Origin: a virus
Taxonomy: Duplodnaviria; Caudoviricetes
DNA length: 64,000 bases
Virus record (IMG/VR): IMGVR_UViG_3300005670_000019
Direction: 5' to 3' (one strand)
The notes under the pieces were generated by a model. The model was not told the DNA's origin. It saw only the letters and a program-made list of their open reading frames with translations, and searched no databases. The number at the start of each line of letters is the position of its first letter. The first letter of the stretch is position 1. The translations under genes were made by a program, and so were the position numbers. This document shows, one piece after another, positions 1 through 64,000 of this stretch.

Positions 1-3000
1 GATCGGTGACTTCTTTCAGTGGTGATACGTGTGTGATTATGATGACAGACTTGAAGTAAGCTTTCAAGACATCAAGGAACTCCATGCATTTTTGCAAATT
101 GTCATCATCCAATGAACCAAATCCTTCGTCGATTATGAGAATGTCTGGTTTTGGAAGCGAGGACAAATTGAGTAATGCTACACGGAGAGCCAAAGATGTA
201 ATCATCTTCTCTGCACCAGAAGCAAGTTCGATTTCTCTTTTGCCTGATGCGTCTTCTATAAAAACATCCATAGAGTTTGATGAAAGGTCAAGATCCAAAC
301 TTACATTGAATTCCTGAATAGACATTAGAAGTTTTTGAAGTTCGTTGTTGATTGCTGGAAGCTGCGTCTTCAAAATCAAGGAAGGAACACCTGTTTTTGA
401 TAGAGCGTCAGTCAAAGCTTTTTGAAGTTTCAGTTCATTGATTGTGTCGTTGATGGACTGAACTTGTTCGGAAAGCATTTGTTTCTGAGCTTGCAATCCT
501 CCACGCTGGACAAGCATCTCTTCTTTCTTTGAGAGAAGATTTGCCATCTTGTTCTTATGTTGAAGAGATAAAGATTTCAATGAAGAAATTTTATCAACAT
601 CAAATGTTTCAATCGTTGTTTTCTCTTTTTGAACTTCCAATTCGAGGGACTTTATCTTTTCATCCAACGATGACAAACGAAGCAAAGCGTTTTCATTCTT
701 TTGCTCAAGATTCAATCTCTTTTGTCTGTTGCTTTCCAAAGTTTTTGTGATTTTCTCAAACTTAGAAATTTCTTTCTCAACTTCTGTTCTTGAATTTTTC
801 TTCAAGAAAAGTTGAAGGTCACTTACTTCTTCCAACAATGAATTGAACTTGTCTCTATCAATTTGAATTGATTTGGCATCTTCATGCGAATCCTTGATAA
901 AGCGACAGGAAGGAAACTGATCCCCACAAGGAACAGTTTCCAGTTTCTTGACGGACTTTTCTTTGTTTTCAAGTGAGGCTTGCTTTATCTTCTGTTCATT
1001 GACACGATCAAGCAAAACTTTTTCTTTCTCTTTGATAATGTCAAATTTTTCATTCAACTCACCAAAATCAAAGAGCTTTACTTGAATTTCATAAGCTGAG
1101 ATATCCGCACTTATTGCTTCATGTGCGTCAGCCAAAGAAACAAGCTCATTTTCTATTGTCAACTTTTCTTTCTTGAAATTTTCTAACTTATCAATCTTTT
1201 GTTGATGAAGTCCCAAATCTGGAAGTTCAAGAGTGTTTATTTCACTCAATTCCTTTTCAGTTTCTTCTTGAAGTTTTGCAAGAGTTTCAATCTGAGTAAT
1301 AAGGGTTGCCATCTCTTCTGTAAAAGAAGCTTCACTCTTTTCTACTTGTTCAAGTTTGGATTTGGTAATGTCTTGATTTTTGCAACGATCCATAAGAACC
1401 GTCAAATCATCTTTGGCATAACCATGCAACTTATCGAAGATATCCAAATCAAGAAACCTTGAAAGAATTTTCTTTCTTTGAGTTGGACCTTCTTCAATAA
1501 AGGTATTGATCTTGCCTTGACTTGAGAAAGCCGTAAGAAGAAAATCTTCTGCGGTTCCAATCAACCTTCTTATTTCTTTGTCTGTATCTTCTCTATTGAT
1601 GGAAGTCAAAGACAAAGGTTTTACAGTTCCATCCTCGGTCAAAACCATTTTGTAAAGCTCAAGAGAAGTGTTTGATTTTTCTCTGTCCTTATCAGTAAGG
1701 TCTTCATCCTGCTTTCTTTTTGGAACCATTCTTTCTGTTTTTCTCTCAATGACATATTCAACGCCATTGATATCAATGGTGACTTTTGCACCACCTTCGT
1801 TCTCACTTCTATTGAGTATTTTTGCATTCTTGATTGGACCTCGGTCGGAACCGTTATAAAGTCCATACATCAAACTTCCAACAATAGAACTTTTTCCTGC
1901 TCTGTTTGGACCAAAAACTCCAACCAAACCAGAAAGCTTTGTGAAATCAAGAACATTGTCTTTTCCATAACGGAAAAGATTGTCAAACTCAAGTTTCTTC
2001 AATGACCAAGAAACATCTCTTGTTGCTTCTGGTTCCGAGGCATACAACTTTGCAAGATACTTCTGTATAACCTTGATTGAACCTTCTTCAAGTTGTTCTT
2101 GCGTCAACTGATACTTGTCTTTGTTTGACAAGATGAACTCTTTGAAAAGTTCATGAATTACTTTTGGGTTGTTTCGCAAAGATGATTTCTGAATCTGCAC
2201 GTTGTTTGTCGAGATTGCAGAAAGGTCTTTTTCAACATTCAGTTGTTGAAAAGAAATTTGAAGTGGTTTGTAACTTTGTTTCAATTCATTTGAAAGAACC
2301 TGTGTTTCAAGACTCGAAATCTTGCTTTGATGACGAATTCTCATACGAGAACCCGGACCAAGATTTGGATGCTTTTTCTTTAGCGTATGAATTGTCTCTT
2401 CCACTGAACCATTCCAATCAACCGTAATATACGGTGTTGGATTTTCCACAGGGCAGAACTGAACACTCCAATCATCCTTGTCCTCAATATCCCAAACAAG
2501 AAAACCCTTTTCTTCATTCTCACCGAAGTTCTGTTGAATTAGAGAACCAGCATAAGCTGCCCATGGCAAACTCTTCTTGTTCTTATTTTCTCTCCATCCA
2601 AGAAATTGTGAAAGATGAATGTCTCCAAGAAGAAGATAATCAAATCCAGAAAACTCTGCCATGGTCTTCTCGCCATGTTGAAAGTAGAAGTTTCCATCTG
2701 TCTTACTTCCAGCAATCGAGCCATGAAACAAAGCAATGTTGGTTTTATTTGGATCGGGCTTTAGTTTTGACCAACCTTCTTTGTCAAAAGGAGAGAATGC
2801 ATAAAACTCAAAAGGAAAACCTTTGGCTTGAAACTGAACACTGTCCTTCAACAGGAAGTGGTTTTCCAAATTCATTGCTTTATGAATTGGAGAAATAACG
2901 TCTTGTCTTGAAGCATTAGCAAGATTTCCATCATGGTTTCCGAGAAGTGTATATGTCGGCGCAATCGAAACCATTTCTCTTATCATCCAAGCAAGTTTGT

Positions 3001-3175
3001 CAATTACTTCTGGACTGATATTTTGTGTCTTGGTGTGGAAAGTATCACCAGTGTTTATGATGATATCAGGTTCAAGAGCACGCATGAGTTCAAAAGTTTT
3101 TTCAAAAACTTCCGTATATTCTGCGTGTCGTTGAAAACCTCTCCAATGAATGTCTGAAACGTGGCAAATTCTCAT
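1..3175 (-). CDS. Fused SbcD/Mre11 nuclease - SbcC/Rad50 ATPase (T4 gp47+gp46-like); 3' end lies beyond the left edge
   Basis: Not in the ORF track because there is no stop in the window. Manual translation from ATG 3175 gives MRICHVSDIHWRG (metallophosphoesterase). The same frame contains Walker A GPNRAGKSS (~1890-1915), coiled coil, signature LASGAEK, Walker B IIDEGFGSLD and H-loop IIITH. Confidence 0.92.
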   Translation of the reverse strand, partial: MRICHVSDIHWRGFQRHAEYTEVFEKTFELMRALEPDIIINTGDTFHTKTQNISPEVIDKLAWMIREMVSIAPTYTLLGNHDGNLANASRQDVISPIHKAMNLENHFLLKDSVQFQAKGFPFEFYAFSPFDKEGWSKLKPDPNKTNIALFHGSIAGSKTDGNFYFQHGEKTMAEFSGFDYLLLGDIHLSQFLGWRENKNKKSLPWAAYAGSLIQQNFGENEEKGFLVWDIEDKDDWSVQFCPVENPTPYITVDWNGSVEETIHTLKKKHPNLGPGSRMRIRHQSKISSLETQVLSNELKQSYKPLQISFQQLNVEKDLSAISTNNVQIQKSSLRNNPKVIHELFKEFILSNKDKYQLTQEQLEEGSIKVIQKYLAKLYASEPEATRDVSWSLKKLEFDNLFRYGKDNVLDFTKLSGLVGVFGPNRAGKSSIVGSLMYGLYNGSDRGPIKNAKILNRSENEGGAKVTIDINGVEYVIERKTERMVPKRKQDEDLTDKDREKSNTSLELYKMVLTEDGTVKPLSLTSINREDTDKEIRRLIGTAEDFLLTAFSSQGKINTFIEEGPTQRKKILSRFLDLDIFDKLHGYAKDDLTVLMDRCKNQDITKSKLEQVEKSEASFTEEMATLITQIETLAKLQEETEKELSEINTLELPDLGLHQQKIDKLENFKKEKLTIENELVSLADAHEAISADISAYEIQVKLFDFGELNEKFDIIKEKEKVLLDRVNEQKIKQASLENKEKSVKKLETVPCGDQFPSCRFIKDSHEDAKSIQIDRDKFNSLLEEVSDLQLFLKKNSRTEVEKEISKFEKITKTLESNRQKRLNLEQKNENALLRLSSLDEKIKSLELEVQKEKTTIETFDVDKISSLKSLSLQHKNKMANLLSKKEEMLVQRGGLQAQKQMLSEQVQSINDTINELKLQKALTDALSKTGVPSLILKTQLPAINNELQKLLMSIQEFNVSLDLDLSSNSMDVFIEDASGKREIELASGAEKMITSLALRVALLNLSSLPKPDILIIDEGFGSLDDDNLQKCMEFLDVLKAYFKSVIIITHVSPLKEVTD

Positions 3176-3186
3176 TATTATTTCCT

Positions 3187-4167
3187 CTAGACAATACTGC
3201 TTATTTTGTCTTTGAGAGTTTCTATCCTAGAATACAGTTTAGCAGAAGCGATCAAATCATTAAACCTACCCAACGGAAGTTCTCCAATATCTTCATATTG
3301 TTCTGGTATTTTCAATATCTTTACTTTTATGTTGTATTGAGATAATAGCTTTGCTATTTTTAGTTCTTTTGTTTTTGCATCAAGGTCTAGCGACAAAATG
3401 ACTTCTGTTTTATTTTCACAAATCCTCTGGAATAGAAGATAGTTCTCATTTAGTTCACTTCCAAGAAGACAGGTTGCATTTGGAATTACTTTCAACAAAT
3501 CAAATGGACCCTCAACAAGAACAAGTGGCTTATTCCAATTTATGTTCATCTCATTGAAAATGATTGACTTACGGTCTACTTCGGGATTTTTGTATTTGAC
3601 TCCTCTACCTTTATCCAGAATTTTTCTTGCTGTATAGTAATTCAAATCACCCTCAGAGTCAAATGAAGGAATGATGACCCTGTTCTTGAAATCTGGATGA
3701 TCAGAAACCATTATCTTCCAATAATAGAGCTCTCTTTCTGTCAATCCTCTTCTCTTGAGAAGATAATCAGTGTGATATCGATATTCTTTTTGGTGAATGG
3801 CTAGGAGTTTGCTATTTGGAGGAAGAGTTATTGGTTGGTCTACTTCATCCAATATTTCCTGTGACGACAGAAGAGTGTTTGCGGTCAGCGTGGACTGCCC
3901 AAAAGTGAGAAGGAACTCTTCTTTTGAGTTAGAAAAATACTTTGACAAAACAGGAAAAATGTTTGGAGACTTCAAACCACAAACCCAACAATGACATTTG
4001 AAATCATCTGTCTTGATTACGAGTTTCTTTTTTGAATATCCAAAAGGTTTCCTAGATTTACAACGAGGACAAAGAACTGAAATGTTCAGTCCAGAATTAG
4101 AAATTATGCCTTGTCCAAAGGTTCGTTCAATAAAATCAATTGCTTGACCTTGTGTAAAAACTGGCAT
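3187..4167 (-). CDS. DNA primase (DnaG-type, Zn finger + TOPRIM)
   Basis: CPRC...CHCWVC zinc-binding domain; RVIIP..D..G...YYTAR; KYKNP; TOPRIM VEGPFD and DLD. Confidence 0.9.
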   Translation of the reverse strand: MPVFTQGQAIDFIERTFGQGIISNSGLNISVLCPRCKSRKPFGYSKKKLVIKTDDFKCHCWVCGLKSPNIFPVLSKYFSNSKEEFLLTFGQSTLTANTLLSSQEILDEVDQPITLPPNSKLLAIHQKEYRYHTDYLLKRRGLTERELYYWKIMVSDHPDFKNRVIIPSFDSEGDLNYYTARKILDKGRGVKYKNPEVDRKSIIFNEMNINWNKPLVLVEGPFDLLKVIPNATCLLGSELNENYLLFQRICENKTEVILSLDLDAKTKELKIAKLLSQYNIKVKILKIPEQYEDIGELPLGRFNDLIASAKLYSRIETLKDKISSIV

Positions 4168-4198
4168 ACTACCAAATTTACACGAGAACGATTATCAT

Positions 4199-4930
4199 TC
4201 AATTGGAAGGTGTGGTTAGTTGTCCGCCGCGACAAATTACCCACGCGTCACAGCGATCGTAGTTTTCTTTATCAAAAACTACTTTTCCTTTATGTTTTCC
4301 ATTTTTTGCTGTGTGTGTAAGCCAGGGAAAATTAGGGTATGCTGCTCTAACAGCATCAAAGACCTGTTCCTTAGTCGATCGTGTCTTATCGCTTCGATTA
4401 ACTTTGATCCCTGCTGCCTTGCGCGCAGAATTAACGTTGATATCGTGAATGGTTGTTCCAGAAAATACTCTTCTTGCAATATATGAGACAATGCCATTGA
4501 ACTTGGCAAGCGTAAATAAGGTATCAGCAGAAGAAAATCCAGGAGAAAAACCTTTAGCACTTGCCTCAACAAAAACTCTCTTTACTTGATATTTTTTCTC
4601 AAGCTCCAACAGTCTTTTTTCAATTTCGTCTGCCTTCAACCAAAGACTATCTTGTTTGGCAGAAAACTTGACATGTTCCATGAACTCAAACTGTCCTTCC
4701 TTTGTCAAACCAACAATACCAACAACCGCAGTAGAAATATCTAAACCTATTTCGATTTCTTTTTTGAGGCTGGTTTCGTTGATGCTAGTTTCGTTGACAC
4801 AGTCTTCTTGCGTTTTCTCTTTGTCTTCAACTCTTTCACTTCGTTGAGTTTTTCTTTGTAGACTTTGAGTAATGGAAAAATCATGTCCTCTGTCCAGAAC
4901 TGATATTTTGCTTTGTTTTGACTTGCCCAT
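4199..4930 (-). CDS. RuvC-like Holliday junction resolvase (start uncertain; catalytic domain begins ~4750)
   Basis: IGLDISTAVVG, VFVE, L.KFNGIV, C-terminal D..DA (RNase H fold acidic residues). Confidence 0.8.
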   Translation of the reverse strand: MGKSKQSKISVLDRGHDFSITQSLQRKTQRSERVEDKEKTQEDCVNETSINETSLKKEIEIGLDISTAVVGIVGLTKEGQFEFMEHVKFSAKQDSLWLKADEIEKRLLELEKKYQVKRVFVEASAKGFSPGFSSADTLFTLAKFNGIVSYIARRVFSGTTIHDINVNSARKAAGIKVNRSDKTRSTKEQVFDAVRAAYPNFPWLTHTAKNGKHKGKVVFDKENYDRCDAWVICRGGQLTTPSN

Positions 4931-5232
4931 ACTTCTCCGGCTGCTTTCTTTCTCAAAACGGTTATTTGTTGAACTTTGGCTTTTGGTTTTACTTCAACCA
5001 TCAAGCAAGAACCGTCTTTGTACCAGACTACGAAATCTGGAATGTAAAATCTAACTCGTTGAGTTCTGTTGCTGTATCTGTAAGCAAGCTTCAAAGTTTC
5101 ATATTCATATTTTTGAACTTGTGGATCATCATCTAAGTGAAGACAAACAGCCTTTTCCCACAATGATCTGTATTTGATTTTAGAACTGCATTTTGGTGAA
5201 ATGTGTTCGCCTGAATGATATCTCTTTGACAT
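4747..5232 (-). CDS. T4 gp4-like head-completion nuclease (TnsA N-terminal endonuclease family)
   Basis: YRSLWE...LDDDP.V..Y.YE...YIPDF...VEVKP; ATG 5232 preferred over TTG 5259. Confidence 0.85.
   Translation of the reverse strand: MSKRYHSGEHISPKCSSKIKYRSLWEKAVCLHLDDDPQVQKYEYETLKLAYRYSNRTQRVRFYIPDFVVWYKDGSCLMVEVKPKAKVQQITVLRKKAAGEVWASQNKAKYQFWTEDMIFPLLKVYKEKLNEVKELKTKRKRKKTVSTKLASTKPASKKKSK
4769..4798. repeat. Imperfect 15-nt tandem repeat (2 copies)
   Basis: GCTGGTTTCGTTGAT / GCTAGTTTCGTTGAC, inside the overlap of the two nuclease ORFs. Confidence 0.7.
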
Positions 5233-5233
5233 T

Positions 5234-5249
5234 ACATATTTAAGTATGT
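5234..5249. promoter_or_regulatory. Pseudo-palindromic candidate bidirectional late promoter
   Basis: ACATATTTAAGTATGT gives TATTTA on + and TACTTA on -, between divergent starts 5232 and 5265. Confidence 0.5.
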
Positions 5250-5264
5250 GAGGTAACAAATCAT

Positions 5265-5900
5265 TTGAAAAAGGCTCTGTTCCGCTTATTTTTCCTTATG
5301 ATACTGACCGGCAGTTGCATGGTCAGAACCAGAGAGCCTCACACTGAATACCTTCTAAATGCACAAAGACAGCCCCTTTGGTGGTCAAATCTTCCAATCA
5401 ATGTCTACTTTGATCTTCACACAATGACGGAAGACCAAGTTGTTTTGTCACAAACAGCATTTCATCTTTGGAATGGTGCAATTGGTCATAAAGTCTTTGA
5501 AGTCTTCCCTCAAACAATGGAAGCAGATCCAACTTTGATGACTTCATTGGATAATTCTATTTTTGTTACAGTTGACCATCTTAGAAGAGTTGGAGGAATT
5601 CAAAGACTAGGTCTTTGCCAATATGACTTCACAGAAGATCGTTTTGGTCAAGAAAACGGAATTCGTTCCGTGACAATTCTTCTTCATGACGAACTAGAAT
5701 GGCATGAAACCATGTTTATCATGCTTCATGAAGCTGGTCATGCTCTAGGACTGAGACATGATTTGAATCAAAGGTCAATCATGTACAAGGCTCCGATGGG
5801 AAGTAACATGGAGTTTGAAGAAAAAGACCTTGAGTTTATCAGAACGCAGATCACAGTGTTAGAACTAAGGCAACGTGGCTTTCGTGAAGCCTATCAATAG
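5265..5900 (+). CDS. Matrixin/metzincin-family zinc metalloprotease, probable lipoprotein
   Basis: HEAGHALGLRH zinc motif, Met-turn SIMY, N-terminal signal with lipobox-like LTGSC. Confidence 0.88.
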   Translation: MKKALFRLFFLMILTGSCMVRTREPHTEYLLNAQRQPLWWSNLPINVYFDLHTMTEDQVVLSQTAFHLWNGAIGHKVFEVFPQTMEADPTLMTSLDNSIFVTVDHLRRVGGIQRLGLCQYDFTEDRFGQENGIRSVTILLHDELEWHETMFIMLHEAGHALGLRHDLNQRSIMYKAPMGSNMEFEEKDLEFIRTQITVLELRQRGFREAYQ

Positions 5901-6559
5901 CTATACATCTTTTCAAAATATAGACTTCCAAAAGCACTAATCGTATTTTCCACTTCTTTTGCAGGTTCATTGATACTAGACACAAAAGAATTGTGTTTCT
6001 TCATCAAATTCTCAACTGGAACGGGGATTTGGATTTTGTACTTATAATTTAGTGGGTTATTTTTGCGATTGCTTTTGTTTCCTTTGCGGGGAAGAGTTTC
6101 TCTATAGTCTTCTGGTAAGAACTCACGATCCCAGTCATTTCTTTTTGTGAAGATGTAGGTCCAAATCTTTTTTGCAGCGTTTGTGATTCCAACAGTATCT
6201 CGAACAATCCATCCTCCCAAAGAGGAAAGAAGATCATACATAAAAGGACCATATGAATGTTCGGCAGCTACAGTATCGACTTCATATGCGTCGATTGGGC
6301 TTTCATAGTTGGCAGTAAAAACTCCAAAAACAACGCCTCGGCGTATATCTTGTATAGCCTTTCTTCGGCTTTCATGGTCTGTAAAAACAGGATATGTGTC
6401 AAACACTTTCTTTACTTGTTCCGGGGAATATAAAACAGCTTTCATTCTTGTTGAACCTTTGTAAACAAACAAAGCCAGATTTTGCTGCTCTATTTCTTGA
6501 ACTGACTTTGCTACTTCTTCAAGATCACCTTCAAAAATAAGTTGTTTGATTCCAATCAT
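5894..6559 (-). CDS. Hypothetical protein, possible GNAT-like fold; possible head-internal protein
   Basis: N-terminus MIGIKQLIFE resembles the LxE prohead-protease leaders of T4-like internal proteins; SYGPFMYD and AKKIW resemble GNAT motifs. Confidence 0.45.
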   Translation of the reverse strand: MIGIKQLIFEGDLEEVAKSVQEIEQQNLALFVYKGSTRMKAVLYSPEQVKKVFDTYPVFTDHESRRKAIQDIRRGVVFGVFTANYESPIDAYEVDTVAAEHSYGPFMYDLLSSLGGWIVRDTVGITNAAKKIWTYIFTKRNDWDREFLPEDYRETLPRKGNKSNRKNNPLNYKYKIQIPVPVENLMKKHNSFVSSINEPAKEVENTISAFGSLYFEKMYSY

Positions 6560-8907
6560 TAGAAATCCATTCCAATCTTGAACATGATTTTATCTCCAGT
6601 CTTTTTCACAATTGGTTGAGCCATTTGTGTTTTCATGATGATGTTCATGTTGTCATCATGAATATAGACGTTTGTAACATACACAAATTTTTGATCAATC
6701 TCGTTTACATTTGAAGAAGCTGACAGAGACATGTATGATGGATTACTTGAAGAGGTGTACATCAATGGATAAGCTTGCAAAGAATATTTTGCGACATGAA
6801 TATCGTTACTTCCCTGAAACCCTATCTCAAACTGTTGCTCGCCAAGAAAATACAATTGGGGAGCTTTGATAAGCACAATTCCTTCATTGTAGAAAATGTT
6901 TCCAACTGATGCCCATGAAGCATGATGACTTTCCGTATCAGCTCTATACAAATTTCCAAATCCATCATCTTTGATTAGAACAGACATACCAGCCGAAGAA
7001 CTTAGCGATGTGTCTTTCAATAAGAAAGTTCCTGGTTTGATTTGTTGACCATAAAACATGTTTGAGATATCAAACAAAACAACTTGATTTGAAGAGGTAT
7101 CTCTTGTTCTGTGAAGGATGGCATAGCTGTTTGGATTTGCTCCCGCAATATTCTCTGGAGAGGCTCCTATCATTTCATCAACGATTGAACTAGAAAGTGC
7201 GATTAATCCTTGAGAAGTGTAAAATTCTCCGATTTGGTTATTCAATGAAATCCAACCGGGATTATAAACACCAAGGTCATTCAACGAAGAAGATGGCGAC
7301 AAGGAATTGATCAAATCAAAATTTGGAACGAACTTACCATTGTCACATGGGTAAGCAAGGTATTGACGATATCTGTTTGAGCCCGTCGTATACAAGAATG
7401 CATTTGCTGTAAGTTCAGTTGTTGTCGTTGTGGAAATAATACTTGCAGACAATGCCCACAATCTTGGATAGTAACCTCTTACAAACTCTCTTGTAAAATT
7501 CTCAAGGTTCATGTATTGACCACCAACCGAATATGCGATAAATGGATTAAATGGAGTTGTGGTTGTTCCATCTCTTTCTTGAAATGGCGTTGTAAGAACT
7601 CCACCAAAGCCATTCAACGATTGTCTTGTTGGTGCTTCTCTCGTAAAAAAAGGAGGAACATAAAACTTCAAACTTCCAGAAGTTGTCGAAGCTCCACCTG
7701 AAACATACATAGAAATTTCATGATCCAACAAATATTTGTCAAATAGTTTCAAATCATGTATTTCAGCACTTAGTGGATTTGAAAATGCAAATACTGTAGG
7801 AGCAAACACTCCATCAGTTGTATCAAGTTCCAACAAACCTTCTCTTGTTGCTGTATCAGCAGCAAAAAATCTACTCAGAGCACTTGTTCCAGTGTTTGGA
7901 CCGTTGTAATAATTTCCTATACACAATACAGAGGGTTCTCCATATCGATAGGAGCCCATATCAACACTTCCGGTACTTCCAATGGAGGAAGTTGGCAAGA
8001 CAAATGTTCCAGCCTCCAGACCGTTTACAACAAATGAACCAGAGCCAAGATTGTATCTATCTCCCCATCTAACAGTAACATGGTTCCACTTATTTCTTTC
8101 AAGAACGTTATCATCTGAAAAAATTGTATAAGTCCCAGCGGTAGCTAGTGAAGGAGAAACGTTAGCACTGGAAGAAAGTTGTAACAGTAATCTGTATTTG
8201 TCTGGATATCCGTTTATGTCTCTATGGGAGCCTGTGATCAAAGATAGAGCATATGCGCCCGTAAGATGCATAATTGTTCCGGCTCTATATTCATTGCCAG
8301 GATTGTCTGTTGTTTGCACCGGCTTGATCCAGAAATCAAATGAGAATGCTCCTGTTACACCATAAACTGATGCACTTGGATCATTTCCAACTGAGGCAGT
8401 TGGATTTGGGTATAGAAGTACAGCGTTACTTGGAAACATTGAACTTGTTCTAAAGTTCAAGCAATGATAGTTTGAAAATCCATAATGTGCTGTTGGATAG
8501 TTTGCACGATAAAATGGCATCAACACCTTTGAAGTTACAACTTTAGACTGATAAAGTTTGTTCAAAGTAAAAGGAGGGTTATATCGATAGATTTGAAGTT
8601 GTTGTCCAAGTCTAGCGGAAGTAGTTTGAGAATTAACTTCACCAAGATAAGTTTGAAGTTCACTTTGAATATTAGAAGAACCAGTATTTCTAGTTATTTC
8701 CAACCGTAGTGTTTCCAAATTCTTATCATTGAAGATTGAACCTGTGAACATCGAAAGAGGAAAGACTTCTTTTTCAGAAGCCGATCGTCTTGAAAACAAA
8801 TTGACAGCACCCGAAACTCCAAGCGATGATGAAATAAAGCTTCGAGAAGGATGCGTTTCAATTGTAAAGACTTCAAAATTATCAGGTGTTATTTTGTGCA
8901 AAGACAT
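6559..8907 (-). CDS. Virion baseplate/tail protein with LamG-like domain and C-terminal tail-collar-like segment
   Basis: FSFDFWIKP, KWNHVTVRW, IHDLKLF (LamG); C-terminal VYIHDDNMNIIMKTQMAQPIVK. Confidence 0.7.
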   Translation of the reverse strand: MSLHKITPDNFEVFTIETHPSRSFISSSLGVSGAVNLFSRRSASEKEVFPLSMFTGSIFNDKNLETLRLEITRNTGSSNIQSELQTYLGEVNSQTTSARLGQQLQIYRYNPPFTLNKLYQSKVVTSKVLMPFYRANYPTAHYGFSNYHCLNFRTSSMFPSNAVLLYPNPTASVGNDPSASVYGVTGAFSFDFWIKPVQTTDNPGNEYRAGTIMHLTGAYALSLITGSHRDINGYPDKYRLLLQLSSSANVSPSLATAGTYTIFSDDNVLERNKWNHVTVRWGDRYNLGSGSFVVNGLEAGTFVLPTSSIGSTGSVDMGSYRYGEPSVLCIGNYYNGPNTGTSALSRFFAADTATREGLLELDTTDGVFAPTVFAFSNPLSAEIHDLKLFDKYLLDHEISMYVSGGASTTSGSLKFYVPPFFTREAPTRQSLNGFGGVLTTPFQERDGTTTTPFNPFIAYSVGGQYMNLENFTREFVRGYYPRLWALSASIISTTTTTELTANAFLYTTGSNRYRQYLAYPCDNGKFVPNFDLINSLSPSSSLNDLGVYNPGWISLNNQIGEFYTSQGLIALSSSIVDEMIGASPENIAGANPNSYAILHRTRDTSSNQVVLFDISNMFYGQQIKPGTFLLKDTSLSSSAGMSVLIKDDGFGNLYRADTESHHASWASVGNIFYNEGIVLIKAPQLYFLGEQQFEIGFQGSNDIHVAKYSLQAYPLMYTSSSNPSYMSLSASSNVNEIDQKFVYVTNVYIHDDNMNIIMKTQMAQPIVKKTGDKIMFKIGMDF

Positions 8908-8925
8908 AACCCAACTCCCTCGATT

Positions 8926-10095
8926 TCAATAATCGAGGCGAAGTTTTAGAGTTACATCACGCTCATTGTCTTTCAAGATTGGTCGAGAGGTTTTGCCAAC
9001 AGCAAGCAAGTTGTTGTTTGCATCATAAAGACCAACAGTTGTGAAAAACACAAATGATTGTTGAGTTTCTTCTTGACCTTCGTCGATTACAACAATTCGA
9101 TTATTTTCATCCGTATATGTTGGGTTTGATGAATAGTTGAACTCATCGGCACCGAGGCGAACAAAGACATTTGTTGTGTTGATTTCAGTAACATTCTGGA
9201 ATGTCATTGCTGTTTGTGCAGTGGATCCAGAAGCAAATCTTGTAAATGCAAAGTGGTCGACAATATCATCGATACTTGCAGAAGCCAAGAAGTAGATCAT
9301 TGATGAAGAGAAGTTTGGAACAACGCCAGCAACATTCACTGCATCAATTGAACCAGAGATACTTTGCTGCATATCAAATGAACGAGAGACGTCAAATACG
9401 GCAATGCCTTGATCCAAGAAAAGAAGTCCAACCATCTGTGATGTGTCAGCAGAATCAACGATTGTTGAGACTTGCCCACCAAACTCATATTCTTTGTTCT
9501 GGCTCGAACCAATATCACTGTAAATCTTCGTCGGACTTCCTCCAGAAACAGGAGAAAGCATATTTGCTCCGGCAAGTTTTGAAGCTGTTGGAAACACTCG
9601 CATTGCAAACGTTTCTCTTTTCATTCCATCACGAGCAAAAAGTCGTTTGAAACAAACAAACATTGCTTCATGAATTTCAAAAGTTGAAGAACCGGATCTC
9701 ATTGTGAAGATTTGATCTTCACTTCCGAGAAGTTTTTGAGCAAACGTTCGATAGAGATCAAGTTTTTCTCTCATCATCAAAGATGATTGAGGAAAAAGAT
9801 ACTTTCCATTCGAATCGATTGAAGCATTTGTAATGCTCATGATTTGACTTCCTGTAGATACTCCAACTGTCAAATCTAAAATTGGGTTTGCTGTTTGAAG
9901 AGTAAAGTCTTGGTCAAAGACCGTTTGCCACAAAGAAGATGTTACTCCGGGACCAACACCTCCAGTAACAAAAACTTGATACTTCTTTCTAGTTGTGCTC
10001 TCAGAGATATCTTGATCAACAACATCAACAAGTTGGTTCAAAAATGAACGAGAACGTTTGATATCCTCATTTGATAATGATTTGAAAATAGCCAT
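8926..10095 (-). CDS. Virion baseplate/tail protein (C-terminal tail-collar-like segment)
   Basis: EFNYSSNPTY...TTVGLYDANNNLLAVGKTSRPILK...LRLDY; context. Confidence 0.7.
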   Translation of the reverse strand: MAIFKSLSNEDIKRSRSFLNQLVDVVDQDISESTTRKKYQVFVTGGVGPGVTSSLWQTVFDQDFTLQTANPILDLTVGVSTGSQIMSITNASIDSNGKYLFPQSSLMMREKLDLYRTFAQKLLGSEDQIFTMRSGSSTFEIHEAMFVCFKRLFARDGMKRETFAMRVFPTASKLAGANMLSPVSGGSPTKIYSDIGSSQNKEYEFGGQVSTIVDSADTSQMVGLLFLDQGIAVFDVSRSFDMQQSISGSIDAVNVAGVVPNFSSSMIYFLASASIDDIVDHFAFTRFASGSTAQTAMTFQNVTEINTTNVFVRLGADEFNYSSNPTYTDENNRIVVIDEGQEETQQSFVFFTTVGLYDANNNLLAVGKTSRPILKDNERDVTLKLRLDY

Positions 10096-10108
10096 TCTTT
10101 ATTTACCT

Positions 10109-10822
10109 TCAGGAAGATTTACTGATTTGAACCTCAAACTCTTTTACAGCACCAGATTGGATTCCAGAAACTTTTACGAAAGTTGAAATTAGATTTTTAT
10201 TGTAAGAAGCTCCGAAGATTGTGAATTGTGATTCAGAGATTGCTTTTGTAGAAACCGTGAAAGAAACTCTTGAGCCACCCAAAGATGTTTCTCCAGCGTC
10301 ACGTGGAATGATATACTTTGCTCTTTGTTGTGAGTCAACATCGTCCGCTGCTCTTCCAGAGATTTGCAAGAAACGATTATCAAGTTCAATGACAAATGAC
10401 TGATCTCGAAGTTCAATGTCGATCGAACTTTCATTCGTAATCGTTTGACTTAGGCTAATGTTTCTACTTCTAACCGTGGTGTTTCCAATGGATAAAACTG
10501 TAGAGGTGCTATCAACACCTTCTCCCGTAAGAGCCAAACTTGGAAGACGTAGTAGATTTGGGTTTGAAACAGAGACACATCGATACTTCTGTGCAAGAGA
10601 TTGATTTGTTAGAGCTTCAAAAACCGGAGTATTTTTTTCGATTTTTTCTTTACCAACAGTTCTTCCATATTTCTGAATGATTGAATAGTCGACCTCTTCA
10701 TCACTGATTGCAAACTTGACGATTGAAAAAGAATTGTCGCTACGAGCGATCAGTTCTCTTCCTTTATTAGTTAGAACTGCATCAAGAATGATGTTATTTG
10801 TGTCGTTTTGAAGTATTCCCAC
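10109..10822 (-). CDS. Virion baseplate/tail protein (N-terminal tail-collar-like segment)
   Basis: ILDAVLTNKGRELIA...KFAISDEEVDY; GTG start with GGAG upstream. Confidence 0.7.
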   Translation of the reverse strand: MGILQNDTNNIILDAVLTNKGRELIARSDNSFSIVKFAISDEEVDYSIIQKYGRTVGKEKIEKNTPVFEALTNQSLAQKYRCVSVSNPNLLRLPSLALTGEGVDSTSTVLSIGNTTVRSRNISLSQTITNESSIDIELRDQSFVIELDNRFLQISGRAADDVDSQQRAKYIIPRDAGETSLGGSRVSFTVSTKAISESQFTIFGASYNKNLISTFVKVSGIQSGAVKEFEVQISKSS

Positions 10823-10848
10823 TATGAACTCCGATTATTTGTCATCTA

Positions 10849-10857
10849 CTAAATAGT
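10849..10857 (-). promoter_or_regulatory. Candidate late promoter (ACTATTTAG)
   Basis: Matches the TANTTA motif found before several late genes; lies in the intergenic gap upstream of 10822. Confidence 0.45.
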
Positions 10858-10861
10858 TCAT

Positions 10862-12676
10862 TTATGAACTTCTACGGTCTTCAACTTTCATTTCGATTGT
10901 TTGTTCTTGTTGAAGATCGATGTTTATCATTTGAAGTTTGTATCTTGTGTTTGGACCTGTCTTGATAAGACGCAAATCATTTCCGTTTGCATCATAAACT
11001 TTCAGATACTCTGGATCGAATACAATGTCAATTTTTGAATGACCCTCGTCTTTGATTGTATCAACAAAAGTATCTTGTAATAAGAACATATTTGGATATG
11101 GTTTTGGAGCACCTTCAGGAGAAATCATTCTCCTTACCAACTTGTTCTTCACAACATCAAATGAAACCTCAAACTGAACCGAATATGGAGAACTAAACTG
11201 ATGAGCATCTATCGCACAAAGAGCATAGATGAATTTGCTTCGTCTGGTAAACTCTGGATCAACAAAGTATCCAAGTGGATTTTTCATTTTTTCTACAAGT
11301 TGTGGATCAGGAGTTTCAAATCTGAACGGGCTTGGAACAAGGCTGTCATCAAAGTCGTACATCTTGATCAATTCAAATGGTTCATTGATTGTTCTTCGTC
11401 TAAAGACTTGGAAATATTTGATGTCTCTTTGAGTGTTTACAGGGAAAGACCAGTTCAAATACAATCTTTCATTTCCGTAATCCCAGTTCAATTCAAAATC
11501 AACAGGAGCAGGTGGTCCGACCTTTTCTTCTGTCGTTACAACCTTCCAAGAAGAGTAAAGAGAACCTAACAAGAAATCAATAGCAACCACTTCATTACTG
11601 TCTGTATCTTGTGCTCGAAGACGAACATAAACTATTGTTCTAATTCGATATCTGTAAGAAGTTCCATATTTGATTTGACGATCAATCGTAGAAGATGCAA
11701 AAGGATTTTCAACAACGATTGAGTTTTTTCTCACAGGACCATTCGAAGTAAGTTCTTCTTTTTCAATGACATAACCGATTGGCTGAACAATTGTTTTGAA
11801 ATCTGTTTCATCAATTGGTAAAACACTCAAATACTCAAGAACCTCAAAATCATAATTTTGAGCATTCATCAAGTTGCTTGGATTTGCTAGAATTGCTGCT
11901 TTCTGGTCTGTTTCTGCCAATCTTTGAGCTGACAGTAGATCATCAGTTAGAAAGCGTAATGTATTTTGAGTATTTCCTTTGAGAACATCAGCTAGAACAT
12001 TTCTTGAAATTTGAGTTTTTACACTAACATCCTTGATTGAATTGAGTATTGAATTCAAAAAAACTTGTTTGTTGTCATTATTCACAAACAAATATTGACT
12101 ATCAATTTCTTGTAAGTTTGCAAGTGTTGTAGCAAGAAAGTTTGCAGAAATTTCTTCATCAGTTCTTTCATTTAGAAACTTGGCAACATCTAAAGGAGAT
12201 TTTTCTGGCTTGAAAGGATTCGGCTTTGTTGCTGTTCCTGGCACTGTATTTTGTTGCCTTTGAACATCCTCCAAGAGACGTTTCACGTAAAACTTAGCTC
12301 TTTCATCATAGAAACTATCTTGGACTTTCACGGTACTGAATTCATCATTTGAAAATTGATCTTCGCCTTGGATTTTATCAAGGTTGTTTCTGATGCTTGC
12401 ATCAACTGATTGAACATTGCTTGTGTATTTGACGACTGGCGTCCATGAAAATCTTGTAAAGCGAGGAGTAAATCTACGGAAATTGATTGAATCAATCTGA
12501 TCGGAAGAAAACTGTTCTGGATTGAGGCGTTCGATTGCCAAATCTCCAGGAATATCTCCACTGTCATTCAATCTTTCATCCGTGGTAAAAAAGATGTAAT
12601 TGAAGTCTGCCTCAAAATTTTTAACTTCAGGAGTATCAACAACAGCAAATTTTTTGGAAGGTAATGAAATAGCCAT
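10862..12676 (-). CDS. Putative virion protein with FnIII-like domains
   Basis: 604 aa; YG.SY.YRIR, PPAP.DF, LNWSFP, FQVFRR, Y.LCAID patterns. Confidence 0.55.
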   Translation of the reverse strand: MAISLPSKKFAVVDTPEVKNFEADFNYIFFTTDERLNDSGDIPGDLAIERLNPEQFSSDQIDSINFRRFTPRFTRFSWTPVVKYTSNVQSVDASIRNNLDKIQGEDQFSNDEFSTVKVQDSFYDERAKFYVKRLLEDVQRQQNTVPGTATKPNPFKPEKSPLDVAKFLNERTDEEISANFLATTLANLQEIDSQYLFVNNDNKQVFLNSILNSIKDVSVKTQISRNVLADVLKGNTQNTLRFLTDDLLSAQRLAETDQKAAILANPSNLMNAQNYDFEVLEYLSVLPIDETDFKTIVQPIGYVIEKEELTSNGPVRKNSIVVENPFASSTIDRQIKYGTSYRYRIRTIVYVRLRAQDTDSNEVVAIDFLLGSLYSSWKVVTTEEKVGPPAPVDFELNWDYGNERLYLNWSFPVNTQRDIKYFQVFRRRTINEPFELIKMYDFDDSLVPSPFRFETPDPQLVEKMKNPLGYFVDPEFTRRSKFIYALCAIDAHQFSSPYSVQFEVSFDVVKNKLVRRMISPEGAPKPYPNMFLLQDTFVDTIKDEGHSKIDIVFDPEYLKVYDANGNDLRLIKTGPNTRYKLQMINIDLQQEQTIEMKVEDRRSS

Positions 12677-15600
12677 TATGCACCCCTAAGTGTTTCTACA
12701 GTAAGAAAGAAATCATCAAAACGTAAGTCATCTTGTTTTTTCAATTTCATTATTCCTTGAGTTTCAAATAGTGCTTCATCAATCAATGAAAGAAATTCTC
12801 TCTTTTCAAGGAGGCGTCGTCCACTTTCTGTCAAACGAGTTGCCTCAACATCTATTTCAAAATCATCAACATTCAAAAGAAATGTAAATGTTCTATCAAA
12901 CTTCTTCGGACTAATCACAAGCTCTTGAACGTATTCTGGTTTGGACAAAATGTTTCCAAATGAAATCAGTTGCAACATGTCTCGAATTTCAACAGGTACA
13001 CTTTCGTTTGTTAGAAGTTCGTTGACATTTGTTGAAGGAAGATTGTATCTCATATCATTTCGAATGTAATCCAAAACAAGATTTGACAAATCAGGATTGA
13101 ATTCTGCTTCTGCTTCATAAAGCGGATTGTAAGTAAAGTTTCTCTCAGTCAGGTCTATTCCAGTTACTATATTCATATATTCATTCAAAAGGTTTGATTG
13201 AACATGATTAGAAACCATCTGTCTTATTTCGAATGGTTGAAGGAAATTGTAAGAAGTTGAGTTTTGCAAATCTCTCAAGTTTACTTTTTGTCCGTCTGTT
13301 TTTGACAAGTCTCTAAGAGTAATTGTTTCAAGAAGTCTTTCAAAGTCATAAAATCTTCCATTTCTTTCCAAGACAAAAGATGGATCTTGATAAAGGCTCA
13401 AGTCAAATAACAATTTTTTAGGCTTGAAGACAAGTTCTTCTCTTCTCAAATCACGTTTGTAAACATTGATTGAAACAACGTCAAATTCTTTGTCAACAAA
13501 ACTTGTTCTGGTGATCGCGTCTCCATTAATTCTATCACTAATTTGATTGGTCATATTTTGAGGAAGTCCAATTGAGACTACTTTCAATTTTGACCTTTCA
13601 TTACCAATGTCTTGAAGTTCCTTTTGAGAAAGAAAAGACAGCAGCGCATTATAAATGTTGTTTTGAAAACCATCAAAGATAACAAAATTGCTGTTTTGAA
13701 TTTGCCTTCCTCTTGTTACTTTTCTTGGATTTCTGTCTGTCATAGACAGAAAATCTTGATAGATGTTCTCCATTGTATCAACTTGGGTTCTTGATTTCAA
13801 CAAACTCAAGTCCTCTTCTTGATTTCCCAATGCAAGGAACTGTTGAATGAGATTGGTTGTAAGATTCGAAGAAACTTTTGCTTTTCCATCCATTAGCATT
13901 GCTTCGATCTTTTCAAAGATATGCAAGAAGTTTTCAACAATCAAATTCTCCGTTGCCAATTTATTTCTAATTGAACGGAGGGAAATGAAGTATTCAAAAC
14001 CACGGAAAATATCCGGACGTAGAGCAATATCTCTAAAGAAACGATCATTGGCTCCAATGTTCTTGAATGTGTTGAGCATATTTGTGAAATCCGCCAGAGA
14101 TTTCACATTTGTTCCTGCTAATGGACTACGTAGTGCATCCACCAAAAGATTTGAAGGCAGCACAGATTTATTCAAAACGTTTGAGACAGAAGAAGCACCA
14201 CTGGTCCCCTCGCCAGAAGAACGGAATAATAAGTTGCTATTCGACAAAAGAGTATTTGGGATAATCTTTGGGATGGTTGTGCCTGCTAATTGCCCTGCAA
14301 AAGTGCCTAGTGGAACATAACCAATTAGAGATACTTTCGGGGTGGCAGCGAGCTTTTGTTGAATAATATTCTCCAATGATCCTATAATCAGACCATGCAT
14401 ATCGGTGGCGTGTTCAATTTTGAATCCTGATGATGCAGAATTCTTTGAAAAGGATTGGAAAGAGTATTTCTCAAGAAAAGAAGCAAATGTTTCAAAAATC
14501 AAAAGAAAGATTGTTGTTGATGACAAGAAATTAAATCTTGTTCTGTGGCTAAGATCATTCAGTAAGTGAACTGGGTTTGCAATGTCAGAAGCCAGTCGAT
14601 ATGTACTTGTGTACATATCAATGATTGCTTTTATCGTGTTGTTTGATGAAACTCCAGATGCTTCAACACTTTCAACAAGAGTTGAAGTTATTGCACCATC
14701 AGCAAGACTTAGAATGTTTCCATTTCCAAAGGAGCCAAGCAAGGAAGAAGGAATGTTTAGTTGCAGATTTGATAGTTGATTTCTCAACGTTCCATTTAGA
14801 ACATTGATTTCCAAAGTGTTTGTTCTTCTAGAGGAAGATCGTGTTGTTGTAACAAGAGTCTTTACTCTTGCTTCGATATCACTTGCAAGTCGACGCAACA
14901 ATTCACTAAACTCAACAGTTCGGTCTGAAACAAATGGATCTTCCCCTGGTTCCAAACGAACAAAATTTAGACTTGAAAAAGTTCTCTTTAGGTCACTGAT
15001 GAAATGTTGGATTGAACCACGTTGTTCTTCTTCTTTGGAAGAATCCAGTGCTGCAAGAATACAAAACTGGAACAACATGTTTTTCAAAACAAGGTCTGTG
15101 TTTGAAAGTTTGAATACAGCGTTTATGATTAGTTGATCAGTGTTCAATGAATTCTTGTCGACAGTTCCCTCAATACTTGCGCGAAACATTGAACTGAACA
15201 TATCAAACAAGTTATCTGGAACGAGTCCTGATGAAATCTGTTGATCAAGTTGAAGAAGTTTTGTTATTGAGTTTCTTACAGAAGAACTGACTTTTACATA
15301 TCTAGAAACAAAATCAGTGTACGGTTGAATGTTGAAGCCTTGAGCAGGAGTAACTGACTGAACAATAGTTTCAGCCAAATATTCACTACCCGGTACATAT
15401 GTTTTTTTCACACTTTCAAAGTCAATGTATTTGTTTTCAAATGGTAAAACTGCAACATCTTCATTGATATCAATTCGGAAAATTGAAGCAAGAGAACCTT
15501 CTCCAAGAGGCGCATCAAAAATGGTTGTATTTACCGTTCCAAGAATATTATCGAAAGGATTACCTTCTGTTCCCTGTCCGAAATCTCTTTGAATGTCATT

Positions 15601-16725
15601 TTGAATTTGAGTAGTTCCCAAACCTTTTGAAACTCTCAGTTCTTTTGATAGTAGGTTGATTAAAAGTTTGATCTTATCATCAGGATTTACTGGAAGACTT
15701 GAAACAAATTGAGAAAAAAATGATGTTTCTGATGCGTTTAGTGGTTCAATTGGAGAACGAATTGAATTTACATTGAACGTAAAGCCATCGGTCAAATCAT
15801 ATGTTGTGTCTAGTGTTACTGGTGAAAAATTACTTGGTCGATCGGTATCAACAATATCAAATAAGTTGTAGGAGTAATTCTCCAAGATTTTTCTCAAATC
15901 AAAAGTCATCTGAAGGAGGATTTTGCTTTCAGCAAACTGGTTCCAGTTGTCTTCAGTGAATTGAAGATGACTTGTAAAAAAATCCTTCAAAGTTTTGAAT
16001 TTCTTTGTGTCATATACAGAACTTGGATATTTTTTGATATCCAAGGCTTTGTTTACAACTTGGACATTTGAAAGAATCTGATTGTAAATCTTTAGACTTT
16101 CTCCAATGTTTCTTATTCTTTGATCATAATCAGAACGAAGTCGAGACAAGTTTGCTCTTCCATTTCTGGAATTCTCCAACTGTTCAAAGATGTAGACAAG
16201 TGTCTCAAACCTGATTTTTGATGCTTGATATTGGAAATCAATTAAGTTTCCAACTCCAGTCAGTTGTCCATTATTGAAGGCTGAAAGAAAGTCTGTAACG
16301 GTTAGAATCTCTGGACGGTACGATGAGATTCCATCTTTTTCAACTGGAACAAAAGAACCGTTCAAGATAGTGTTTCTAGAAACATCAAGCGTGTCTGTTG
16401 ATAACTCTCTAAAGTCACGGATTCTGGAAACAACATCAACTCCAGTTCGACGTCTCAATCCTTCCAAAACTTCAACAACACCATTTCCTGTAATTCTTCG
16501 ATTGACTTGATCTTGCAATGGAGCAGAAGAAATATCTCCAATTTGCCCAGCAACATCGTCTCTCAATCTAGAACCAGTAAATCCAGAAGATGATGGACTT
16601 TCTGCCGGTGTACTTGATGGTGTGCTCGATGGTCTTGGTAGGTTTGGAATAGGAGTTCCAGTGACTTGAATTCCTCCAAGACTTGCTCCACGTCCCCTAA
16701 CTCCTAATCCGAAATATCTGGTCAT
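12676..16725 (-). CDS. Large hypothetical virion protein (1349 aa)
   Basis: Long ORF coupled to the downstream gene within the structural operon; no recognised motif. Confidence 0.6.
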   Translation of the reverse strand: MTRYFGLGVRGRGASLGGIQVTGTPIPNLPRPSSTPSSTPAESPSSSGFTGSRLRDDVAGQIGDISSAPLQDQVNRRITGNGVVEVLEGLRRRTGVDVVSRIRDFRELSTDTLDVSRNTILNGSFVPVEKDGISSYRPEILTVTDFLSAFNNGQLTGVGNLIDFQYQASKIRFETLVYIFEQLENSRNGRANLSRLRSDYDQRIRNIGESLKIYNQILSNVQVVNKALDIKKYPSSVYDTKKFKTLKDFFTSHLQFTEDNWNQFAESKILLQMTFDLRKILENYSYNLFDIVDTDRPSNFSPVTLDTTYDLTDGFTFNVNSIRSPIEPLNASETSFFSQFVSSLPVNPDDKIKLLINLLSKELRVSKGLGTTQIQNDIQRDFGQGTEGNPFDNILGTVNTTIFDAPLGEGSLASIFRIDINEDVAVLPFENKYIDFESVKKTYVPGSEYLAETIVQSVTPAQGFNIQPYTDFVSRYVKVSSSVRNSITKLLQLDQQISSGLVPDNLFDMFSSMFRASIEGTVDKNSLNTDQLIINAVFKLSNTDLVLKNMLFQFCILAALDSSKEEEQRGSIQHFISDLKRTFSSLNFVRLEPGEDPFVSDRTVEFSELLRRLASDIEARVKTLVTTTRSSSRRTNTLEINVLNGTLRNQLSNLQLNIPSSLLGSFGNGNILSLADGAITSTLVESVEASGVSSNNTIKAIIDMYTSTYRLASDIANPVHLLNDLSHRTRFNFLSSTTIFLLIFETFASFLEKYSFQSFSKNSASSGFKIEHATDMHGLIIGSLENIIQQKLAATPKVSLIGYVPLGTFAGQLAGTTIPKIIPNTLLSNSNLLFRSSGEGTSGASSVSNVLNKSVLPSNLLVDALRSPLAGTNVKSLADFTNMLNTFKNIGANDRFFRDIALRPDIFRGFEYFISLRSIRNKLATENLIVENFLHIFEKIEAMLMDGKAKVSSNLTTNLIQQFLALGNQEEDLSLLKSRTQVDTMENIYQDFLSMTDRNPRKVTRGRQIQNSNFVIFDGFQNNIYNALLSFLSQKELQDIGNERSKLKVVSIGLPQNMTNQISDRINGDAITRTSFVDKEFDVVSINVYKRDLRREELVFKPKKLLFDLSLYQDPSFVLERNGRFYDFERLLETITLRDLSKTDGQKVNLRDLQNSTSYNFLQPFEIRQMVSNHVQSNLLNEYMNIVTGIDLTERNFTYNPLYEAEAEFNPDLSNLVLDYIRNDMRYNLPSTNVNELLTNESVPVEIRDMLQLISFGNILSKPEYVQELVISPKKFDRTFTFLLNVDDFEIDVEATRLTESGRRLLEKREFLSLIDEALFETQGIMKLKKQDDLRFDDFFLTVETLRGA

Positions 16726-16735
16726 TCTTTCACCG

Positions 16736-19174
16736 TTATTCTACCACAACCGTATTTGTTTTTACTTCAGCGCCTCGTCCCTGATCTTGATAAACTGGAA
16801 TTATGATGTATGTCAATCCACCCTTTTCATTGTTTGTCAAGTTGTCCAAAAATCTGAAATGGTTTGTGTTTCCGAGAGCATGAGATTTTCCAACGACTGT
16901 TCTAATCCCAAGAACCTCAAGAATAACTATGAAGTGGTCTATTTTCTTTAGAGTTCCTTTTACATTCCAAGAAATTAGAACCTTTGAGTTTGAAATTTTT
17001 GAAGCAACAGCCTGTTCAACAATTGGAATGTTGTCAGCCAAGGAAACTGTTGTGGTTGTAATGTCAACTACGTCACCGAAAGTAAAATCACTTTCCGCAA
17101 AGTTTCTCTTTCTACTTTCAGGAGTTGAAAGAGTTCCTTGGTTGAGTGCCAACGGATGTTTCCATTTGAATGGTTGATAAGTGTATCCTCTAGAACCAGA
17201 AACAGTTGTTCTAATTGATGACAACAAACTGTCCGTTGCTCTTAGGTAAGTTGTCACTTTGTATTGATAGCGAGCTCCGGCTTCAATTGGTTTTACTGAT
17301 GAGTTTTTTTGATATTTCAAGTCTGAAAATGATGGTTCTCTTATCACACCAAAATCCTCAAGTTCACCAGTTACCATATTGAACCTCTCAACCTTGTATG
17401 AAAACAATTTTTGAAGTTGAGATCGGTCTGCCTGAATAGCGTCTGCGTACTCTGTGAGCCCCTGTGAGGCGAGTGCATTTTTCACAAGGTCAATCTGCCC
17501 AGGAATTATCTCAGAGGTTATAGAGAATGTTGTATCGTATTCGTTGCCCACTGTAATGACAGTTGGAGATAGTATTTTTGTGTTGACAATGTTGGAAGAG
17601 ATTGGTTTGAAACCAATTGTTGAAGTTGATGTCGAATCAACTTCAAAACCGTCTTTATAAATCATCCTGATTTTGTAGTCATAAATTTTATCAAGATTGA
17701 CTGTTGTATCTTCAAAAATAAGAGGAGCGGAACTTTCATCGGTGATTTGAAAAATGTTTGAAATTGTAGAATACTTGGTTTCTTTGTTGCTTAGATTTTT
17801 TCTCAAAACGCACCAAGAAATTGGACCTGCTGGCATCGAGCGAACTTCAACTTTTACACCGTTTGAAAAATTTTCTGTGTTGATAGAAACAGAAGATGGT
17901 CTTTGTTGTCTCTTCTTGTTTGACAAAGAGAATGAATTTTCAACATCTACAAAAGCAGAAGAAAATTCGGCACCCATTACACCGTTTGTTCCAACCGGAA
18001 CAGCTCGATAAATCGTTGGTGACAATCCGGGCAAAACATCCAGAACTCTAACATATTCCGCTCCTTGAACAGAATACCTTCCAACCTCAACAAAGCTTTC
18101 TTCGGAAGAAGGTGCGTCTTTCTTGATTTGTTTTCTATAGAGAAAAATTTGTGTTGCAGTTGGATCAACTTGCTTTAGGGCAATATCAACAAAGTTGTTG
18201 TTTACTCTTGGAAGAACCTCAATCATCGGAGCTTTTGTTGGAATGTTTAGATTTTCAACATTCTTCAAATGTGGAACATAGAAATTATAGATACCTTGAA
18301 CAACATTCTGTTTTGTTTTGTGAAGTAAGGTAAAATAAAAATTGTCTGTATTCAAATCTCCAACTGGAATAAGAATATCAAATGTTGCTGTTAGAAAATA
18401 TGTTTCTTCTTCAACAGGCATCATCAGGATTGCATCAGGCGGAAGACTGCGAAGAGCATCCGCAGTTCTATCATTCAGCAATGATCCAATGATTGAGTTC
18501 TTTTCTCTATCATTCAATCCTTGACTGATTGTCATCAACTTCTTTGGAGTTTTAGGTATTGTTCCATTGAAAGAAGAATTTGCAGTTCCAACAGTAAATG
18601 TTGGAGAACTGAAATCGGCTGGATCACGTTTTGTATCAAACAAAACCTTGTTCATGTCACTTTTCAAAACTGCATTATTTGCTGTTCTTGTTGAGGTGAC
18701 GATATTGCGTGAAAGGTTGTTTTCCAAAATAGGTGCAGAAACATTTTTTGACTGTAGGTCACCAACAGCCACGGGTTTCAATGTTCTTTTTTTCAATACA
18801 GCACTTTTATCAAAAGCATTTTGTATTTTTCCAATAGCGGTTTTTGGGAAAAAGGCAGTAAGATCAAGTTCCTTTGAAAAGAATGCCTCAATTTTAGTAG
18901 ACCTTGCCAAATCAATAGCAGAAGGTCTTTGAGTTTGAAGTTCCTTTACGATCAAATCAGGATTGAAGTTTGGGAAAATTTTTGGCTCAACTTTTTCATA
19001 AGCCTTTTCTCTACCGAGAAGAGTAACGGCAAATGACTTCTCTGCAAGAATTTTGTTGAAGTTGAAGTTCAATCTCATTTTATAATGAAAATATCCATCC
19101 TTGATTGTTTCCAACGTGATGCCATCTTTGGCAACATTCAACAACTCATTCTGTTTTTTTAGTTTGACTTTCAT
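16736..19174 (-). CDS. Putative virion protein with FnIII-like repeats
   Basis: 812 aa; FEDTTV...YDYKI, F.D...Y.YKV, ISW...IDHFIV patterns. Confidence 0.55.
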   Translation of the reverse strand: MKVKLKKQNELLNVAKDGITLETIKDGYFHYKMRLNFNFNKILAEKSFAVTLLGREKAYEKVEPKIFPNFNPDLIVKELQTQRPSAIDLARSTKIEAFFSKELDLTAFFPKTAIGKIQNAFDKSAVLKKRTLKPVAVGDLQSKNVSAPILENNLSRNIVTSTRTANNAVLKSDMNKVLFDTKRDPADFSSPTFTVGTANSSFNGTIPKTPKKLMTISQGLNDREKNSIIGSLLNDRTADALRSLPPDAILMMPVEEETYFLTATFDILIPVGDLNTDNFYFTLLHKTKQNVVQGIYNFYVPHLKNVENLNIPTKAPMIEVLPRVNNNFVDIALKQVDPTATQIFLYRKQIKKDAPSSEESFVEVGRYSVQGAEYVRVLDVLPGLSPTIYRAVPVGTNGVMGAEFSSAFVDVENSFSLSNKKRQQRPSSVSINTENFSNGVKVEVRSMPAGPISWCVLRKNLSNKETKYSTISNIFQITDESSAPLIFEDTTVNLDKIYDYKIRMIYKDGFEVDSTSTSTIGFKPISSNIVNTKILSPTVITVGNEYDTTFSITSEIIPGQIDLVKNALASQGLTEYADAIQADRSQLQKLFSYKVERFNMVTGELEDFGVIREPSFSDLKYQKNSSVKPIEAGARYQYKVTTYLRATDSLLSSIRTTVSGSRGYTYQPFKWKHPLALNQGTLSTPESRKRNFAESDFTFGDVVDITTTTVSLADNIPIVEQAVASKISNSKVLISWNVKGTLKKIDHFIVILEVLGIRTVVGKSHALGNTNHFRFLDNLTNNEKGGLTYIIIPVYQDQGRGAEVKTNTVVVE

Positions 19175-19184
19175 GGTAAATTCT

Positions 19185-20156
19185 TTAGCTGAGAATGATG
19201 GTGAACATGTTCACAAATGTGTCAACACCGTAGTTGTCTGTGAAGACTTTACCTGCGAAGAGCACTCTTTTCGCCACCGAGTTTTTTCCGGGAAAAGAAC
19301 CAAAATCAATAACATCAAGCTTTCGAGTTTCACCATCTTCGCCAACCTCAAAAAACTGAGCGAAGAAACGATTTTTCTTTGAAGTCTCAGTGAAATAGAT
19401 TGTTCTACCGTAACCGCTGTTTATTCTAGGTGCCAAATCATTTTCAAGTTCGTCTATAGTAAGGATCGGTGCCTGATTTATTCTTTCGTAGTTTCCTAGT
19501 GGTTCATTAGTTGAAGAACCAAGACGTCCCTTGTTGACAGGCGGCAAGAATTGAAAGTTTGGAATATGAGACAACCTTTTATCTTGGAAGAAACCCTCGA
19601 CTTGGTTGATATCAACTTCTTGAAGATCCACTTCTTCAATTGGATTATTGTCAGTGATAATGAATGGTTCTGGAGAAAGTGGTCCAACGATAAACTCATC
19701 ACGATTTTCATCAATCAATTCTGGTGAACCAAGAATACGACAACGCTTGTAGTTTTGAAGAGAACTTCCAAGCAGAGTATCCATTTGAGAAAGGTAAGCT
19801 TGACCAGTAAGTGTCTCTTGTGTGCCAGACACAGTAATCATGATTTGTCCAGGAGCTACAGAAAGAGTTGAGGATGTAATCCCGAACAACGAGTTTGCAA
19901 GAGTTTTGGAAATCAGTCTACCGCTATCATCAGCTTCAAAGGTTATCGTATCCTGTGGAAGAGAACAAATTTCCAGTTGAGGTCTGTCAATAGCTTCGAG
20001 ACTTCCTGAAACAATCGTATCCTCATTGTAAACTGCTGTTGCATCAGAAAAAGAATAGAACTCTGCACGCAAACGACCCTCCGCCAACTGCCTTTTTCCT
20101 TCGGCGGTTAGAATGGTATCGAGAAACCTTGTTTTTGGGTCGAGAAAACCTGACAT
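19185..20156 (-). CDS. Virion baseplate/tail protein (N-terminal tail-collar-like segment; related to 10109..10822)
   Basis: GFLDPKTRFLDTILTAEGKRQLA...SFSD...Y mirrors the 10822 N-terminus. Confidence 0.65.
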   Translation of the reverse strand: MSGFLDPKTRFLDTILTAEGKRQLAEGRLRAEFYSFSDATAVYNEDTIVSGSLEAIDRPQLEICSLPQDTITFEADDSGRLISKTLANSLFGITSSTLSVAPGQIMITVSGTQETLTGQAYLSQMDTLLGSSLQNYKRCRILGSPELIDENRDEFIVGPLSPEPFIITDNNPIEEVDLQEVDINQVEGFFQDKRLSHIPNFQFLPPVNKGRLGSSTNEPLGNYERINQAPILTIDELENDLAPRINSGYGRTIYFTETSKKNRFFAQFFEVGEDGETRKLDVIDFGSFPGKNSVAKRVLFAGKVFTDNYGVDTFVNMFTIILS

Positions 20157-20161
20157 ACCTT

Positions 20162-20170
20162 CTAAATATT
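20162..20170 (-). promoter_or_regulatory. Candidate late promoter (AATATTTAG)
   Basis: 5 nt upstream of ATG 20156, where the minus-strand operon must restart after the island. Confidence 0.5.
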
Positions 20171-20221
20171 ATGGTTTCAGCTTTCATGGTTTTCTTTCTT
20201 CTTTTCATTTGAATGCATTTT

Positions 20222-20250
20222 TTGAAAAAGGCGTCGGTCTGTGCTACGCC
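20222..20250 (+). promoter_or_regulatory. Sigma70-type early promoter
   Basis: TTGAAA-17 nt-TACGCC with TG at the extended -10 position; weak -10; SD AAGGAGA downstream. Confidence 0.45.
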
Positions 20251-20268
20251 TAAACCAAGGAGAATATT

Positions 20269-20532
20269 ATGTCCGTAGAAAATCTCGAATATGCCCTCGC
20301 GACCCTTGAGGATGCCCTAAACGATCCTTACGCTTTGGAGATCGACCGCCAGGTTTTGAAGGATTGTGCCGATCAGGTGAACATTGCCCTGTGGCTTTTG
20401 TTCGTGGAAGGAATGAGTTTCTTCTATTGGGACCAGCTCGATCAGCTCAAATTGCTCGGGGTTTCTGCGAAAGAGTTGGATCTTTTGAAAACCATGATCG
20501 AGCTGCTTCAAAAGCATCCTTCATCGCAATGA
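20269..20532 (+). CDS. Hypothetical protein
   Basis: 87 aa, strong SD AAGGAGA. Confidence 0.75.
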   Translation: MSVENLEYALATLEDALNDPYALEIDRQVLKDCADQVNIALWLLFVEGMSFFYWDQLDQLKLLGVSAKELDLLKTMIELLQKHPSSQ

Positions 20533-20579
20533 TTACAGTGAAGACGGAATTACAGTTACACTGTATTTGATCCCATTTC

Positions 20580-20608
20580 TTGAAAAACGACCAGACCTCT
20601 GTTATGGT
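20580..20608 (+). promoter_or_regulatory. Sigma70-type early promoter (leaderless transcript predicted)
   Basis: TTGAAA-17 nt-TATGGT, TG extended -10; ATG 20615 is 7 nt downstream. Confidence 0.65.
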
Positions 20609-20614
20609 GTGAGA

Positions 20615-21058
20615 ATGTATTTCGTTTTCACATGCAGGCACCGACAGTCCGTCGATTCCCGAACGGATGACGGATCGGGTTGGCTCGAAGAGGAGCGTTC
20701 ACACGAATACAGCGATTTCGCTGTGTCCGTTGTTGAGGACACTCAATATGACGCTTCCTCTCTTGGAAGCGGCTATTTCGAGAGCTTTTTCTCGAAGCCT
20801 ATCGCGAACGAAGCGTTGAATTCCGCTGTTTACGTGGTCGTAAAGTACGTCACCATGCGTGATACGTTCAATGTCGACCACGACCTTCTCGAAGTTGCCT
20901 ATTTCGGGCAAGACTTCGAAATTGCTCAAAAAATCCTCGAAGATATCGAGGACGAAAAGAACCTTGCGTCAAGCGGCTACTTCGCGGACGAGATCACCGG
21001 GAGTGACCTCATGACGTTCAAGGCACCCTTCGCAGTCCTGCCACAGCGCAAAAAGTAA
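20615..21058 (+). CDS. Hypothetical acidic protein
   Basis: ORF 20567..21058; start moved to ATG 20615, downstream of the promoter. Confidence 0.7.
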   Translation: MYFVFTCRHRQSVDSRTDDGSGWLEEERSHEYSDFAVSVVEDTQYDASSLGSGYFESFFSKPIANEALNSAVYVVVKYVTMRDTFNVDHDLLEVAYFGQDFEIAQKILEDIEDEKNLASSGYFADEITGSDLMTFKAPFAVLPQRKK

Positions 21059-21060
21059 TA

Positions 21061-21086
21061 GTGTCCTTATTTGGGGACACCCTTTT
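21061..21086 (+). terminator. Candidate intrinsic terminator
   Basis: GTGTCC-8 nt-GGACAC stem followed by CCTTTT, immediately after stop 21058. Confidence 0.5.
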
Positions 21087-21145
21087 CGAAAGCTTCCCTT
21101 GTAATTTCAAGGGTTTAGGAGCCTGAAAAAAAGTTCTCCTATTTC

Positions 21146-21174
21146 TTGAAAATCGCTCTTGGGTATGCTAACTT
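21146..21174 (+). promoter_or_regulatory. Sigma70-type early promoter
   Basis: TTGAAA-17 nt-TAACTT, TG extended -10, A-tract upstream. Confidence 0.65.
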
Positions 21175-21200
21175 AGAAGCATAAGGAAAAGGAAAACAAC

Positions 21201-21848
21201 ATGTCGATCACCTCCAAGGATGGCAAGTCGTTTCACGTTGGCATGGTCGTGGCTACGGTCACGAAGCACGACGTGCGAATCATGAGTGACGTGTGGGCGA
21301 ACGTCACGTACGCCGTGGTCTATCAGCCGACCGGCGAGGAGAACATCGAGGATAGCTTCCGCTATCACACGACCCCTTGGAAGGAGTTTTACAAGCTCGA
21401 CCAGGGCATGTTCACTTTCGTTCGCCTTTCGTGCAGCGAGTTTGGAATGAACTCGAACGTCCAGGGCTACAACATCGATGCTTCTCCTGAAATTCAGGAG
21501 ATTTACCAGGCTTGGTTGCGTGGTAAGGACTTCGCGAGCAAGCTCCACGTCTACGACTCGGACGAGTGGCGGATTCAGGAAGGACGTCGCCGCATCGAGA
21601 CTGGTCGTTTCGCTCGCGTCGTGAAGGGTCGAAAGGTTCCAAAGGGAACCGTGGGCAAGATTTTTTGGGTCGGCGACAAGGGTTACGGTCCTTGTGTCGG
21701 ACTCGCTCTTCCTTCCGATGACGGTGTCATTCGTGGGAAGGAAATCACCACGAAGTACGGAAAGAAGATCACGAGCTACGAGAAGACGGTTTTCGTTGCA
21801 AGCTCGTATGTTGCGGTGACGGACGGTCTGGACGGTCGCGTCCTCTGA
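21201..21848 (+). CDS. Hypothetical protein with C-terminal SH3/KOW-like segment
   Basis: 215 aa, SD AAGGA; GRFARVVKGRKVPKGTVGKIFW. Confidence 0.75.
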   Translation: MSITSKDGKSFHVGMVVATVTKHDVRIMSDVWANVTYAVVYQPTGEENIEDSFRYHTTPWKEFYKLDQGMFTFVRLSCSEFGMNSNVQGYNIDASPEIQEIYQAWLRGKDFASKLHVYDSDEWRIQEGRRRIETGRFARVVKGRKVPKGTVGKIFWVGDKGYGPCVGLALPSDDGVIRGKEITTKYGKKITSYEKTVFVASSYVAVTDGLDGRVL

Positions 21849-21874
21849 TCCAAAACAAAAACGATAGCTTAGAT

Positions 21875-21944
21875 GCGGCAGGCTGGGATTCGGGATGTTC
21901 CTGTGTTCCAGCCTTGCTGTAATTGGTGGGGTCTGTAAACCCCA
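21875..21944 (+). other. Two intergenic stem-loops (possible terminator or structured RNA)
   Basis: GCGGCAGGCTGGGA...TTCCAGCCTTGCTGT long hairpin (21875-21920) and TGGGGT-CTGTAA-ACCCCA (21927-21944). Confidence 0.45.
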
Positions 21945-22007
21945 ACCTCCTGTTCAACATCACTGTAATTGCAGCGTAACTAAAACAAAAAATTCGACAA
22001 GCATTAG

Positions 22008-22036
22008 TTGAAAATCAACCTCCAGCCTGTTATATT
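22008..22036 (+). promoter_or_regulatory. Sigma70-type early promoter (leaderless transcript predicted)
   Basis: TTGAAA-17 nt-TATATT, TG extended -10; ATG 22043 is 7 nt downstream. Confidence 0.7.
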
Positions 22037-22042
22037 GTAATC

Positions 22043-22243
22043 ATGGGAAAGACGGTTAGCAAGGCACAGCGGTTCTCGAAGCGTGATAGCCGGGACCACG
22101 AAGACATGAAGGGCTTCCTCCGCTCGAAGCAGAAGGGACCGCAAAAGATGCGTCCCCGAGACTATCGCGAGCTGACGAGTGAAGATTGGCAAAGCCTCTT
22201 GCTCGAAGAGCTTGCCGAATCATCTTCGGATCCGGGTGAGTGA
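22043..22243 (+). CDS. Small hypothetical protein (basic N-terminus, acidic C-terminus)
   Basis: 66 aa directly after promoter. Confidence 0.65.
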   Translation: MGKTVSKAQRFSKRDSRDHEDMKGFLRSKQKGPQKMRPRDYRELTSEDWQSLLLEELAESSSDPGE

Positions 22244-22727
22244 ACGTTCTAACGATTCCATTCGAAAGAAAACCATGCGAAACAGTCGACAGCTAAAGAA
22301 GGCAGTACAGGCGAGCCTCGAAGTGGCAGAGGCACTTGCTCTCGTCAGTGACGAACGATTCCAGAGTCGAGCGCGTGCTCTGATCAAGTCGCAACAGCAA
22401 ATCGACGAGCGCCTTTTGGAGCTTTTCGCGGACGTGCGTAAGGCAGAAGGTGTGCGCGAAGAGCACGTTCGTCCACCGGACGAACCTTACGACGTGGGAA
22501 CATGGGTTCACGTTCGTGTGAAGGTGATGGACGGTGGTGGAGCGAAGTTTGCTGCCGATGACATTCGTCGCTTGGAGCATCCTCTCGTTCGATGCCTGAT
22601 CGTTCAGAACCATCTTTCGCCAGGTTGGAAGCTTCCAAAGGGCGGCTACTTTCTGGAGACGGAAGAGGGTGAGCAGAAGCTTTCGTTCCTTTTCTTCGAG
22701 GAAGATTTCGAAAAGGTTGGGTGGTGA
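22236..22727 (+). CDS. Hypothetical protein (start uncertain: GTG 22236 or ATG 22275)
   Basis: Part of ORF 22179..22727; tiles the operon. Confidence 0.65.
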   Translation: MSERSNDSIRKKTMRNSRQLKKAVQASLEVAEALALVSDERFQSRARALIKSQQQIDERLLELFADVRKAEGVREEHVRPPDEPYDVGTWVHVRVKVMDGGGAKFAADDIRRLEHPLVRCLIVQNHLSPGWKLPKGGYFLETEEGEQKLSFLFFEEDFEKVGW

Positions 22728-22728
22728 C

Positions 22729-22983
22729 ATGAATCCGAACGCAACCGAAACTGAGAAGATGCTCCGCCTCGACGAGTTGAAGGACAAGATTGAATGCGCT
22801 CAACGAGCCCGTAATCATCTATCGAACGCGTACGGGGACGGGATTGTTGCTGAGCTTTTCGAGGCTGGCGATAGGGACCGGCTTCTCCGACTTGAGGAGA
22901 GTGCAAAGAGGATCATTTACGACCTTTGCACGGAATATGACGAACTTCACCGCGAGATTTATGGGGTGCGGGAGTCGGATTGA
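22729..22983 (+). CDS. Hypothetical helical protein
   Basis: ATG 22729 immediately after the upstream stop, GGTGG upstream. Confidence 0.65.
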   Translation: MNPNATETEKMLRLDELKDKIECAQRARNHLSNAYGDGIVAELFEAGDRDRLLRLEESAKRIIYDLCTEYDELHREIYGVRESD

Positions 22984-23007
22984 CCAAAACTTGGTGAGAC
23001 AATAAAC

Positions 23008-23367
23008 ATGAGACTTCTTTGGAAACTTTTTTTGGATGACGAACGTGACCTTGCCTATATCGGCGAGGAAGGTCATCTTGAGTGGCGCGTGGCTCGCTCT
23101 GTTGAAGAGGCAAAAAAGCTTGTCGAAAAGCTTGGAATGCCTGTTGAAATGTCTCTCGATCACGACCTTGGTGTTGTGAATGGAGAATGCTCGACGACGA
23201 TGGAGTTTCTCAAGTGGCTCCAAGAATGGTGGGACGCAAACAAGCGTCCGCGTGTCCCGGATTTCCAAGCTCACAGCGCCAATCCCGTAGGTGTGCAGAA
23301 CATTCGAAGTTTCATGCGGAGCTGGCTTCGTTTCGAAGAAATGGAGAACAATGTTCCTAACAGTTGA
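23008..23367 (+). CDS. Cyclic-phosphate-processing receiver (cREC-like) domain protein
   Basis: LFLDDER, SLDHDLG, HSANPVG motifs characteristic of this divergent REC family. Confidence 0.8.
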   Translation: MRLLWKLFLDDERDLAYIGEEGHLEWRVARSVEEAKKLVEKLGMPVEMSLDHDLGVVNGECSTTMEFLKWLQEWWDANKRPRVPDFQAHSANPVGVQNIRSFMRSWLRFEEMENNVPNS

Positions 23368-23464
23368 GGAGCTGGAAAAGCTTCCGGCGTGGAATAAGTT
23401 TCGAAACAGTCATGATGTTTCGGCAGTATCTAAAGGTTCCAATAAACCGAAGGCAACTGAATGA
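23351..23464 (+). CDS. Small ORF, 37 aa (below track cut-off)
   Basis: MFLTVEELEKLPAWNKF...; GGAG SD; ATGA-coupled to the next gene. Confidence 0.5.
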   Translation: MFLTVEELEKLPAWNKFRNSHDVSAVSKGSNKPKATE

Positions 23465-23706
23465 AAATCATTATTCGATCCCCTCTGCATAAACAGGCAA
23501 GAGCAGAGCTTTCTGAGGTGTATAAAAAGATTTGCACGTTGCTCAAAAAGCGCAATTTCATACCTCTTCAAGTGTTTACACCTGTATATGAAGGAAACAC
23601 ACTCACTCTTGAGTTTAGGCAGACCGAGCATGTCATTCTGGTTCTAAATGAGCTTAGATGGCTTTTGGCACAGAAAGCCACATGGAATTATGAGGTCCTG
23701 CGGTGA
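23461..23706 (+). CDS. Hypothetical protein
   Basis: 81 aa, operon tiling. Confidence 0.6.
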   Translation: MKIIIRSPLHKQARAELSEVYKKICTLLKKRNFIPLQVFTPVYEGNTLTLEFRQTEHVILVLNELRWLLAQKATWNYEVLR

Positions 23707-23812
23707 ATTCTATAGCAAATTTGAACGACACCCTCGTTGGCAGCAGGTTTTTGAGCAAACTGAAGAGTCAGTTCTAGTTGATTGGAGTCAATATGACCAA
23801 AGAAGAGTGTGA
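23690..23812 (+). CDS. Small ORF, 40 aa (below track cut-off)
   Basis: MRSCGEFYSKFERHPRWQQVFEQ...; fills the gap between neighbours. Confidence 0.35.
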   Translation: MRSCGEFYSKFERHPRWQQVFEQTEESVLVDWSQYDQRRV

Positions 23813-24008
23813 AAAGTTTGTCACGGCGACCTGCAAGGCGAAGGGAGAAAAGACCCTTAATTACTTGCGTATCAACTCGTGCTACATCCTCCCTGACCAT
23901 ATTGTTTCGATCGAAATTTTCCGGACGTTGACATGGTCATTCCGGTGGAAGTGGGGCTTGAGGGTTGAGCTAAGCACGGGTCGAACTCTGCGCGTCACCG
24001 ACATTTGA
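23793..24008 (+). CDS. Hypothetical protein
   Basis: ATG 23793 with GGAG SD. Confidence 0.6.
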   Translation: MTKEECEKFVTATCKAKGEKTLNYLRINSCYILPDHIVSIEIFRTLTWSFRWKWGLRVELSTGRTLRVTDI

Positions 24009-24081
24009 GGTTGAATATGACTGCTGAACAAACATCAAATTTTGCCGGGAAAAGTGAGTTTAGAAAATCGGCTGGCATTAA

Positions 24082-24110
24082 TTGAAAATCCAAGCCCGAT
24101 TTGTTATATT
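24082..24110 (+). promoter_or_regulatory. Sigma70-type early promoter
   Basis: TTGAAA-17 nt-TATATT, TG extended -10. Confidence 0.7.
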
Positions 24111-24160
24111 GGAAGCATCAGATAAGGGCTTGGAAAAAGAGCCCGAAACCAAAGGAAAAA

Positions 24161-24724
24161 ATGATGCGTTTCGATTCGATTTTCATGGTGTTTTCGGTGG
24201 TGTTTGCGCTGGGAGCTTGTTCAGCAAGCGTTCTTCCCGTCGAACCCGACTGTCTTTCGCTCTGCGAGCAGGGAGCACTTTGTTCGGTGGCGGACGGGGT
24301 TTCATGCGAGGTCACGTGCCAGCGTTGGGAAGAGGCAACGGACCGCTATTCTTGCGAGCCGCAGTATCAAGCAGTTCTGGATTGCGCAGAAGCAAACCTT
24401 GAGTGCGGACCCTGTCTTGAGGTCCAGCAGGCTTGGGCTTCGTGCGTGGTTGACGGAATGATGACGAGTGCATCTTCGTATTGCAATACGTGGACATGCA
24501 TGTCTTATCCCGCACGCCCTTCGGATCATACTGAATGCGTTGGTTGGGTTCAGGAATGGATTTTCCTTGCGGATGTTGAGCCTGCGATTTCATGGATCGA
24601 GCGTGGAAATGAAATCGATGAGTGTGCTCGATGCACCGAGGAAAACTTTGGCGTTCAGAACTTCGACGAGTGTAATCTTGGCGAGGCTCTTTGGAAGACG
24701 ACCTGCCCTGTCTGTAGGGATTGA
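24161..24724 (+). CDS. Cysteine-rich lipoprotein
   Basis: SD AAGGA, signal peptide with lipobox ALGA-C, 18 further Cys. Confidence 0.75.
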   Translation: MMRFDSIFMVFSVVFALGACSASVLPVEPDCLSLCEQGALCSVADGVSCEVTCQRWEEATDRYSCEPQYQAVLDCAEANLECGPCLEVQQAWASCVVDGMMTSASSYCNTWTCMSYPARPSDHTECVGWVQEWIFLADVEPAISWIERGNEIDECARCTEENFGVQNFDECNLGEALWKTTCPVCRD

Positions 24725-24737
24725 ACCGGAGGATTTG

Positions 24738-24995
24738 ATGGAACAGAAAGTGTTTGGTAAGCTGATTCATGAGGACATTCTCGAAGCGGCGCGAGGATGG
24801 TTGTCTCGTGGAGCATTCCTTCGTTCGCTAACTGTGAATGAGCGTACCGGAGAAATTCAATACATTATCTGGTCAACTGACCACACCGAAAATAGAGTCA
24901 TCGGAAAAACGTTCATCGACAGTGATGGAAACGCAGTTGGTCACGGAGAGGGCGTTCGTGTTTTGGAGACTCTCGTTGAGAGTCAAGATTCCTGA
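24738..24995 (+). CDS. Hypothetical protein
   Basis: ATG 24738 with GGAGG SD (3' part of ORF 24468..24995). Confidence 0.65.
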   Translation: MEQKVFGKLIHEDILEAARGWLSRGAFLRSLTVNERTGEIQYIIWSTDHTENRVIGKTFIDSDGNAVGHGEGVRVLETLVESQDS

Positions 24996-24999
24996 TCGT

Positions 25000-26235
25000 T
25001 CAATCAAAGAACGGTTGTCCTGAGCGGTACAGATAGTCATAAATTCCACTATCACGTGGATTGAAATCGGTGGCAGTTGAAGAGGTAGCATACCAGACAG
25101 CACGTTGATAACTGGTCGAACCCGAAACAAAAGTGATGGATACCGGAGCATAAATACTTGCTCCGGTATTTTTGTTTATGGTCGCACAACCTTGGCGTTG
25201 CTCTAACATGTCGCGCAAGTAACCAAAATGGGTTCTTGAGAAGCGAGCACCGACTGGCTTGGCAATGGAGCTTTCAAGCCCATACTTGAAGCCGCGGATG
25301 ATTGGAACGGAAACGTACGAAGAGTTTGCAAGTGCTGACGACCCAGGTTTGTACTGAAAACCGAAGGTTGGTTGATATCGTCCAATGTCAATAACGGTCG
25401 TTGCTTGAGCGCCTTCATTGACGCCGTTTCTGTTGCTAAGTTTGCCACCATCGCCGATTCCATAGAAAGTCTTAGAAAGGTCTTGCCAAGATGGAGAACC
25501 AAGTTCTTTTTCTTTCCAAACCAAGGATGATGTTGCAGATGTAATCATTGAACAGAGGAATACAGGAATCGAGTTAACAACTGTGTTGCTCTCGGCATAG
25601 ATTATGAGTCGCGCAAGAAAATTTGAGCCTGATGCTGGGGACACAGGAGTTCCTGAACTATCAACTGCAAGTCTTTGTTCGACTGCGAGAGAAGCATCTT
25701 GACGAAGTGTCTTTTGAAGAAGACGATATTTCGTTTGAAACGGAAATTCATCTCTCCAGTTACAGTCAACCCCGTCAAAAGTCGGGTCAGATGAGTCGTC
25801 TATTGGGTTTGTGCTATAAGCAATTTCAAACCCCTGTCTTCCAAGTCCTTGAACACCCCAACGCTCTCCACCATAAGGAGTTGTTGAAGAAGTAGTAAAA
25901 AGAGCCGGAACGGCAGCATTCACTCTCAGAATAGAAACAGGATGTGGGATAAATGTATCAGCAATGTATTCATCACCGTCAAAAAATGAAGTATTTCTGG
26001 TGAAACTTCCAATAAACGATCCTGTTTCGTAAGCAGATCGTAACCAGTATGGAACATAATAGTCTTGAAAAACGCTAAGATTTAGTCCGTCTATTTTTCC
26101 ACCGACATCATATCGAGGATCACCACTTATACTTGGAGTTTGATTGAATAGAAAATCACCAAAGAGAACTCTATCAACAGATGAGCTTTGGAAACTGTTT
26201 TTACTTTCAATATCAAACTGGTCGAATACAGGCAT
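25000..26235 (-). CDS. Putative virion protein
   Basis: 411 aa Ser/Thr-rich; coupled to the upstream LamG gene. Confidence 0.6.
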   Translation of the reverse strand: MPVFDQFDIESKNSFQSSSVDRVLFGDFLFNQTPSISGDPRYDVGGKIDGLNLSVFQDYYVPYWLRSAYETGSFIGSFTRNTSFFDGDEYIADTFIPHPVSILRVNAAVPALFTTSSTTPYGGERWGVQGLGRQGFEIAYSTNPIDDSSDPTFDGVDCNWRDEFPFQTKYRLLQKTLRQDASLAVEQRLAVDSSGTPVSPASGSNFLARLIIYAESNTVVNSIPVFLCSMITSATSSLVWKEKELGSPSWQDLSKTFYGIGDGGKLSNRNGVNEGAQATTVIDIGRYQPTFGFQYKPGSSALANSSYVSVPIIRGFKYGLESSIAKPVGARFSRTHFGYLRDMLEQRQGCATINKNTGASIYAPVSITFVSGSTSYQRAVWYATSSTATDFNPRDSGIYDYLYRSGQPFFD

Positions 26236-28928
26236 TATTCAATTACCTTTCGAATGGTATTAGAAGTAAGTATTTGATCAAGTGTTTCGTGATATTCTTT
26301 TCCTTCTACAACGTAAGAACCATACAATCTTACCTTGAACTTACCCGGAAGGATAGAAAGTGTAGGACCACGGTTTACAGATGAAGAAGTGAATGGAAAT
26401 GCGTCTGTATATTCACTCTTACCAATGTAAGCACCCTGGAATCCAAAGATCAAGTTATCTGTTGGTTGCAAAACGTAAGGTGTCGCTTGTTGGAGTTTCG
26501 GATAAACCTTTTCAGTTCCGGTAAGAACATCGGTGGTGTTGTATCGTTCAATACCAACAACATTTCGTAAAAGGTTTCTACTGTCAGCAGAGCCATACTG
26601 CCCAACACCTGATCGACCACCATAGCTTCCTGGGTTTTGAATTTCATTATGAGCGCCTGCGATAACAGGACCAGGCAAAGTCATTTTGATGCTATCGCCA
26701 GGAGCGATAGTTTGAATGGTTCTTTGAATATCTTGAGTTGGATAACATAGGTTTGCAGATCCGGAAATAACAATGGAACCAGTGTAATCAAACCTAATTC
26801 TTTCCCAATCATTATCTTGTCCACATAAGAAATATGGAATATTTCTTGAATTCAAAGCTGATTTTGCAGCAATCCAAGCACTATCCGTATCAATGGAAGC
26901 TGTTGGAGCTGCCAAGAAAGCAAACTGATTGAATGAAACCAAATCCAATGATGAAGTTGTGGCAGCAAACGAAACAAGATATTCCGTTTTTACGGAAGTT
27001 CCCGAGGCAAGATCAATTGTTGGAGCAATCGTTCCAGAAAAATAGTTTTTCATTTTTCTTTGATTCAGAATGAAAAACGTATTGATTGCTTCACCATGAG
27101 AACCACCTGTTCCTTGTGCCCAATAATCTCTGGAGAAATGAGAGCAACTGAACTCAACAACGACTTTTTCAAGAACGAAAGGTTGTTTGATTTTGTCTGT
27201 CAAGGGAATAAGAATAGAAGAAGATCCGGGTGCGTAATTGGATCCAAAGGAATTGTATGGAATATGATATTTGTCATCAAATGGAAATCCGAATTCACTG
27301 ATCGGTGCTTGACTGAAGTATGTTGCATATTGCGAGTTGGCGACGTTCGGAACAAATGGCAAGAATCCAACAGCCTTATCAGACAAATAGGCTTGGGCGG
27401 TGACTTGAGAAGCTTCACTGTCACCTAGAAATCCGACAAAAGTATCATAAATATCTTGGTAGTAATTCCAACTTCTATTGCTTCCGACTCCCCAAAATGC
27501 TTGAGCATCCGGGTTCCAATACATCATCGCATAATCGTTTCCTTCACTATTTCCATTTGAAGCGGAACGATATCCTACAGAACTTGTATGAAGAACTTCA
27601 TAATCAAACTCAAGAACAGTCTTTGACCAAAGGGGTTCTTGGAACCCTTCACCAGCATCAATGACGGATGATCCTGTAGCGAAAAAATCCAATCCATTTG
27701 ATTTGCCGTCAGAGGCATATTGATTACCATCAGAAAATGGCAATGTTTCTTTCTCTTCAAAAAATGAAACAAAACCATCTGCTACATTTACGGTTGCGCG
27801 AGCATTTGGAACAATCATTGAAGAAGTGAATTCTGTGCTATTGATCCACTGATTTTGTGTATTCAAACCAATAGGGTAAACAACACCACCTTGTTCATCC
27901 AAAACCAAGGAAGAGCGACAGTTGTATATCTTCCTAACTTCTTCGGCTGAAAGAGCCTTACCAAAAATTGCAACTTCGTTCAGATAACCACCCCAGCGAT
28001 TTGTCTCGGAGTCCGGATTTCTTCCAAACCAAATTGGTTCTGTGATGTTTGCAATCTCAACAAAAGTTCCAAAAGAAAGATTTTGTGTTGCAAAATCTGT
28101 TTCTCCATTTATATAAAGATCCAAAGACGGAGAAGATCCGGAATGATAAACGGCTGCAATATGCATCCAGTCATTTTGATTTGAAGAAAATCTTGGAAGA
28201 TTTTTGATTATAGAAATAGAGCCGCCGGAATTAGAATCGACAACAACGAAAGCAACATAAGGTGATGCTCCTCCCGCTTCTACACCTCCCATTTGAATGT
28301 TGAATTCGTCGGTGCGATAAATAATATATCCTTCTCCATCACCGAAGGCTTCTTCAGGTTTTACCCAAACAGTGAAACTCAAATCAGATCTGGATAGATC
28401 GATTTGATCTTCTGTGTTTATGAATTGAATATTGAAATTGTCATTATCTTCATGATTATTCCAAAAAAAACGAGGGGTACGATCAAGTTTTCCAAAAGAA
28501 TTGAAGTTCAATCCTAAATCGTCTTTTGTGTATGCGTAATCCGGATATTGATTTCTTTGAATACTTGTTGTTATTTGTGTAAACTGCTGATACAGGAAAA
28601 CACTTCCGGAAACCAAAGCTTCTTCAGCTTGCACACTCAAACACCTCGGCAAGAAACTTGGAGAAAAATATTCAACTTTGAAGTTTTGTTCAAAAGATTT
28701 TGTTCCGGGATTTCCAATTCTTTCCGAAAGGGAATTATCACTATTCATTTTGAAGTAAAGCCACAAATCATCTTTCCAAGTATTTGAACTTGAAGGATAA
28801 GTCGCAAAAGTAATGGCACTTCGATCGTCCCAAAATGTGTTTGTTGAAGATCCGGCATTCTCTCTGTTTTGAAGTTGTAGACGCGGAGGCAAACCCTTTG
28901 CTCTACTTCGTTTGTTTGAACGTGGCAT
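26235..28928 (-). CDS. Virion protein with LamG (concanavalin A-like) domain
   Basis: SFTVWVKP, WMHIAAVY, LYING, GYLNEVAIFGKALSAEEV. Confidence 0.8.
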   Translation of the reverse strand: MPRSNKRSRAKGLPPRLQLQNRENAGSSTNTFWDDRSAITFATYPSSSNTWKDDLWLYFKMNSDNSLSERIGNPGTKSFEQNFKVEYFSPSFLPRCLSVQAEEALVSGSVFLYQQFTQITTSIQRNQYPDYAYTKDDLGLNFNSFGKLDRTPRFFWNNHEDNDNFNIQFINTEDQIDLSRSDLSFTVWVKPEEAFGDGEGYIIYRTDEFNIQMGGVEAGGASPYVAFVVVDSNSGGSISIIKNLPRFSSNQNDWMHIAAVYHSGSSPSLDLYINGETDFATQNLSFGTFVEIANITEPIWFGRNPDSETNRWGGYLNEVAIFGKALSAEEVRKIYNCRSSLVLDEQGGVVYPIGLNTQNQWINSTEFTSSMIVPNARATVNVADGFVSFFEEKETLPFSDGNQYASDGKSNGLDFFATGSSVIDAGEGFQEPLWSKTVLEFDYEVLHTSSVGYRSASNGNSEGNDYAMMYWNPDAQAFWGVGSNRSWNYYQDIYDTFVGFLGDSEASQVTAQAYLSDKAVGFLPFVPNVANSQYATYFSQAPISEFGFPFDDKYHIPYNSFGSNYAPGSSSILIPLTDKIKQPFVLEKVVVEFSCSHFSRDYWAQGTGGSHGEAINTFFILNQRKMKNYFSGTIAPTIDLASGTSVKTEYLVSFAATTSSLDLVSFNQFAFLAAPTASIDTDSAWIAAKSALNSRNIPYFLCGQDNDWERIRFDYTGSIVISGSANLCYPTQDIQRTIQTIAPGDSIKMTLPGPVIAGAHNEIQNPGSYGGRSGVGQYGSADSRNLLRNVVGIERYNTTDVLTGTEKVYPKLQQATPYVLQPTDNLIFGFQGAYIGKSEYTDAFPFTSSSVNRGPTLSILPGKFKVRLYGSYVVEGKEYHETLDQILTSNTIRKVIE

Positions 28929-28931
28929 TCT

Positions 28932-29789
28932 TCACCCTCTCAAAAGACCGGCATATGCGATCGAATCGGTACCATATCTTGCATTACCAGCATCGATAAT
29001 GGTTCCTGCTGTAGTTGATTTTACTGTAAATTTCTGTCGAATGTCTTCGCTCAAATCAAAATCCAGGCGATTCAGCACAGAAATGAAATCTGAATTTGTG
29101 GTATTGATCTGTTTTACAATTTCTTCATCCTTAGTTTCGTCCCAAGGACGAATCAACGTTTCTTGATAAGCAACATAACCATGAATGGTTATGCCTCCCA
29201 TAGTCTCTTGACCTTCATCAAGAAAATATCTTACTTGAAGAGGATCTTGGTAGTCTATAAACTGTTCAATTCTATTTGAGCGTCTATCAAGAGTTTCAAA
29301 GTTGTTTCCATCTTCCAGTGTTCCATGAATTTGTCTTGGAAAGAATGGACCTGAATGGTCTTTCCTGTAAGGAATCGTCAACGGTTCAATGATTGCCTCC
29401 TCCTCAGATTGTGGTCCATCATTGAAATAAATTGGTGTTGGGTAACTGTCTCCAGAGCTCAAATAAGCAACAGGGTTGAATTCGGGAAGTTCTTCCCAAA
29501 TTAGTGAGTTTTCATATTCAACCCATGATCTTGCTTGACCAATTGGATTTGTTCTTGTGTAATGACGAATGTTTCCAGACCAAAGTTTTGGTTGAGAGCT
29601 TCCGTAAAGTTCACGATATCCTCTAAGTTCCACACCTTGACGATAGGCATCAATTTGTCTTGTGTTGACTCCTTCACGAGTTGATTCAAACTTCAACACT
29701 GCTCGTGCAACAAGAATGGAATCAGTCGCATCATTGAACGGAGTAAATTCCGTTGCAAACTCCCATTCATTATCAGAAAAAACACTCAT
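28932..29789 (-). CDS. Putative virion protein
   Basis: 285 aa within structural operon. Confidence 0.6.
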   Translation of the reverse strand: MSVFSDNEWEFATEFTPFNDATDSILVARAVLKFESTREGVNTRQIDAYRQGVELRGYRELYGSSQPKLWSGNIRHYTRTNPIGQARSWVEYENSLIWEELPEFNPVAYLSSGDSYPTPIYFNDGPQSEEEAIIEPLTIPYRKDHSGPFFPRQIHGTLEDGNNFETLDRRSNRIEQFIDYQDPLQVRYFLDEGQETMGGITIHGYVAYQETLIRPWDETKDEEIVKQINTTNSDFISVLNRLDFDLSEDIRQKFTVKSTTAGTIIDAGNARYGTDSIAYAGLLRG

Positions 29790-29790
29790 A

Positions 29791-32700
29791 TCAATACCTA
29801 TTCACCTCTCCAACAATTAGGCGGAGAAGGATGGTTGGTTTCAATCCATCTCTATTTGTGTCACCAAGATAAGCATCTTCATATTTGTATTGAACTTTTG
29901 GTCTTTCCAACATGTGACTTTCAACAACAAAGTTTGTTCCATTATATCTTGTTCTACGAGGAATGAGTTGCTCAATAAACATTCCAATGTTAGTATCAAA
30001 CCATTTGTAAAACTCAAAGAAAGATTTCAAATTCATTCGACCTGTAAGTCGATTGAAATAGATTGATCGAAGGTTGTCCAAGCCTGGATAATCAGGGGAA
30101 AATTGCAGTTCTGGATTTCCAATCACGTTGTCAAGTTCATTTAGTGTTGCAAAGATTTTTACAATATCCTGATTGAGTGCATCAACAATAGAAAAATCTA
30201 TAGAAAATTTATTGTTGTCGGTCGGTATTTCTGATCTCGGCAAGGAATAAACAGGTGCCGTTTGTGCTATTGAAGAAGATGCAACATTTTGAAAATCTTG
30301 GAATGAACGAACGCGAATTTTTTCAACAGAAACTCCTTCATCAAACTTTGGAGAAATGTAGCTGTAATAGTACATCTCTGGAACGATGACACTTGAAGTC
30401 AAAGGAAAAGCCGAACCAGACCAACCAAAATCACCCTGAGAAAAATCAAAGAGATCCAGTTCTCCGGTAACGTTTGATTGAGTAACGGCTTGATCTGTCG
30501 AAACATCCATTCTCAATTTTTGCCAAGAACCACTTACATTTGTAACGAAACCAAATTGACTTGATGGATTTTCAACACCAAGTGAGGAAGGATTTCGTAC
30601 ATGTTCAAGCCACTCGTGGTCAGTCAAATATTTCGACCAAAAACGTAGATAGGAAACCTTTCCAGCAAAGTTGGTTGTAAGAGAAGTCTGATCTCCATCT
30701 GCTCCCAAATAGGCTGTTTGATCAATTGAAGAACTTCCAATTGCCAAGAAAGCTCCAGATACATTTGAAGTAGAATCGATCTGCATGTATGGTGGAGGTG
30801 ATCCAACAGTTGCAGTTAGGAAAGAAGAAGTTTGAAAAACTTGTTCAACTTCGCCAAAGTTCTGCTTGGCGGCACGAATAAAGAAAGATGAAGAAATTGT
30901 GGAATTCAATCCATCATCATTTCTTCGTCTTCCAAAAGAAATGTACCATTTGTCTCCATCAAAAATATCTGCTCCGGAAAGAAAAAGTGAATCATTCGAA
31001 ACAACATCATCACTTTGATAAAGGTACAAACCCTGTCCATTTACAGCAACAAGATTCATCAATGTTTGTCCAACTCCTTGAGGAGCTGACGAGCCAGTTG
31101 TTAGAAATCTAATCAAACTTTGTGATGGGAAGAGTTGAACAGAAAGTGGAGAGAATTTGTATGTTCCTTCTATTGTCCAAGAACCCGATGTAAGAAGCGC
31201 ATCGTTTCCTGCATCACCGGAAATGTATGGGTATCCTGGCTCTGTTCTTGGTGCGGTCAAATATGAACTTTGAACGAAACCTCCGGAAAGGAAGTTCAAC
31301 ATCATCGCACTTTCCGATCTTGTTTCTCTAGAAAATGTTAGTGGGCTTCTATTTGGTCCACCGTATTCTCTAATACGGAAGTTATTGTCAGGATCAATTC
31401 CAACTGTTCTCAAAAACGCTTTGATCGAGTGCAAAGTTCCCTTTGACCTCATAATACTATTGAGATTTACGAGAATACGGCGCCAAATTTGGTTTTGAAC
31501 AAATTGTAAGGAACTTTCAGCAGAGGAATATTCCGTATCTAAATCATCTCCATCAATGAATTGTGAGATTGAAGAATTGGTGAATAATGGAGGAAGTACA
31601 ATTCCTTCTCTTCTTGCAAAATCTTGTAGAAGTGCATTGGGAACTGTATCGATTGAATTGTAATCAATTGCAACAACATTTGAAAATGCTTGCAAATAGA
31701 GCTTCATTTCATCAAAGAATTTTGCCCAAAGATACAACATTGAAAGCATTGCTGTTGTATCTCCCATTTGAGTTGTTCCAGGATTCGATCCAGAAATTAA
31801 TGGATCAATGATATTTCCATCTTCATTTTCATATCCATAACTCTCTTGAGCTTCCAACAAATAATGTTGAGGAATGAGGCGTGTAATAAGGTTTGGATTG
31901 TTCTGATCAAAAAAACTTGCAGAGGTGAGAAGGGTTGTTTCAAACTCAACCAATGGAGTGTATTTTGGAAAAAGCACAGGGCTGTACAGAGGCTTCTCTA
32001 ATGTCATTGGGGAAGGACCCGCAATTGAACTTGTCGGAATATCACGAACTCCTAGTTGATATCCAGAAAGAGATAGGTTGCCATGAAGGCTGTTCGATGA
32101 ATGATCCAGAACCAATCTTGTTTGAGAACCGGAAGGTTCATTGAAGCGATAGTAAAGTTTTAGATCATCTCCAGAAAAGACATTTCTCTTTGAGAACTTT
32201 TTCAACTCTTCAACTGTTCTAATATCATGCCAAACACGAAATTCATCAATAGCTCCGGACAAAGTATTTGAAGGAGTAAATCCAGAAAAAGAAGAACCAG
32301 ATCCAATGATAAGAACTGAGGAGGTCAGAGGAAATGAATTGAATTCGATTGCAAATGAACTTGTTGAATTCAATTCTTGGTTTACATAACCATAAATTTG
32401 TTGATTACCCGGTGTTCTGTTCCAGATAAATGCGAGATGATTCCACTGTCCCTTATTGAACTCAATTGTTGTACTGTTTGTGTAACCACCAGAAACAACA
32501 AACAAAGTAGAAGAGCCATAGTCTGTTGAGGCTGTCGAGTTTAGAGTGATTGCATAACCAAAGTTGTCACTAATTTTGTTCAGAATGAACTGATTATCAT
32601 TTGATTGTGAAGGTGCGAAAAATTGAAACTCAAAAGTCATTGACTTATTTTGAGGCATCAATATGGAGTCACCGGATGTGTTTGAAGATGCATTTGGAAA

Positions 32701-33180
32701 TGTTGCACCTGCAATGTCTTGAGTTGTAACATACGTTCCTCCAGAACCTTCTCCATTGCTTCCTGAGAAGAAAAGGTAGGTGCAGTTCTTCGGCATTGTT
32801 TCAAAGACCCAACGTTCGAATCCTGTTAGGTTATCAAGAAATTCATCAATTTCTCCACGGTTTCCATCGAATGGGAAACTGTCAATTATCTTTTGAAAAG
32901 CGACATTTGACTTTACTTGAGCCGAGTTGAAAAATGTGTGATTCTCAAATTGTGACCATGAGATGTTGAGTTGTTGTGTGTTTTTCAACCCTACCAAATT
33001 TGGTTCATATTTGAAAGAAGATGTTGACGAAAGAGAAGTTGAAGAAACCTCGTCTGCGTTATACTTTGACAAAACAACAGCATCACCTTGCACGTTTGTA
33101 ATACCACGAATTACCGTTGGTTCAAACAATGATGGTTTGTTGAACTGAAGAGATGTAATGTTGTTGTTTTTTGGCATCAA
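29791..33180 (-). CDS. Baseplate wedge-like protein with LamG domains
   Basis: WNHLAFIW, GAIDEFRVW, LYYRFNE; IWRRILVNL..IMRSKGTLHSIKAFLR (P2 gpI/T4 gp7-like segment); follows the J/gp6-like gene block. Confidence 0.75.
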   Translation of the reverse strand: MMPKNNNITSLQFNKPSLFEPTVIRGITNVQGDAVVLSKYNADEVSSTSLSSTSSFKYEPNLVGLKNTQQLNISWSQFENHTFFNSAQVKSNVAFQKIIDSFPFDGNRGEIDEFLDNLTGFERWVFETMPKNCTYLFFSGSNGEGSGGTYVTTQDIAGATFPNASSNTSGDSILMPQNKSMTFEFQFFAPSQSNDNQFILNKISDNFGYAITLNSTASTDYGSSTLFVVSGGYTNSTTIEFNKGQWNHLAFIWNRTPGNQQIYGYVNQELNSTSSFAIEFNSFPLTSSVLIIGSGSSFSGFTPSNTLSGAIDEFRVWHDIRTVEELKKFSKRNVFSGDDLKLYYRFNEPSGSQTRLVLDHSSNSLHGNLSLSGYQLGVRDIPTSSIAGPSPMTLEKPLYSPVLFPKYTPLVEFETTLLTSASFFDQNNPNLITRLIPQHYLLEAQESYGYENEDGNIIDPLISGSNPGTTQMGDTTAMLSMLYLWAKFFDEMKLYLQAFSNVVAIDYNSIDTVPNALLQDFARREGIVLPPLFTNSSISQFIDGDDLDTEYSSAESSLQFVQNQIWRRILVNLNSIMRSKGTLHSIKAFLRTVGIDPDNNFRIREYGGPNRSPLTFSRETRSESAMMLNFLSGGFVQSSYLTAPRTEPGYPYISGDAGNDALLTSGSWTIEGTYKFSPLSVQLFPSQSLIRFLTTGSSAPQGVGQTLMNLVAVNGQGLYLYQSDDVVSNDSLFLSGADIFDGDKWYISFGRRRNDDGLNSTISSSFFIRAAKQNFGEVEQVFQTSSFLTATVGSPPPYMQIDSTSNVSGAFLAIGSSSIDQTAYLGADGDQTSLTTNFAGKVSYLRFWSKYLTDHEWLEHVRNPSSLGVENPSSQFGFVTNVSGSWQKLRMDVSTDQAVTQSNVTGELDLFDFSQGDFGWSGSAFPLTSSVIVPEMYYYSYISPKFDEGVSVEKIRVRSFQDFQNVASSSIAQTAPVYSLPRSEIPTDNNKFSIDFSIVDALNQDIVKIFATLNELDNVIGNPELQFSPDYPGLDNLRSIYFNRLTGRMNLKSFFEFYKWFDTNIGMFIEQLIPRRTRYNGTNFVVESHMLERPKVQYKYEDAYLGDTNRDGLKPTILLRLIVGEVNRY

Positions 33181-34790
33181 GAAACCTTGAAAATAAATCC
33201 GTTATTTTGAATTAGTGTATCTTTTCCGTTTTCAGAAATTTTGAATTCAAACTCATAAACCTGTCCAGAAACTAAATCAGACATCCAAAAATCAAAATAG
33301 TTTCCATCTCCATCATATGATGTTTTGGTTGCAACATCATCAAATGGAATGATGACTTGTTTTGTAATGCCGTCAACCATTCTCCAAAACATGTTCTTTT
33401 TGACAGAAGGTTTCGGGTCACGTGAAAACTTAGAGGGCACCAGGAAATCGCTATAATCCTGTACGAACACTCGCAGACGAGCAACCTGATCTCTGGTGTA
33501 CGTGTTCTGAAGATTGAACATACTCACAACAACATTTTGACTTGGCAGCGAGGAAATCGTACTTGTTTTTCTAGAAAATTGAATTGCCGAGCCAGTGGCG
33601 AACACATAAGAAGCGTCTGAACTCTTCCAATATGGTGTGAAAGAAAAATCTGTTGAACCAGATAGGAAGGCATTTAGTTCTGAGTTCGCTGTTGGATCGA
33701 GAACCACAGAAGCCGAGTAATATCCGGTCAGTGGAACATAACCAATTAAGACAGACGAACCACTGAACTGCTGGGTAAACGTTGAGAGCGATCTGGTCAA
33801 ATGGTTTATGGATGCAGAATGAGTTGTGCTATAACTACTCGTCCAGTAACTCACCCATTTACTTCCAACAAGTTCCAACAACAAACAATTACTTCCCGAA
33901 ACTTCATTTCCAGCAAGAACGAAGTTTTGGAAAATTCCATTTGGAGAGTTGTAAAGAAAGATGTTGTTTGGGATAGAACCAAACAACGCTTTTGAATTGT
34001 CATCTTGAAGAACGTCATCGTATTTTACGATAAGTCTTGGTTGAAGATCAGGGTTTGCTTGTTTTGATCCAAATCGCTTCACAAAGCGTGTTTGGTTGTC
34101 AGTTTCTTCAAGATTTGAAAAGGAAATTCTCCAGCCGTGATCAGGAAGAAGACCAACAATCGTTCCTGAAACCAATGAAGTGACTTCAACAAAAAGGTCT
34201 TCATCTCCACGGGCAAAAGCAAAACTTGCTGTGGTCGATTGCACACCGACACCGAGATTACCGGAAGTGATCAAATCAATATTGTTAGAACCGAGCAAAC
34301 CCTTGGCATTTGCGCCAGCTTCATTCCAGAGGGAAGTACCATTGTTTATTGAGGCTGTCAACCAATTCACAGCATCTTTATCTCTAAATGAGATAACGTC
34401 TCTTCCTCGTCCTTCATCCCAGGATTTTGAAACTGGAATTACTTCGAGTGTAAAGTTTGATGGAGTAGTCTGTCCTCCATACACATCTTTCATGTGCAGA
34501 TATGCCTTGAATGAATTATCTCCAACGTTCAGAATACTACTTGTAAGTGCAACAATTGGTGATAAATCAAACTTCAACAAACCTCTTGTAAGTTCGATCT
34601 CATCATCGATTACAGTAGATCCGCTCAGGATCTTGGTTTCGCCATATAGTTTATAAAGGTCAATTGTTCCTGCTTGACCAGTATTTGCATTGAATGACCT
34701 ACTTCCTGCAATGTATTTTGAGGTGATGTAGGCATCTTTTGAACATGATAAAATTCTGTACATATCAAACAGCCGTTCCCTGTAGATCAA
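33177..34790 (-). CDS. Virion protein with DNRLRE-like domain
   Basis: KDAYI, RGLLKFDLS, WDEG.G, P.LIV.Y; likely start ATG 34763. Confidence 0.65.
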   Translation of the reverse strand: MIYRERLFDMYRILSCSKDAYITSKYIAGSRSFNANTGQAGTIDLYKLYGETKILSGSTVIDDEIELTRGLLKFDLSPIVALTSSILNVGDNSFKAYLHMKDVYGGQTTPSNFTLEVIPVSKSWDEGRGRDVISFRDKDAVNWLTASINNGTSLWNEAGANAKGLLGSNNIDLITSGNLGVGVQSTTASFAFARGDEDLFVEVTSLVSGTIVGLLPDHGWRISFSNLEETDNQTRFVKRFGSKQANPDLQPRLIVKYDDVLQDDNSKALFGSIPNNIFLYNSPNGIFQNFVLAGNEVSGSNCLLLELVGSKWVSYWTSSYSTTHSASINHLTRSLSTFTQQFSGSSVLIGYVPLTGYYSASVVLDPTANSELNAFLSGSTDFSFTPYWKSSDASYVFATGSAIQFSRKTSTISSLPSQNVVVSMFNLQNTYTRDQVARLRVFVQDYSDFLVPSKFSRDPKPSVKKNMFWRMVDGITKQVIIPFDDVATKTSYDGDGNYFDFWMSDLVSGQVYEFEFKISENGKDTLIQNNGFIFKVS

Positions 34791-36612
34791 AATTCTTATA
34801 CTTTACTTCAAAGATGGATCCCGGAGGTCCAATAACAATTCCCTTTGAAGTGTTTGCTTCAACGTTGAACTGAACATTTGAATATGTTCTTTGTCCAACA
34901 CTTGTGTTTATGTTTTTGACATTGATTGTGTCAACTGAAATAACACCAGGATTGTTGAAGATGATGTTGTGAAGATCAGAAAGAACGAGCGGTTGATCAA
35001 TATCAAAGTTCTTTTGTTGAAAGAATGCTGACAGTTTTTTGACTACGTTTTGAACAACAATCTGTTTGTTTTCTCTAGGATCCACAACAATACTGAAATC
35101 TACTCCAATGTTTATAATTTGAGCATCGAGAATGTCAATTGCATCTGAGATTATTCGATAAGTGGAAAGAAAGGTTCGAATATTCTTTTTCAAGGCATCC
35201 GGTGAGATTGTTAATTGTCCATTCGAATCTCTAGAAACAACAAACAGTTGCGATGCCATTGGATTGTCAGGATTGTTTCTAATGGAAGCTCGGAAAACTC
35301 GACCGAAATTGGAAGGCATTGTATAAAGCCTTGCCAGCAAGTCGGGCTTTGAAACAATTCTTCCTTGAGAAGCTTTCACGGAAGGTGCTCGAAGTTTCAA
35401 ATCATCAATCGACGGAGCATCCTCACCTCCTCCAGCCTTTTCATCATTTGAAGCATCAAGCGATGATCTTACAAACTGTGCTGTGGCAGGATCAGGCGAG
35501 CCTGGAAAGGTAATTCTTGTTTGAACAACGCCAGAAATGCTCTTTCGTGGAATGTTGTGATTTAGACCGCCACCATGACGATATGTGACTGTAACCGTAG
35601 TGTTTGGTGCCAAAATACCAAGTGTTGTAGTTTTCAAAAGATTTCCAGGATTGATGGAGAACCTTGAAAACGTTCTCTTTCCATAGAGAGGCACGGCAAA
35701 CTCACTCGGATCCGGAATGATATCATCATTCAAAGTCTCAGCAGAACCACCGCCAAAAGTAAGTGTTGTAAGTCTGGTTTGAAGATTCATCTTTGAAATA
35801 AATCTATAAGGCGCAGGAATTGGAATTAGATTGTCTGGCACATCTGCAAAGTCACTTGCAATGTTCGTCACAGCTTTGTACACTGTATCTTCATTGAGAG
35901 CATCAACTTCATAATATACGTTTCCAAGACTATCTGTAACTGAGATTATTTCAGTTACATTTTCTTTGGAAAGTGTAAAGGTTTTGAATGGTTCAAAACT
36001 TCCAACAGAAAAACTATCTGAAGCTCTTTGTCCAGAAATACAAATCTCTTTGCGTTTCAAAAAGAAGGTTGTTGGAATATTTGAACTGTTCAATTGTCCG
36101 ATTGAGACTTCTGCCAACAGAACACCATTGGGGTTTGTTTCTCTGAAATCAATATCTTCAACAAGTTCGAACTCTACTCCATTATTTGAACGAATCACAG
36201 TTCCGGCTCTGAGGATTGGAAGAGCAGCAGGATTTGGTCTTGGATTTGGATCTGAGATTGCTGGTACTTCAATAAAGAATGTTGCATTGAGAACTGCTGG
36301 AGATGCCCCAACTATTTTCACTCCATCCTTTTCAAGCAGACGTTGAATGTTTCTGTTTTCTACAGCACTATCTGTAAATGTTTCTTGGTATTGGTGGTCA
36401 AGATAGAAAGAAGAAACGTCCCCAACGTAAGATGCAAAATCAAGAAGCATTCCTCCGAATGAAGCTTCAGAGAAATCTCTGTTTGCATCATTGTAATAGG
36501 TTCGCGCATAATCCAAAAGATCACGTTTGAAACCATCAAAATCTTTGTTTAGATACTTTCTTTCTTTGATCCTTTTGAGGATATCTTTCTTGCTGTTATC
36601 TGCCATAATCAA
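34765..36612 (-). CDS. Baseplate wedge subunit (T4 gp6 / Baseplate J-like)
   Basis: YLNKDF..F, DFSEASFG, YVGDV.SFYLD, FGGG, GGEDAPSI, QGRIVS..D. Confidence 0.88.
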   Translation of the reverse strand: MIMADNSKKDILKRIKERKYLNKDFDGFKRDLLDYARTYYNDANRDFSEASFGGMLLDFASYVGDVSSFYLDHQYQETFTDSAVENRNIQRLLEKDGVKIVGASPAVLNATFFIEVPAISDPNPRPNPAALPILRAGTVIRSNNGVEFELVEDIDFRETNPNGVLLAEVSIGQLNSSNIPTTFFLKRKEICISGQRASDSFSVGSFEPFKTFTLSKENVTEIISVTDSLGNVYYEVDALNEDTVYKAVTNIASDFADVPDNLIPIPAPYRFISKMNLQTRLTTLTFGGGSAETLNDDIIPDPSEFAVPLYGKRTFSRFSINPGNLLKTTTLGILAPNTTVTVTYRHGGGLNHNIPRKSISGVVQTRITFPGSPDPATAQFVRSSLDASNDEKAGGGEDAPSIDDLKLRAPSVKASQGRIVSKPDLLARLYTMPSNFGRVFRASIRNNPDNPMASQLFVVSRDSNGQLTISPDALKKNIRTFLSTYRIISDAIDILDAQIINIGVDFSIVVDPRENKQIVVQNVVKKLSAFFQQKNFDIDQPLVLSDLHNIIFNNPGVISVDTINVKNINTSVGQRTYSNVQFNVEANTSKGIVIGPPGSIFEVKYKNFDLQGTAV

Positions 36613-37094
36613 CCACCAACATAAATAACCACTTCAGCAACCGCTTCCGAAATGGCAGCTTGTGGCACTGAATAAATAAGAATGATTTTCACCTTTGCTA
36701 TTCTTCCATCAACATCTGTTCTATCAATTTTACTTTCATAGAACAATGGAGTGACGAATGGCATCCATTTTGTTATGGCTGAGTTGATACGAACGATTGC
36801 CTGATTGTCAAAATCTTCTTTATTGAGAAATTCAAAACACAAAGGTCTTAGATTTGCCCCAAAATTGTATAGCTCTACGCGCTCACCCCAATTGGTCATA
36901 ACCAAGTTTTTCAAATTGTCAGCAACTTGATCACCGAGAAGATAATTCATCTCAAAGAAACTTCTTCCGGAATAATCCAGTCGAACTGGAGTTTTTACTC
37001 CAATTGGTATTTCTAGTGTTCGTCTTGATAGACTTTCATTTCTATTTGAATACTCAACTCCAACATCTTTGAAACTCATTCTTGACATGATCAA
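36609..37094 (-). CDS. Baseplate wedge subunit (T4 gp25 / GPW-like)
   Basis: NLKNLVMTNWGERV..NFGANL..L.FE, I.KWMPFV. Confidence 0.88.
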   Translation of the reverse strand: MIMSRMSFKDVGVEYSNRNESLSRRTLEIPIGVKTPVRLDYSGRSFFEMNYLLGDQVADNLKNLVMTNWGERVELYNFGANLRPLCFEFLNKEDFDNQAIVRINSAITKWMPFVTPLFYESKIDRTDVDGRIAKVKIILIYSVPQAAISEAVAEVVIYVGG

Positions 37095-37387
37095 ACCTCG
37101 CTAATCGTTGGAACAGAATTTCCAGCGGTTCTTCTTATTTCTTCACGCAGCTCAGCAATTCTGTTTTCAACATAATCTACAACAAACTGATAAATCACTT
37201 CACCACGTTCTTTTGCATCAATCTCTAAAATCTCTGTGGCAATCCGTTCTGCTCTTCTCCTGATCTCCTCAGCAGATTGGTTTGTTGAAGAGTTTCCAGA
37301 TTTGGATTTTTCAATAGCTCTTTCTCTTGTTTTTTCAGAAGCTTTTTTCAAACCCTCTGTCAATGTCTTTTTTGTTGCTTCTGCCAT
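37091..37387 (-). CDS. Hypothetical protein
   Basis: 98 aa between spike-like and gp25-like genes. Confidence 0.6.
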   Translation of the reverse strand: MAEATKKTLTEGLKKASEKTRERAIEKSKSGNSSTNQSAEEIRRRAERIATEILEIDAKERGEVIYQFVVDYVENRIAELREEIRRTAGNSVPTISEV

Positions 37388-37390
37388 TTA

Positions 37391-39052
37391 TCATTCTCCA
37401 AAGATGCGTTTTGAACGTGCTTCGTCAATCTTGTTTTTCGTTTTTGTATTTCCGTCACTTACATGTTGGTCCGTACTTGGTTTTTGCTGACTGTTTGCCG
37501 TTCTGACATTTGTCAAACCAGCACTGATAATGCTTGCTGCTGCTGTGGCGCCACTATCTGGTCCATATGGAGTACATGTACTTGCTTGCAAAGCCAATCC
37601 TACTTGTTGAAGCAAATTGGCAACTTGATCCCTCACAGCTTCAATCTCTTTTCTCATGTCAGATCGTAGATTTTCGATTGTTTCTGCAATGCTTTCACCA
37701 GCTTCTTTTACTTTTGTGTATTTCAGATAAGGTTCTGGACCTGCTTCAACAGAATCCAAATCGGGTTCTTGGGAACCATCAGTCGCTCTTCCAAGGAAAA
37801 TTTGAGCTCCATTTATTTGAATGCGTCCATCTTTGGTAATCAAAATATTCGCTATGGTATTTTTATCACCTTCTTTGACAATAAGAATGGAACCTTCTAC
37901 TTCTTCATTATGTCTTGCAATAATTCTAACGTTGTCACTCTTTGCAACAACATATGAACGATTTTTTACGCCACTTGCCTCTGGTTGTGGCTGAACAAGA
38001 ACATTACTTGGATATTCCAATTCTGTCAATCCAAAACTTTCATCTGCTCTAGCTTGTTGTGCAATATAAAGCCTCGAAGCATCCTCAACAAAGTCATTGT
38101 CACCCTCTTGTGGGTTGTTGTTCTTGTTGCGTCTGTATGGGGCTCTATCTGCCTCTAGAAGCCCTCTACGATTCTCTATAAGGCGCGCAGATGTTTTCTG
38201 TGGGTCTTCGTCCTGTGAATTAGGAACGGTCCTTCCACGACCTGCTACAAGGTCTATACAGCCCGCAGAACCAGAGACGTCCAGTTCTGATCTTGATGTT
38301 CCAGAAGTTTGATCTTCACCCAAAAGAATGGCTGAATTATTCGATCCCTGAATGAGGAAATCTCCGGGTCTTTTCTTTTTGATTGGAACAGGTTCATATG
38401 TTGTAACTTTGTTAGCCTTGGCTGTTTGAAAGATTGTTTCAAACGGGTTTTGTCCAACATCTGTCGGAGACACTCCAATAGAAAACGTAGATGAAGTATT
38501 TCCTCCATTTTGAAATCCGGGAGGAATAGCTTGGTCAGTTCGTTCGTCTCTTTCACTGGTTCGATAGTTATCTGGATGAAAAGTTGGATCAAACTTTCTA
38601 TCTGAATGTGAATAGTTTGGATCTTCGATTGTTGCCCATTCAGTTGGACGAGAAAGCCAATATCCAATCTTCATACCGTTGTTTTGAATGTCTTCAAATA
38701 GTCCCCAAACCATTTCACCAGCTTTTACTGGAAGCATCAAGTGAGATGAAAAGAAAGGTAGAAGAATAATCCCTTGGGCATTGGTGCTTTCTTGTTGGTC
38801 TGAGACGATTCGCGCAACAACAGATCCATTCGGCATTACATCAATGATTTCTGGGTTTACAACAGATGAGGCGATTAGATCGAGGTCCTCTTCTTCAAAT
38901 TGTTCAATGTCATAAATCACGTCAACAACAACACATTTGACAAAAGAAGACGGATTGCCTTGTTTGCGCAAGGCACCTAAATCATTAGAAATGTCAGTTC
39001 TATTACCTGACGTCAATCTCCTATTTGGATTGAATCCGCTTCTTACTGCCAT
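37391..39052 (-). CDS. Baseplate hub/central spike protein (gp5-like OB domain)
   Basis: LPVKAGEMVW..., GYW, GDFLIQG..NSAI.LG, SD.VRIIAR; position upstream of gp25. Confidence 0.65.
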   Translation of the reverse strand: MAVRSGFNPNRRLTSGNRTDISNDLGALRKQGNPSSFVKCVVVDVIYDIEQFEEEDLDLIASSVVNPEIIDVMPNGSVVARIVSDQQESTNAQGIILLPFFSSHLMLPVKAGEMVWGLFEDIQNNGMKIGYWLSRPTEWATIEDPNYSHSDRKFDPTFHPDNYRTSERDERTDQAIPPGFQNGGNTSSTFSIGVSPTDVGQNPFETIFQTAKANKVTTYEPVPIKKKRPGDFLIQGSNNSAILLGEDQTSGTSRSELDVSGSAGCIDLVAGRGRTVPNSQDEDPQKTSARLIENRRGLLEADRAPYRRNKNNNPQEGDNDFVEDASRLYIAQQARADESFGLTELEYPSNVLVQPQPEASGVKNRSYVVAKSDNVRIIARHNEEVEGSILIVKEGDKNTIANILITKDGRIQINGAQIFLGRATDGSQEPDLDSVEAGPEPYLKYTKVKEAGESIAETIENLRSDMRKEIEAVRDQVANLLQQVGLALQASTCTPYGPDSGATAAASIISAGLTNVRTANSQQKPSTDQHVSDGNTKTKNKIDEARSKRIFGE

Positions 39053-39055
39053 ATG

Positions 39056-39466
39056 TCAGTGCTTCTTTCGCCTTGAGAAAGGATCGATAACTTCTTTCTT
39101 TTCGATAGTTTCATAGACGTCTTCTCCATCTATGTAGTTGTCCTCTTCCTTCTTTCTGCTAATGAGATCAGCTAACTTGATTAATTGATCGTTTGCTTTA
39201 CTCATTCTTTCAAGATATTTTGTGATTGTTTGTCCATGGATTGCATGCTCATTTGAGTTTCCATGAACCTTCATGTAAAGATCAGAGAAGCAAAGGTAAG
39301 CATTGCTTCTGTCTGTAATGGCATTTGAATAGATGTTCTTCCACAATGCCTTTTGTTTGTCTTCAAGAGAACTGATTGAATCAAGCACGTCAGCAAAATC
39401 TTGGATTTGTCTCTTGTTTTCATCGTTGAGTTCTTCTGGTGATTTTAGGTCAAATTCTGTTGTCAT
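39056..39466 (-). CDS. Hypothetical helical protein
   Basis: 136 aa, GGAG SD. Confidence 0.7.
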   Translation of the reverse strand: MTTEFDLKSPEELNDENKRQIQDFADVLDSISSLEDKQKALWKNIYSNAITDRSNAYLCFSDLYMKVHGNSNEHAIHGQTITKYLERMSKANDQLIKLADLISRKKEEDNYIDGEDVYETIEKKEVIDPFSRRKKH

Positions 39467-39486
39467 TATTTCTCCGTATCAAATAA

Positions 39487-39515
39487 ATTGTACCTATAAT
39501 TATGGCAAAGTTCAA
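39487..39515 (-). promoter_or_regulatory. Sigma70-type promoter whose spacer contains the palindrome ATAATTAT (39496-39503)
   Basis: TTGAAC-17 nt-TACAAT upstream of ATG 39466. Confidence 0.55.
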
Positions 39516-39521
39516 TTCCAA

Positions 39522-40043
39522 ATGATTTATGTTCACTTTACAAACCTGAAAGATGCCGTTGCTATCAAAAAGAGTGGAGTTCTCTGGAAGAGTTCCTATA
39601 TCGAAGGTATCTTTGCTGTAGCAAAAGGCGGGTTTTCATCACCAGGTGTTCAACAATCCAAACTTGGTAGAGTAAGTAATAGAAATGTGGCAGTGGTCTT
39701 CAAAACAGAAGTTCTGCCAGATGCAGCCTTTCCGGAAGAAGTTGTTTGGCATGATCTTGAAGATATACCAATAAAGGTCATAAGCATTGTGAATCTTGAT
39801 CAGTTGGAAAGGTCAGGTTTTCTTGATGAGAGCCTGCCCATAGATCCAGAGTTTGATCAACTTTCCATCCCACTTCATCCTGCATTCTCTTGGTTTCCAG
39901 ATAGAGACTGGACAAGAATGCCAAAAGGAACCAAGCCGTGGATCCCGGGAAGAGACAATGAGAAATACAAAAAGGCTCACGCCATGTTTGCAGCGGAAGC
40001 CTCAATAGAAGAAATTTCAGATTTTTGGAACTCTTTCAAATAG
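39522..40043 (+). CDS. Putative ADP-ribosyltransferase-fold protein
   Basis: YVHFT...IKKSGVLWKS...GIFA resembles HYD-type ART N-termini; start moved from 39333 to ATG 39522. Confidence 0.5.
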   Translation: MIYVHFTNLKDAVAIKKSGVLWKSSYIEGIFAVAKGGFSSPGVQQSKLGRVSNRNVAVVFKTEVLPDAAFPEEVVWHDLEDIPIKVISIVNLDQLERSGFLDESLPIDPEFDQLSIPLHPAFSWFPDRDWTRMPKGTKPWIPGRDNEKYKKAHAMFAAEASIEEISDFWNSFK

Positions 40044-40788
40044 CGTCTTCAATCGTTTTCTTTGCTGTCTTATAATGTTTTTTCAAGTTGCTCAAAACCA
40101 CAGAAAGTTGTTTTGGAGTTAGATTGGTGATCTCTCTAATGTAAAGAAGGATAGCTCTCTTTGAGACAAGATCAAGATCATCAAGTTGGTCAAGAACGAT
40201 CTTGATTGCTCGAACTGTTTCCTTTTCGTTTTCTGTTGTCGAAAGACTTTCAATTTCTTTGATGAGATTTCTTACGTTTTCACGCAAGTTCTTTTGTTCC
40301 AACATGTCTTCCCAAGTTGGAACAATTGAATAGTTCTCAATCGTCTCCATGTCATGATTTGAGATTCCATCTTGGTTATCAATAGAAATATACCTTTGAA
40401 CATTTTTGACATTTTGCTTTGAGCGAATCGTTAGGTAGCGTTTTGCAACAACGTTGAAATAGGAAAATGCTTTTGAGTTTTTTGCAGAATTAAACTTGAG
40501 AATAGCTCCATAAAGGAACTCCACACATTCACTCTTCAAATCTTTTTTTGTTTCGTGAATGACATTGAAACCATAGACGTTTATCAAATTTTCAACAAGG
40601 GCATCAAAAGCTGGAAAAATTTCTTTTTCATAGATTTTGTGCCTCTCTTCTTTTGTCGTCGCTTTTTGATATTTTATGATCGACTCCTGTGTTTGAGCCG
40701 TAAAATAGTTCTTTGATTTGCCCGGCTTTCGCTTTATCAGACGTCGACCTTCAATACGTTGAACACCTTTTGTTTCCATCATTTCCAT
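40036..40788 (-). CDS. Phage late-transcription sigma factor (T4 gp55-like)
   Basis: KNYFT, LVENLIN, DLK.E, KFN..K.SKAFSYF..VAK (sigma region-2-like). Confidence 0.75.
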   Translation of the reverse strand: MEMMETKGVQRIEGRRLIKRKPGKSKNYFTAQTQESIIKYQKATTKEERHKIYEKEIFPAFDALVENLINVYGFNVIHETKKDLKSECVEFLYGAILKFNSAKNSKAFSYFNVVAKRYLTIRSKQNVKNVQRYISIDNQDGISNHDMETIENYSIVPTWEDMLEQKNLRENVRNLIKEIESLSTTENEKETVRAIKIVLDQLDDLDLVSKRAILLYIREITNLTPKQLSVVLSNLKKHYKTAKKTIEDAI

Positions 40789-41189
40789 CTTTCATTCAGT
40801 TTTTCAAGGTCTGCTTCTGACAATCTACGTGTTGTTCTCTTGTATCTTGCAATCGTTTTTAGAGCCTGGTCTATTTCATCAACCTCTTCGACAACATACT
40901 TTTCTTTAGAGAATTCAACAAATCTCTCAATCAATCTGCTTACTGAAACCTTTGCCATCGTAACATCATCTTTAGCTTCTACGACTGCCGCTTGAAGTTC
41001 TTGGTTGTCGAAATAAAGTTTCAAAGCAAGGAAACCTTCAAGACTTTGTTCAACATTTTCAAATGCGTCGATTGTTTGAGAGAGTTCATCTTCTAAAACC
41101 ATGATAATTTTAGCTAACTGCATGTATTTTACAATCATCACAGTCAAAGCCAAAACAAGCAACGCAGTTAGAATTCCAAAAAAATACAT
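40779..41189 (-). CDS. Membrane-anchored coiled-coil protein
   Basis: N-terminal hydrophobic helix, then heptad-rich region. Confidence 0.65.
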   Translation of the reverse strand: MYFFGILTALLVLALTVMIVKYMQLAKIIMVLEDELSQTIDAFENVEQSLEGFLALKLYFDNQELQAAVVEAKDDVTMAKVSVSRLIERFVEFSKEKYVVEEVDEIDQALKTIARYKRTTRRLSEADLEKLNERWK

Positions 41190-41195
41190 AAGACC

Positions 41196-42359
41196 TCAAA
41201 GATATGTAGAAAGAACCTCATCGTATTTCTTTGAAACACTTTCAAACGAATATCTTTCTTGAACTTCGGACATTTGTTTCTTGGCAGCTTCGACAGGAAT
41301 CTTTGAGTTCTCGTAGAACTTCAAAAGACGTTTCTTTGCACTTTCCTCTTTGACAACTGCCCATTTTCCTTCTGGATGAAACAAAGACTTGACGCTGTCT
41401 GCTGGTGTTGTTGGTTTCAGGTCGTAATCAACGGAAAGAAATCCAGGAGTTTTCAGAAACTCCGTGTGAGCTGACCAGTTGGTTGCAATGACAGGAAGTC
41501 CACATGCTGCTGCCTCAAGCATTGGAAGTCCGAAACCCTCTCCTTTGGTGAAAGAGAACAATGCCTTGATTTTTGGATTTTTGTACAGACCCGCAACTTC
41601 TTTATTTGTCATTGTTCCATGAAGAAGATAAACTTTTGGATTTTGTGTAAGTTTGGACTCCATCAAAATTTGAGAAAGGATGTGTTGAGAAACTCGTTTA
41701 TCAATTGTTGAGTTTCTTCCCATGTTGGTCTTTACAACCAACCCAACATCATCTCTATCTTTGAAAACCTCACAGAACCACCTGATTGCGTAAAAGGTAT
41801 TCTTTCGATCTGTATCTGGATTTCCTGTAATCTGTCCAAAGAGAAGGAAGTTGAAAGGAGTAGACAGTTCAAGATGTAATGGCTCTGCCGATACACATTC
41901 ATCTAAAAAGCTCTCGGGGATGACGACAATCTTGTTGGCAAGTGAAGGATCAATCGCAAGAAAGGCGCGGCGAGAGAACTCACTTGGAACAACAACCAAT
42001 GACATTTTGTGAACATGAGGAATCCACGAAGGGTTTACCTTATCTGCTTCGATTCCTGCCGTTATTCCAATGTTTACTTCACCAAGATTTTCATCCCATT
42101 CATTTGGAAGTTGAACTTGAAGAGTTAGTGAGTATTTTGGAAGTTGTTTTTTTGAAGCTTCAATAACTTTTCCAATCAACCCATTTTCTCCATCACCATT
42201 CAAAAGCCATGGTGTGTTACCCCAAGGAAGTGGTTGACAGAAAACAGATTGCTCTGGAAACTTGTTAAAAGCCCAGCGTGCAACTTGTCGTGCATGAACA
42301 CCATAACCGGAATTAGTTAGAAATGGTCCACGAAGAAGAACAGTTTTTTCACTTGTCAT
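41196..42359 (-). CDS. Glycosyltransferase (GT-B, family 4-like)
   Basis: SGYG, DRKN, GEGFGLPMLEAAACGLPVIAT. Confidence 0.92.
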   Translation of the reverse strand: MTSEKTVLLRGPFLTNSGYGVHARQVARWAFNKFPEQSVFCQPLPWGNTPWLLNGDGENGLIGKVIEASKKQLPKYSLTLQVQLPNEWDENLGEVNIGITAGIEADKVNPSWIPHVHKMSLVVVPSEFSRRAFLAIDPSLANKIVVIPESFLDECVSAEPLHLELSTPFNFLLFGQITGNPDTDRKNTFYAIRWFCEVFKDRDDVGLVVKTNMGRNSTIDKRVSQHILSQILMESKLTQNPKVYLLHGTMTNKEVAGLYKNPKIKALFSFTKGEGFGLPMLEAAACGLPVIATNWSAHTEFLKTPGFLSVDYDLKPTTPADSVKSLFHPEGKWAVVKEESAKKRLLKFYENSKIPVEAAKKQMSEVQERYSFESVSKKYDEVLSTYL

Positions 42360-43845
42360 TTGTCAACACACTTTCTTTCTTTTGTCTCTTTTTGACGTTC
42401 ATTGTCTTTTTCAATTCACTCATTTTTTTCATAACTTCTTCTTGAAGTTTTTGATTTTCATTCAAAGCCGCGGGTGGCTGTTCGACTCTTCTAACTGGAG
42501 TATCGATGGATTGCAAAGTCCAGATGCCGACTTGTTCTTTCGAATTATGTCGGAACTTCTCAATGGTTGAAGAAAGTGTTGCATCCCAATCTGCGATGAC
42601 TTTTTCAAAGTTGAATTCATGATCAACATAATCGATCATTTGGGCTTTTAGTGTTAACTTCTCTTCTGGTGTGAAGTTGTACACCTTGATGAACGCATCA
42701 CGAAGTTGCTCATGAGTGAAAAAGTCTTCATAGATATATGGAACAAGTTGAGAACCAATCAATGAACGAACAGCAGGTTGAATAGCGACTCCATTTTCTT
42801 TTCCGGTTCTGTAGTCAATAACTTGACGCGTGATTCCTCCGGTGCAAAGTCCTATGATGGGCTTCCCGACCTGCATTGAAATCAATGTGGAAAGACCAAA
42901 GCCTTCATTCTTGGAAACATTCACGGTTGTATCAACAATGTTATGAAGAATGTTCATCTTTTCAAAATCAAGTTGAACAGTTGAAAACCAAACATTGTTC
43001 TGCAATCCAAGAAGCTCAGCGTTTGCCAAAAGATTTGGACCGGCTTCATCATAAGGATTTGTGTGCATGATCAATGCAGCTTTTCGATGACCTTCTGTCT
43101 TTTCAAGATGATCAAGAAAGAGCTTCCATGAAGTGAGCACATCTCCAGGCATCTTTCTTGATGCATTTCGATTTACCCACAAGGCAAAAAACCAATCGCT
43201 CTTATCTCCGAAATTCTCTTTGCGTAACTTGACAATATCTGCATCAGGAAGTGGTCGATAGATTTCTTTTGGAAATGCGTGTGGAATATAGTTTGTCTTT
43301 TCAGGAAAGTTTGGCTTCACAAGTTCATATGTTTTATAAGCCAAACAGTTGATCAAATCTGTTCCTTCATAGAAAGGACTGTTGAATGCTGGGAAAGGAT
43401 CATTATCCCAAACGTGCCAGTAAACAATAGGACAAACCTGACGGACTTCATCTTCAATTTCCCACAACCAGATAAACTGACGTGGGTCCGTGAAAATAAA
43501 GATTGCATCCGGCTTCTCGATTGCAAGAAGGTCACGAATCATTCTTTGATCACCGAAACCATTGATTGGCTTCACAATAAAATCTGGATTGACAACAACT
43601 GTATCATAGTTGTCATGCTTCATCGCGCCACCAAGACAACGAAATGAAAACTTTCCGGTTTTGATCAATCCTTCAATTAGAAAACGCGCCTGAACACCGA
43701 CACCTGACGGAGCTAGTGGGTGATCTGACAACATCAAAATTTTATACTTTTTTGAAGGTGTCTTCATAAAGAGATCATCGTCATCATCGGTTTCTGGTCC
43801 ATTAGGACCCAAAAGTGCTGGGTCAACTGTCAATAGGTCTGCCAT
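42349..43845 (-). CDS. Glycosyltransferase (GT-B, family 4-like)
   Basis: LSDHP..PSGVG, NRNASRK, NEGFGLSTLISMQVGKPII. Confidence 0.92.
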   Translation of the reverse strand: MADLLTVDPALLGPNGPETDDDDDLFMKTPSKKYKILMLSDHPLAPSGVGVQARFLIEGLIKTGKFSFRCLGGAMKHDNYDTVVVNPDFIVKPINGFGDQRMIRDLLAIEKPDAIFIFTDPRQFIWLWEIEDEVRQVCPIVYWHVWDNDPFPAFNSPFYEGTDLINCLAYKTYELVKPNFPEKTNYIPHAFPKEIYRPLPDADIVKLRKENFGDKSDWFFALWVNRNASRKMPGDVLTSWKLFLDHLEKTEGHRKAALIMHTNPYDEAGPNLLANAELLGLQNNVWFSTVQLDFEKMNILHNIVDTTVNVSKNEGFGLSTLISMQVGKPIIGLCTGGITRQVIDYRTGKENGVAIQPAVRSLIGSQLVPYIYEDFFTHEQLRDAFIKVYNFTPEEKLTLKAQMIDYVDHEFNFEKVIADWDATLSSTIEKFRHNSKEQVGIWTLQSIDTPVRRVEQPPAALNENQKLQEEVMKKMSELKKTMNVKKRQKKESVLTNDK

Positions 43846-43894
43846 TACAATCCTTTTCTATCTCATATTAGTGCCAGAACTGATTGATGTATCT

Positions 43895-44884
43895 TCACAT
43901 GTTCAATTCACGATCAAAGTCTTCTTCATACATTATCTTGACTAGTTCTTTGAACGTAACTGTCGGTGTCCACCCAAGCTTCTCTCTTGCTTTTGTGGCA
44001 TCACCAAGAAGAAGAGGAACTTCATGTGGTCGAAAAAGTCTTTCGTCAATCATAAGATGTTTCTCAACATTTAGTCCTGCAAGAGAGAATGTTTCTTCAA
44101 GAAATTCTCTAACTGTGTGAGTTTCGCCTGTTGCAATGACATAATCATCAGGTTCAGGCTGTTGAAGCATTAGCCACATTGCACGAGTGTAATCGTCAGC
44201 AAGACCCCAATCTCTTTTGGCATCCAAATTACCAAGTTTCAAAATCTCTTGTTTGCCAAGTTTGATTCTGGCAGCAGCCATTGTGATTTTTCTTGTTACA
44301 AAAGTCTCACCTCTTACTGGACTTTCATGATTGAACAAAATCCCACAACTGATATGAAGTCCGTATGCTTCACGATAGTTTCTGCAAAGATTATGAGCAT
44401 AAAGTTTTGCACAAGCGTAAGGAGACGCTGGCATCATCTTTGTTTCTTCGTTTTGTGGAGCTTCTGGATTATCTCCATACATCTCACTGCTTGAAGCTTG
44501 ATAAAATCTGGCGTGAGGAACAATTTGACGATATGCTTCCAAGAGCTTGAGTGTACCTCCGGCAACAACATCCAGAGTTTCTTCGGGAACTTCAAAAGAA
44601 ACTCTTACATGAGATTGCGCTGCTAGATTGTAGATTTCATTTGGTTGATACTTCTGCAAGAGTCGATACAGACATGAACTGTCTGTCATGTTTCCGTATT
44701 CCAACTTGAAGTTCGGATGAAAGAAAACGTCACTATCTTCATCAAGTCTATCAGTGTTGATGAGAGAAGTTCTTCTCTTCATTCCAACAACTGTATAACC
44801 TTTTTCAAGAAGTTGCTTTGCTAAAATAGAACCATCCTGACCTGTTACACCTGTAATAAAGGCTGTTTTACCAATGTCAGTCAT
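43895..44884 (-). CDS. gmd: GDP-mannose 4,6-dehydratase
   Basis: [64 protein letters not shown]. Confidence 0.97.
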
Positions 44885-45828
44885 TTCATTCCTCTTATTC
44901 TTTCTTTTCTTTCATTCAGAAACCAGTTCCAAGTCTCGGTCAATCCCTTTTTCAAAGGGGTGAAATCTTCTTGATCCCAATGCAAGAAGGTTAGGTCAAC
45001 TTTTGTCGGTTTCTTTTGTTGACCATCTGGTTTCATCAAATCCCATTGAATTGTATCCGGATCAACGTCGGCTATTTCACACATCAAATTTACAACATCA
45101 ACAATCTGATAGTTTGTAGGATTTCCAATATTCAAAGGTTCTTCCTTGTCATAAAGGATCAATGCCTTCATGATGATTTTGCAAATGTCTGTAGAATAAG
45201 TGAACTCCCTTTCAGGTTTTCCTGTGCCCCACATTACAATCGGTGTTCCATTTTCTTTGAAATCAGCAAACTTTCGAATGAGAGCTGGAATGAAGTGACT
45301 AGTTTCCAAGTCAAAGTTGTCATTCGGTCCATAAAGATTGTTTGGAACTAGCGTCACAAAAGCCGTTCTTCCAAGTTTTTGATTTAGGGCACGTCCATAT
45401 ACATCAATCATGCGCTTCGCGTAGGCATATCCGAAGTTTGAAGGATGCGGAGGTCCATCATGAAGTTTCTCTGCCTCTATGGGATATTCTATTTTGTCTG
45501 GATAGATACAGGAGGATAGTAGAGACACTGTTTTCTCACAATCGAACTTGGCAGCAGTTCCAAGAACATTTAGAGCCATTTGAACATTTTGTTCAAAGAA
45601 CTCTGCCTGGTTTTCCATATTGTCTTTCAACCCTCCAACGCGAGCCGCCAGGTGAATAACATGAGTTGGTTTGTAAACAGAAAAAGCCCTCTCAACATCT
45701 TCTTTATTCAAGAAGTCAACTTCTTGTCTAGTGGGAAAAAAGACCTTTTCATTTTTCAGAACTTGCCGAAGAGAACGACCAACCATTCCCCATCCACCTG
45801 TTACAAGAATTCTTCTTTTCATGTTCAA
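44881..45828 (-). CDS. fcl: GDP-L-fucose synthase
   Basis: [53 protein letters not shown]. Confidence 0.95.
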
Positions 45829-46982
45829 CCTTTGTAAGAGTTTACAACAGAAACGATATGTTCTCTGTCTTCATCTGTAAGCCACCATCCAACAGGAATA
45901 CAAAGATGAGTTTCGTCAAACAATCCAACAAACTCTAAATCATCTTTTTTGAACATGGAAAAACATGTGTATTGATCATTTCGAACATGAACAACATCCG
46001 AAGCAATCCCATTTTCTTGAAGATATGTTTGAAACTTTCTTCTATCTGAAGAATTATTCAAGAAAATCGTGTAAAGCCACCAAGAAGGTTCAGACACCAA
46101 CGTGTTTACTTTTGTTTTGCCAATCAAAGGATTGTTGATGTACATGTCAAAGTAGGCAGCATTCATCTTATGCTTCCTAATAATGTCTTGAAGATATGGC
46201 AATTGAAGTAGACCAATAGTGGCGTTGGTGTCATTCATATGATATTTGAAGCCAGCTTCACAGATATTTTGACTCCACTTGGAACCTTCATACTCACGGC
46301 TCAATCCAAACCATCGAAGTTTGCGCGCACGCCGAGCCCACGAAGGACCTTCACTGTCTTTATTGAAAGGACAAAAAGCAACGGCACCACCATCACCTGT
46401 TGTTAGATGTTTGATTGCCTGAAACGAGAAACACGTTATTGTTCCATGATTGTCAAAACAATCTTCTCCAACAAGAACTTTCTTCTCTGTCCATTTTGCA
46501 CCCAAGGCATGTGCTGCATCAATTACCAAATAGATTCTTCTTTTTTGAAGAAACTCAAGGATTGATGGGTCAAAAGGAATGCCGCCCCACATAACAGCAA
46601 CAACTGCTTTTGTTTTATCCGTAACCAAACGCTTTACGGAATCCAAGGCAATGTTACCTGTGGCTGGATTGATGTCTGCCCAAACAATTTTGGCACCTCG
46701 ATGAACTAGTGGCTCATTTGTAGCAGCACAAGTCATCGGGGATGAAATCACTTCATCACCCTTACCAATATTCAAACAAGCATAAGCAAGATCAAGTGCT
46801 GATGTTCCAGAGTTTGTTAGGACCACATTTTCGTTCTTGATGAACTTTCCAAACTCTTGTTCAAACTTTGTTGCAACAGGTCCCTCGGACACCATTCCAC
46901 TATCCCAAACTTTTTGTATAGCTTCTCCGATTCCTTCGGGTTTATGTACTTTGAAAAGCGGGATTGTTTTTTCGATTGTCAT
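45825..46982 (-). CDS. DegT/DnrJ/EryC1/StrS PLP-dependent sugar aminotransferase
   Basis: NSGTSAL, DAAHALG, FSFQAIKHLTTGDGG, GFKYHMND. Confidence 0.95.
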   Translation of the reverse strand: MTIEKTIPLFKVHKPEGIGEAIQKVWDSGMVSEGPVATKFEQEFGKFIKNENVVLTNSGTSALDLAYACLNIGKGDEVISSPMTCAATNEPLVHRGAKIVWADINPATGNIALDSVKRLVTDKTKAVVAVMWGGIPFDPSILEFLQKRRIYLVIDAAHALGAKWTEKKVLVGEDCFDNHGTITCFSFQAIKHLTTGDGGAVAFCPFNKDSEGPSWARRARKLRWFGLSREYEGSKWSQNICEAGFKYHMNDTNATIGLLQLPYLQDIIRKHKMNAAYFDMYINNPLIGKTKVNTLVSEPSWWLYTIFLNNSSDRRKFQTYLQENGIASDVVHVRNDQYTCFSMFKKDDLEFVGLFDETHLCIPVGWWLTDEDREHIVSVVNSYKG

Positions 46983-47935
46983 CTTTTTGTTTTCTCCATG
47001 TATGATTTTATCATCTCATCGAGAGAACTTTCAAGCTTTCGCTGCTGTTTCCATCCAAGCTTCTTTGTTTTTGAATATTCAAGGGCATAACGGACGTCGG
47101 CACCAGAACGATCACTTGACATATCAGCTACGTTTTCAAATGTTGTTCCAAATTTTTGCGCAATCATTGAGACGATTTCTTTTACAGAATATTCTTCATC
47201 TGATGCAATGTGATATGAAGTGTTTCTCTTTCCCTTTTCTATGATCTTGAGGATAGCTTCAACATTATCTTCAACATGAATCCAGTTTCTTACATAAGAA
47301 CCTGAACCATGGACAGGGACCTTTTTACCTAAAATCATGTTTGTAATGGCGCGTGGTATCAACTTTTCGCTATGTTGACGAGCGCCATAATTGTTGGTCG
47401 TTCTTGTGATGATATATGGAATTCCATATGTTCTTCCCCAAGCAACAACGAGTTGTTCTGCTGCTGATTTTGAAGCTGAATATGGGTTGCTTGGTTTGTG
47501 GCGATCGTTCTCACGAAACCCAACACCCTTTTCCTTGTCTCCAAAGACTTCATCCGTACTGATCTGAATGAAAAGGGGATAGGCGTGCTCCCAGCCTTTC
47601 TCCATATTCTCGACTTTTTTGTTCTTGAGCAACTCAAGTAGATTATGGACGCCTTCAATGTTGCTTTTCAAAAATGGATCGGAGGTTGTGATTGAGTTGT
47701 CAACGTGACTTTCTGCTGCAAAATTTACCAAGAAATCACATCGAGGAAGCGAAGTCAATTCGCTAATATCAGCTTCAATAAACTTGTAGTCGCCTTCAAA
47801 CTCAAGATTTCTATTTGCTGCATAAGTCAATTTGTCAATATTGACAACTGAGTGTCCTTGTGAAAGGACTTTCTCAATGAAGTGACTTCCAATAAACCCA
47901 CAACCGCCAGTAACCAAAAATGTTTTCTTGTTCAT
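46979..47935 (-). CDS. rmlB: dTDP-glucose 4,6-dehydratase
   Basis: TGGCGFIGS, DKLTYA, NFAAESHVD, ISTDEV, PYSASK, NNYG, EKLIP. Confidence 0.93.
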   Translation of the reverse strand: MNKKTFLVTGGCGFIGSHFIEKVLSQGHSVVNIDKLTYAANRNLEFEGDYKFIEADISELTSLPRCDFLVNFAAESHVDNSITTSDPFLKSNIEGVHNLLELLKNKKVENMEKGWEHAYPLFIQISTDEVFGDKEKGVGFRENDRHKPSNPYSASKSAAEQLVVAWGRTYGIPYIITRTTNNYGARQHSEKLIPRAITNMILGKKVPVHGSGSYVRNWIHVEDNVEAILKIIEKGKRNTSYHIASDEEYSVKEIVSMIAQKFGTTFENVADMSSDRSGADVRYALEYSKTKKLGWKQQRKLESSLDEMIKSYMEKTKR

Positions 47936-48426
47936 AATCTTTTTTCCATGAAAATCTCTTCAAAAGTTTCTCCATCTTTTCTTGTATGAAAACCACGAGA
48001 AATTTCTACGAAGCCGAGATCCATGTATAGGTTATGAGCAATATGATTTTTTGAAAAAACTTTCAACGAGGCTTTTGAAAAATTGTTCAATTTCAAAAAC
48101 TCAAAAAACAAACGATAAAAAGGTTTGGACAATTTCCTTCCTTGAAACATTGGGGATATGTCCATTCCAATCATAATAGTTTTTTCAATTTGATTGGAAG
48201 TTCTAAAATATCCAATTGAATGTCCATTTAGTTCGGCAATAAAAAAAGAAGGGCTTTCTCTATCAAACCAACTGAACGTTTCCTCAAGACTAAAAAAGGT
48301 GTTGTCATGCAAATTCTGACGAACTAAATTCCGCACCTCATTGTAAAATGAAACATCGTCAGACGTCATTTTTCTAATTGCGAAAGATCCAGATTGGATG
48401 CTGTCAATGGTGAATAAAGAAGTCAT
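47932..48426 (-). CDS. GNAT N-acetyltransferase (PseH-like)
   Basis: FQGRKL, L.V...N..A..LY..LGF; start moved from 48489 to ATG 48426. Confidence 0.8.
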   Translation of the reverse strand: MTSLFTIDSIQSGSFAIRKMTSDDVSFYNEVRNLVRQNLHDNTFFSLEETFSWFDRESPSFFIAELNGHSIGYFRTSNQIEKTIMIGMDISPMFQGRKLSKPFYRLFFEFLKLNNFSKASLKVFSKNHIAHNLYMDLGFVEISRGFHTRKDGETFEEIFMEKRL

Positions 48427-49162
48427 TTCTATACAGTGAGGTAAATCTAAATCCGGCGTGCCACAGCTCGGTCGGAAATCCAACTTCACCGTAGTCTATT
48501 CCATCTATTTGATGCTCATACTTTACTGTTTGATTTCCTTTGTGAAACACCCCAATCGCTTCTTCGATTCGGCACAGTCGCATTTTTGTGGTAAAGTAAA
48601 AGCCGCCGTCGGTCCAATACTCACATTCTCTCATTTTTTTTCGAGCATTGCCCCGTGATGCTGTAGTTTTGTATTCGGCTATTACAGAAGTGGAGCCGGT
48701 TAGAGTAAATTCTCCAACGTAAATTATGTCTGGTGTTAGTTTGACCTTAGCAGCGTCGAACCAATCAATCTCATTTGAATAGAAATCTTCTTCAAAATGG
48801 GCAACATGAACATCATTTGAGAAGTTGCCAACAAACTCTTTCCACAAAGTCCAAAGTGCAGCGATTGTGCCACCCCAATTGTACATAAACAACATTTGAA
48901 GATCATTTGGAATGTGGCAGTCTCGAAACAGTTTGGTCAAGTCCTGTTCATAATCATCTAAATTATCAACAGAACAAACAATGACAGGAAGGACTTTCAA
49001 ACCTTGTTTTCTTAGTTTTGAGATTTGTTTGAGATGTCCAACAATATTTTTTGTTTTGTTTCTACTCAGATAGTAACAAACAGAATAGATCAAGTCATAT
49101 TCTTCATTGAAGTTGGCAAAACCTCCATTCCATTTATTCTCAATAAAATAGAGACTTCTCAT
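48404..49162 (-). CDS. Putative glycosyltransferase-like protein
   Basis: N.GG, HFEEDF (DxD-like), TDGGFYF; cluster context. Confidence 0.45.
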   Translation of the reverse strand: MRSLYFIENKWNGGFANFNEEYDLIYSVCYYLSRNKTKNIVGHLKQISKLRKQGLKVLPVIVCSVDNLDDYEQDLTKLFRDCHIPNDLQMLFMYNWGGTIAALWTLWKEFVGNFSNDVHVAHFEEDFYSNEIDWFDAAKVKLTPDIIYVGEFTLTGSTSVIAEYKTTASRGNARKKMRECEYWTDGGFYFTTKMRLCRIEEAIGVFHKGNQTVKYEHQIDGIDYGEVGFPTELWHAGFRFTSLYRNDFFIHH

Positions 49163-49166
49163 GAAA

Positions 49167-49175
49167 CTAAATATT
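49167..49175 (-). promoter_or_regulatory. Candidate late promoter (AATATTTAG) inside the glycan cluster
   Basis: Identical to the 9-mer at 20162; 4 nt upstream of ATG 49162; overlaps the upstream stop codon. Confidence 0.4.
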
Positions 49176-49586
49176 TGATTTTATCAAATCATCCCAGGAA
49201 ACATATTTGATTGTATCTGGATTGTTCGGATGCCATGCTTTTGAGGGACAATTAACGATTGTACCAATGGAGCTTCCACGAGAAACAAATCTTACAGGAA
49301 TGTTCTCTTCCAAAATCAACGTACTGTATTCTTGGGGACGTTCTTCATCATGAAGGTTGTATGTGCAAACAACTCCATTTACCAAAACCTCAATGTCAAC
49401 AGTTCCAGTGATTGCAGTCACAAAATACTTTCTTTCTTTGTGAAGAATTGGACCTTTGACTGTATTTGGAAGCATAGTTGTCACATACACCATTTTCGGG
49501 TCGTAATCTGGATGTTCCCAGTCTTTGAAGACAGGCATCATATCACCTTCTGGCGTTGAGATTTTCTTAGTTGAGAAGTATTTCAT
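49167..49586 (-). CDS. Cupin-fold NDP-sugar epimerase/isomerase (RmlC/WxcM-like)
   Basis: VYVTT..P..VKGP.LH, V.AI.G.V.I; cluster context. Confidence 0.65.
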   Translation of the reverse strand: MKYFSTKKISTPEGDMMPVFKDWEHPDYDPKMVYVTTMLPNTVKGPILHKERKYFVTAITGTVDIEVLVNGVVCTYNLHDEERPQEYSTLILEENIPVRFVSRGSSIGTIVNCPSKAWHPNNPDTIKYVSWDDLIKSNI

Positions 49587-50173
49587 AATCTGACAATAGA
49601 CATTCCAGGGAAACGTTCATCAATAACCGTGTAGGGAATTGTTGTTTCACAAATTGGTTTCTTGTTGTATTTGACCATCCACTCGATTTGATCTCGCTCA
49701 GGAGTTCCTCCTTCAAAAACCATTAGAGCTCCCTTTGTTTGAGGGCGGTCCTTCAACATGTCATACAACTTTTGAAGTTTGTCTCCATCATTTGAAATAT
49801 CAACATGAAGCAAATCAAACGGATCAGGATTTGCTGCCCAATCAAAGATGTCAAGTTCTCCAAGAGTAATCCAGTCACCTAAATTGTTTTCCAAAATTCG
49901 ATTTGAAACGGTTGCAAAATCTCCATGTTTGTGTTCATAGTTTTCCCAAAGGTCATATCCATAAACATGACCGCGGTTATTTAAAACAGAAACAGCTTTC
50001 CCTAACCAAAGTGTTGAGTACCCGTTCAGAACTCCAAACTCAATAACGATTTTTGGTTTCTCTTGGAGAACAAGAGAAGCAAGTTTCTTTCCCATTTCAT
50101 TTTGCGTATATGAGGATTCTAGGTGACGAAAAGGATCTGGTTCAATAAGATATGAATTATAATTTGCCATCAA
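49583..50173 (-). CDS. Class I SAM-dependent methyltransferase
   Basis: IEFGVLNGYST, GYDLW, FDLLHVDI. Confidence 0.82.
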   Translation of the reverse strand: MMANYNSYLIEPDPFRHLESSYTQNEMGKKLASLVLQEKPKIVIEFGVLNGYSTLWLGKAVSVLNNRGHVYGYDLWENYEHKHGDFATVSNRILENNLGDWITLGELDIFDWAANPDPFDLLHVDISNDGDKLQKLYDMLKDRPQTKGALMVFEGGTPERDQIEWMVKYNKKPICETTIPYTVIDERFPGMSIVRL

Positions 50174-50814
50174 ACTTCTCTTGTAACATTAGCAAAACTG
50201 TCATGCCAAAAACATGAAACCTTATCAACAACCTTCAAAGACTTATTCTTTGTTTTGATAAAGTGAAAAAGGTGATCTTCAATTGAAACCTTGTAATCAA
50301 CCATGGGCTGCAAATTTTCCTCAGACAAATATTCACAAAAATCATCTGTCTTCATAGAAAACAATCCAGTAAAAAATTGATTTTTGTTTGCCAAAGAAAA
50401 TATGTTGTCCGGGTGTTCTCTGAACTTCTTGAAGAAGGTGTCGTCTTTCAGAGTCAGTCTTGGCTCAAAATGAATGATGTAATCGTAATCTTGAAGCAAA
50501 CCCGAATTCTTCAAAAGAAGATAGTTTTCAACAATACCGGCACCCTTATTTTTTGAACCAAAAACATTGCTCTCTGTTGGAATAAAAAACCAATCATCTT
50601 TCCAGAGACTCAGAATTTCTGGTGGAATTTCATCCTTGTCCTTGACGGTATTTTCAATTAACAAAACGGAAAACTCATCATTGGGGAGAGTTTCACAGAC
50701 TTCTTTGAGTGCTTCAAACCCGTCGAGGAATTCTTGTTTCCTTTGTTTTCCCTGAGAATGGTACGGATTATTTGGTGGATTGAGAGTGAATAAACAAGTT
50801 ATTAGGGTTCTCAT
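50170..50814 (-). CDS. Putative glycosyltransferase-like protein
   Basis: IENT, NKGAG, YDYIIHFEPR, FFTGLF; ATGA coupling. Confidence 0.45.
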   Translation of the reverse strand: MRTLITCLFTLNPPNNPYHSQGKQRKQEFLDGFEALKEVCETLPNDEFSVLLIENTVKDKDEIPPEILSLWKDDWFFIPTESNVFGSKNKGAGIVENYLLLKNSGLLQDYDYIIHFEPRLTLKDDTFFKKFREHPDNIFSLANKNQFFTGLFSMKTDDFCEYLSEENLQPMVDYKVSIEDHLFHFIKTKNKSLKVVDKVSCFWHDSFANVTREV

Positions 50815-51683
50815 AACCAAACCTCTTGTTGTCCTGCTGTGTCACGATAGTCCATTGAGTCGACGTTTGAATAATCGTAATCCTTCAATCGAAAGTTTGT
50901 CCAGCCGCCGCAATAAGGACGTTCAAGAGAAACAGTTCCAGCAATTGCGTTGATGCCTGTTCCTACATCCAGAAACACAACGTTTCTTGGTGCATTTTTT
51001 CGAAGCCATCCCAACAAACCATTTTTAGTGTGTCCGATTCCAACAAGGAAAATTTTCGATGAGCACTTTTCTAACTGTTCCAGCACCATTTTTCGTGTTT
51101 GATAAATGTTGTCGCAAGCAAACTTTTCCGGGATACTAACGTAGTCTTCGAAGCGTTCAATTCCAAGATAGTTCTGATACTCTTCATGCTTCATCAGCTC
51201 TTGAATAAGTTTCATTTTTTCAGAACCGCCTAACAAACCGATCTTTCCACGAAACTGCTGAAAAACCCATCTCGATGTTACAGCAGCATAAGTAAACTCG
51301 GCAGCAAAATCAATTGGAGTTTCTGGAATTGCTTCAAAGAACTTCATTCTGTTTTCTGGATAGAGTTCAACAAGATAGTAATCGTTCAATCTAGCATCCT
51401 TCCGAATTTCATCCATTGGAAGTTCTGAATATGGTCTGGACAACGCTCGTTTACCAGGCGTAGCGGAACCATGTGAAATTTCTTTCAAGAAATAGTAATC
51501 ACCATCTCCAAACTTGTAGTAAGTTGTTGTGTATTCGTGATCTTCAGCAGCCCGAACATCAGCAATTAGATTTGATTTGAAATCTTCCCAGTTTTCTTGG
51601 AAATCTGGATCGCTTGCAGGATTGTTAAAACATGGATGCGTATCTCTTTGTTCTGTTCCTTCTATCTTATATTGATCAAGCAT
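50811..51683 (-). CDS. Putative GT-D-fold (DUF1792-like) glycosyltransferase
   Basis: YKFGDGD (cf. RFGDGE), LVGIG..K, FLDVG. Confidence 0.6.
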   Translation of the reverse strand: MLDQYKIEGTEQRDTHPCFNNPASDPDFQENWEDFKSNLIADVRAAEDHEYTTTYYKFGDGDYYFLKEISHGSATPGKRALSRPYSELPMDEIRKDARLNDYYLVELYPENRMKFFEAIPETPIDFAAEFTYAAVTSRWVFQQFRGKIGLLGGSEKMKLIQELMKHEEYQNYLGIERFEDYVSIPEKFACDNIYQTRKMVLEQLEKCSSKIFLVGIGHTKNGLLGWLRKNAPRNVVFLDVGTGINAIAGTVSLERPYCGGWTNFRLKDYDYSNVDSMDYRDTAGQQEVWL

Positions 51684-52305
51684 TCTTCACTCTCCAGATG
51701 CTAAGACTTTTACGCCACCAAGGATAGAATGCAGGGTTTTGATGACTACTTTCAAGTAGCTTGGCAGTTTGATTTTCAAGCAAATAAAACCCATTTTGCT
51801 CCATCATTTCACGGAACTGTTCAAACTTCATCGGGTTCAAATGTTGATGATTTGGATCATTTGCACGATCATGTTCACCGCCGGAATCCGACCAACTCAT
51901 AATGAGATACTTTCCTGTAAGCTTCTTGAGATTTTCCAAAAAGGCAGAAGTATATGCAGGGTCAATGTGTTCACCAACTTCAGTGCAAAGCACTATATCG
52001 AACTTGTCGTTTTCAGAAATCGGGTCGCGCATGTCATGGATAACGATCTCCTCGGTAATGGTAGATGGTGAAGCATCCTTATGGTATTGAAAATACTCAT
52101 ATCCTCGAACTTTACAATAAGGAAAACTTCTCTTGACCTCATTTATCAAATGTCCGGTTGCACATCCGACATCACAAAACGATTTGACTTTTTGAAAGTC
52201 AAAAACACCTGAGAGGGTTTTGTAAAAGGCAATGTATGGGGAAGGGTCTTTTCTAACTTCTTCGTCTTTTTGATATCTGTTTGTAATGTCAACTTTTTCA
52301 GTCAT
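51676..52305 (-). CDS. Class I SAM-dependent methyltransferase
   Basis: CDVGCATG, FDIVLCTEVGEHI, H.N; ATGA coupling at 52305. Confidence 0.88.
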   Translation of the reverse strand: MTEKVDITNRYQKDEEVRKDPSPYIAFYKTLSGVFDFQKVKSFCDVGCATGHLINEVKRSFPYCKVRGYEYFQYHKDASPSTITEEIVIHDMRDPISENDKFDIVLCTEVGEHIDPAYTSAFLENLKKLTGKYLIMSWSDSGGEHDRANDPNHQHLNPMKFEQFREMMEQNGFYLLENQTAKLLESSHQNPAFYPWWRKSLSIWRVKNA

Positions 52306-53330
52306 TTGAAACACTCCAAGTATCTTCCGGCTGCTTGAATTAGTGTATGGTGTTCAAGAATATATTGTCGAGGGTTGAACATTGACAACTTCAAGAAAAA
52401 ATCTTCAACATCTTTTTTTGATAAACTATTTCCAACAATTTTTCCACATCTTTCATCAAAAAAAGGAACAGATGTTGCTGGAGCATTATTTCCATTATAT
52501 TCCCAAACCGTTTTATCAAGAACAAAAATCGGAACATTCATACTGAGAATTTGCATAACAGCTATTCCTTGCGATTCTGTATTGTCCAACAGTACACAAA
52601 ATTGAGAGTTTTCACAAATTTCGTGCAGTTTTTCTGGTTTGTAATTCCCATATTCAATTACTTCCACATTCATTCCTTGATTTTTGAAAACTTGTTTTAC
52701 CAAACTGAGCTCTTCTCTTGTTCTACCTTTGAAATAAATAAAACAGTTCTGTTGAGATTTTGAGTTTCCAGAAGGTTTCCACATATCTGTATCAATTCCT
52801 GCGCTCCAAATTTTTAGCTCGGGAGATACAAATGTCGCGTCAATTTTTTTAATTTTTTCAAAATCTTTAACATATTTGTCATATACCCATTTTGATGGAA
52901 CAAGAAATGTTTTCAAACCTGAAATAATTTGGGGCATCTCTGATGGCAAAACACAGATATTAGGTCCTGCCACAATGTTATTTGTTTTTCTATCAATTAG
53001 ACTATTTGTTAATTGCAGAATTCCTAAATTAGGTGAGGTTGAAGTTACTTCAACGTTTAATTTCTGGAGTCCTTTCAATAAGGATTGAACGACTTGTCCC
53101 GGACCATTTACAGAGGAATTTGAATAGGATAAATTTACGTCTTTTTTCTTTGCACGAACATAAACAGCTTTGGCAAAATCAAAACTTTCAAACTCTAGTG
53201 AAGTTCTATAAAATCCATTCTTCCCAAAGAAATCATCTGCTTCTGATATTGATCTAACATTTTGAGAACCATTCAAACTAACAACAGTTTTGATTTGTTC
53301 ACTTAAATTATCAAGTATTGTTTCTGTCAT
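52302..53330 (-). CDS. Glycosyltransferase (GT-B-like)
   Basis: LVPSKWV, GIDT..W, ESQGIAVMQILSMNVPI. Confidence 0.8.
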   Translation of the reverse strand: MTETILDNLSEQIKTVVSLNGSQNVRSISEADDFFGKNGFYRTSLEFESFDFAKAVYVRAKKKDVNLSYSNSSVNGPGQVVQSLLKGLQKLNVEVTSTSPNLGILQLTNSLIDRKTNNIVAGPNICVLPSEMPQIISGLKTFLVPSKWVYDKYVKDFEKIKKIDATFVSPELKIWSAGIDTDMWKPSGNSKSQQNCFIYFKGRTREELSLVKQVFKNQGMNVEVIEYGNYKPEKLHEICENSQFCVLLDNTESQGIAVMQILSMNVPIFVLDKTVWEYNGNNAPATSVPFFDERCGKIVGNSLSKKDVEDFFLKLSMFNPRQYILEHHTLIQAAGRYLECFK

Positions 53331-54157
53331 ATTGATTTCATTTCGTATTTCATTTCAAAATGGACACTGGGAGTTTCAAGACCATTGAACGGCTCGTAAT
53401 CAATCTCAATTCCTTGGAGATACAGGTCGTTCAACTTTGAAAGCTGAGCTTCTTCAAGATTAGCATGACGGTTATTGAAAGTATCCTGAGTTCTGTTAGC
53501 AGGTACATTCACTAATTTTGCTTGATTGTATGCCAAAAGGAATGGATGCGGGATCGGATTCTGACTAAGAGCTGCTTCAAAAGAATTTGGATTCCAATAG
53601 TTCAATCTCTGAACTAATGGGAGGATTTCTTGTGTTCGAAACACGGTTCCATCTACAGACATTGGATAACCAAAATCCCCATCTTTCCCATGCCAAGCAT
53701 AACAAAAAAATCCTTCATTATGACTTTCAGGAACTTTCATTACTTGATCAATTGCATAACAATAAGTTTTTTGTGGGTCCAATCGTAAACTCAATCCGAG
53801 AATATCTTCGTCTTTTCGAAAGAAAAGAAATTCAGGATCATTCATAGAGAATTCATGTGTGAAAACAATGTCGTCAACCAAAAACATTGTAAATTCTCTG
53901 GTCGACTGAATTGCAGATATTGTGGCTTCCTTGAAGGAAGTCTGCTCTTCGTTTATCCATGAAACATATCCTGTTGCCTTATCTTTACGTCCCCATTTCT
54001 TTATGAGTTTTTTATAACCATCTACGAAGCTTTGATTACTTGCACGAAAAATTACAGTAACGTTTTGATAGTAAGGCTTGGCAAAATTCTTCTCTATTGA
54101 TCTGAGAAGGAGGTCAAGTTGTGCTGCACGGTCTTTTGAAAAGATTATAACATTCAT
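53327..54157 (-). CDS. Glycosyltransferase (GT-A-like)
   Basis: IIFSKDRAAQL..LL.S, MFLVDD, YPMSVDG. Confidence 0.75.
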   Translation of the reverse strand: MNVIIFSKDRAAQLDLLLRSIEKNFAKPYYQNVTVIFRASNQSFVDGYKKLIKKWGRKDKATGYVSWINEEQTSFKEATISAIQSTREFTMFLVDDIVFTHEFSMNDPEFLFFRKDEDILGLSLRLDPQKTYCYAIDQVMKVPESHNEGFFCYAWHGKDGDFGYPMSVDGTVFRTQEILPLVQRLNYWNPNSFEAALSQNPIPHPFLLAYNQAKLVNVPANRTQDTFNNRHANLEEAQLSKLNDLYLQGIEIDYEPFNGLETPSVHFEMKYEMKSI

Positions 54158-54378
54158 TTGTTACAATCTCCTTCATCATCAATTTCTTCACACATCATTT
54201 TGTACCAATCCCAAAGAGGTTTTCTTCTTTCCGCCATTCTGATGTATCTCTGTCTTTCTTTTTCACTTGGAGCTATTTGAGCTCTTTGATAAAGAATTGC
54301 GGGTGTAGCAAATTTATTTTCTTTGTACAGAGTTTCTCTCAAAGAATTTAGGAAATCTTTTTTTCCAATTGCCATCAT
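54154..54378 (-). CDS. Small hypothetical protein
   Basis: 74 aa, overlapping-stop coupling on both sides. Confidence 0.6.
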   Translation of the reverse strand: MMAIGKKDFLNSLRETLYKENKFATPAILYQRAQIAPSEKERQRYIRMAERRKPLWDWYKMMCEEIDDEGDCNK

Positions 54379-55124
54379 TTACCTTCCAACCAAGCATTGT
54401 TAGTGCTCGTATTTCTTCTATAGCAATAAAGCTTCTCTCGAAGAACTGAGGTTTTTTGAAGAAGTAACGTCAACTTTGTATTGTGATCACTATCTTCTGC
54501 CTTCTGACATCGGAGTCCAAGATTGCCTGGTAAGAACTTCATTCCATGGGTCCAGAGGGATTTGTAGAATACTGTGGAGGCTCCGTGAACTTCAAACTCT
54601 CCAGTGTAGTAGTGATTTACTCCAGGGGTATTGAAGCCCAAATGGACCGCGCGGACGACCGTTTGATGATCATCGATTGGAGCCATTGAAATGGGGTATT
54701 CAACTTTGTTGTTCTTGAACTTTGAAAGTGTTTCCTGATCAAAACAATGAACAAATCCACAAAGATTGTGGAATGAACCCATCTTGATCATTGTCGCAAC
54801 TTGACGCTCAATACGTTGAGGCATTGAAGCATCGTCAGCATCTTGAAGTGCAATTAATTCGCCTGTGGCTTGTTCAATGCCAACATTCAAAGCAAACCAT
54901 TTCCCACTGTTTTTTTCCAATGAAATGAGTTTGACAGGAAATGGTTTTTGATCATAATCTTCTTTCAACTTCTTCATCTTTTCAAGAGAGTCATCAGTTG
55001 AACCATCATCAACCATGATTATTTCAAGATTGTCATAAGTTTGATTGACAACAGAAAGAAATGCTTCCTCAAGATATTGAGAATGATTATAGTTTGTAAA
55101 GATAACTGATACTTTTTTACTCAC
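54375..55124 (-). CDS. Glycosyltransferase family 2
   Basis: VSVIFTNYN, VDDGSTD, ALNVGI, QDADD, AED. Confidence 0.93.
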   Translation of the reverse strand: MSKKVSVIFTNYNHSQYLEEAFLSVVNQTYDNLEIIMVDDGSTDDSLEKMKKLKEDYDQKPFPVKLISLEKNSGKWFALNVGIEQATGELIALQDADDASMPQRIERQVATMIKMGSFHNLCGFVHCFDQETLSKFKNNKVEYPISMAPIDDHQTVVRAVHLGFNTPGVNHYYTGEFEVHGASTVFYKSLWTHGMKFLPGNLGLRCQKAEDSDHNTKLTLLLQKTSVLREKLYCYRRNTSTNNAWLEGK

Positions 55125-56160
55125 TGTACCTTACTCCAAATTCTACATTACCACAAAATCCTTTGAAGGTTCTCTTGTTGCAATAAGAGAAAGAACTTTG
55201 CAATCCTCCCTCAACATTTTTTACAAAATCCGCAACAGTTTTTGAACACTCAACGGTTGTTTCTTTTCCTTCTGGAGTACATGAGACTTTGCCTTTGAAA
55301 TCGATCATGGCAGCAGCCGAAGCCATTCCACGATAAACAGGAGCGTGTCCTGTGGCAAATGCTTCTCGTCCTGCAACAGAATCCGAACACTCAGCAAAAA
55401 GCTTTCCAACCATTACCAAATCAGCTCCAGCTCCGATTGCTTTCGCAATATCTCCGATTTCACGGACACCACCATCGGCAATAATAACTCTATTGAATCC
55501 ATCAATTGAATCAAAGTCACGAATAGTTTTTACACATTCAACAACTGCCGTAAACTGTGGAACTGTTACACCAGTTACATTCTTCGTTGTACAAACTGCC
55601 CCAGGACCAACACCTATTTTGTATCCATCAACAAACTTGGAAAAATCGGAATCAAGAAAATAATGAACGGTTCTTGGATTTGCGAAGTTGCCAACAACAA
55701 CTTTGAAATCTTTTCCTTGTCCACTAACTTTTGAGAAGTCTTGTAGACGTTTCAACATCAACATTACATTCTGTGAGGCTCCATGGGCAATATCAATAAT
55801 AAACCATCTTGCCCCAACCTCATACAATTTCTTGAAGCGTTCCATTTCTTCAAGATTTGTTCCAATTGAACAAAAACATTCTTTGGTTTTATGGTGTTGT
55901 TTGAACAACAAATATTCTTTAATGTTGTCTTCAACTGACATGAATCGATGAAGTGCAGCAAGAGCGCCTGCATGTGTTGTGTAAACGGCAAAAGCTCCGT
56001 CTGTAACGGTATCCATATTTGCAGACACAATAGGAACCCTGACCTTTTTTCCCCACAGTTTTTGGGAAATGTCAACGTCCTTTCTTGACAAAACCTCAGA
56101 GAACTGAGGTTTGATAAACACGTTGTGATAATGATATGAGGGAGTTGAGTCAATTTTCAT
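55117..56160 (-). CDS. GMP reductase / IMP dehydrogenase family enzyme (no CBS domains)
   Basis: SANMDTV, IDIAHG, KIGVGPGAVCTT, IADGG, GDIAKA, YRGMAS, PEGK. Confidence 0.9.
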   Translation of the reverse strand: MKIDSTPSYHYHNVFIKPQFSEVLSRKDVDISQKLWGKKVRVPIVSANMDTVTDGAFAVYTTHAGALAALHRFMSVEDNIKEYLLFKQHHKTKECFCSIGTNLEEMERFKKLYEVGARWFIIDIAHGASQNVMLMLKRLQDFSKVSGQGKDFKVVVGNFANPRTVHYFLDSDFSKFVDGYKIGVGPGAVCTTKNVTGVTVPQFTAVVECVKTIRDFDSIDGFNRVIIADGGVREIGDIAKAIGAGADLVMVGKLFAECSDSVAGREAFATGHAPVYRGMASAAAMIDFKGKVSCTPEGKETTVECSKTVADFVKNVEGGLQSSFSYCNKRTFKGFCGNVEFGVRYSE

Positions 56161-57194
56161 TGTTTCTTCTTTTCGTCAACTAGTTTGATCCAATCAAGAA
56201 TGAACTTCGGGTGTGAAATGTTTTGTTTCTTGAATTTTTCAAAAGAAAGTGATGGTCTGTTTGACCCATTCCATTTGTCGTGAAAAATCCAACCGCCTGT
56301 TTCCTTCTCTAGTCGAAGACCTAACTCAACTATCTCACTGTCTTGCATATCATTCAATGACTTGTCAGCAAATGGATTCCAGTTCGGATCTCTATTTTCG
56401 TTATAAAGTGACTTCCATGAATTGTTCCAAAAATATTTGTATTTCAAAATTTTCTCAGGAATAGAATACCAAGAATAATGAAATACGCCTGGAGTATTTT
56501 TCATCATTGAAACATAATCATGAACAAGAATTTCTTCATTTGCTTGAAATGGATTTTGTAAAAAGTTTTGCCTATGAAGTTCAACTTGTTGTGGATATGT
56601 TGACATCATTGAAACTGGATTCATTGAAGTATCGATATAATCACATCCGTCTGTTCCGTGCTTTGCGTACAGAAGTCCGTCTTCAATTTTGATAAGAGCT
56701 TTCGGAATACCATGAGTAATGTTCTTGTCGTTTATTGACATTCGCGGCTTCCAAGGATTTATGTCAGCACGGATCTTATCTGGACCCCAAAACTCGATCA
56801 CAGGCAAAATCAAAAGTTTTGGGGAAGTTGGGTTTGCCTGAACTGACGTCAAAAACTGCTGTGCAATTTCACGAATGATTGGTCCATGGTCTTCATGAAC
56901 AATCTCATCAGCGTCCATTTGCCAAAGAACATCACCAGTACAATAGCTGCGCGCCATTGCCTTTGTCTGTCCATCATAAATTCCATGATTTGGTGCGTCC
57001 CAAGGAATTTCCACATCCACAATAATCAACTTTGGATCATCAATAGAATTGAGAGCATCAATAGTGTCTTGACAATCTGAACTGTCAAGAACCACAACTT
57101 CATCACAGAAAGAGAGCATTGATTTGATGCTCTCTAAAAATGGATAACCCATTGATTTTGCATTACGTATTGTTGTATAACCAGATAATTTCAT
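56157..57194 (-). CDS. Glycosyltransferase family 2-like
   Basis: SGYT.IRN...GYPFLESI.S, DEVVVLD, QMDADE, FHYSW. Confidence 0.85.
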   Translation of the reverse strand: MKLSGYTTIRNAKSMGYPFLESIKSMLSFCDEVVVLDSSDCQDTIDALNSIDDPKLIIVDVEIPWDAPNHGIYDGQTKAMARSYCTGDVLWQMDADEIVHEDHGPIIREIAQQFLTSVQANPTSPKLLILPVIEFWGPDKIRADINPWKPRMSINDKNITHGIPKALIKIEDGLLYAKHGTDGCDYIDTSMNPVSMMSTYPQQVELHRQNFLQNPFQANEEILVHDYVSMMKNTPGVFHYSWYSIPEKILKYKYFWNNSWKSLYNENRDPNWNPFADKSLNDMQDSEIVELGLRLEKETGGWIFHDKWNGSNRPSLSFEKFKKQNISHPKFILDWIKLVDEKKKQ

Positions 57195-57200
57195 ATGACC

Positions 57201-58088
57201 TCAAGTGCAGTCTGATGTTCGTTTGAACTGACAATATTTGCAAGAGTTTCTATTTTTCAGATAGAGTTTCTTGTTGAGAATGCTCAAATGCTTTTTGAGA
57301 CTTTCAAGAGCTTTCGTTATTGAACCATCTCCAAGAGAAACAGGAACGATTTCAAAAGGCTCGGCGTCGGGCTTGACAATTCGCTTTACAAGTACGAACG
57401 AACATTTGATATCACTATATGGAACATTGTACTTTTGAGAAAGATAATGCTTATAGAATGCAAGTTGCTTCAACTTGGCAAAATCTTGTTTCTTTTCCCT
57501 TGTCCAACCCCATGAAGTAGTTTTCCAGTCGATAACCAAATAGTAATGACCTTCGGCAGGCTTCTTACTTCCTTTTCGTGGCTTCTTTGGAAGCTTCAAT
57601 ACACAGTCAATATAACCCTTGAAGAACCTATTCTTCAACTCAGGAACTTCTTCAAAAAGAGGAATTTCAACTCCAACCACTTCTGCATCTGGATAGTTCT
57701 TTTTGAACCATTCTGGAAATGCTGTAAGGGCACGGACAGCAGCCTGGAAGTAATCTTCCACTTCTTCGTCTTTGTACTCAAGTTCTGTCTCTTTTAGAGC
57801 TTCAAGGAACTTTTGTTTTTCCTCAACTTTCTGTTCCTCTGTTTGCATTGGTTCAACAGAGTTTAGAAGGTAGTTCTCTATGTTTGAGTGAATCATTTTT
57901 CCATACGCTGTGTGAATATTACCCTTGTCATTTCCAAGTTTCTTCACATAAACAAGCATATGCTTCCACGAACATTCTTCATGGACAGTAAGCTCTGAGA
58001 ACGATGTGTGGGCTTTTTCGGTTGGCAATAGATCAGTTTCATCAATAACCGGCAGATGAACCTTTTGATCTTTTTCTTGGTTTTCCAT
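57201..58088 (-). CDS. PD-(D/E)xK exonuclease (Cas4/AddB-like, 4-Cys cluster)
   Basis: SFSEL...EC, G.MIH, VE, KGYID, IDWKT, QL.FY, C-terminal CKYC.F...C. Confidence 0.88.
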   Translation of the reverse strand: MENQEKDQKVHLPVIDETDLLPTEKAHTSFSELTVHEECSWKHMLVYVKKLGNDKGNIHTAYGKMIHSNIENYLLNSVEPMQTEEQKVEEKQKFLEALKETELEYKDEEVEDYFQAAVRALTAFPEWFKKNYPDAEVVGVEIPLFEEVPELKNRFFKGYIDCVLKLPKKPRKGSKKPAEGHYYLVIDWKTTSWGWTREKKQDFAKLKQLAFYKHYLSQKYNVPYSDIKCSFVLVKRIVKPDAEPFEIVPVSLGDGSITKALESLKKHLSILNKKLYLKNRNSCKYCQFKRTSDCT

Positions 58089-58107
58089 ATTTCTCTATTC
58101 TATCAGA

Positions 58108-59022
58108 TCACAGCAAGGAGTTCAATTTGTTCCAAAAAGATAAGGGACGTTCTTTCAAACTAGCAAGAAGTTCCTCGCCAGATAACTTCGTCCATTCTTC
58201 TCCGACATGAAGAACATTTTCATTCAATATAAGATCCAATCCCATCAACTGTGCTTCAATTACAATCCTTGGACAAGTATCAAATCCGAGAGGAAGAAAA
58301 ATCAAACCTTTTCTTTTTGAAAGTTCTTCAATGAATTGATGATACGGTAAGTCACCAAGCAAGTCATATTTCAATTTAGAACTCTTTGCATACTCAATGG
58401 TTTGTTCAGTTCCTTTTATCCAAGAAGCTCCAGTAAGAATTGCCCAATGGTCACTCCTTTCAGACGTAGAAAGTTGTTTTAGTTTATCTAAATGTTCTGG
58501 TTCCCACGTGGAACTTTGTACACTTGAGTTCTTTCCTAGTTCTGGAAATCGTTCAAGATACCATTTCCTTTGATTTTCAGACATATAGAACACATGTCTA
58601 GCAGATAAGAAAAAGTTCTTCATCCACTGTCCGATAGGACGCATATGACAATCACAACTTTGACCTGTTTGAATTTGATGAAGTTGCGGAGAACGGAAAG
58701 CGCAATACTTGAAATCATATTCGATTACAAAGTATTTCGTCCCCTGTCGAACCAACTCCTCCAAGGCTTGAGGATGCATGGAAGAAAAATTGCCAATTAT
58801 CCATGTTTTATTCTTGTTGTCTCTTACAAACTCTTTTTGTTCCTCAACTGTTTTTTTGGTCGATGGTTTGAATTTATAAACAGAAAAAGGCGATGCCTTT
58901 AGAATTGCCTCTGTGGTCAATTCGGCACCGCCTCTAAAATCTTCAACAAAAAAGTCAGCTACACAAACTACTTGCTCTTTGACTTCTTGGTTTTTTATTG
59001 CGAAATGGTCAGAAAACATCAA
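58108..59022 (-). CDS. Glycosyltransferase (GT-B-like)
   Basis: GGAELT, WIKG, FDTCPRIVIEAQLMG. Confidence 0.75.
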   Translation of the reverse strand: MMFSDHFAIKNQEVKEQVVCVADFFVEDFRGGAELTTEAILKASPFSVYKFKPSTKKTVEEQKEFVRDNKNKTWIIGNFSSMHPQALEELVRQGTKYFVIEYDFKYCAFRSPQLHQIQTGQSCDCHMRPIGQWMKNFFLSARHVFYMSENQRKWYLERFPELGKNSSVQSSTWEPEHLDKLKQLSTSERSDHWAILTGASWIKGTEQTIEYAKSSKLKYDLLGDLPYHQFIEELSKRKGLIFLPLGFDTCPRIVIEAQLMGLDLILNENVLHVGEEWTKLSGEELLASLKERPLSFWNKLNSLL

Positions 59023-59630
59023 ACTTGAGCGGAAGTATCTTCCTCTTCCGCTTCCTCCTCATTAGGAGGATACCAAATCTTGCTCTCTTGTCCAGGCTTC
59101 AAGTCCTTGCGCTTGATATGGAAAATCACAGGAACAGTTCGACCCTTTGCTCCAAAGACTTCGTACTTTCCGTCTTCCTTTCGATAGAGGATTTCTGCGA
59201 ATCCAATCGAACGCTCGAAGTCTAGCTCTCCGAAAGTAAAAGTACGCTCTTCGTTGTCAGTCTTGCGCAGGACATGAAGAGTGGTTCCGTCCTTTTGAAG
59301 GACTTCAAACTTTTCATATCCAATACCAACAATATCCTCGGGTTCGATACTGTCGAAAAGTTGCTGAGTTGCAACAGGATCTTGGACCAAGTTTCCTTCG
59401 GAAAAAAGCTGCATTTCAAAATCTGCAAGCTCCATAGTCTTTTCAGTATATGCCTTGTTGTACTCATAGGTGGTACGGAAATAGGCGTACTTTTCATCGC
59501 TTGGATGCTTCTTGTTCTTGATGAAGTGCTCTTCGCGAATTTGCACGACTTCTTCGGGGTCATGCTCCGTACTATTTTCAGTGGTTTGCTCAGGAGCAAC
59601 ACTAACTTCTTGAACGTTTTCTTCACTCAT
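59019..59630 (-). CDS. Nested in-frame gene (203 aa acidic protein MSEENVQ...) with own promoter
   Basis: Internal sigma70 promoter at 59701-59673, AAGGA SD, in-frame ATG 59630. Confidence 0.55.
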   Translation of the reverse strand: MSEENVQEVSVAPEQTTENSTEHDPEEVVQIREEHFIKNKKHPSDEKYAYFRTTYEYNKAYTEKTMELADFEMQLFSEGNLVQDPVATQQLFDSIEPEDIVGIGYEKFEVLQKDGTTLHVLRKTDNEERTFTFGELDFERSIGFAEILYRKEDGKYEVFGAKGRTVPVIFHIKRKDLKPGQESKIWYPPNEEEAEEEDTSAQV

Positions 59631-60845
59631 GAGTTCATGATCCTTTTCTTGAGGAGTTTCACTCTTTCCTTCAGTATACGATAATGGAGAGGTAATTTCA
59701 AGCAAAACGTTCCAGAGGTTACCACTTGAAGTTCTCTTTCTTTCAAATCCTAACTCTTTCAATTTCCTCGCAAAAAGCTGAGATTTATAATGGGGTGGGT
59801 GCGGTACTCCATAAGTACCAAAAAACTTATCATATTGTTGCATTAGGAAATCTAATGTAACATACACTTTAGATGATTTTTGCATTGATCCAAAGAAATG
59901 CACATCAAGTTTACGAATCCAGTTTTCGTTTACTTTTTCTTCATTTTTGTTCATGAACTTTACATAACCATCCACAACTTTCGAAGGTTCATAATTGTTG
60001 TATGGTACATACTTCATTGCAGAAGATGCAATATGACTAAGTTCGTTGTCTGTTATAGTCGAAGGTTCTTCACAAAGAGATCGATATTTCAGAGCATTGG
60101 TCCACATGTCGTTCTTATAAAGAACACCTTTTGCGCGATCAGAAGAAAGTAATCGATGAATTGTGGTGTTGCGAACCCCATTTGGTATAAGGATGCCTTG
60201 ATCAAGTCTTGCGCGAATTTCTGGAACGGAAAGTCCTGCCCAATGATGAGCAAGTGGCTTATTTTGCTTTCCCGTCCCTTGTCGAACAATCGACCCAGAT
60301 TTCTTTTCTGTAAAGAACCATTCTGGAAGTTCAGCTATTTCATGATGAGAGTTCTCGTGAAAGTGATAAACTCCACCTGTTCGGTGTCTGGAGGGTGGAA
60401 CAACAACATAACCACCAGCTCCGCGAACATCAACTTTTTCTGCGATTGCGGAGATTGAGTTATTGACTTGCTTCTTTGAAAAGAACCAAAAATGATGCCC
60501 TCCGGAACCCGTTTTGTAATTGAAGGTCTTTGGAAGCTTCGATAGAAGTGGATGAGTTTTTGTATCAAAATCAAGAACAACAAGGTGCTTTCCAGAAGGA
60601 AGTTCTCCTGTGCAAACGCCAAGATTTAGCGTTGTTCCGTATTTCTCATTCCAAGTTTTCAACATAGATTTATCAGAAGAAGCAATCTTCTTCCAAGATT
60701 TTCTTATTCTTGGATGTTTTCCTGGGGAAATGCATTTCTCATTTCCACAAGTACATTTCCCCTCGTTGATTGAATGAAGAGGAAGAAAAGATATGCCGTG
60801 TTCATCAATCATTTTTGAGAATAGGTGGATGTACTTTTGCATCAT
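59019..60845 (-). CDS. Bifunctional DNA primase/polymerase (prim-pol + PriCT-like) with unrelated C-terminal extension
   Basis: CTCG...C.SPGKHP, NLGV.TG, VLDFD, TGSGG.H, VDVRGAGGYVVVPPS.H, G.RN. Confidence 0.88.
   Translation of the reverse strand: MMQKYIHLFSKMIDEHGISFLPLHSINEGKCTCGNEKCISPGKHPRIRKSWKKIASSDKSMLKTWNEKYGTTLNLGVCTGELPSGKHLVVLDFDTKTHPLLSKLPKTFNYKTGSGGHHFWFFSKKQVNNSISAIAEKVDVRGAGGYVVVPPSRHRTGGVYHFHENSHHEIAELPEWFFTEKKSGSIVRQGTGKQNKPLAHHWAGLSVPEIRARLDQGILIPNGVRNTTIHRLLSSDRAKGVLYKNDMWTNALKYRSLCEEPSTITDNELSHIASSAMKYVPYNNYEPSKVVDGYVKFMNKNEEKVNENWIRKLDVHFFGSMQKSSKVYVTLDFLMQQYDKFFGTYGVPHPPHYKSQLFARKLKELGFERKRTSSGNLWNVLLEITSPLSYTEGKSETPQEKDHELMSEENVQEVSVAPEQTTENSTEHDPEEVVQIREEHFIKNKKHPSDEKYAYFRTTYEYNKAYTEKTMELADFEMQLFSEGNLVQDPVATQQLFDSIEPEDIVGIGYEKFEVLQKDGTTLHVLRKTDNEERTFTFGELDFERSIGFAEILYRKEDGKYEVFGAKGRTVPVIFHIKRKDLKPGQESKIWYPPNEEEAEEEDTSAQV
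59673..59701 (-). promoter_or_regulatory. Sigma70-type promoter inside prim-pol ORF
   Basis: TTGAAA-17 nt-TATACT. Confidence 0.65.
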
Positions 60846-60875
60846 CCATCTAGAGTAGAGGAGAGTTGAATAACA

Positions 60876-60986
60876 CTCAAACTATATGAATAAGATCATT
60901 CTCAAGAGCATCACCTCAATCTAGGACTGGTGCTCTAATTGGTTATCTTCCACTACCTCAAACTACAGTCAAAATTTGATTGACTG
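60876..60986. repeat. Three CTCAAWCTA direct repeats plus hairpins upstream of prim-pol
   Basis: Copies at 60876, 60915, 60957; inverted repeats GAGCATCA/TGGTGCTC and CAGTCAA/TTGACTG (60966-60986). Confidence 0.5.
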
Positions 60987-60996
60987 ATATTTCAAA

Positions 60997-61845
60997 TTAG
61001 ACAGATATTCCATACCTTGCATTGAAGTATTGTCTAATATTGGTCTGTTCTTGAGTGCTTAGTTGTTTGTTGAAAATTACCAACTCTCCAACTTCTCCAA
61101 GAGTTTCATCAAACACTCTCATATCAACAGCATTCAAGTTGTTGAAACCAACATTACTTGCAGATACAGGTGTGTTGTTATTTACTCTTACATAAGCTCT
61201 AGAGTCAGCAACATCACGATAGAATTCAACTAAGAATGGTTGATCTATGGAACCAACCGATGCTGTAACTCTTTGTCCAGTGCTCAGCCATGTAAATCCA
61301 TAAACAACTGTCTCCACTTCAAACATGTGATATAGACCCCACCACCCTGGTGAATCACCAACTATTCTATGATTTGTCCACCAAGAAAGATTTGAATCGG
61401 TTGCAGGCAAACGTCGAATTCCAACATAAAACACATGCCACGACGAACCGCCACTTGTACCGGAAAGATAGGTATTTTGGAGTCCAGCAATTCCATATGA
61501 ACTGTCACTTTTTGAAACAAATGTTCTTGAGCCGCTTACAACTAATGCAAATGGCGAAGTATTTACCCAAGAAACACTTCCGGTTCTTGGTGTCCACGAG
61601 ATGACATTTCCTGTAACTTCTGCATCATCTCCAACCATCCAAAATGTAAGTGCAGCACTCGATGCTTCATCAGGATTTAGTCCGGGATCTACGGGAGGAG
61701 TAAGATTTGGCTCGATCCAAGGATCCTCACTTGTAAATCCAATCACCGTTGGAAAGATCGCATCATTAGGTGGAAAGGCATCAGTGAATAAAAAGTTGCT
61801 TCCACTCGCAGCTAATCTAAATCTGTATAAAGGTCGTTTGATCAT
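60997..61845 (-). CDS. Putative tail-fibre-associated protein (lectin-like beta-sandwich)
   Basis: W..GD, V.SW, GEVGELVIFNKQLS..E...I..Y...RYG (LamG-like end). Confidence 0.65.
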   Translation of the reverse strand: MIKRPLYRFRLAASGSNFLFTDAFPPNDAIFPTVIGFTSEDPWIEPNLTPPVDPGLNPDEASSAALTFWMVGDDAEVTGNVISWTPRTGSVSWVNTSPFALVVSGSRTFVSKSDSSYGIAGLQNTYLSGTSGGSSWHVFYVGIRRLPATDSNLSWWTNHRIVGDSPGWWGLYHMFEVETVVYGFTWLSTGQRVTASVGSIDQPFLVEFYRDVADSRAYVRVNNNTPVSASNVGFNNLNAVDMRVFDETLGEVGELVIFNKQLSTQEQTNIRQYFNARYGISV

Positions 61846-63647
61846 GAGCTGAAAATCAAATCAGAGTTATGGTGAACAATCGCAAGAGAACCTCCGCCAA
61901 TTGTTCCAGAAACTTGAACTTCAACAAGAATGCTTGAAGTGATTATTGAATTGAGATTTGCAGAAGTAAGAACAGTTGGAGTTGTACTTGTTGTATTCAA
62001 TTCAAAAACTCCTGCACCTCCAATTGGAAGATAATAACCATCTGTTATACTGAAAAGGCGAAGATGTGCTGTGTTTAAAGCATCACTTGTGCTTAGAATG
62101 GATCTCATTAGGATAGAGCCAGATTGATGTTCTGAAGATACAATATAGTTTCCCCCAACAGTTTGAGAGTTTGACTGAGTAACTGTTGTATAGTTTCCAA
62201 CAGAAACTCTCGTCGGGAAAGATGAACCTCCACCACCACCACCAGTTGCAGCAAGTTGTGTAAGAGTGTAGCCGCCTGGATTTGAAGTGTCAAAAAATCT
62301 TAGATCGTTACCATCTTTTAGGATGTATGTATCATCTGCCCATGCAAGAGCTCCGGAGGTTTTAATTGAACCTCTAAATGAAGCATACCTTGCTGAAGAA
62401 CCGGAAGTTATTGAGCCTGAAACTACTAAAAATTCATCATTGTTGGCGGAGTTATAGACAGAATCAACTTGATCTGATCTGTCTGTAAGGTAAATCGTTC
62501 CATATCGTTCCGCAACAAATGTGTCAGGATCATCATATTTTGTTCCAACTTTCAGTTCGATAAAACCAGGACTCAAAAATGAATTACCAGCTGCTAAAGA
62601 AATTGTGCCAGGAGCACCATGAGTGCTGAAATCTGAACTGCCTCCATTTCCTGCCACAACAACAAATCGACCACCGGCTCCAGCAACTTCATCAGTGTTT
62701 TCATCATTTCCACCATCTCCAAGATAGAAAGATACATCGCCACCGGCACCTGCATAAATTGGTCCTGAATTAGCTCCAGCATCACCACCATCACCAGTCT
62801 CGACATAGAAATTGCCTCCGGCACCACCGTTACCAGTGCTTCCGGCACCACCATTTCCAGTATAAAATTCAACGCCTCCACCTTGTCCACCAGATGGACC
62901 ACCGGAACCATTTCCGCAGTTGAACGAGAAATTGCCTCCCGAACCTCCTGCACCTTCTACGGTACCTCCACCAAAACCGGAATAGAATTCAAATCCGCCA
63001 CCTGTGCCTCCGCCGCCTCCAAAACCAGAATTATCTTGGTTTCCTCCGTCTCCAGCAACAAAATAATGCTTTCCGCCCGTACCACCCTTTTTATTTCCTG
63101 CTGTTGGACTGTTTCCAGTTCCGGCGTAGTATTCAATATCTCCACCTTGATATCCAATACTTGTGCCAGGTCCCAAACCAGCGTTACCGGCTCTAAGTTC
63201 CAAATTTCCGCCAGATCCAGACACCCCAACATTTGCAGCTCGAACAAGCAAATCTGTAATCAAACCTACTGAATAGTCAGAAACTTCTGCCATTCCGATC
63301 ACAACTTCACTTTCCAAGTTTGGAACATTGGAAAACGTCAAAAAATACTGACCAAGAAAAGCGTTTGATTCCGCAACAGCTATCGTTCCCGAAACTTTTG
63401 TGTCTCCACCAAAGACAACAAGACCACCATTTGACTGATCAATTGTTCCTTTCGAACCGGAAAAGAAAATAAATGTGTCAGCTCCAATAGAACTTGTATT
63501 GAAAATTGCAGTGTTGATATTACCTTGGTTTGCCGGGGTTCCATCAGCAGAAATATCATAAACCAGCAACTTTGCTGGAGTGCCTGTTGAACCAGACGTA
63601 ATAAGTTTATTGGTTCTTACTTGTGAAGCTCTGAAATCGTATGCCAT
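61842..63647 (-). CDS. Glycine-rich tail fibre protein
   Basis: Multiple G.GG / AG.GG.F.F..G.GG repeats; N-terminal DFRASQVRTNKLI. Confidence 0.75.
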   Translation of the reverse strand: MAYDFRASQVRTNKLITSGSTGTPAKLLVYDISADGTPANQGNINTAIFNTSSIGADTFIFFSGSKGTIDQSNGGLVVFGGDTKVSGTIAVAESNAFLGQYFLTFSNVPNLESEVVIGMAEVSDYSVGLITDLLVRAANVGVSGSGGNLELRAGNAGLGPGTSIGYQGGDIEYYAGTGNSPTAGNKKGGTGGKHYFVAGDGGNQDNSGFGGGGGTGGGFEFYSGFGGGTVEGAGGSGGNFSFNCGNGSGGPSGGQGGGVEFYTGNGGAGSTGNGGAGGNFYVETGDGGDAGANSGPIYAGAGGDVSFYLGDGGNDENTDEVAGAGGRFVVVAGNGGSSDFSTHGAPGTISLAAGNSFLSPGFIELKVGTKYDDPDTFVAERYGTIYLTDRSDQVDSVYNSANNDEFLVVSGSITSGSSARYASFRGSIKTSGALAWADDTYILKDGNDLRFFDTSNPGGYTLTQLAATGGGGGGSSFPTRVSVGNYTTVTQSNSQTVGGNYIVSSEHQSGSILMRSILSTSDALNTAHLRLFSITDGYYLPIGGAGVFELNTTSTTPTVLTSANLNSIITSSILVEVQVSGTIGGGSLAIVHHNSDLIFSS

Positions 63648-63657
63648 GTTTATTCCA

Positions 63658-63666
63658 ATAACTATT
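63658..63666 (-). promoter_or_regulatory. Candidate late promoter (AATAGTTAT)
   Basis: TANTTA motif 10 nt upstream of ATG 63647. Confidence 0.35.
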
Positions 63667-64000
63667 CAAATGCCAATACATGTATTGGACTATTAATTTC
63701 TGCACTGCTTGTCAGTATAACATTGTCTGCATCTGCATAGGAACTTGAAAGTTGAACATCGATATCTCCATTTCCAAGAGTATCAAACGCTGTAAACAAA
63801 ACTCTACTAAATGAAGACGTTAATTCTGTGTATGGGATGCTAAACTCATTTCCAGATACCGTAACAGCATTTGCTGAAACCATGAAGGCGCTTCCTGTAA
63901 ATGAACTGGTCACCACTACAGGATAAGTTGTAGAGTAGATTGCACGATATCTGATATTGCCTGCGTATGGTGCTGAGGTTCCAATGTCAAAACCAGTGGT
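63662..64000 (-). CDS. Putative virion protein, 5' end beyond the right edge
   Basis: Frame of ORF 63662..63916 stays open to 64000 (TTGFDIGTSAPYAGNIRYRA...). Confidence 0.65.
   Translation of the reverse strand, partial: TTGFDIGTSAPYAGNIRYRAIYSTTYPVVVTSSFTGSAFMVSANAVTVSGNEFSIPYTELTSSFSRVLFTAFDTLGNGDIDVQLSSSYADADNVILTSSAEINSPIHVLAFE

Follow-up and report, generated by a model that had tools for sequence, protein, structure and literature searches.

Why should a set of phage virion proteins repeat the same short, serine-terminated tripeptide? We analysed a window of 64,000 nucleotides from IMGVR_UViG_3300005670_000019, a giant uncultured T4-like phage, for which a preliminary description had listed nine virion proteins rich in [ST][GAS]S and proposed the tripeptide as an acceptor site for the glycosyltransferases of the phage itself. 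The 48 open reading frames (ORFs) of the window were divided into these nine and the remaining 39, and 2000 composition shuffles of each protein provided the null model. Features are given by their coordinates (those written with two dots lie on the minus strand), and some ORFs (w6559, w33177, w41196 and w42349) are named by their first coordinate.

Enrichment of a short tripeptide in virion proteins

The nine minus-strand ORFs contained 99 [ST][GAS]S sites against 31.2 expected (z 12.9), so that the excess held in a composition-shuffled count, and the other 39 ORFs contained 20 against 26.5 expected. The highest motif load (22 sites vs 4.5; z 8.4) was found in w6559 (6559..8907), a 782-residue protein of the virion that contains a LamG/pentraxin-like jelly roll (Pfam Laminin_G_3 and Foldseek matches). 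The 389-residue virion protein at 8926..10095 had 8 sites against 2.1. Its domain recurs in five consecutive ORFs of Microcystis phage Mel-JY01 matched by blastp, most of them enriched, and is shared by fibre-like paralogues in Mel-JY01 and Flavobacterium phage immuto, the cultured relatives. A 411-residue distal baseplate or fibre protein (25000..26235; 7 sites vs 2.7) was accompanied by orthologues with 61 motifs against 23.9, and the 897-residue LamG-domain baseplate or fibre protein at 26235..28928 (Pfam Laminin_G_3, E 4e-17) had 14 sites against 4.1, with 63 against 22.1 in its orthologues. The 1129-residue LamG-domain baseplate protein at 29791..33180 contained 19 sites against 6.4, and 50 orthologues together contained 925 against 266. 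Directly downstream of a gp6-like gene lies w33177 (33177..34790), a 537-residue protein predicted, from Foldseek matches to its AlphaFold2 model, to consist of CBM-like and Ig-like beta-sandwiches. It had 11 sites against 3.3, with 686 against 198 in 68 orthologues, and the eleven examples that the preliminary description had quoted from it were all present.

Enrichment was also observed in a 282-residue protein, probably of the virion (60997..61845; 5 sites vs 1.3, p 0.012), for which domain searches found no family match, and in a stretch of 112 residues, the C-terminal part of an ORF that continues beyond the window (63662..64000; 5 vs 1.3, p 0.008). Eight of the nine ORFs were thus enriched individually. 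The exception was a 601-residue glycine-rich (20%) protein at 61842..63647, whose count (8 vs 5.3, p 0.15) is accounted for by its own composition. The proteins had been described as having unrelated folds, which is roughly right: three share a LamG domain by Pfam, and blastp within the set detected a single pair of paralogous segments, the 95-residue C-terminal segments of the proteins at 6559 and 8926.

Serine makes up 11-13% of the enriched proteins, more than in the other ORFs, and this, together with the protein at 61842..63647, could be taken to mean that nothing more than Ser/Gly/Thr-rich composition, runs of low complexity or paralogous repeats produces the excess. Composition shuffles, block shuffles and a mirror control refuted this explanation, to which we assign a negligible probability. 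Local shuffling within blocks of 6-25 residues gave 33-40 expected sites against the 99 seen (z 10.6 for six-residue blocks), and T[GAS]S outnumbered its mirror S[GAS]T by 45 to 15 (p 1.3e-4). A protein with 13.9% serine (10109-10822) had no motif site at all. When all tripeptides were scanned, the two most over-represented in the motif-set proteins were SGS (29 vs 6.2) and TSS (25 vs 5.4), and the same scan of the other 39 ORFs showed no comparable tripeptide excess. Threonine in the third place gave no excess in the nine ORFs ([ST][GAS]T, 23 vs 20.2).

Codon use within the motif was that of the background, and the 99 sites fell into 76 distinct 9-mers with no DNA repeat, as the preliminary description had noted. 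The enrichment therefore acts at the level of the protein and not of the DNA. The sites are isolated tripeptides, one per 30-40 residues. Hydrophobic residues were more frequent around them (45% at position -1, 53% at -2 and 55% at +1) than in the background (33%), although the statement that the motif usually follows a hydrophobic residue was too strong; with such flanks, some sites could be partly buried.

The scarcity of the motif elsewhere, which had been judged by eye, was borne out in the inner baseplate. The gp6-like wedge protein (34765..36612; PHROG baseplate wedge) had no motif against 1.6 expected, its 80 orthologues had 45 against 123 (counts not phylogenetically corrected), and its mirror ratio was reversed (24 vs 42). 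The gp25-like wedge protein (36609..37094; weak Pfam GPW_gp25 match) also had none, with 7 against 21.2 in 75 orthologues.

Conservation, turnover and distribution of the motif

About half of the sites were kept across homologues as a degenerate class, with TAS, TGS, TSS, SAS and SGS interchanging within single alignment columns and the third serine near-invariant. All of the 120 homologues in the w6559 family were enriched. Their alignment contained 11 conserved motif columns, and the variable sites, spread over 110 columns, were still 3.1-fold in excess; removal of the conserved sites from the w33177 family left a 2.8-fold excess over 69 columns. Non-conserved sites thus shift position while their density stays at about threefold. 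Sites 83 and 145 of w33177 correspond to non-motif residues in immuto, Mel-JY01 and eight distant contigs, all of them enriched at other places. These alignments indicate that selection acts on the degenerate motif class.

It had been expected that the sites would map to surface turns of predicted structures. In the AlphaFold2 models of w6559 and w33177 (pLDDT 86.8 and 87.4, respectively), 33 sites were found in loops, strand ends, strand interiors and helix N-caps, and their secondary-structure make-up matched that of all serines, with no edge preference. The sites in these two models share no single structural setting.

In 160 IMG/VR loci and 11 MAG loci, the proteins downstream of gp6 were enriched almost without exception; many of the enriched contigs are fragments, whose genomes may or may not encode the glycosyltransferases. 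Genome-wide scans identified 9 enriched ORFs among 136 in immuto, 13 among 184 in Mel-JY01 and 14 among 285 in a 309-kb member of the clade, and in these three genomes the enriched ORFs were confined to structural modules, save for an HNH gene of the 309-kb relative, which is not structural. The tail sheath was among the enriched proteins of the latter, with sites only in its variable part and none in its conserved core. Portal, terminase, tape measure and major capsid protein showed no enrichment in these scans (3 motifs vs 1.7 for the major capsid protein of immuto). A cyanophage relative also carries the motif. The motif is not a general property of baseplates, since those of T4 (25 vs 28), S-SM2 (31 vs 34) and PA5oct (37 vs 25) showed no enrichment.

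The carriers are proteins of the baseplate periphery and fibres, as proposed earlier, and the set is wider than that because the tail sheath is included in relatives. Residue order, conservation as a class, turnover and the lack of an excess in non-relatives fit the earlier suggestion that a short peptide motif has been selected convergently. The tripeptide behaves like an enzyme-read tag under selection on putatively exposed virion proteins.

A pair of GT4 genes and an adjoining sugar island

Two genes for soluble GT4-type proteins lie at 41196..42359 (w41196, 387 residues; Pfam Glycos_transf_1, 37.3 bits) and 42349..43845 (w42349, 498 residues; 28.0 bits), both above the gathering cut-off of 26.4. 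The smaller protein has no transmembrane segment and contains an EX7E motif at residues 274-282 that is conserved in 36 orthologues, and is a candidate initiating protein O-glycosyltransferase. The larger retains the EGFGL start, with the second Glu of EX7E missing in 27 orthologues, and its gene is always directly upstream of that for w41196. Sequence searches of the PDB with the pair returned only BshA, WbaZ-1, B736L and TreT with weak E-values, the best match to w42349 being B736L of PBCV-1 (E 3e-5). These matches are generic and at the family level, and no feature pointing to a protein acceptor was found in them. The pair had been placed next to a sigma factor, and domain and family searches confirmed none there.

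Among 32 loci that had enough flanking sequence, about 30 showed synteny between the pair and the baseplate genes; as to the two that seemed to lack it, the pair lies further along the contig in L002, and the contig of L001 is too short to show it either way. The two GT4s are the only conserved enzymes inside the baseplate module of the clade, and no conserved kinase, acyltransferase or other candidate writer was found beside these genes. Both immuto and Mel-JY01 encode orthologous GT4s as an adjacent pair, located 30-80 kb away from the baseplate genes. One relative, LR756508.1 (484 kb, complete), is without the w41196-type GT4 and retains the other. Its orthologous baseplate proteins had 1 motif against 0.5, 6 against 2.4, 4 against 1.1 and 1 against 0.3, so that they are barely enriched, with a weak excess remaining in two proteins (z 2.3-2.7). 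This genome provides a partial natural contrast for a link between the GT4s and the motif. The co-occurrence is circumstantial, and it is confounded by shared ancestry because there is only one such GT-poor relative. The earlier proposal of an acceptor for the phage's own enzymes is therefore supported in part, by the syntenic pair, its orthologues in the cultured relatives and this contrast.

Next to the pair lies an island of about 11 kb (43895..55124), whose genes were assigned by Pfam to a GDP-mannose 4,6-dehydratase, an epimerase/reductase, a DegT aminotransferase, a second 4,6-dehydratase, a GNAT protein, an FdtA-like protein, two methyltransferases and a GT2, along with several unknowns. 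The island is a variable insert adjoining the GT4 pair; it is absent from most relatives, in which a PD-(D/E)XK gene abuts the pair. No ORF from 41196 to 57194 has a transmembrane segment, and no Pfam family of a flippase, polymerase, priming transferase or oligosaccharyltransferase was present among the sugar genes, so that a lipid-linked Wzx/Wzy or oligosaccharyltransferase pathway was not seen in this region. DNA appears an unlikely target of the GT4s, since published LC-MS of immuto, which has the orthologous pair, found dA, dC and dT in canonical form and fdPreQ1 in place of dG, and no glycosylated nucleoside was reported (PMC10516641).

Possible readers of the motif

The reading that we favour, and which could equally well prove right or wrong, is that [ST][GAS]S is a putative sequon at which the GT4 pair (41196-43845) would O-glycosylate proteins in the cytoplasm. 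The statistics of the motif, its conservation, turnover and distribution among proteins, the synteny of the GT4s and the lack of membrane components are observed, and we infer modification of the tag, its sugar nature, the acceptor residue and the role of the GT4s as writers. Late in infection, the pair would read Ser/Thr-x-Ser, in which, in an extended chain, the two hydroxyls would point to the same side, separated by a small residue, and would transfer a sugar taken from the nucleotide-sugar pool of the host. The adjacent island may supply unusual GDP- or dTDP-derived amino-, acetyl- and methyl-sugars, and its GT2 may extend the glycan. The outcome would be a glycan coat over the distal parts of the tail, in which site positions drift and density is kept, and the inner gp6-like and gp25-like proteins would avoid the tag. 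We found no paper reporting virion-protein modification for this phage or its relatives, including immuto and Mel-JY01.

Order, class conservation and turnover show only that something reads the tag, and the reader might be another one: a phosphorylating, acylating or host enzyme, or an assembly chaperone for which the tripeptide is a recognition element, with the GT4s acting elsewhere, for example on host envelope precursors or a small molecule. The generic character of the GT4 matches and the distance of the pair from the baseplate genes in the cultured relatives would agree with this. We nevertheless consider it improbable, given that the GT4s are the sole conserved enzymes of the module with no other writer beside them, that the GT-poor relative is also motif-poor, and that the sugar system is without the membrane export parts that envelope glycans need. 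Equally improbable, in our estimate, is that the motif is an unmodified structural or biophysical habit of the beta-sandwich tail proteins of this lineage, in the form of small hydroxylated turns or strand caps that help folding, solubility or hydration, the coincidence with the GT4s being phylogenetic. The enriched proteins are indeed strings of jelly-roll, CBM and Ig-like beta-sandwiches, the flanks are hydrophobic-rich as at strand-loop junctions, about half of the sites keep their position within a family, and the association with the GT4s is inseparable from ancestry. However, the sites occur in every secondary-structure context, threonine is not tolerated at position 3, mirror peptides are not enriched, homologous positions are not kept in distant relatives of the same fold, turnover preserves density, and the baseplate proteins of T4, S-SM2 and PA5oct lack the enrichment.

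Sequon-directed O-glycosylation can be compared with several known systems. In Che8-type mycobacteriophages, phage glycosyltransferases O-glycosylate virion proteins (Freeman et al. 2023, as cited in PMC12619734), and, in the account given there, the glycans lie on C-terminal tails of capsid and tail-tube subunits of siphoviruses (PMC12619734). The present genomes likewise encode soluble glycosyltransferases near structural genes (the GT4 pair in about 30 loci), with their own virion proteins as the proposed target and a surface glycan coat as the proposed role. In contrast, the candidate sites are single tripeptides scattered over the baseplate, fibre and sheath proteins of T4-like myoviruses; a C-terminal-tail acceptor pattern was not seen, and the major capsid protein of immuto is not enriched. 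The chlorovirus PBCV-1 autonomously glycosylates its major capsid protein Vp54 with virus-encoded cytoplasmic glycosyltransferases. It resembles our phage in having soluble glycosyltransferases and sugar-nucleotide enzymes of its own, no membrane pathway and, as proposed for the phage, non-canonical acceptor sequences, but it is a eukaryotic giant virus with N-linked capsid glycans and unrelated sequons, and the similarity of the enzymes is at the family level only.

GtfA/GtfB is the O-GlcNAc transferase complex of Gram-positive serine-rich-repeat adhesins. Two adjacent GT4-fold genes, together with the cytoplasmic action on Ser-small-Ser type sequences that is proposed for the phage pair, are common to both, and one partner may be catalytically reduced (here w42349), although the PDB search detected no sequence relationship, and the substrates of GtfA/GtfB are long tandem Ser-rich repeats, whereas the candidate sites here are isolated tripeptides in folded domains. 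The general O-glycosylation sequon of Bacteroidota, D-[ST]-[ALIVMT], also consists of three residues and occurs in many unrelated proteins, and one cultured relative infects Flavobacterium. That pathway is periplasmic, lipid-linked and host-encoded, however, and differs in its sequon and its membrane components, and the motif described here is found in a cyanophage relative as well. On the N-glycan shields of enveloped animal viruses (influenza HA and HIV Env), N-x-S/T sequons turn over, with density kept as positions come and go and with exposed surface proteins only as carriers; chemistry, enzymes and hosts differ, and the analogy is one of evolutionary pattern only.

We tentatively propose, inclining slightly towards doubt, that an aquatic and wastewater superclade of T4-like phages coats the exposed parts of its tail by dedicated, cytoplasmic and sequon-directed protein O-glycosylation, with [ST]-small-S as the sequon, two conserved GT4s as the writer and swappable sugar islands. 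The superclade is very widespread, and its hosts include Flavobacterium and Microcystis. To our knowledge, glycosylation of phage virions has so far been shown only for some actinophages. If the proposal is true, tailed-phage virions would have their first defined O-glycosylation sequon, and a simple, sequence-readable rule would cover hundreds of abundant environmental phages, with sequon positions evolving as in animal-virus glycan shields. The soluble pair and its three-residue sequon would also be an attractive tool for cytoplasmic glyco-engineering, and the cultured phages immuto and Mel-JY01 make the reading testable. Glycans on the baseplate and fibres could then influence host recognition, protection from proteases and grazers, stickiness to particles and antigenicity, and the variable sugar islands would serve as a kind of phage 'serotype' locus that diversifies the glycan.

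The tripeptide [ST][GAS]S in the virion proteins

The preliminary description had singled out nine virion proteins, encoded on the minus strand and starting at 6559, 8926, 25000, 26235, 29791, 33177, 60997, 61842 and 63662, as rich in the tripeptide [ST][GAS]S. We counted the motif in each protein and took the expected values from 2000 shuffles of that protein with its composition preserved. Individual enrichment was seen in eight of the nine ORFs, the Gly-rich one at 61842-63647 alone failing to reach significance; pooled, the nine contained 99 sites where 31 were expected (z 12.9). The motif was scarce elsewhere, as had been noted by eye, with 20 sites in the other 39 ORFs (26.5 expected). 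In an unbiased scan of all tripeptides, SGS and TSS ranked first and second in the nine ORFs, and nothing similar was seen in the other ORFs. The signal depends on direction: [ST][GAS]T, SGT, SST, SSG and GSG were all at expectation, and T[GAS]S outnumbered its mirror image by 45 to 15 in the nine ORFs. Flanking residues were moderately hydrophobic (45-55%, compared to a background of 33%). The 99 sites lie in 76 different 9-mers and codon usage within the motif equals the background, which rules out a DNA-level repeat or a codon effect as the cause and agrees with the earlier statement that no such repeat is present. Only one paralogous segment was detected among the nine ORFs by blastp.

Nearly all genes of the window are on the minus strand, and its GC content is about 0.38. 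An SbcCD-type fusion (2-3175) is followed by a structural block (3187-20156), a GC-rich island of small plus-strand ORFs (about 20-25 kb) and a baseplate block (25000-39466) containing a gp6-like protein (34765-36612; PHROG baseplate wedge) and a gp25-like protein (36609-37094; weak match). Beyond these are two GT4 glycosyltransferases (41196-42359 and 42349-43845), an 11-kb sugar island (43895-55124) and the replication genes. No close relatives were found among cultured phages by blastn, or in IMG/VR by a single-protein pattern scan. The fusion is one ORF of >1058 aa, in which an SbcD-like Metallophos nuclease domain is joined to an SbcC/Rad50-like ATPase; these are two separate genes in LR756508.1, a 484-kb relative, and in PA5oct. 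A matrixin-like zinc metallopeptidase (Pfam Peptidase_M10, E 2e-6) is encoded at 5265-5900 on the plus strand, against the direction of the structural genes on either side. The structural genes are also interrupted at about 20200-25000 by the small plus-strand ORFs (GC 0.43-0.49, compared to about 0.38). In the cultured Flavobacterium phage vB_FspM_immuto (immuto) and Microcystis phage Mel-JY01, homologues of the 10109 and 8926 proteins come straight after the 29791 homologue, suggesting that the structural module has been split in the clade of the window. The 237-aa protein at 10109-10822 has the highest Ser content of its block (13.9%) and no motif (1.7 expected); the motif is likewise absent from the immuto and Mel-JY01 orthologues.

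Distribution and turnover of sites among relatives

Across 80 IMG/VR loci of the clade (L001-L080), orthologues of the 29791 and 33177 proteins contained 925 sites (266 expected) and 686 sites (198 expected), respectively. In the same loci, the gp6-like proteins had 45 sites against 123 expected and the gp25-like proteins 7 against 21, counts that ignore relatedness but are suggestive of depletion of the motif from the inner baseplate across the clade. This depletion could mean that the tag is avoided where assembly interfaces are buried. In the 80 gp6-like orthologues the mirror form was ahead, with 42 S[GAS]T to 24 T[GAS]S.

In a second set of 80 more distant loci and 11 MAG loci, proteins downstream of gp6 were enriched in nearly all cases (z 4-12), and no enrichment was seen in genes upstream of gp6. 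Immuto and Mel-JY01, whose gp6-like proteins are approximately 30% identical to that of the window, showed a matching pattern. Genome-wide, enriched ORFs were confined to structural modules in immuto (9/136) and Mel-JY01 (13/184), and a 91%-complete, 309-kb clade member had 14 enriched ORFs of 285, among them that of the tail sheath and an HNH outlier. In these genome-wide counts the portal, tape-measure, terminase and major capsid proteins did not depart from expectation, and the control baseplate regions of T4, cyanophage S-SM2 and PA5oct showed no excess. In both sheath proteins compared, the sites fall within the variable region, outside the conserved core; since that core is poor in Ser, this agrees with surface exposure of the sites but is weak evidence. 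The HNH/homing-endonuclease ORF of the 309-kb member (IMGVR_UViG_3300037010_002844, 81837-83567; 5 sites, 1.2 expected) was the sole clearly non-structural excess, and may be due to chance or foreign origin. In immuto (MW353176.1), an unannotated 373-aa protein of the neck/structural region (135031-136152) had 17 sites (3.1 expected) and the 1053-aa 'tail spike' (97614-100775) had 60 (20 expected).

Full-length homologues of the 782-aa product of 6559-8907 number in the hundreds (43-87% identity), and all 120 examined were enriched, with 11-24 sites compared to about 4 expected. In the alignment, 11 columns retained the motif, as a class, in 50% or more of the sequences. One such column contained TAS 43, TGS 29, TSS 27 and SAS 8 times and another TGS 63 and SGS 52 times, with the third Ser near-invariant across the conserved columns. 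When conserved columns were removed, the leftover sites were still 3.1-fold enriched; they occupied 110 columns, 86 of which held a site in <10% of sequences. The 33177 family behaved alike, with four conserved sites and a 2.8-fold excess of variable sites. Sites 83 and 145 of the 33177 protein are conserved in the clade (145 at 97%) and lie in a segment alignable across the superclade, and no motif was present at the aligned positions in immuto, Mel-JY01, LR756508.1 or eight distant contigs. Overall enrichment was nevertheless found in all of these except LR756508.1. Class-conserved columns, enriched variable sites and positions lost in distant relatives together indicate that motif density is kept and positions are not, and on these alignments [ST][GAS]S is a selected motif and not a relic.

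The GT4 pair and the sugar island

Among the 32 loci with 7 kb or more of upstream sequence, approximately 30 have the gene order GT4 (42349), GT4 (41196), (40779), 40036, 39056, 37391, gp25, gp6, 33177 and 29791. Of the two exceptions, one (L002) carries the GT4 farther along its own contig, and the contig of the other (L001) is too short to judge. Gene 40779-41189, directly downstream of the pair and present in some relatives only, encodes a protein of 136 aa whose N terminus has a strong transmembrane helix. A sigma factor, described earlier as the neighbour of the GT4 genes, was not confirmed. Immuto and Mel-JY01 have orthologues of both GT4s as a neighbouring pair. The EX7E motif is conserved in the 41196 protein, and its second Glu is missing from the 42349 protein; PDB sequence and NCBIfam searches returned only generic family matches for the two.

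The sugar island encodes GDP-mannose 4,6-dehydratase, an epimerase, a DegT aminotransferase, a second dehydratase, GNAT, FdtA-like, two methyltransferases and GT2. In most relatives a PD-(D/E)XK nuclease gene (57201-58088 in the window) adjoins the GT4 pair, indicating that the island is a variable insert right beside the pair. A few relatives hold differing subsets of it (window 43895-57194: gmd, epimerase, aminotransferase). An IMPDH/GMP-reductase family gene (55117-56160) is flanked by the GT2 end of the island and by nuclease/primase genes, and has a homologue near the baseplate region of LR756508.1. The glycosyltransferases and sugar enzymes contained no transmembrane segments, and family searches in the window found neither a flippase nor a polymerase or priming transferase; from this the system looks to be cytoplasmic, with a soluble acceptor. 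In the published nucleoside analysis of immuto the only modified nucleoside was fdPreQ1, which replaces dG (PMC10516641), and DNA is thus unlikely to be the acceptor.

LR756508.1 has a 42349-type glycosyltransferase only, and its orthologous baseplate proteins were near expectation. The 52 IMG/VR contigs of the distant set without a GT4 match are uninformative since all are 3-55% complete. A strong GT4 match was present in 4 of 11 MAG bins, where absence from a bin carries no meaning. Streptomyces phage Faust, with a remote match and no enrichment, is not informative because the similarity is confined to the C-terminal glycosyltransferase domain. The association of the GT4s with the motif is inseparable from ancestry, with a single, partial negative relative.

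Possible readings of the motif

Autonomous glycosylation of the capsid is known from giant viruses, PBCV-1 among them. Virion glycosylation by phage-encoded glycosyltransferases is established for mycobacteriophages, where, according to the summary in PMC12619734, capsid and tail-tube proteins bear the glycans on their C-terminal tails. A published study of aquatic 'moraphages' (200-307 kb) describes four core glycosyltransferase families and no sequon, and our literature search found no description of the tripeptide, nor of any O-glycosylation sequon in the virions of tailed phages.

Residue composition is a most improbable source of the pattern: shuffling in blocks of six residues raised the expectation only to 40, against 99 observed, indicating that Ser/Gly-rich loops do not cause the excess. 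A structural habit of the lineage seems unlikely. AlphaFold models of 6559-8907 (pLDDT 86.8) and 33177-34790 (pLDDT 87.4) were confident, and between them are made up of LamG, CBM-like and Ig-like beta-sandwiches; Foldseek returned generic jelly-roll, CBM and Ig-like matches and no known baseplate protein. The 33 sites in the two models fall at strand ends, starts and interiors, in loops and at helix N-caps (67% coil, 24% strand and 9% helix, compared to 61, 28 and 11% for all serines). Compared to random residues they showed no tendency to lie nearer to element edges, and thus, as modelled, would have no single structural role. We consider it similarly unlikely that the tag is recognised by another reader or carries another modification. 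No conserved enzyme other than the GT4 pair stands out as a candidate. Judged from sequence, the chances that the GT4 pair O-glycosylates the motif are about even, and the pattern itself has the look of a sequon under selection.
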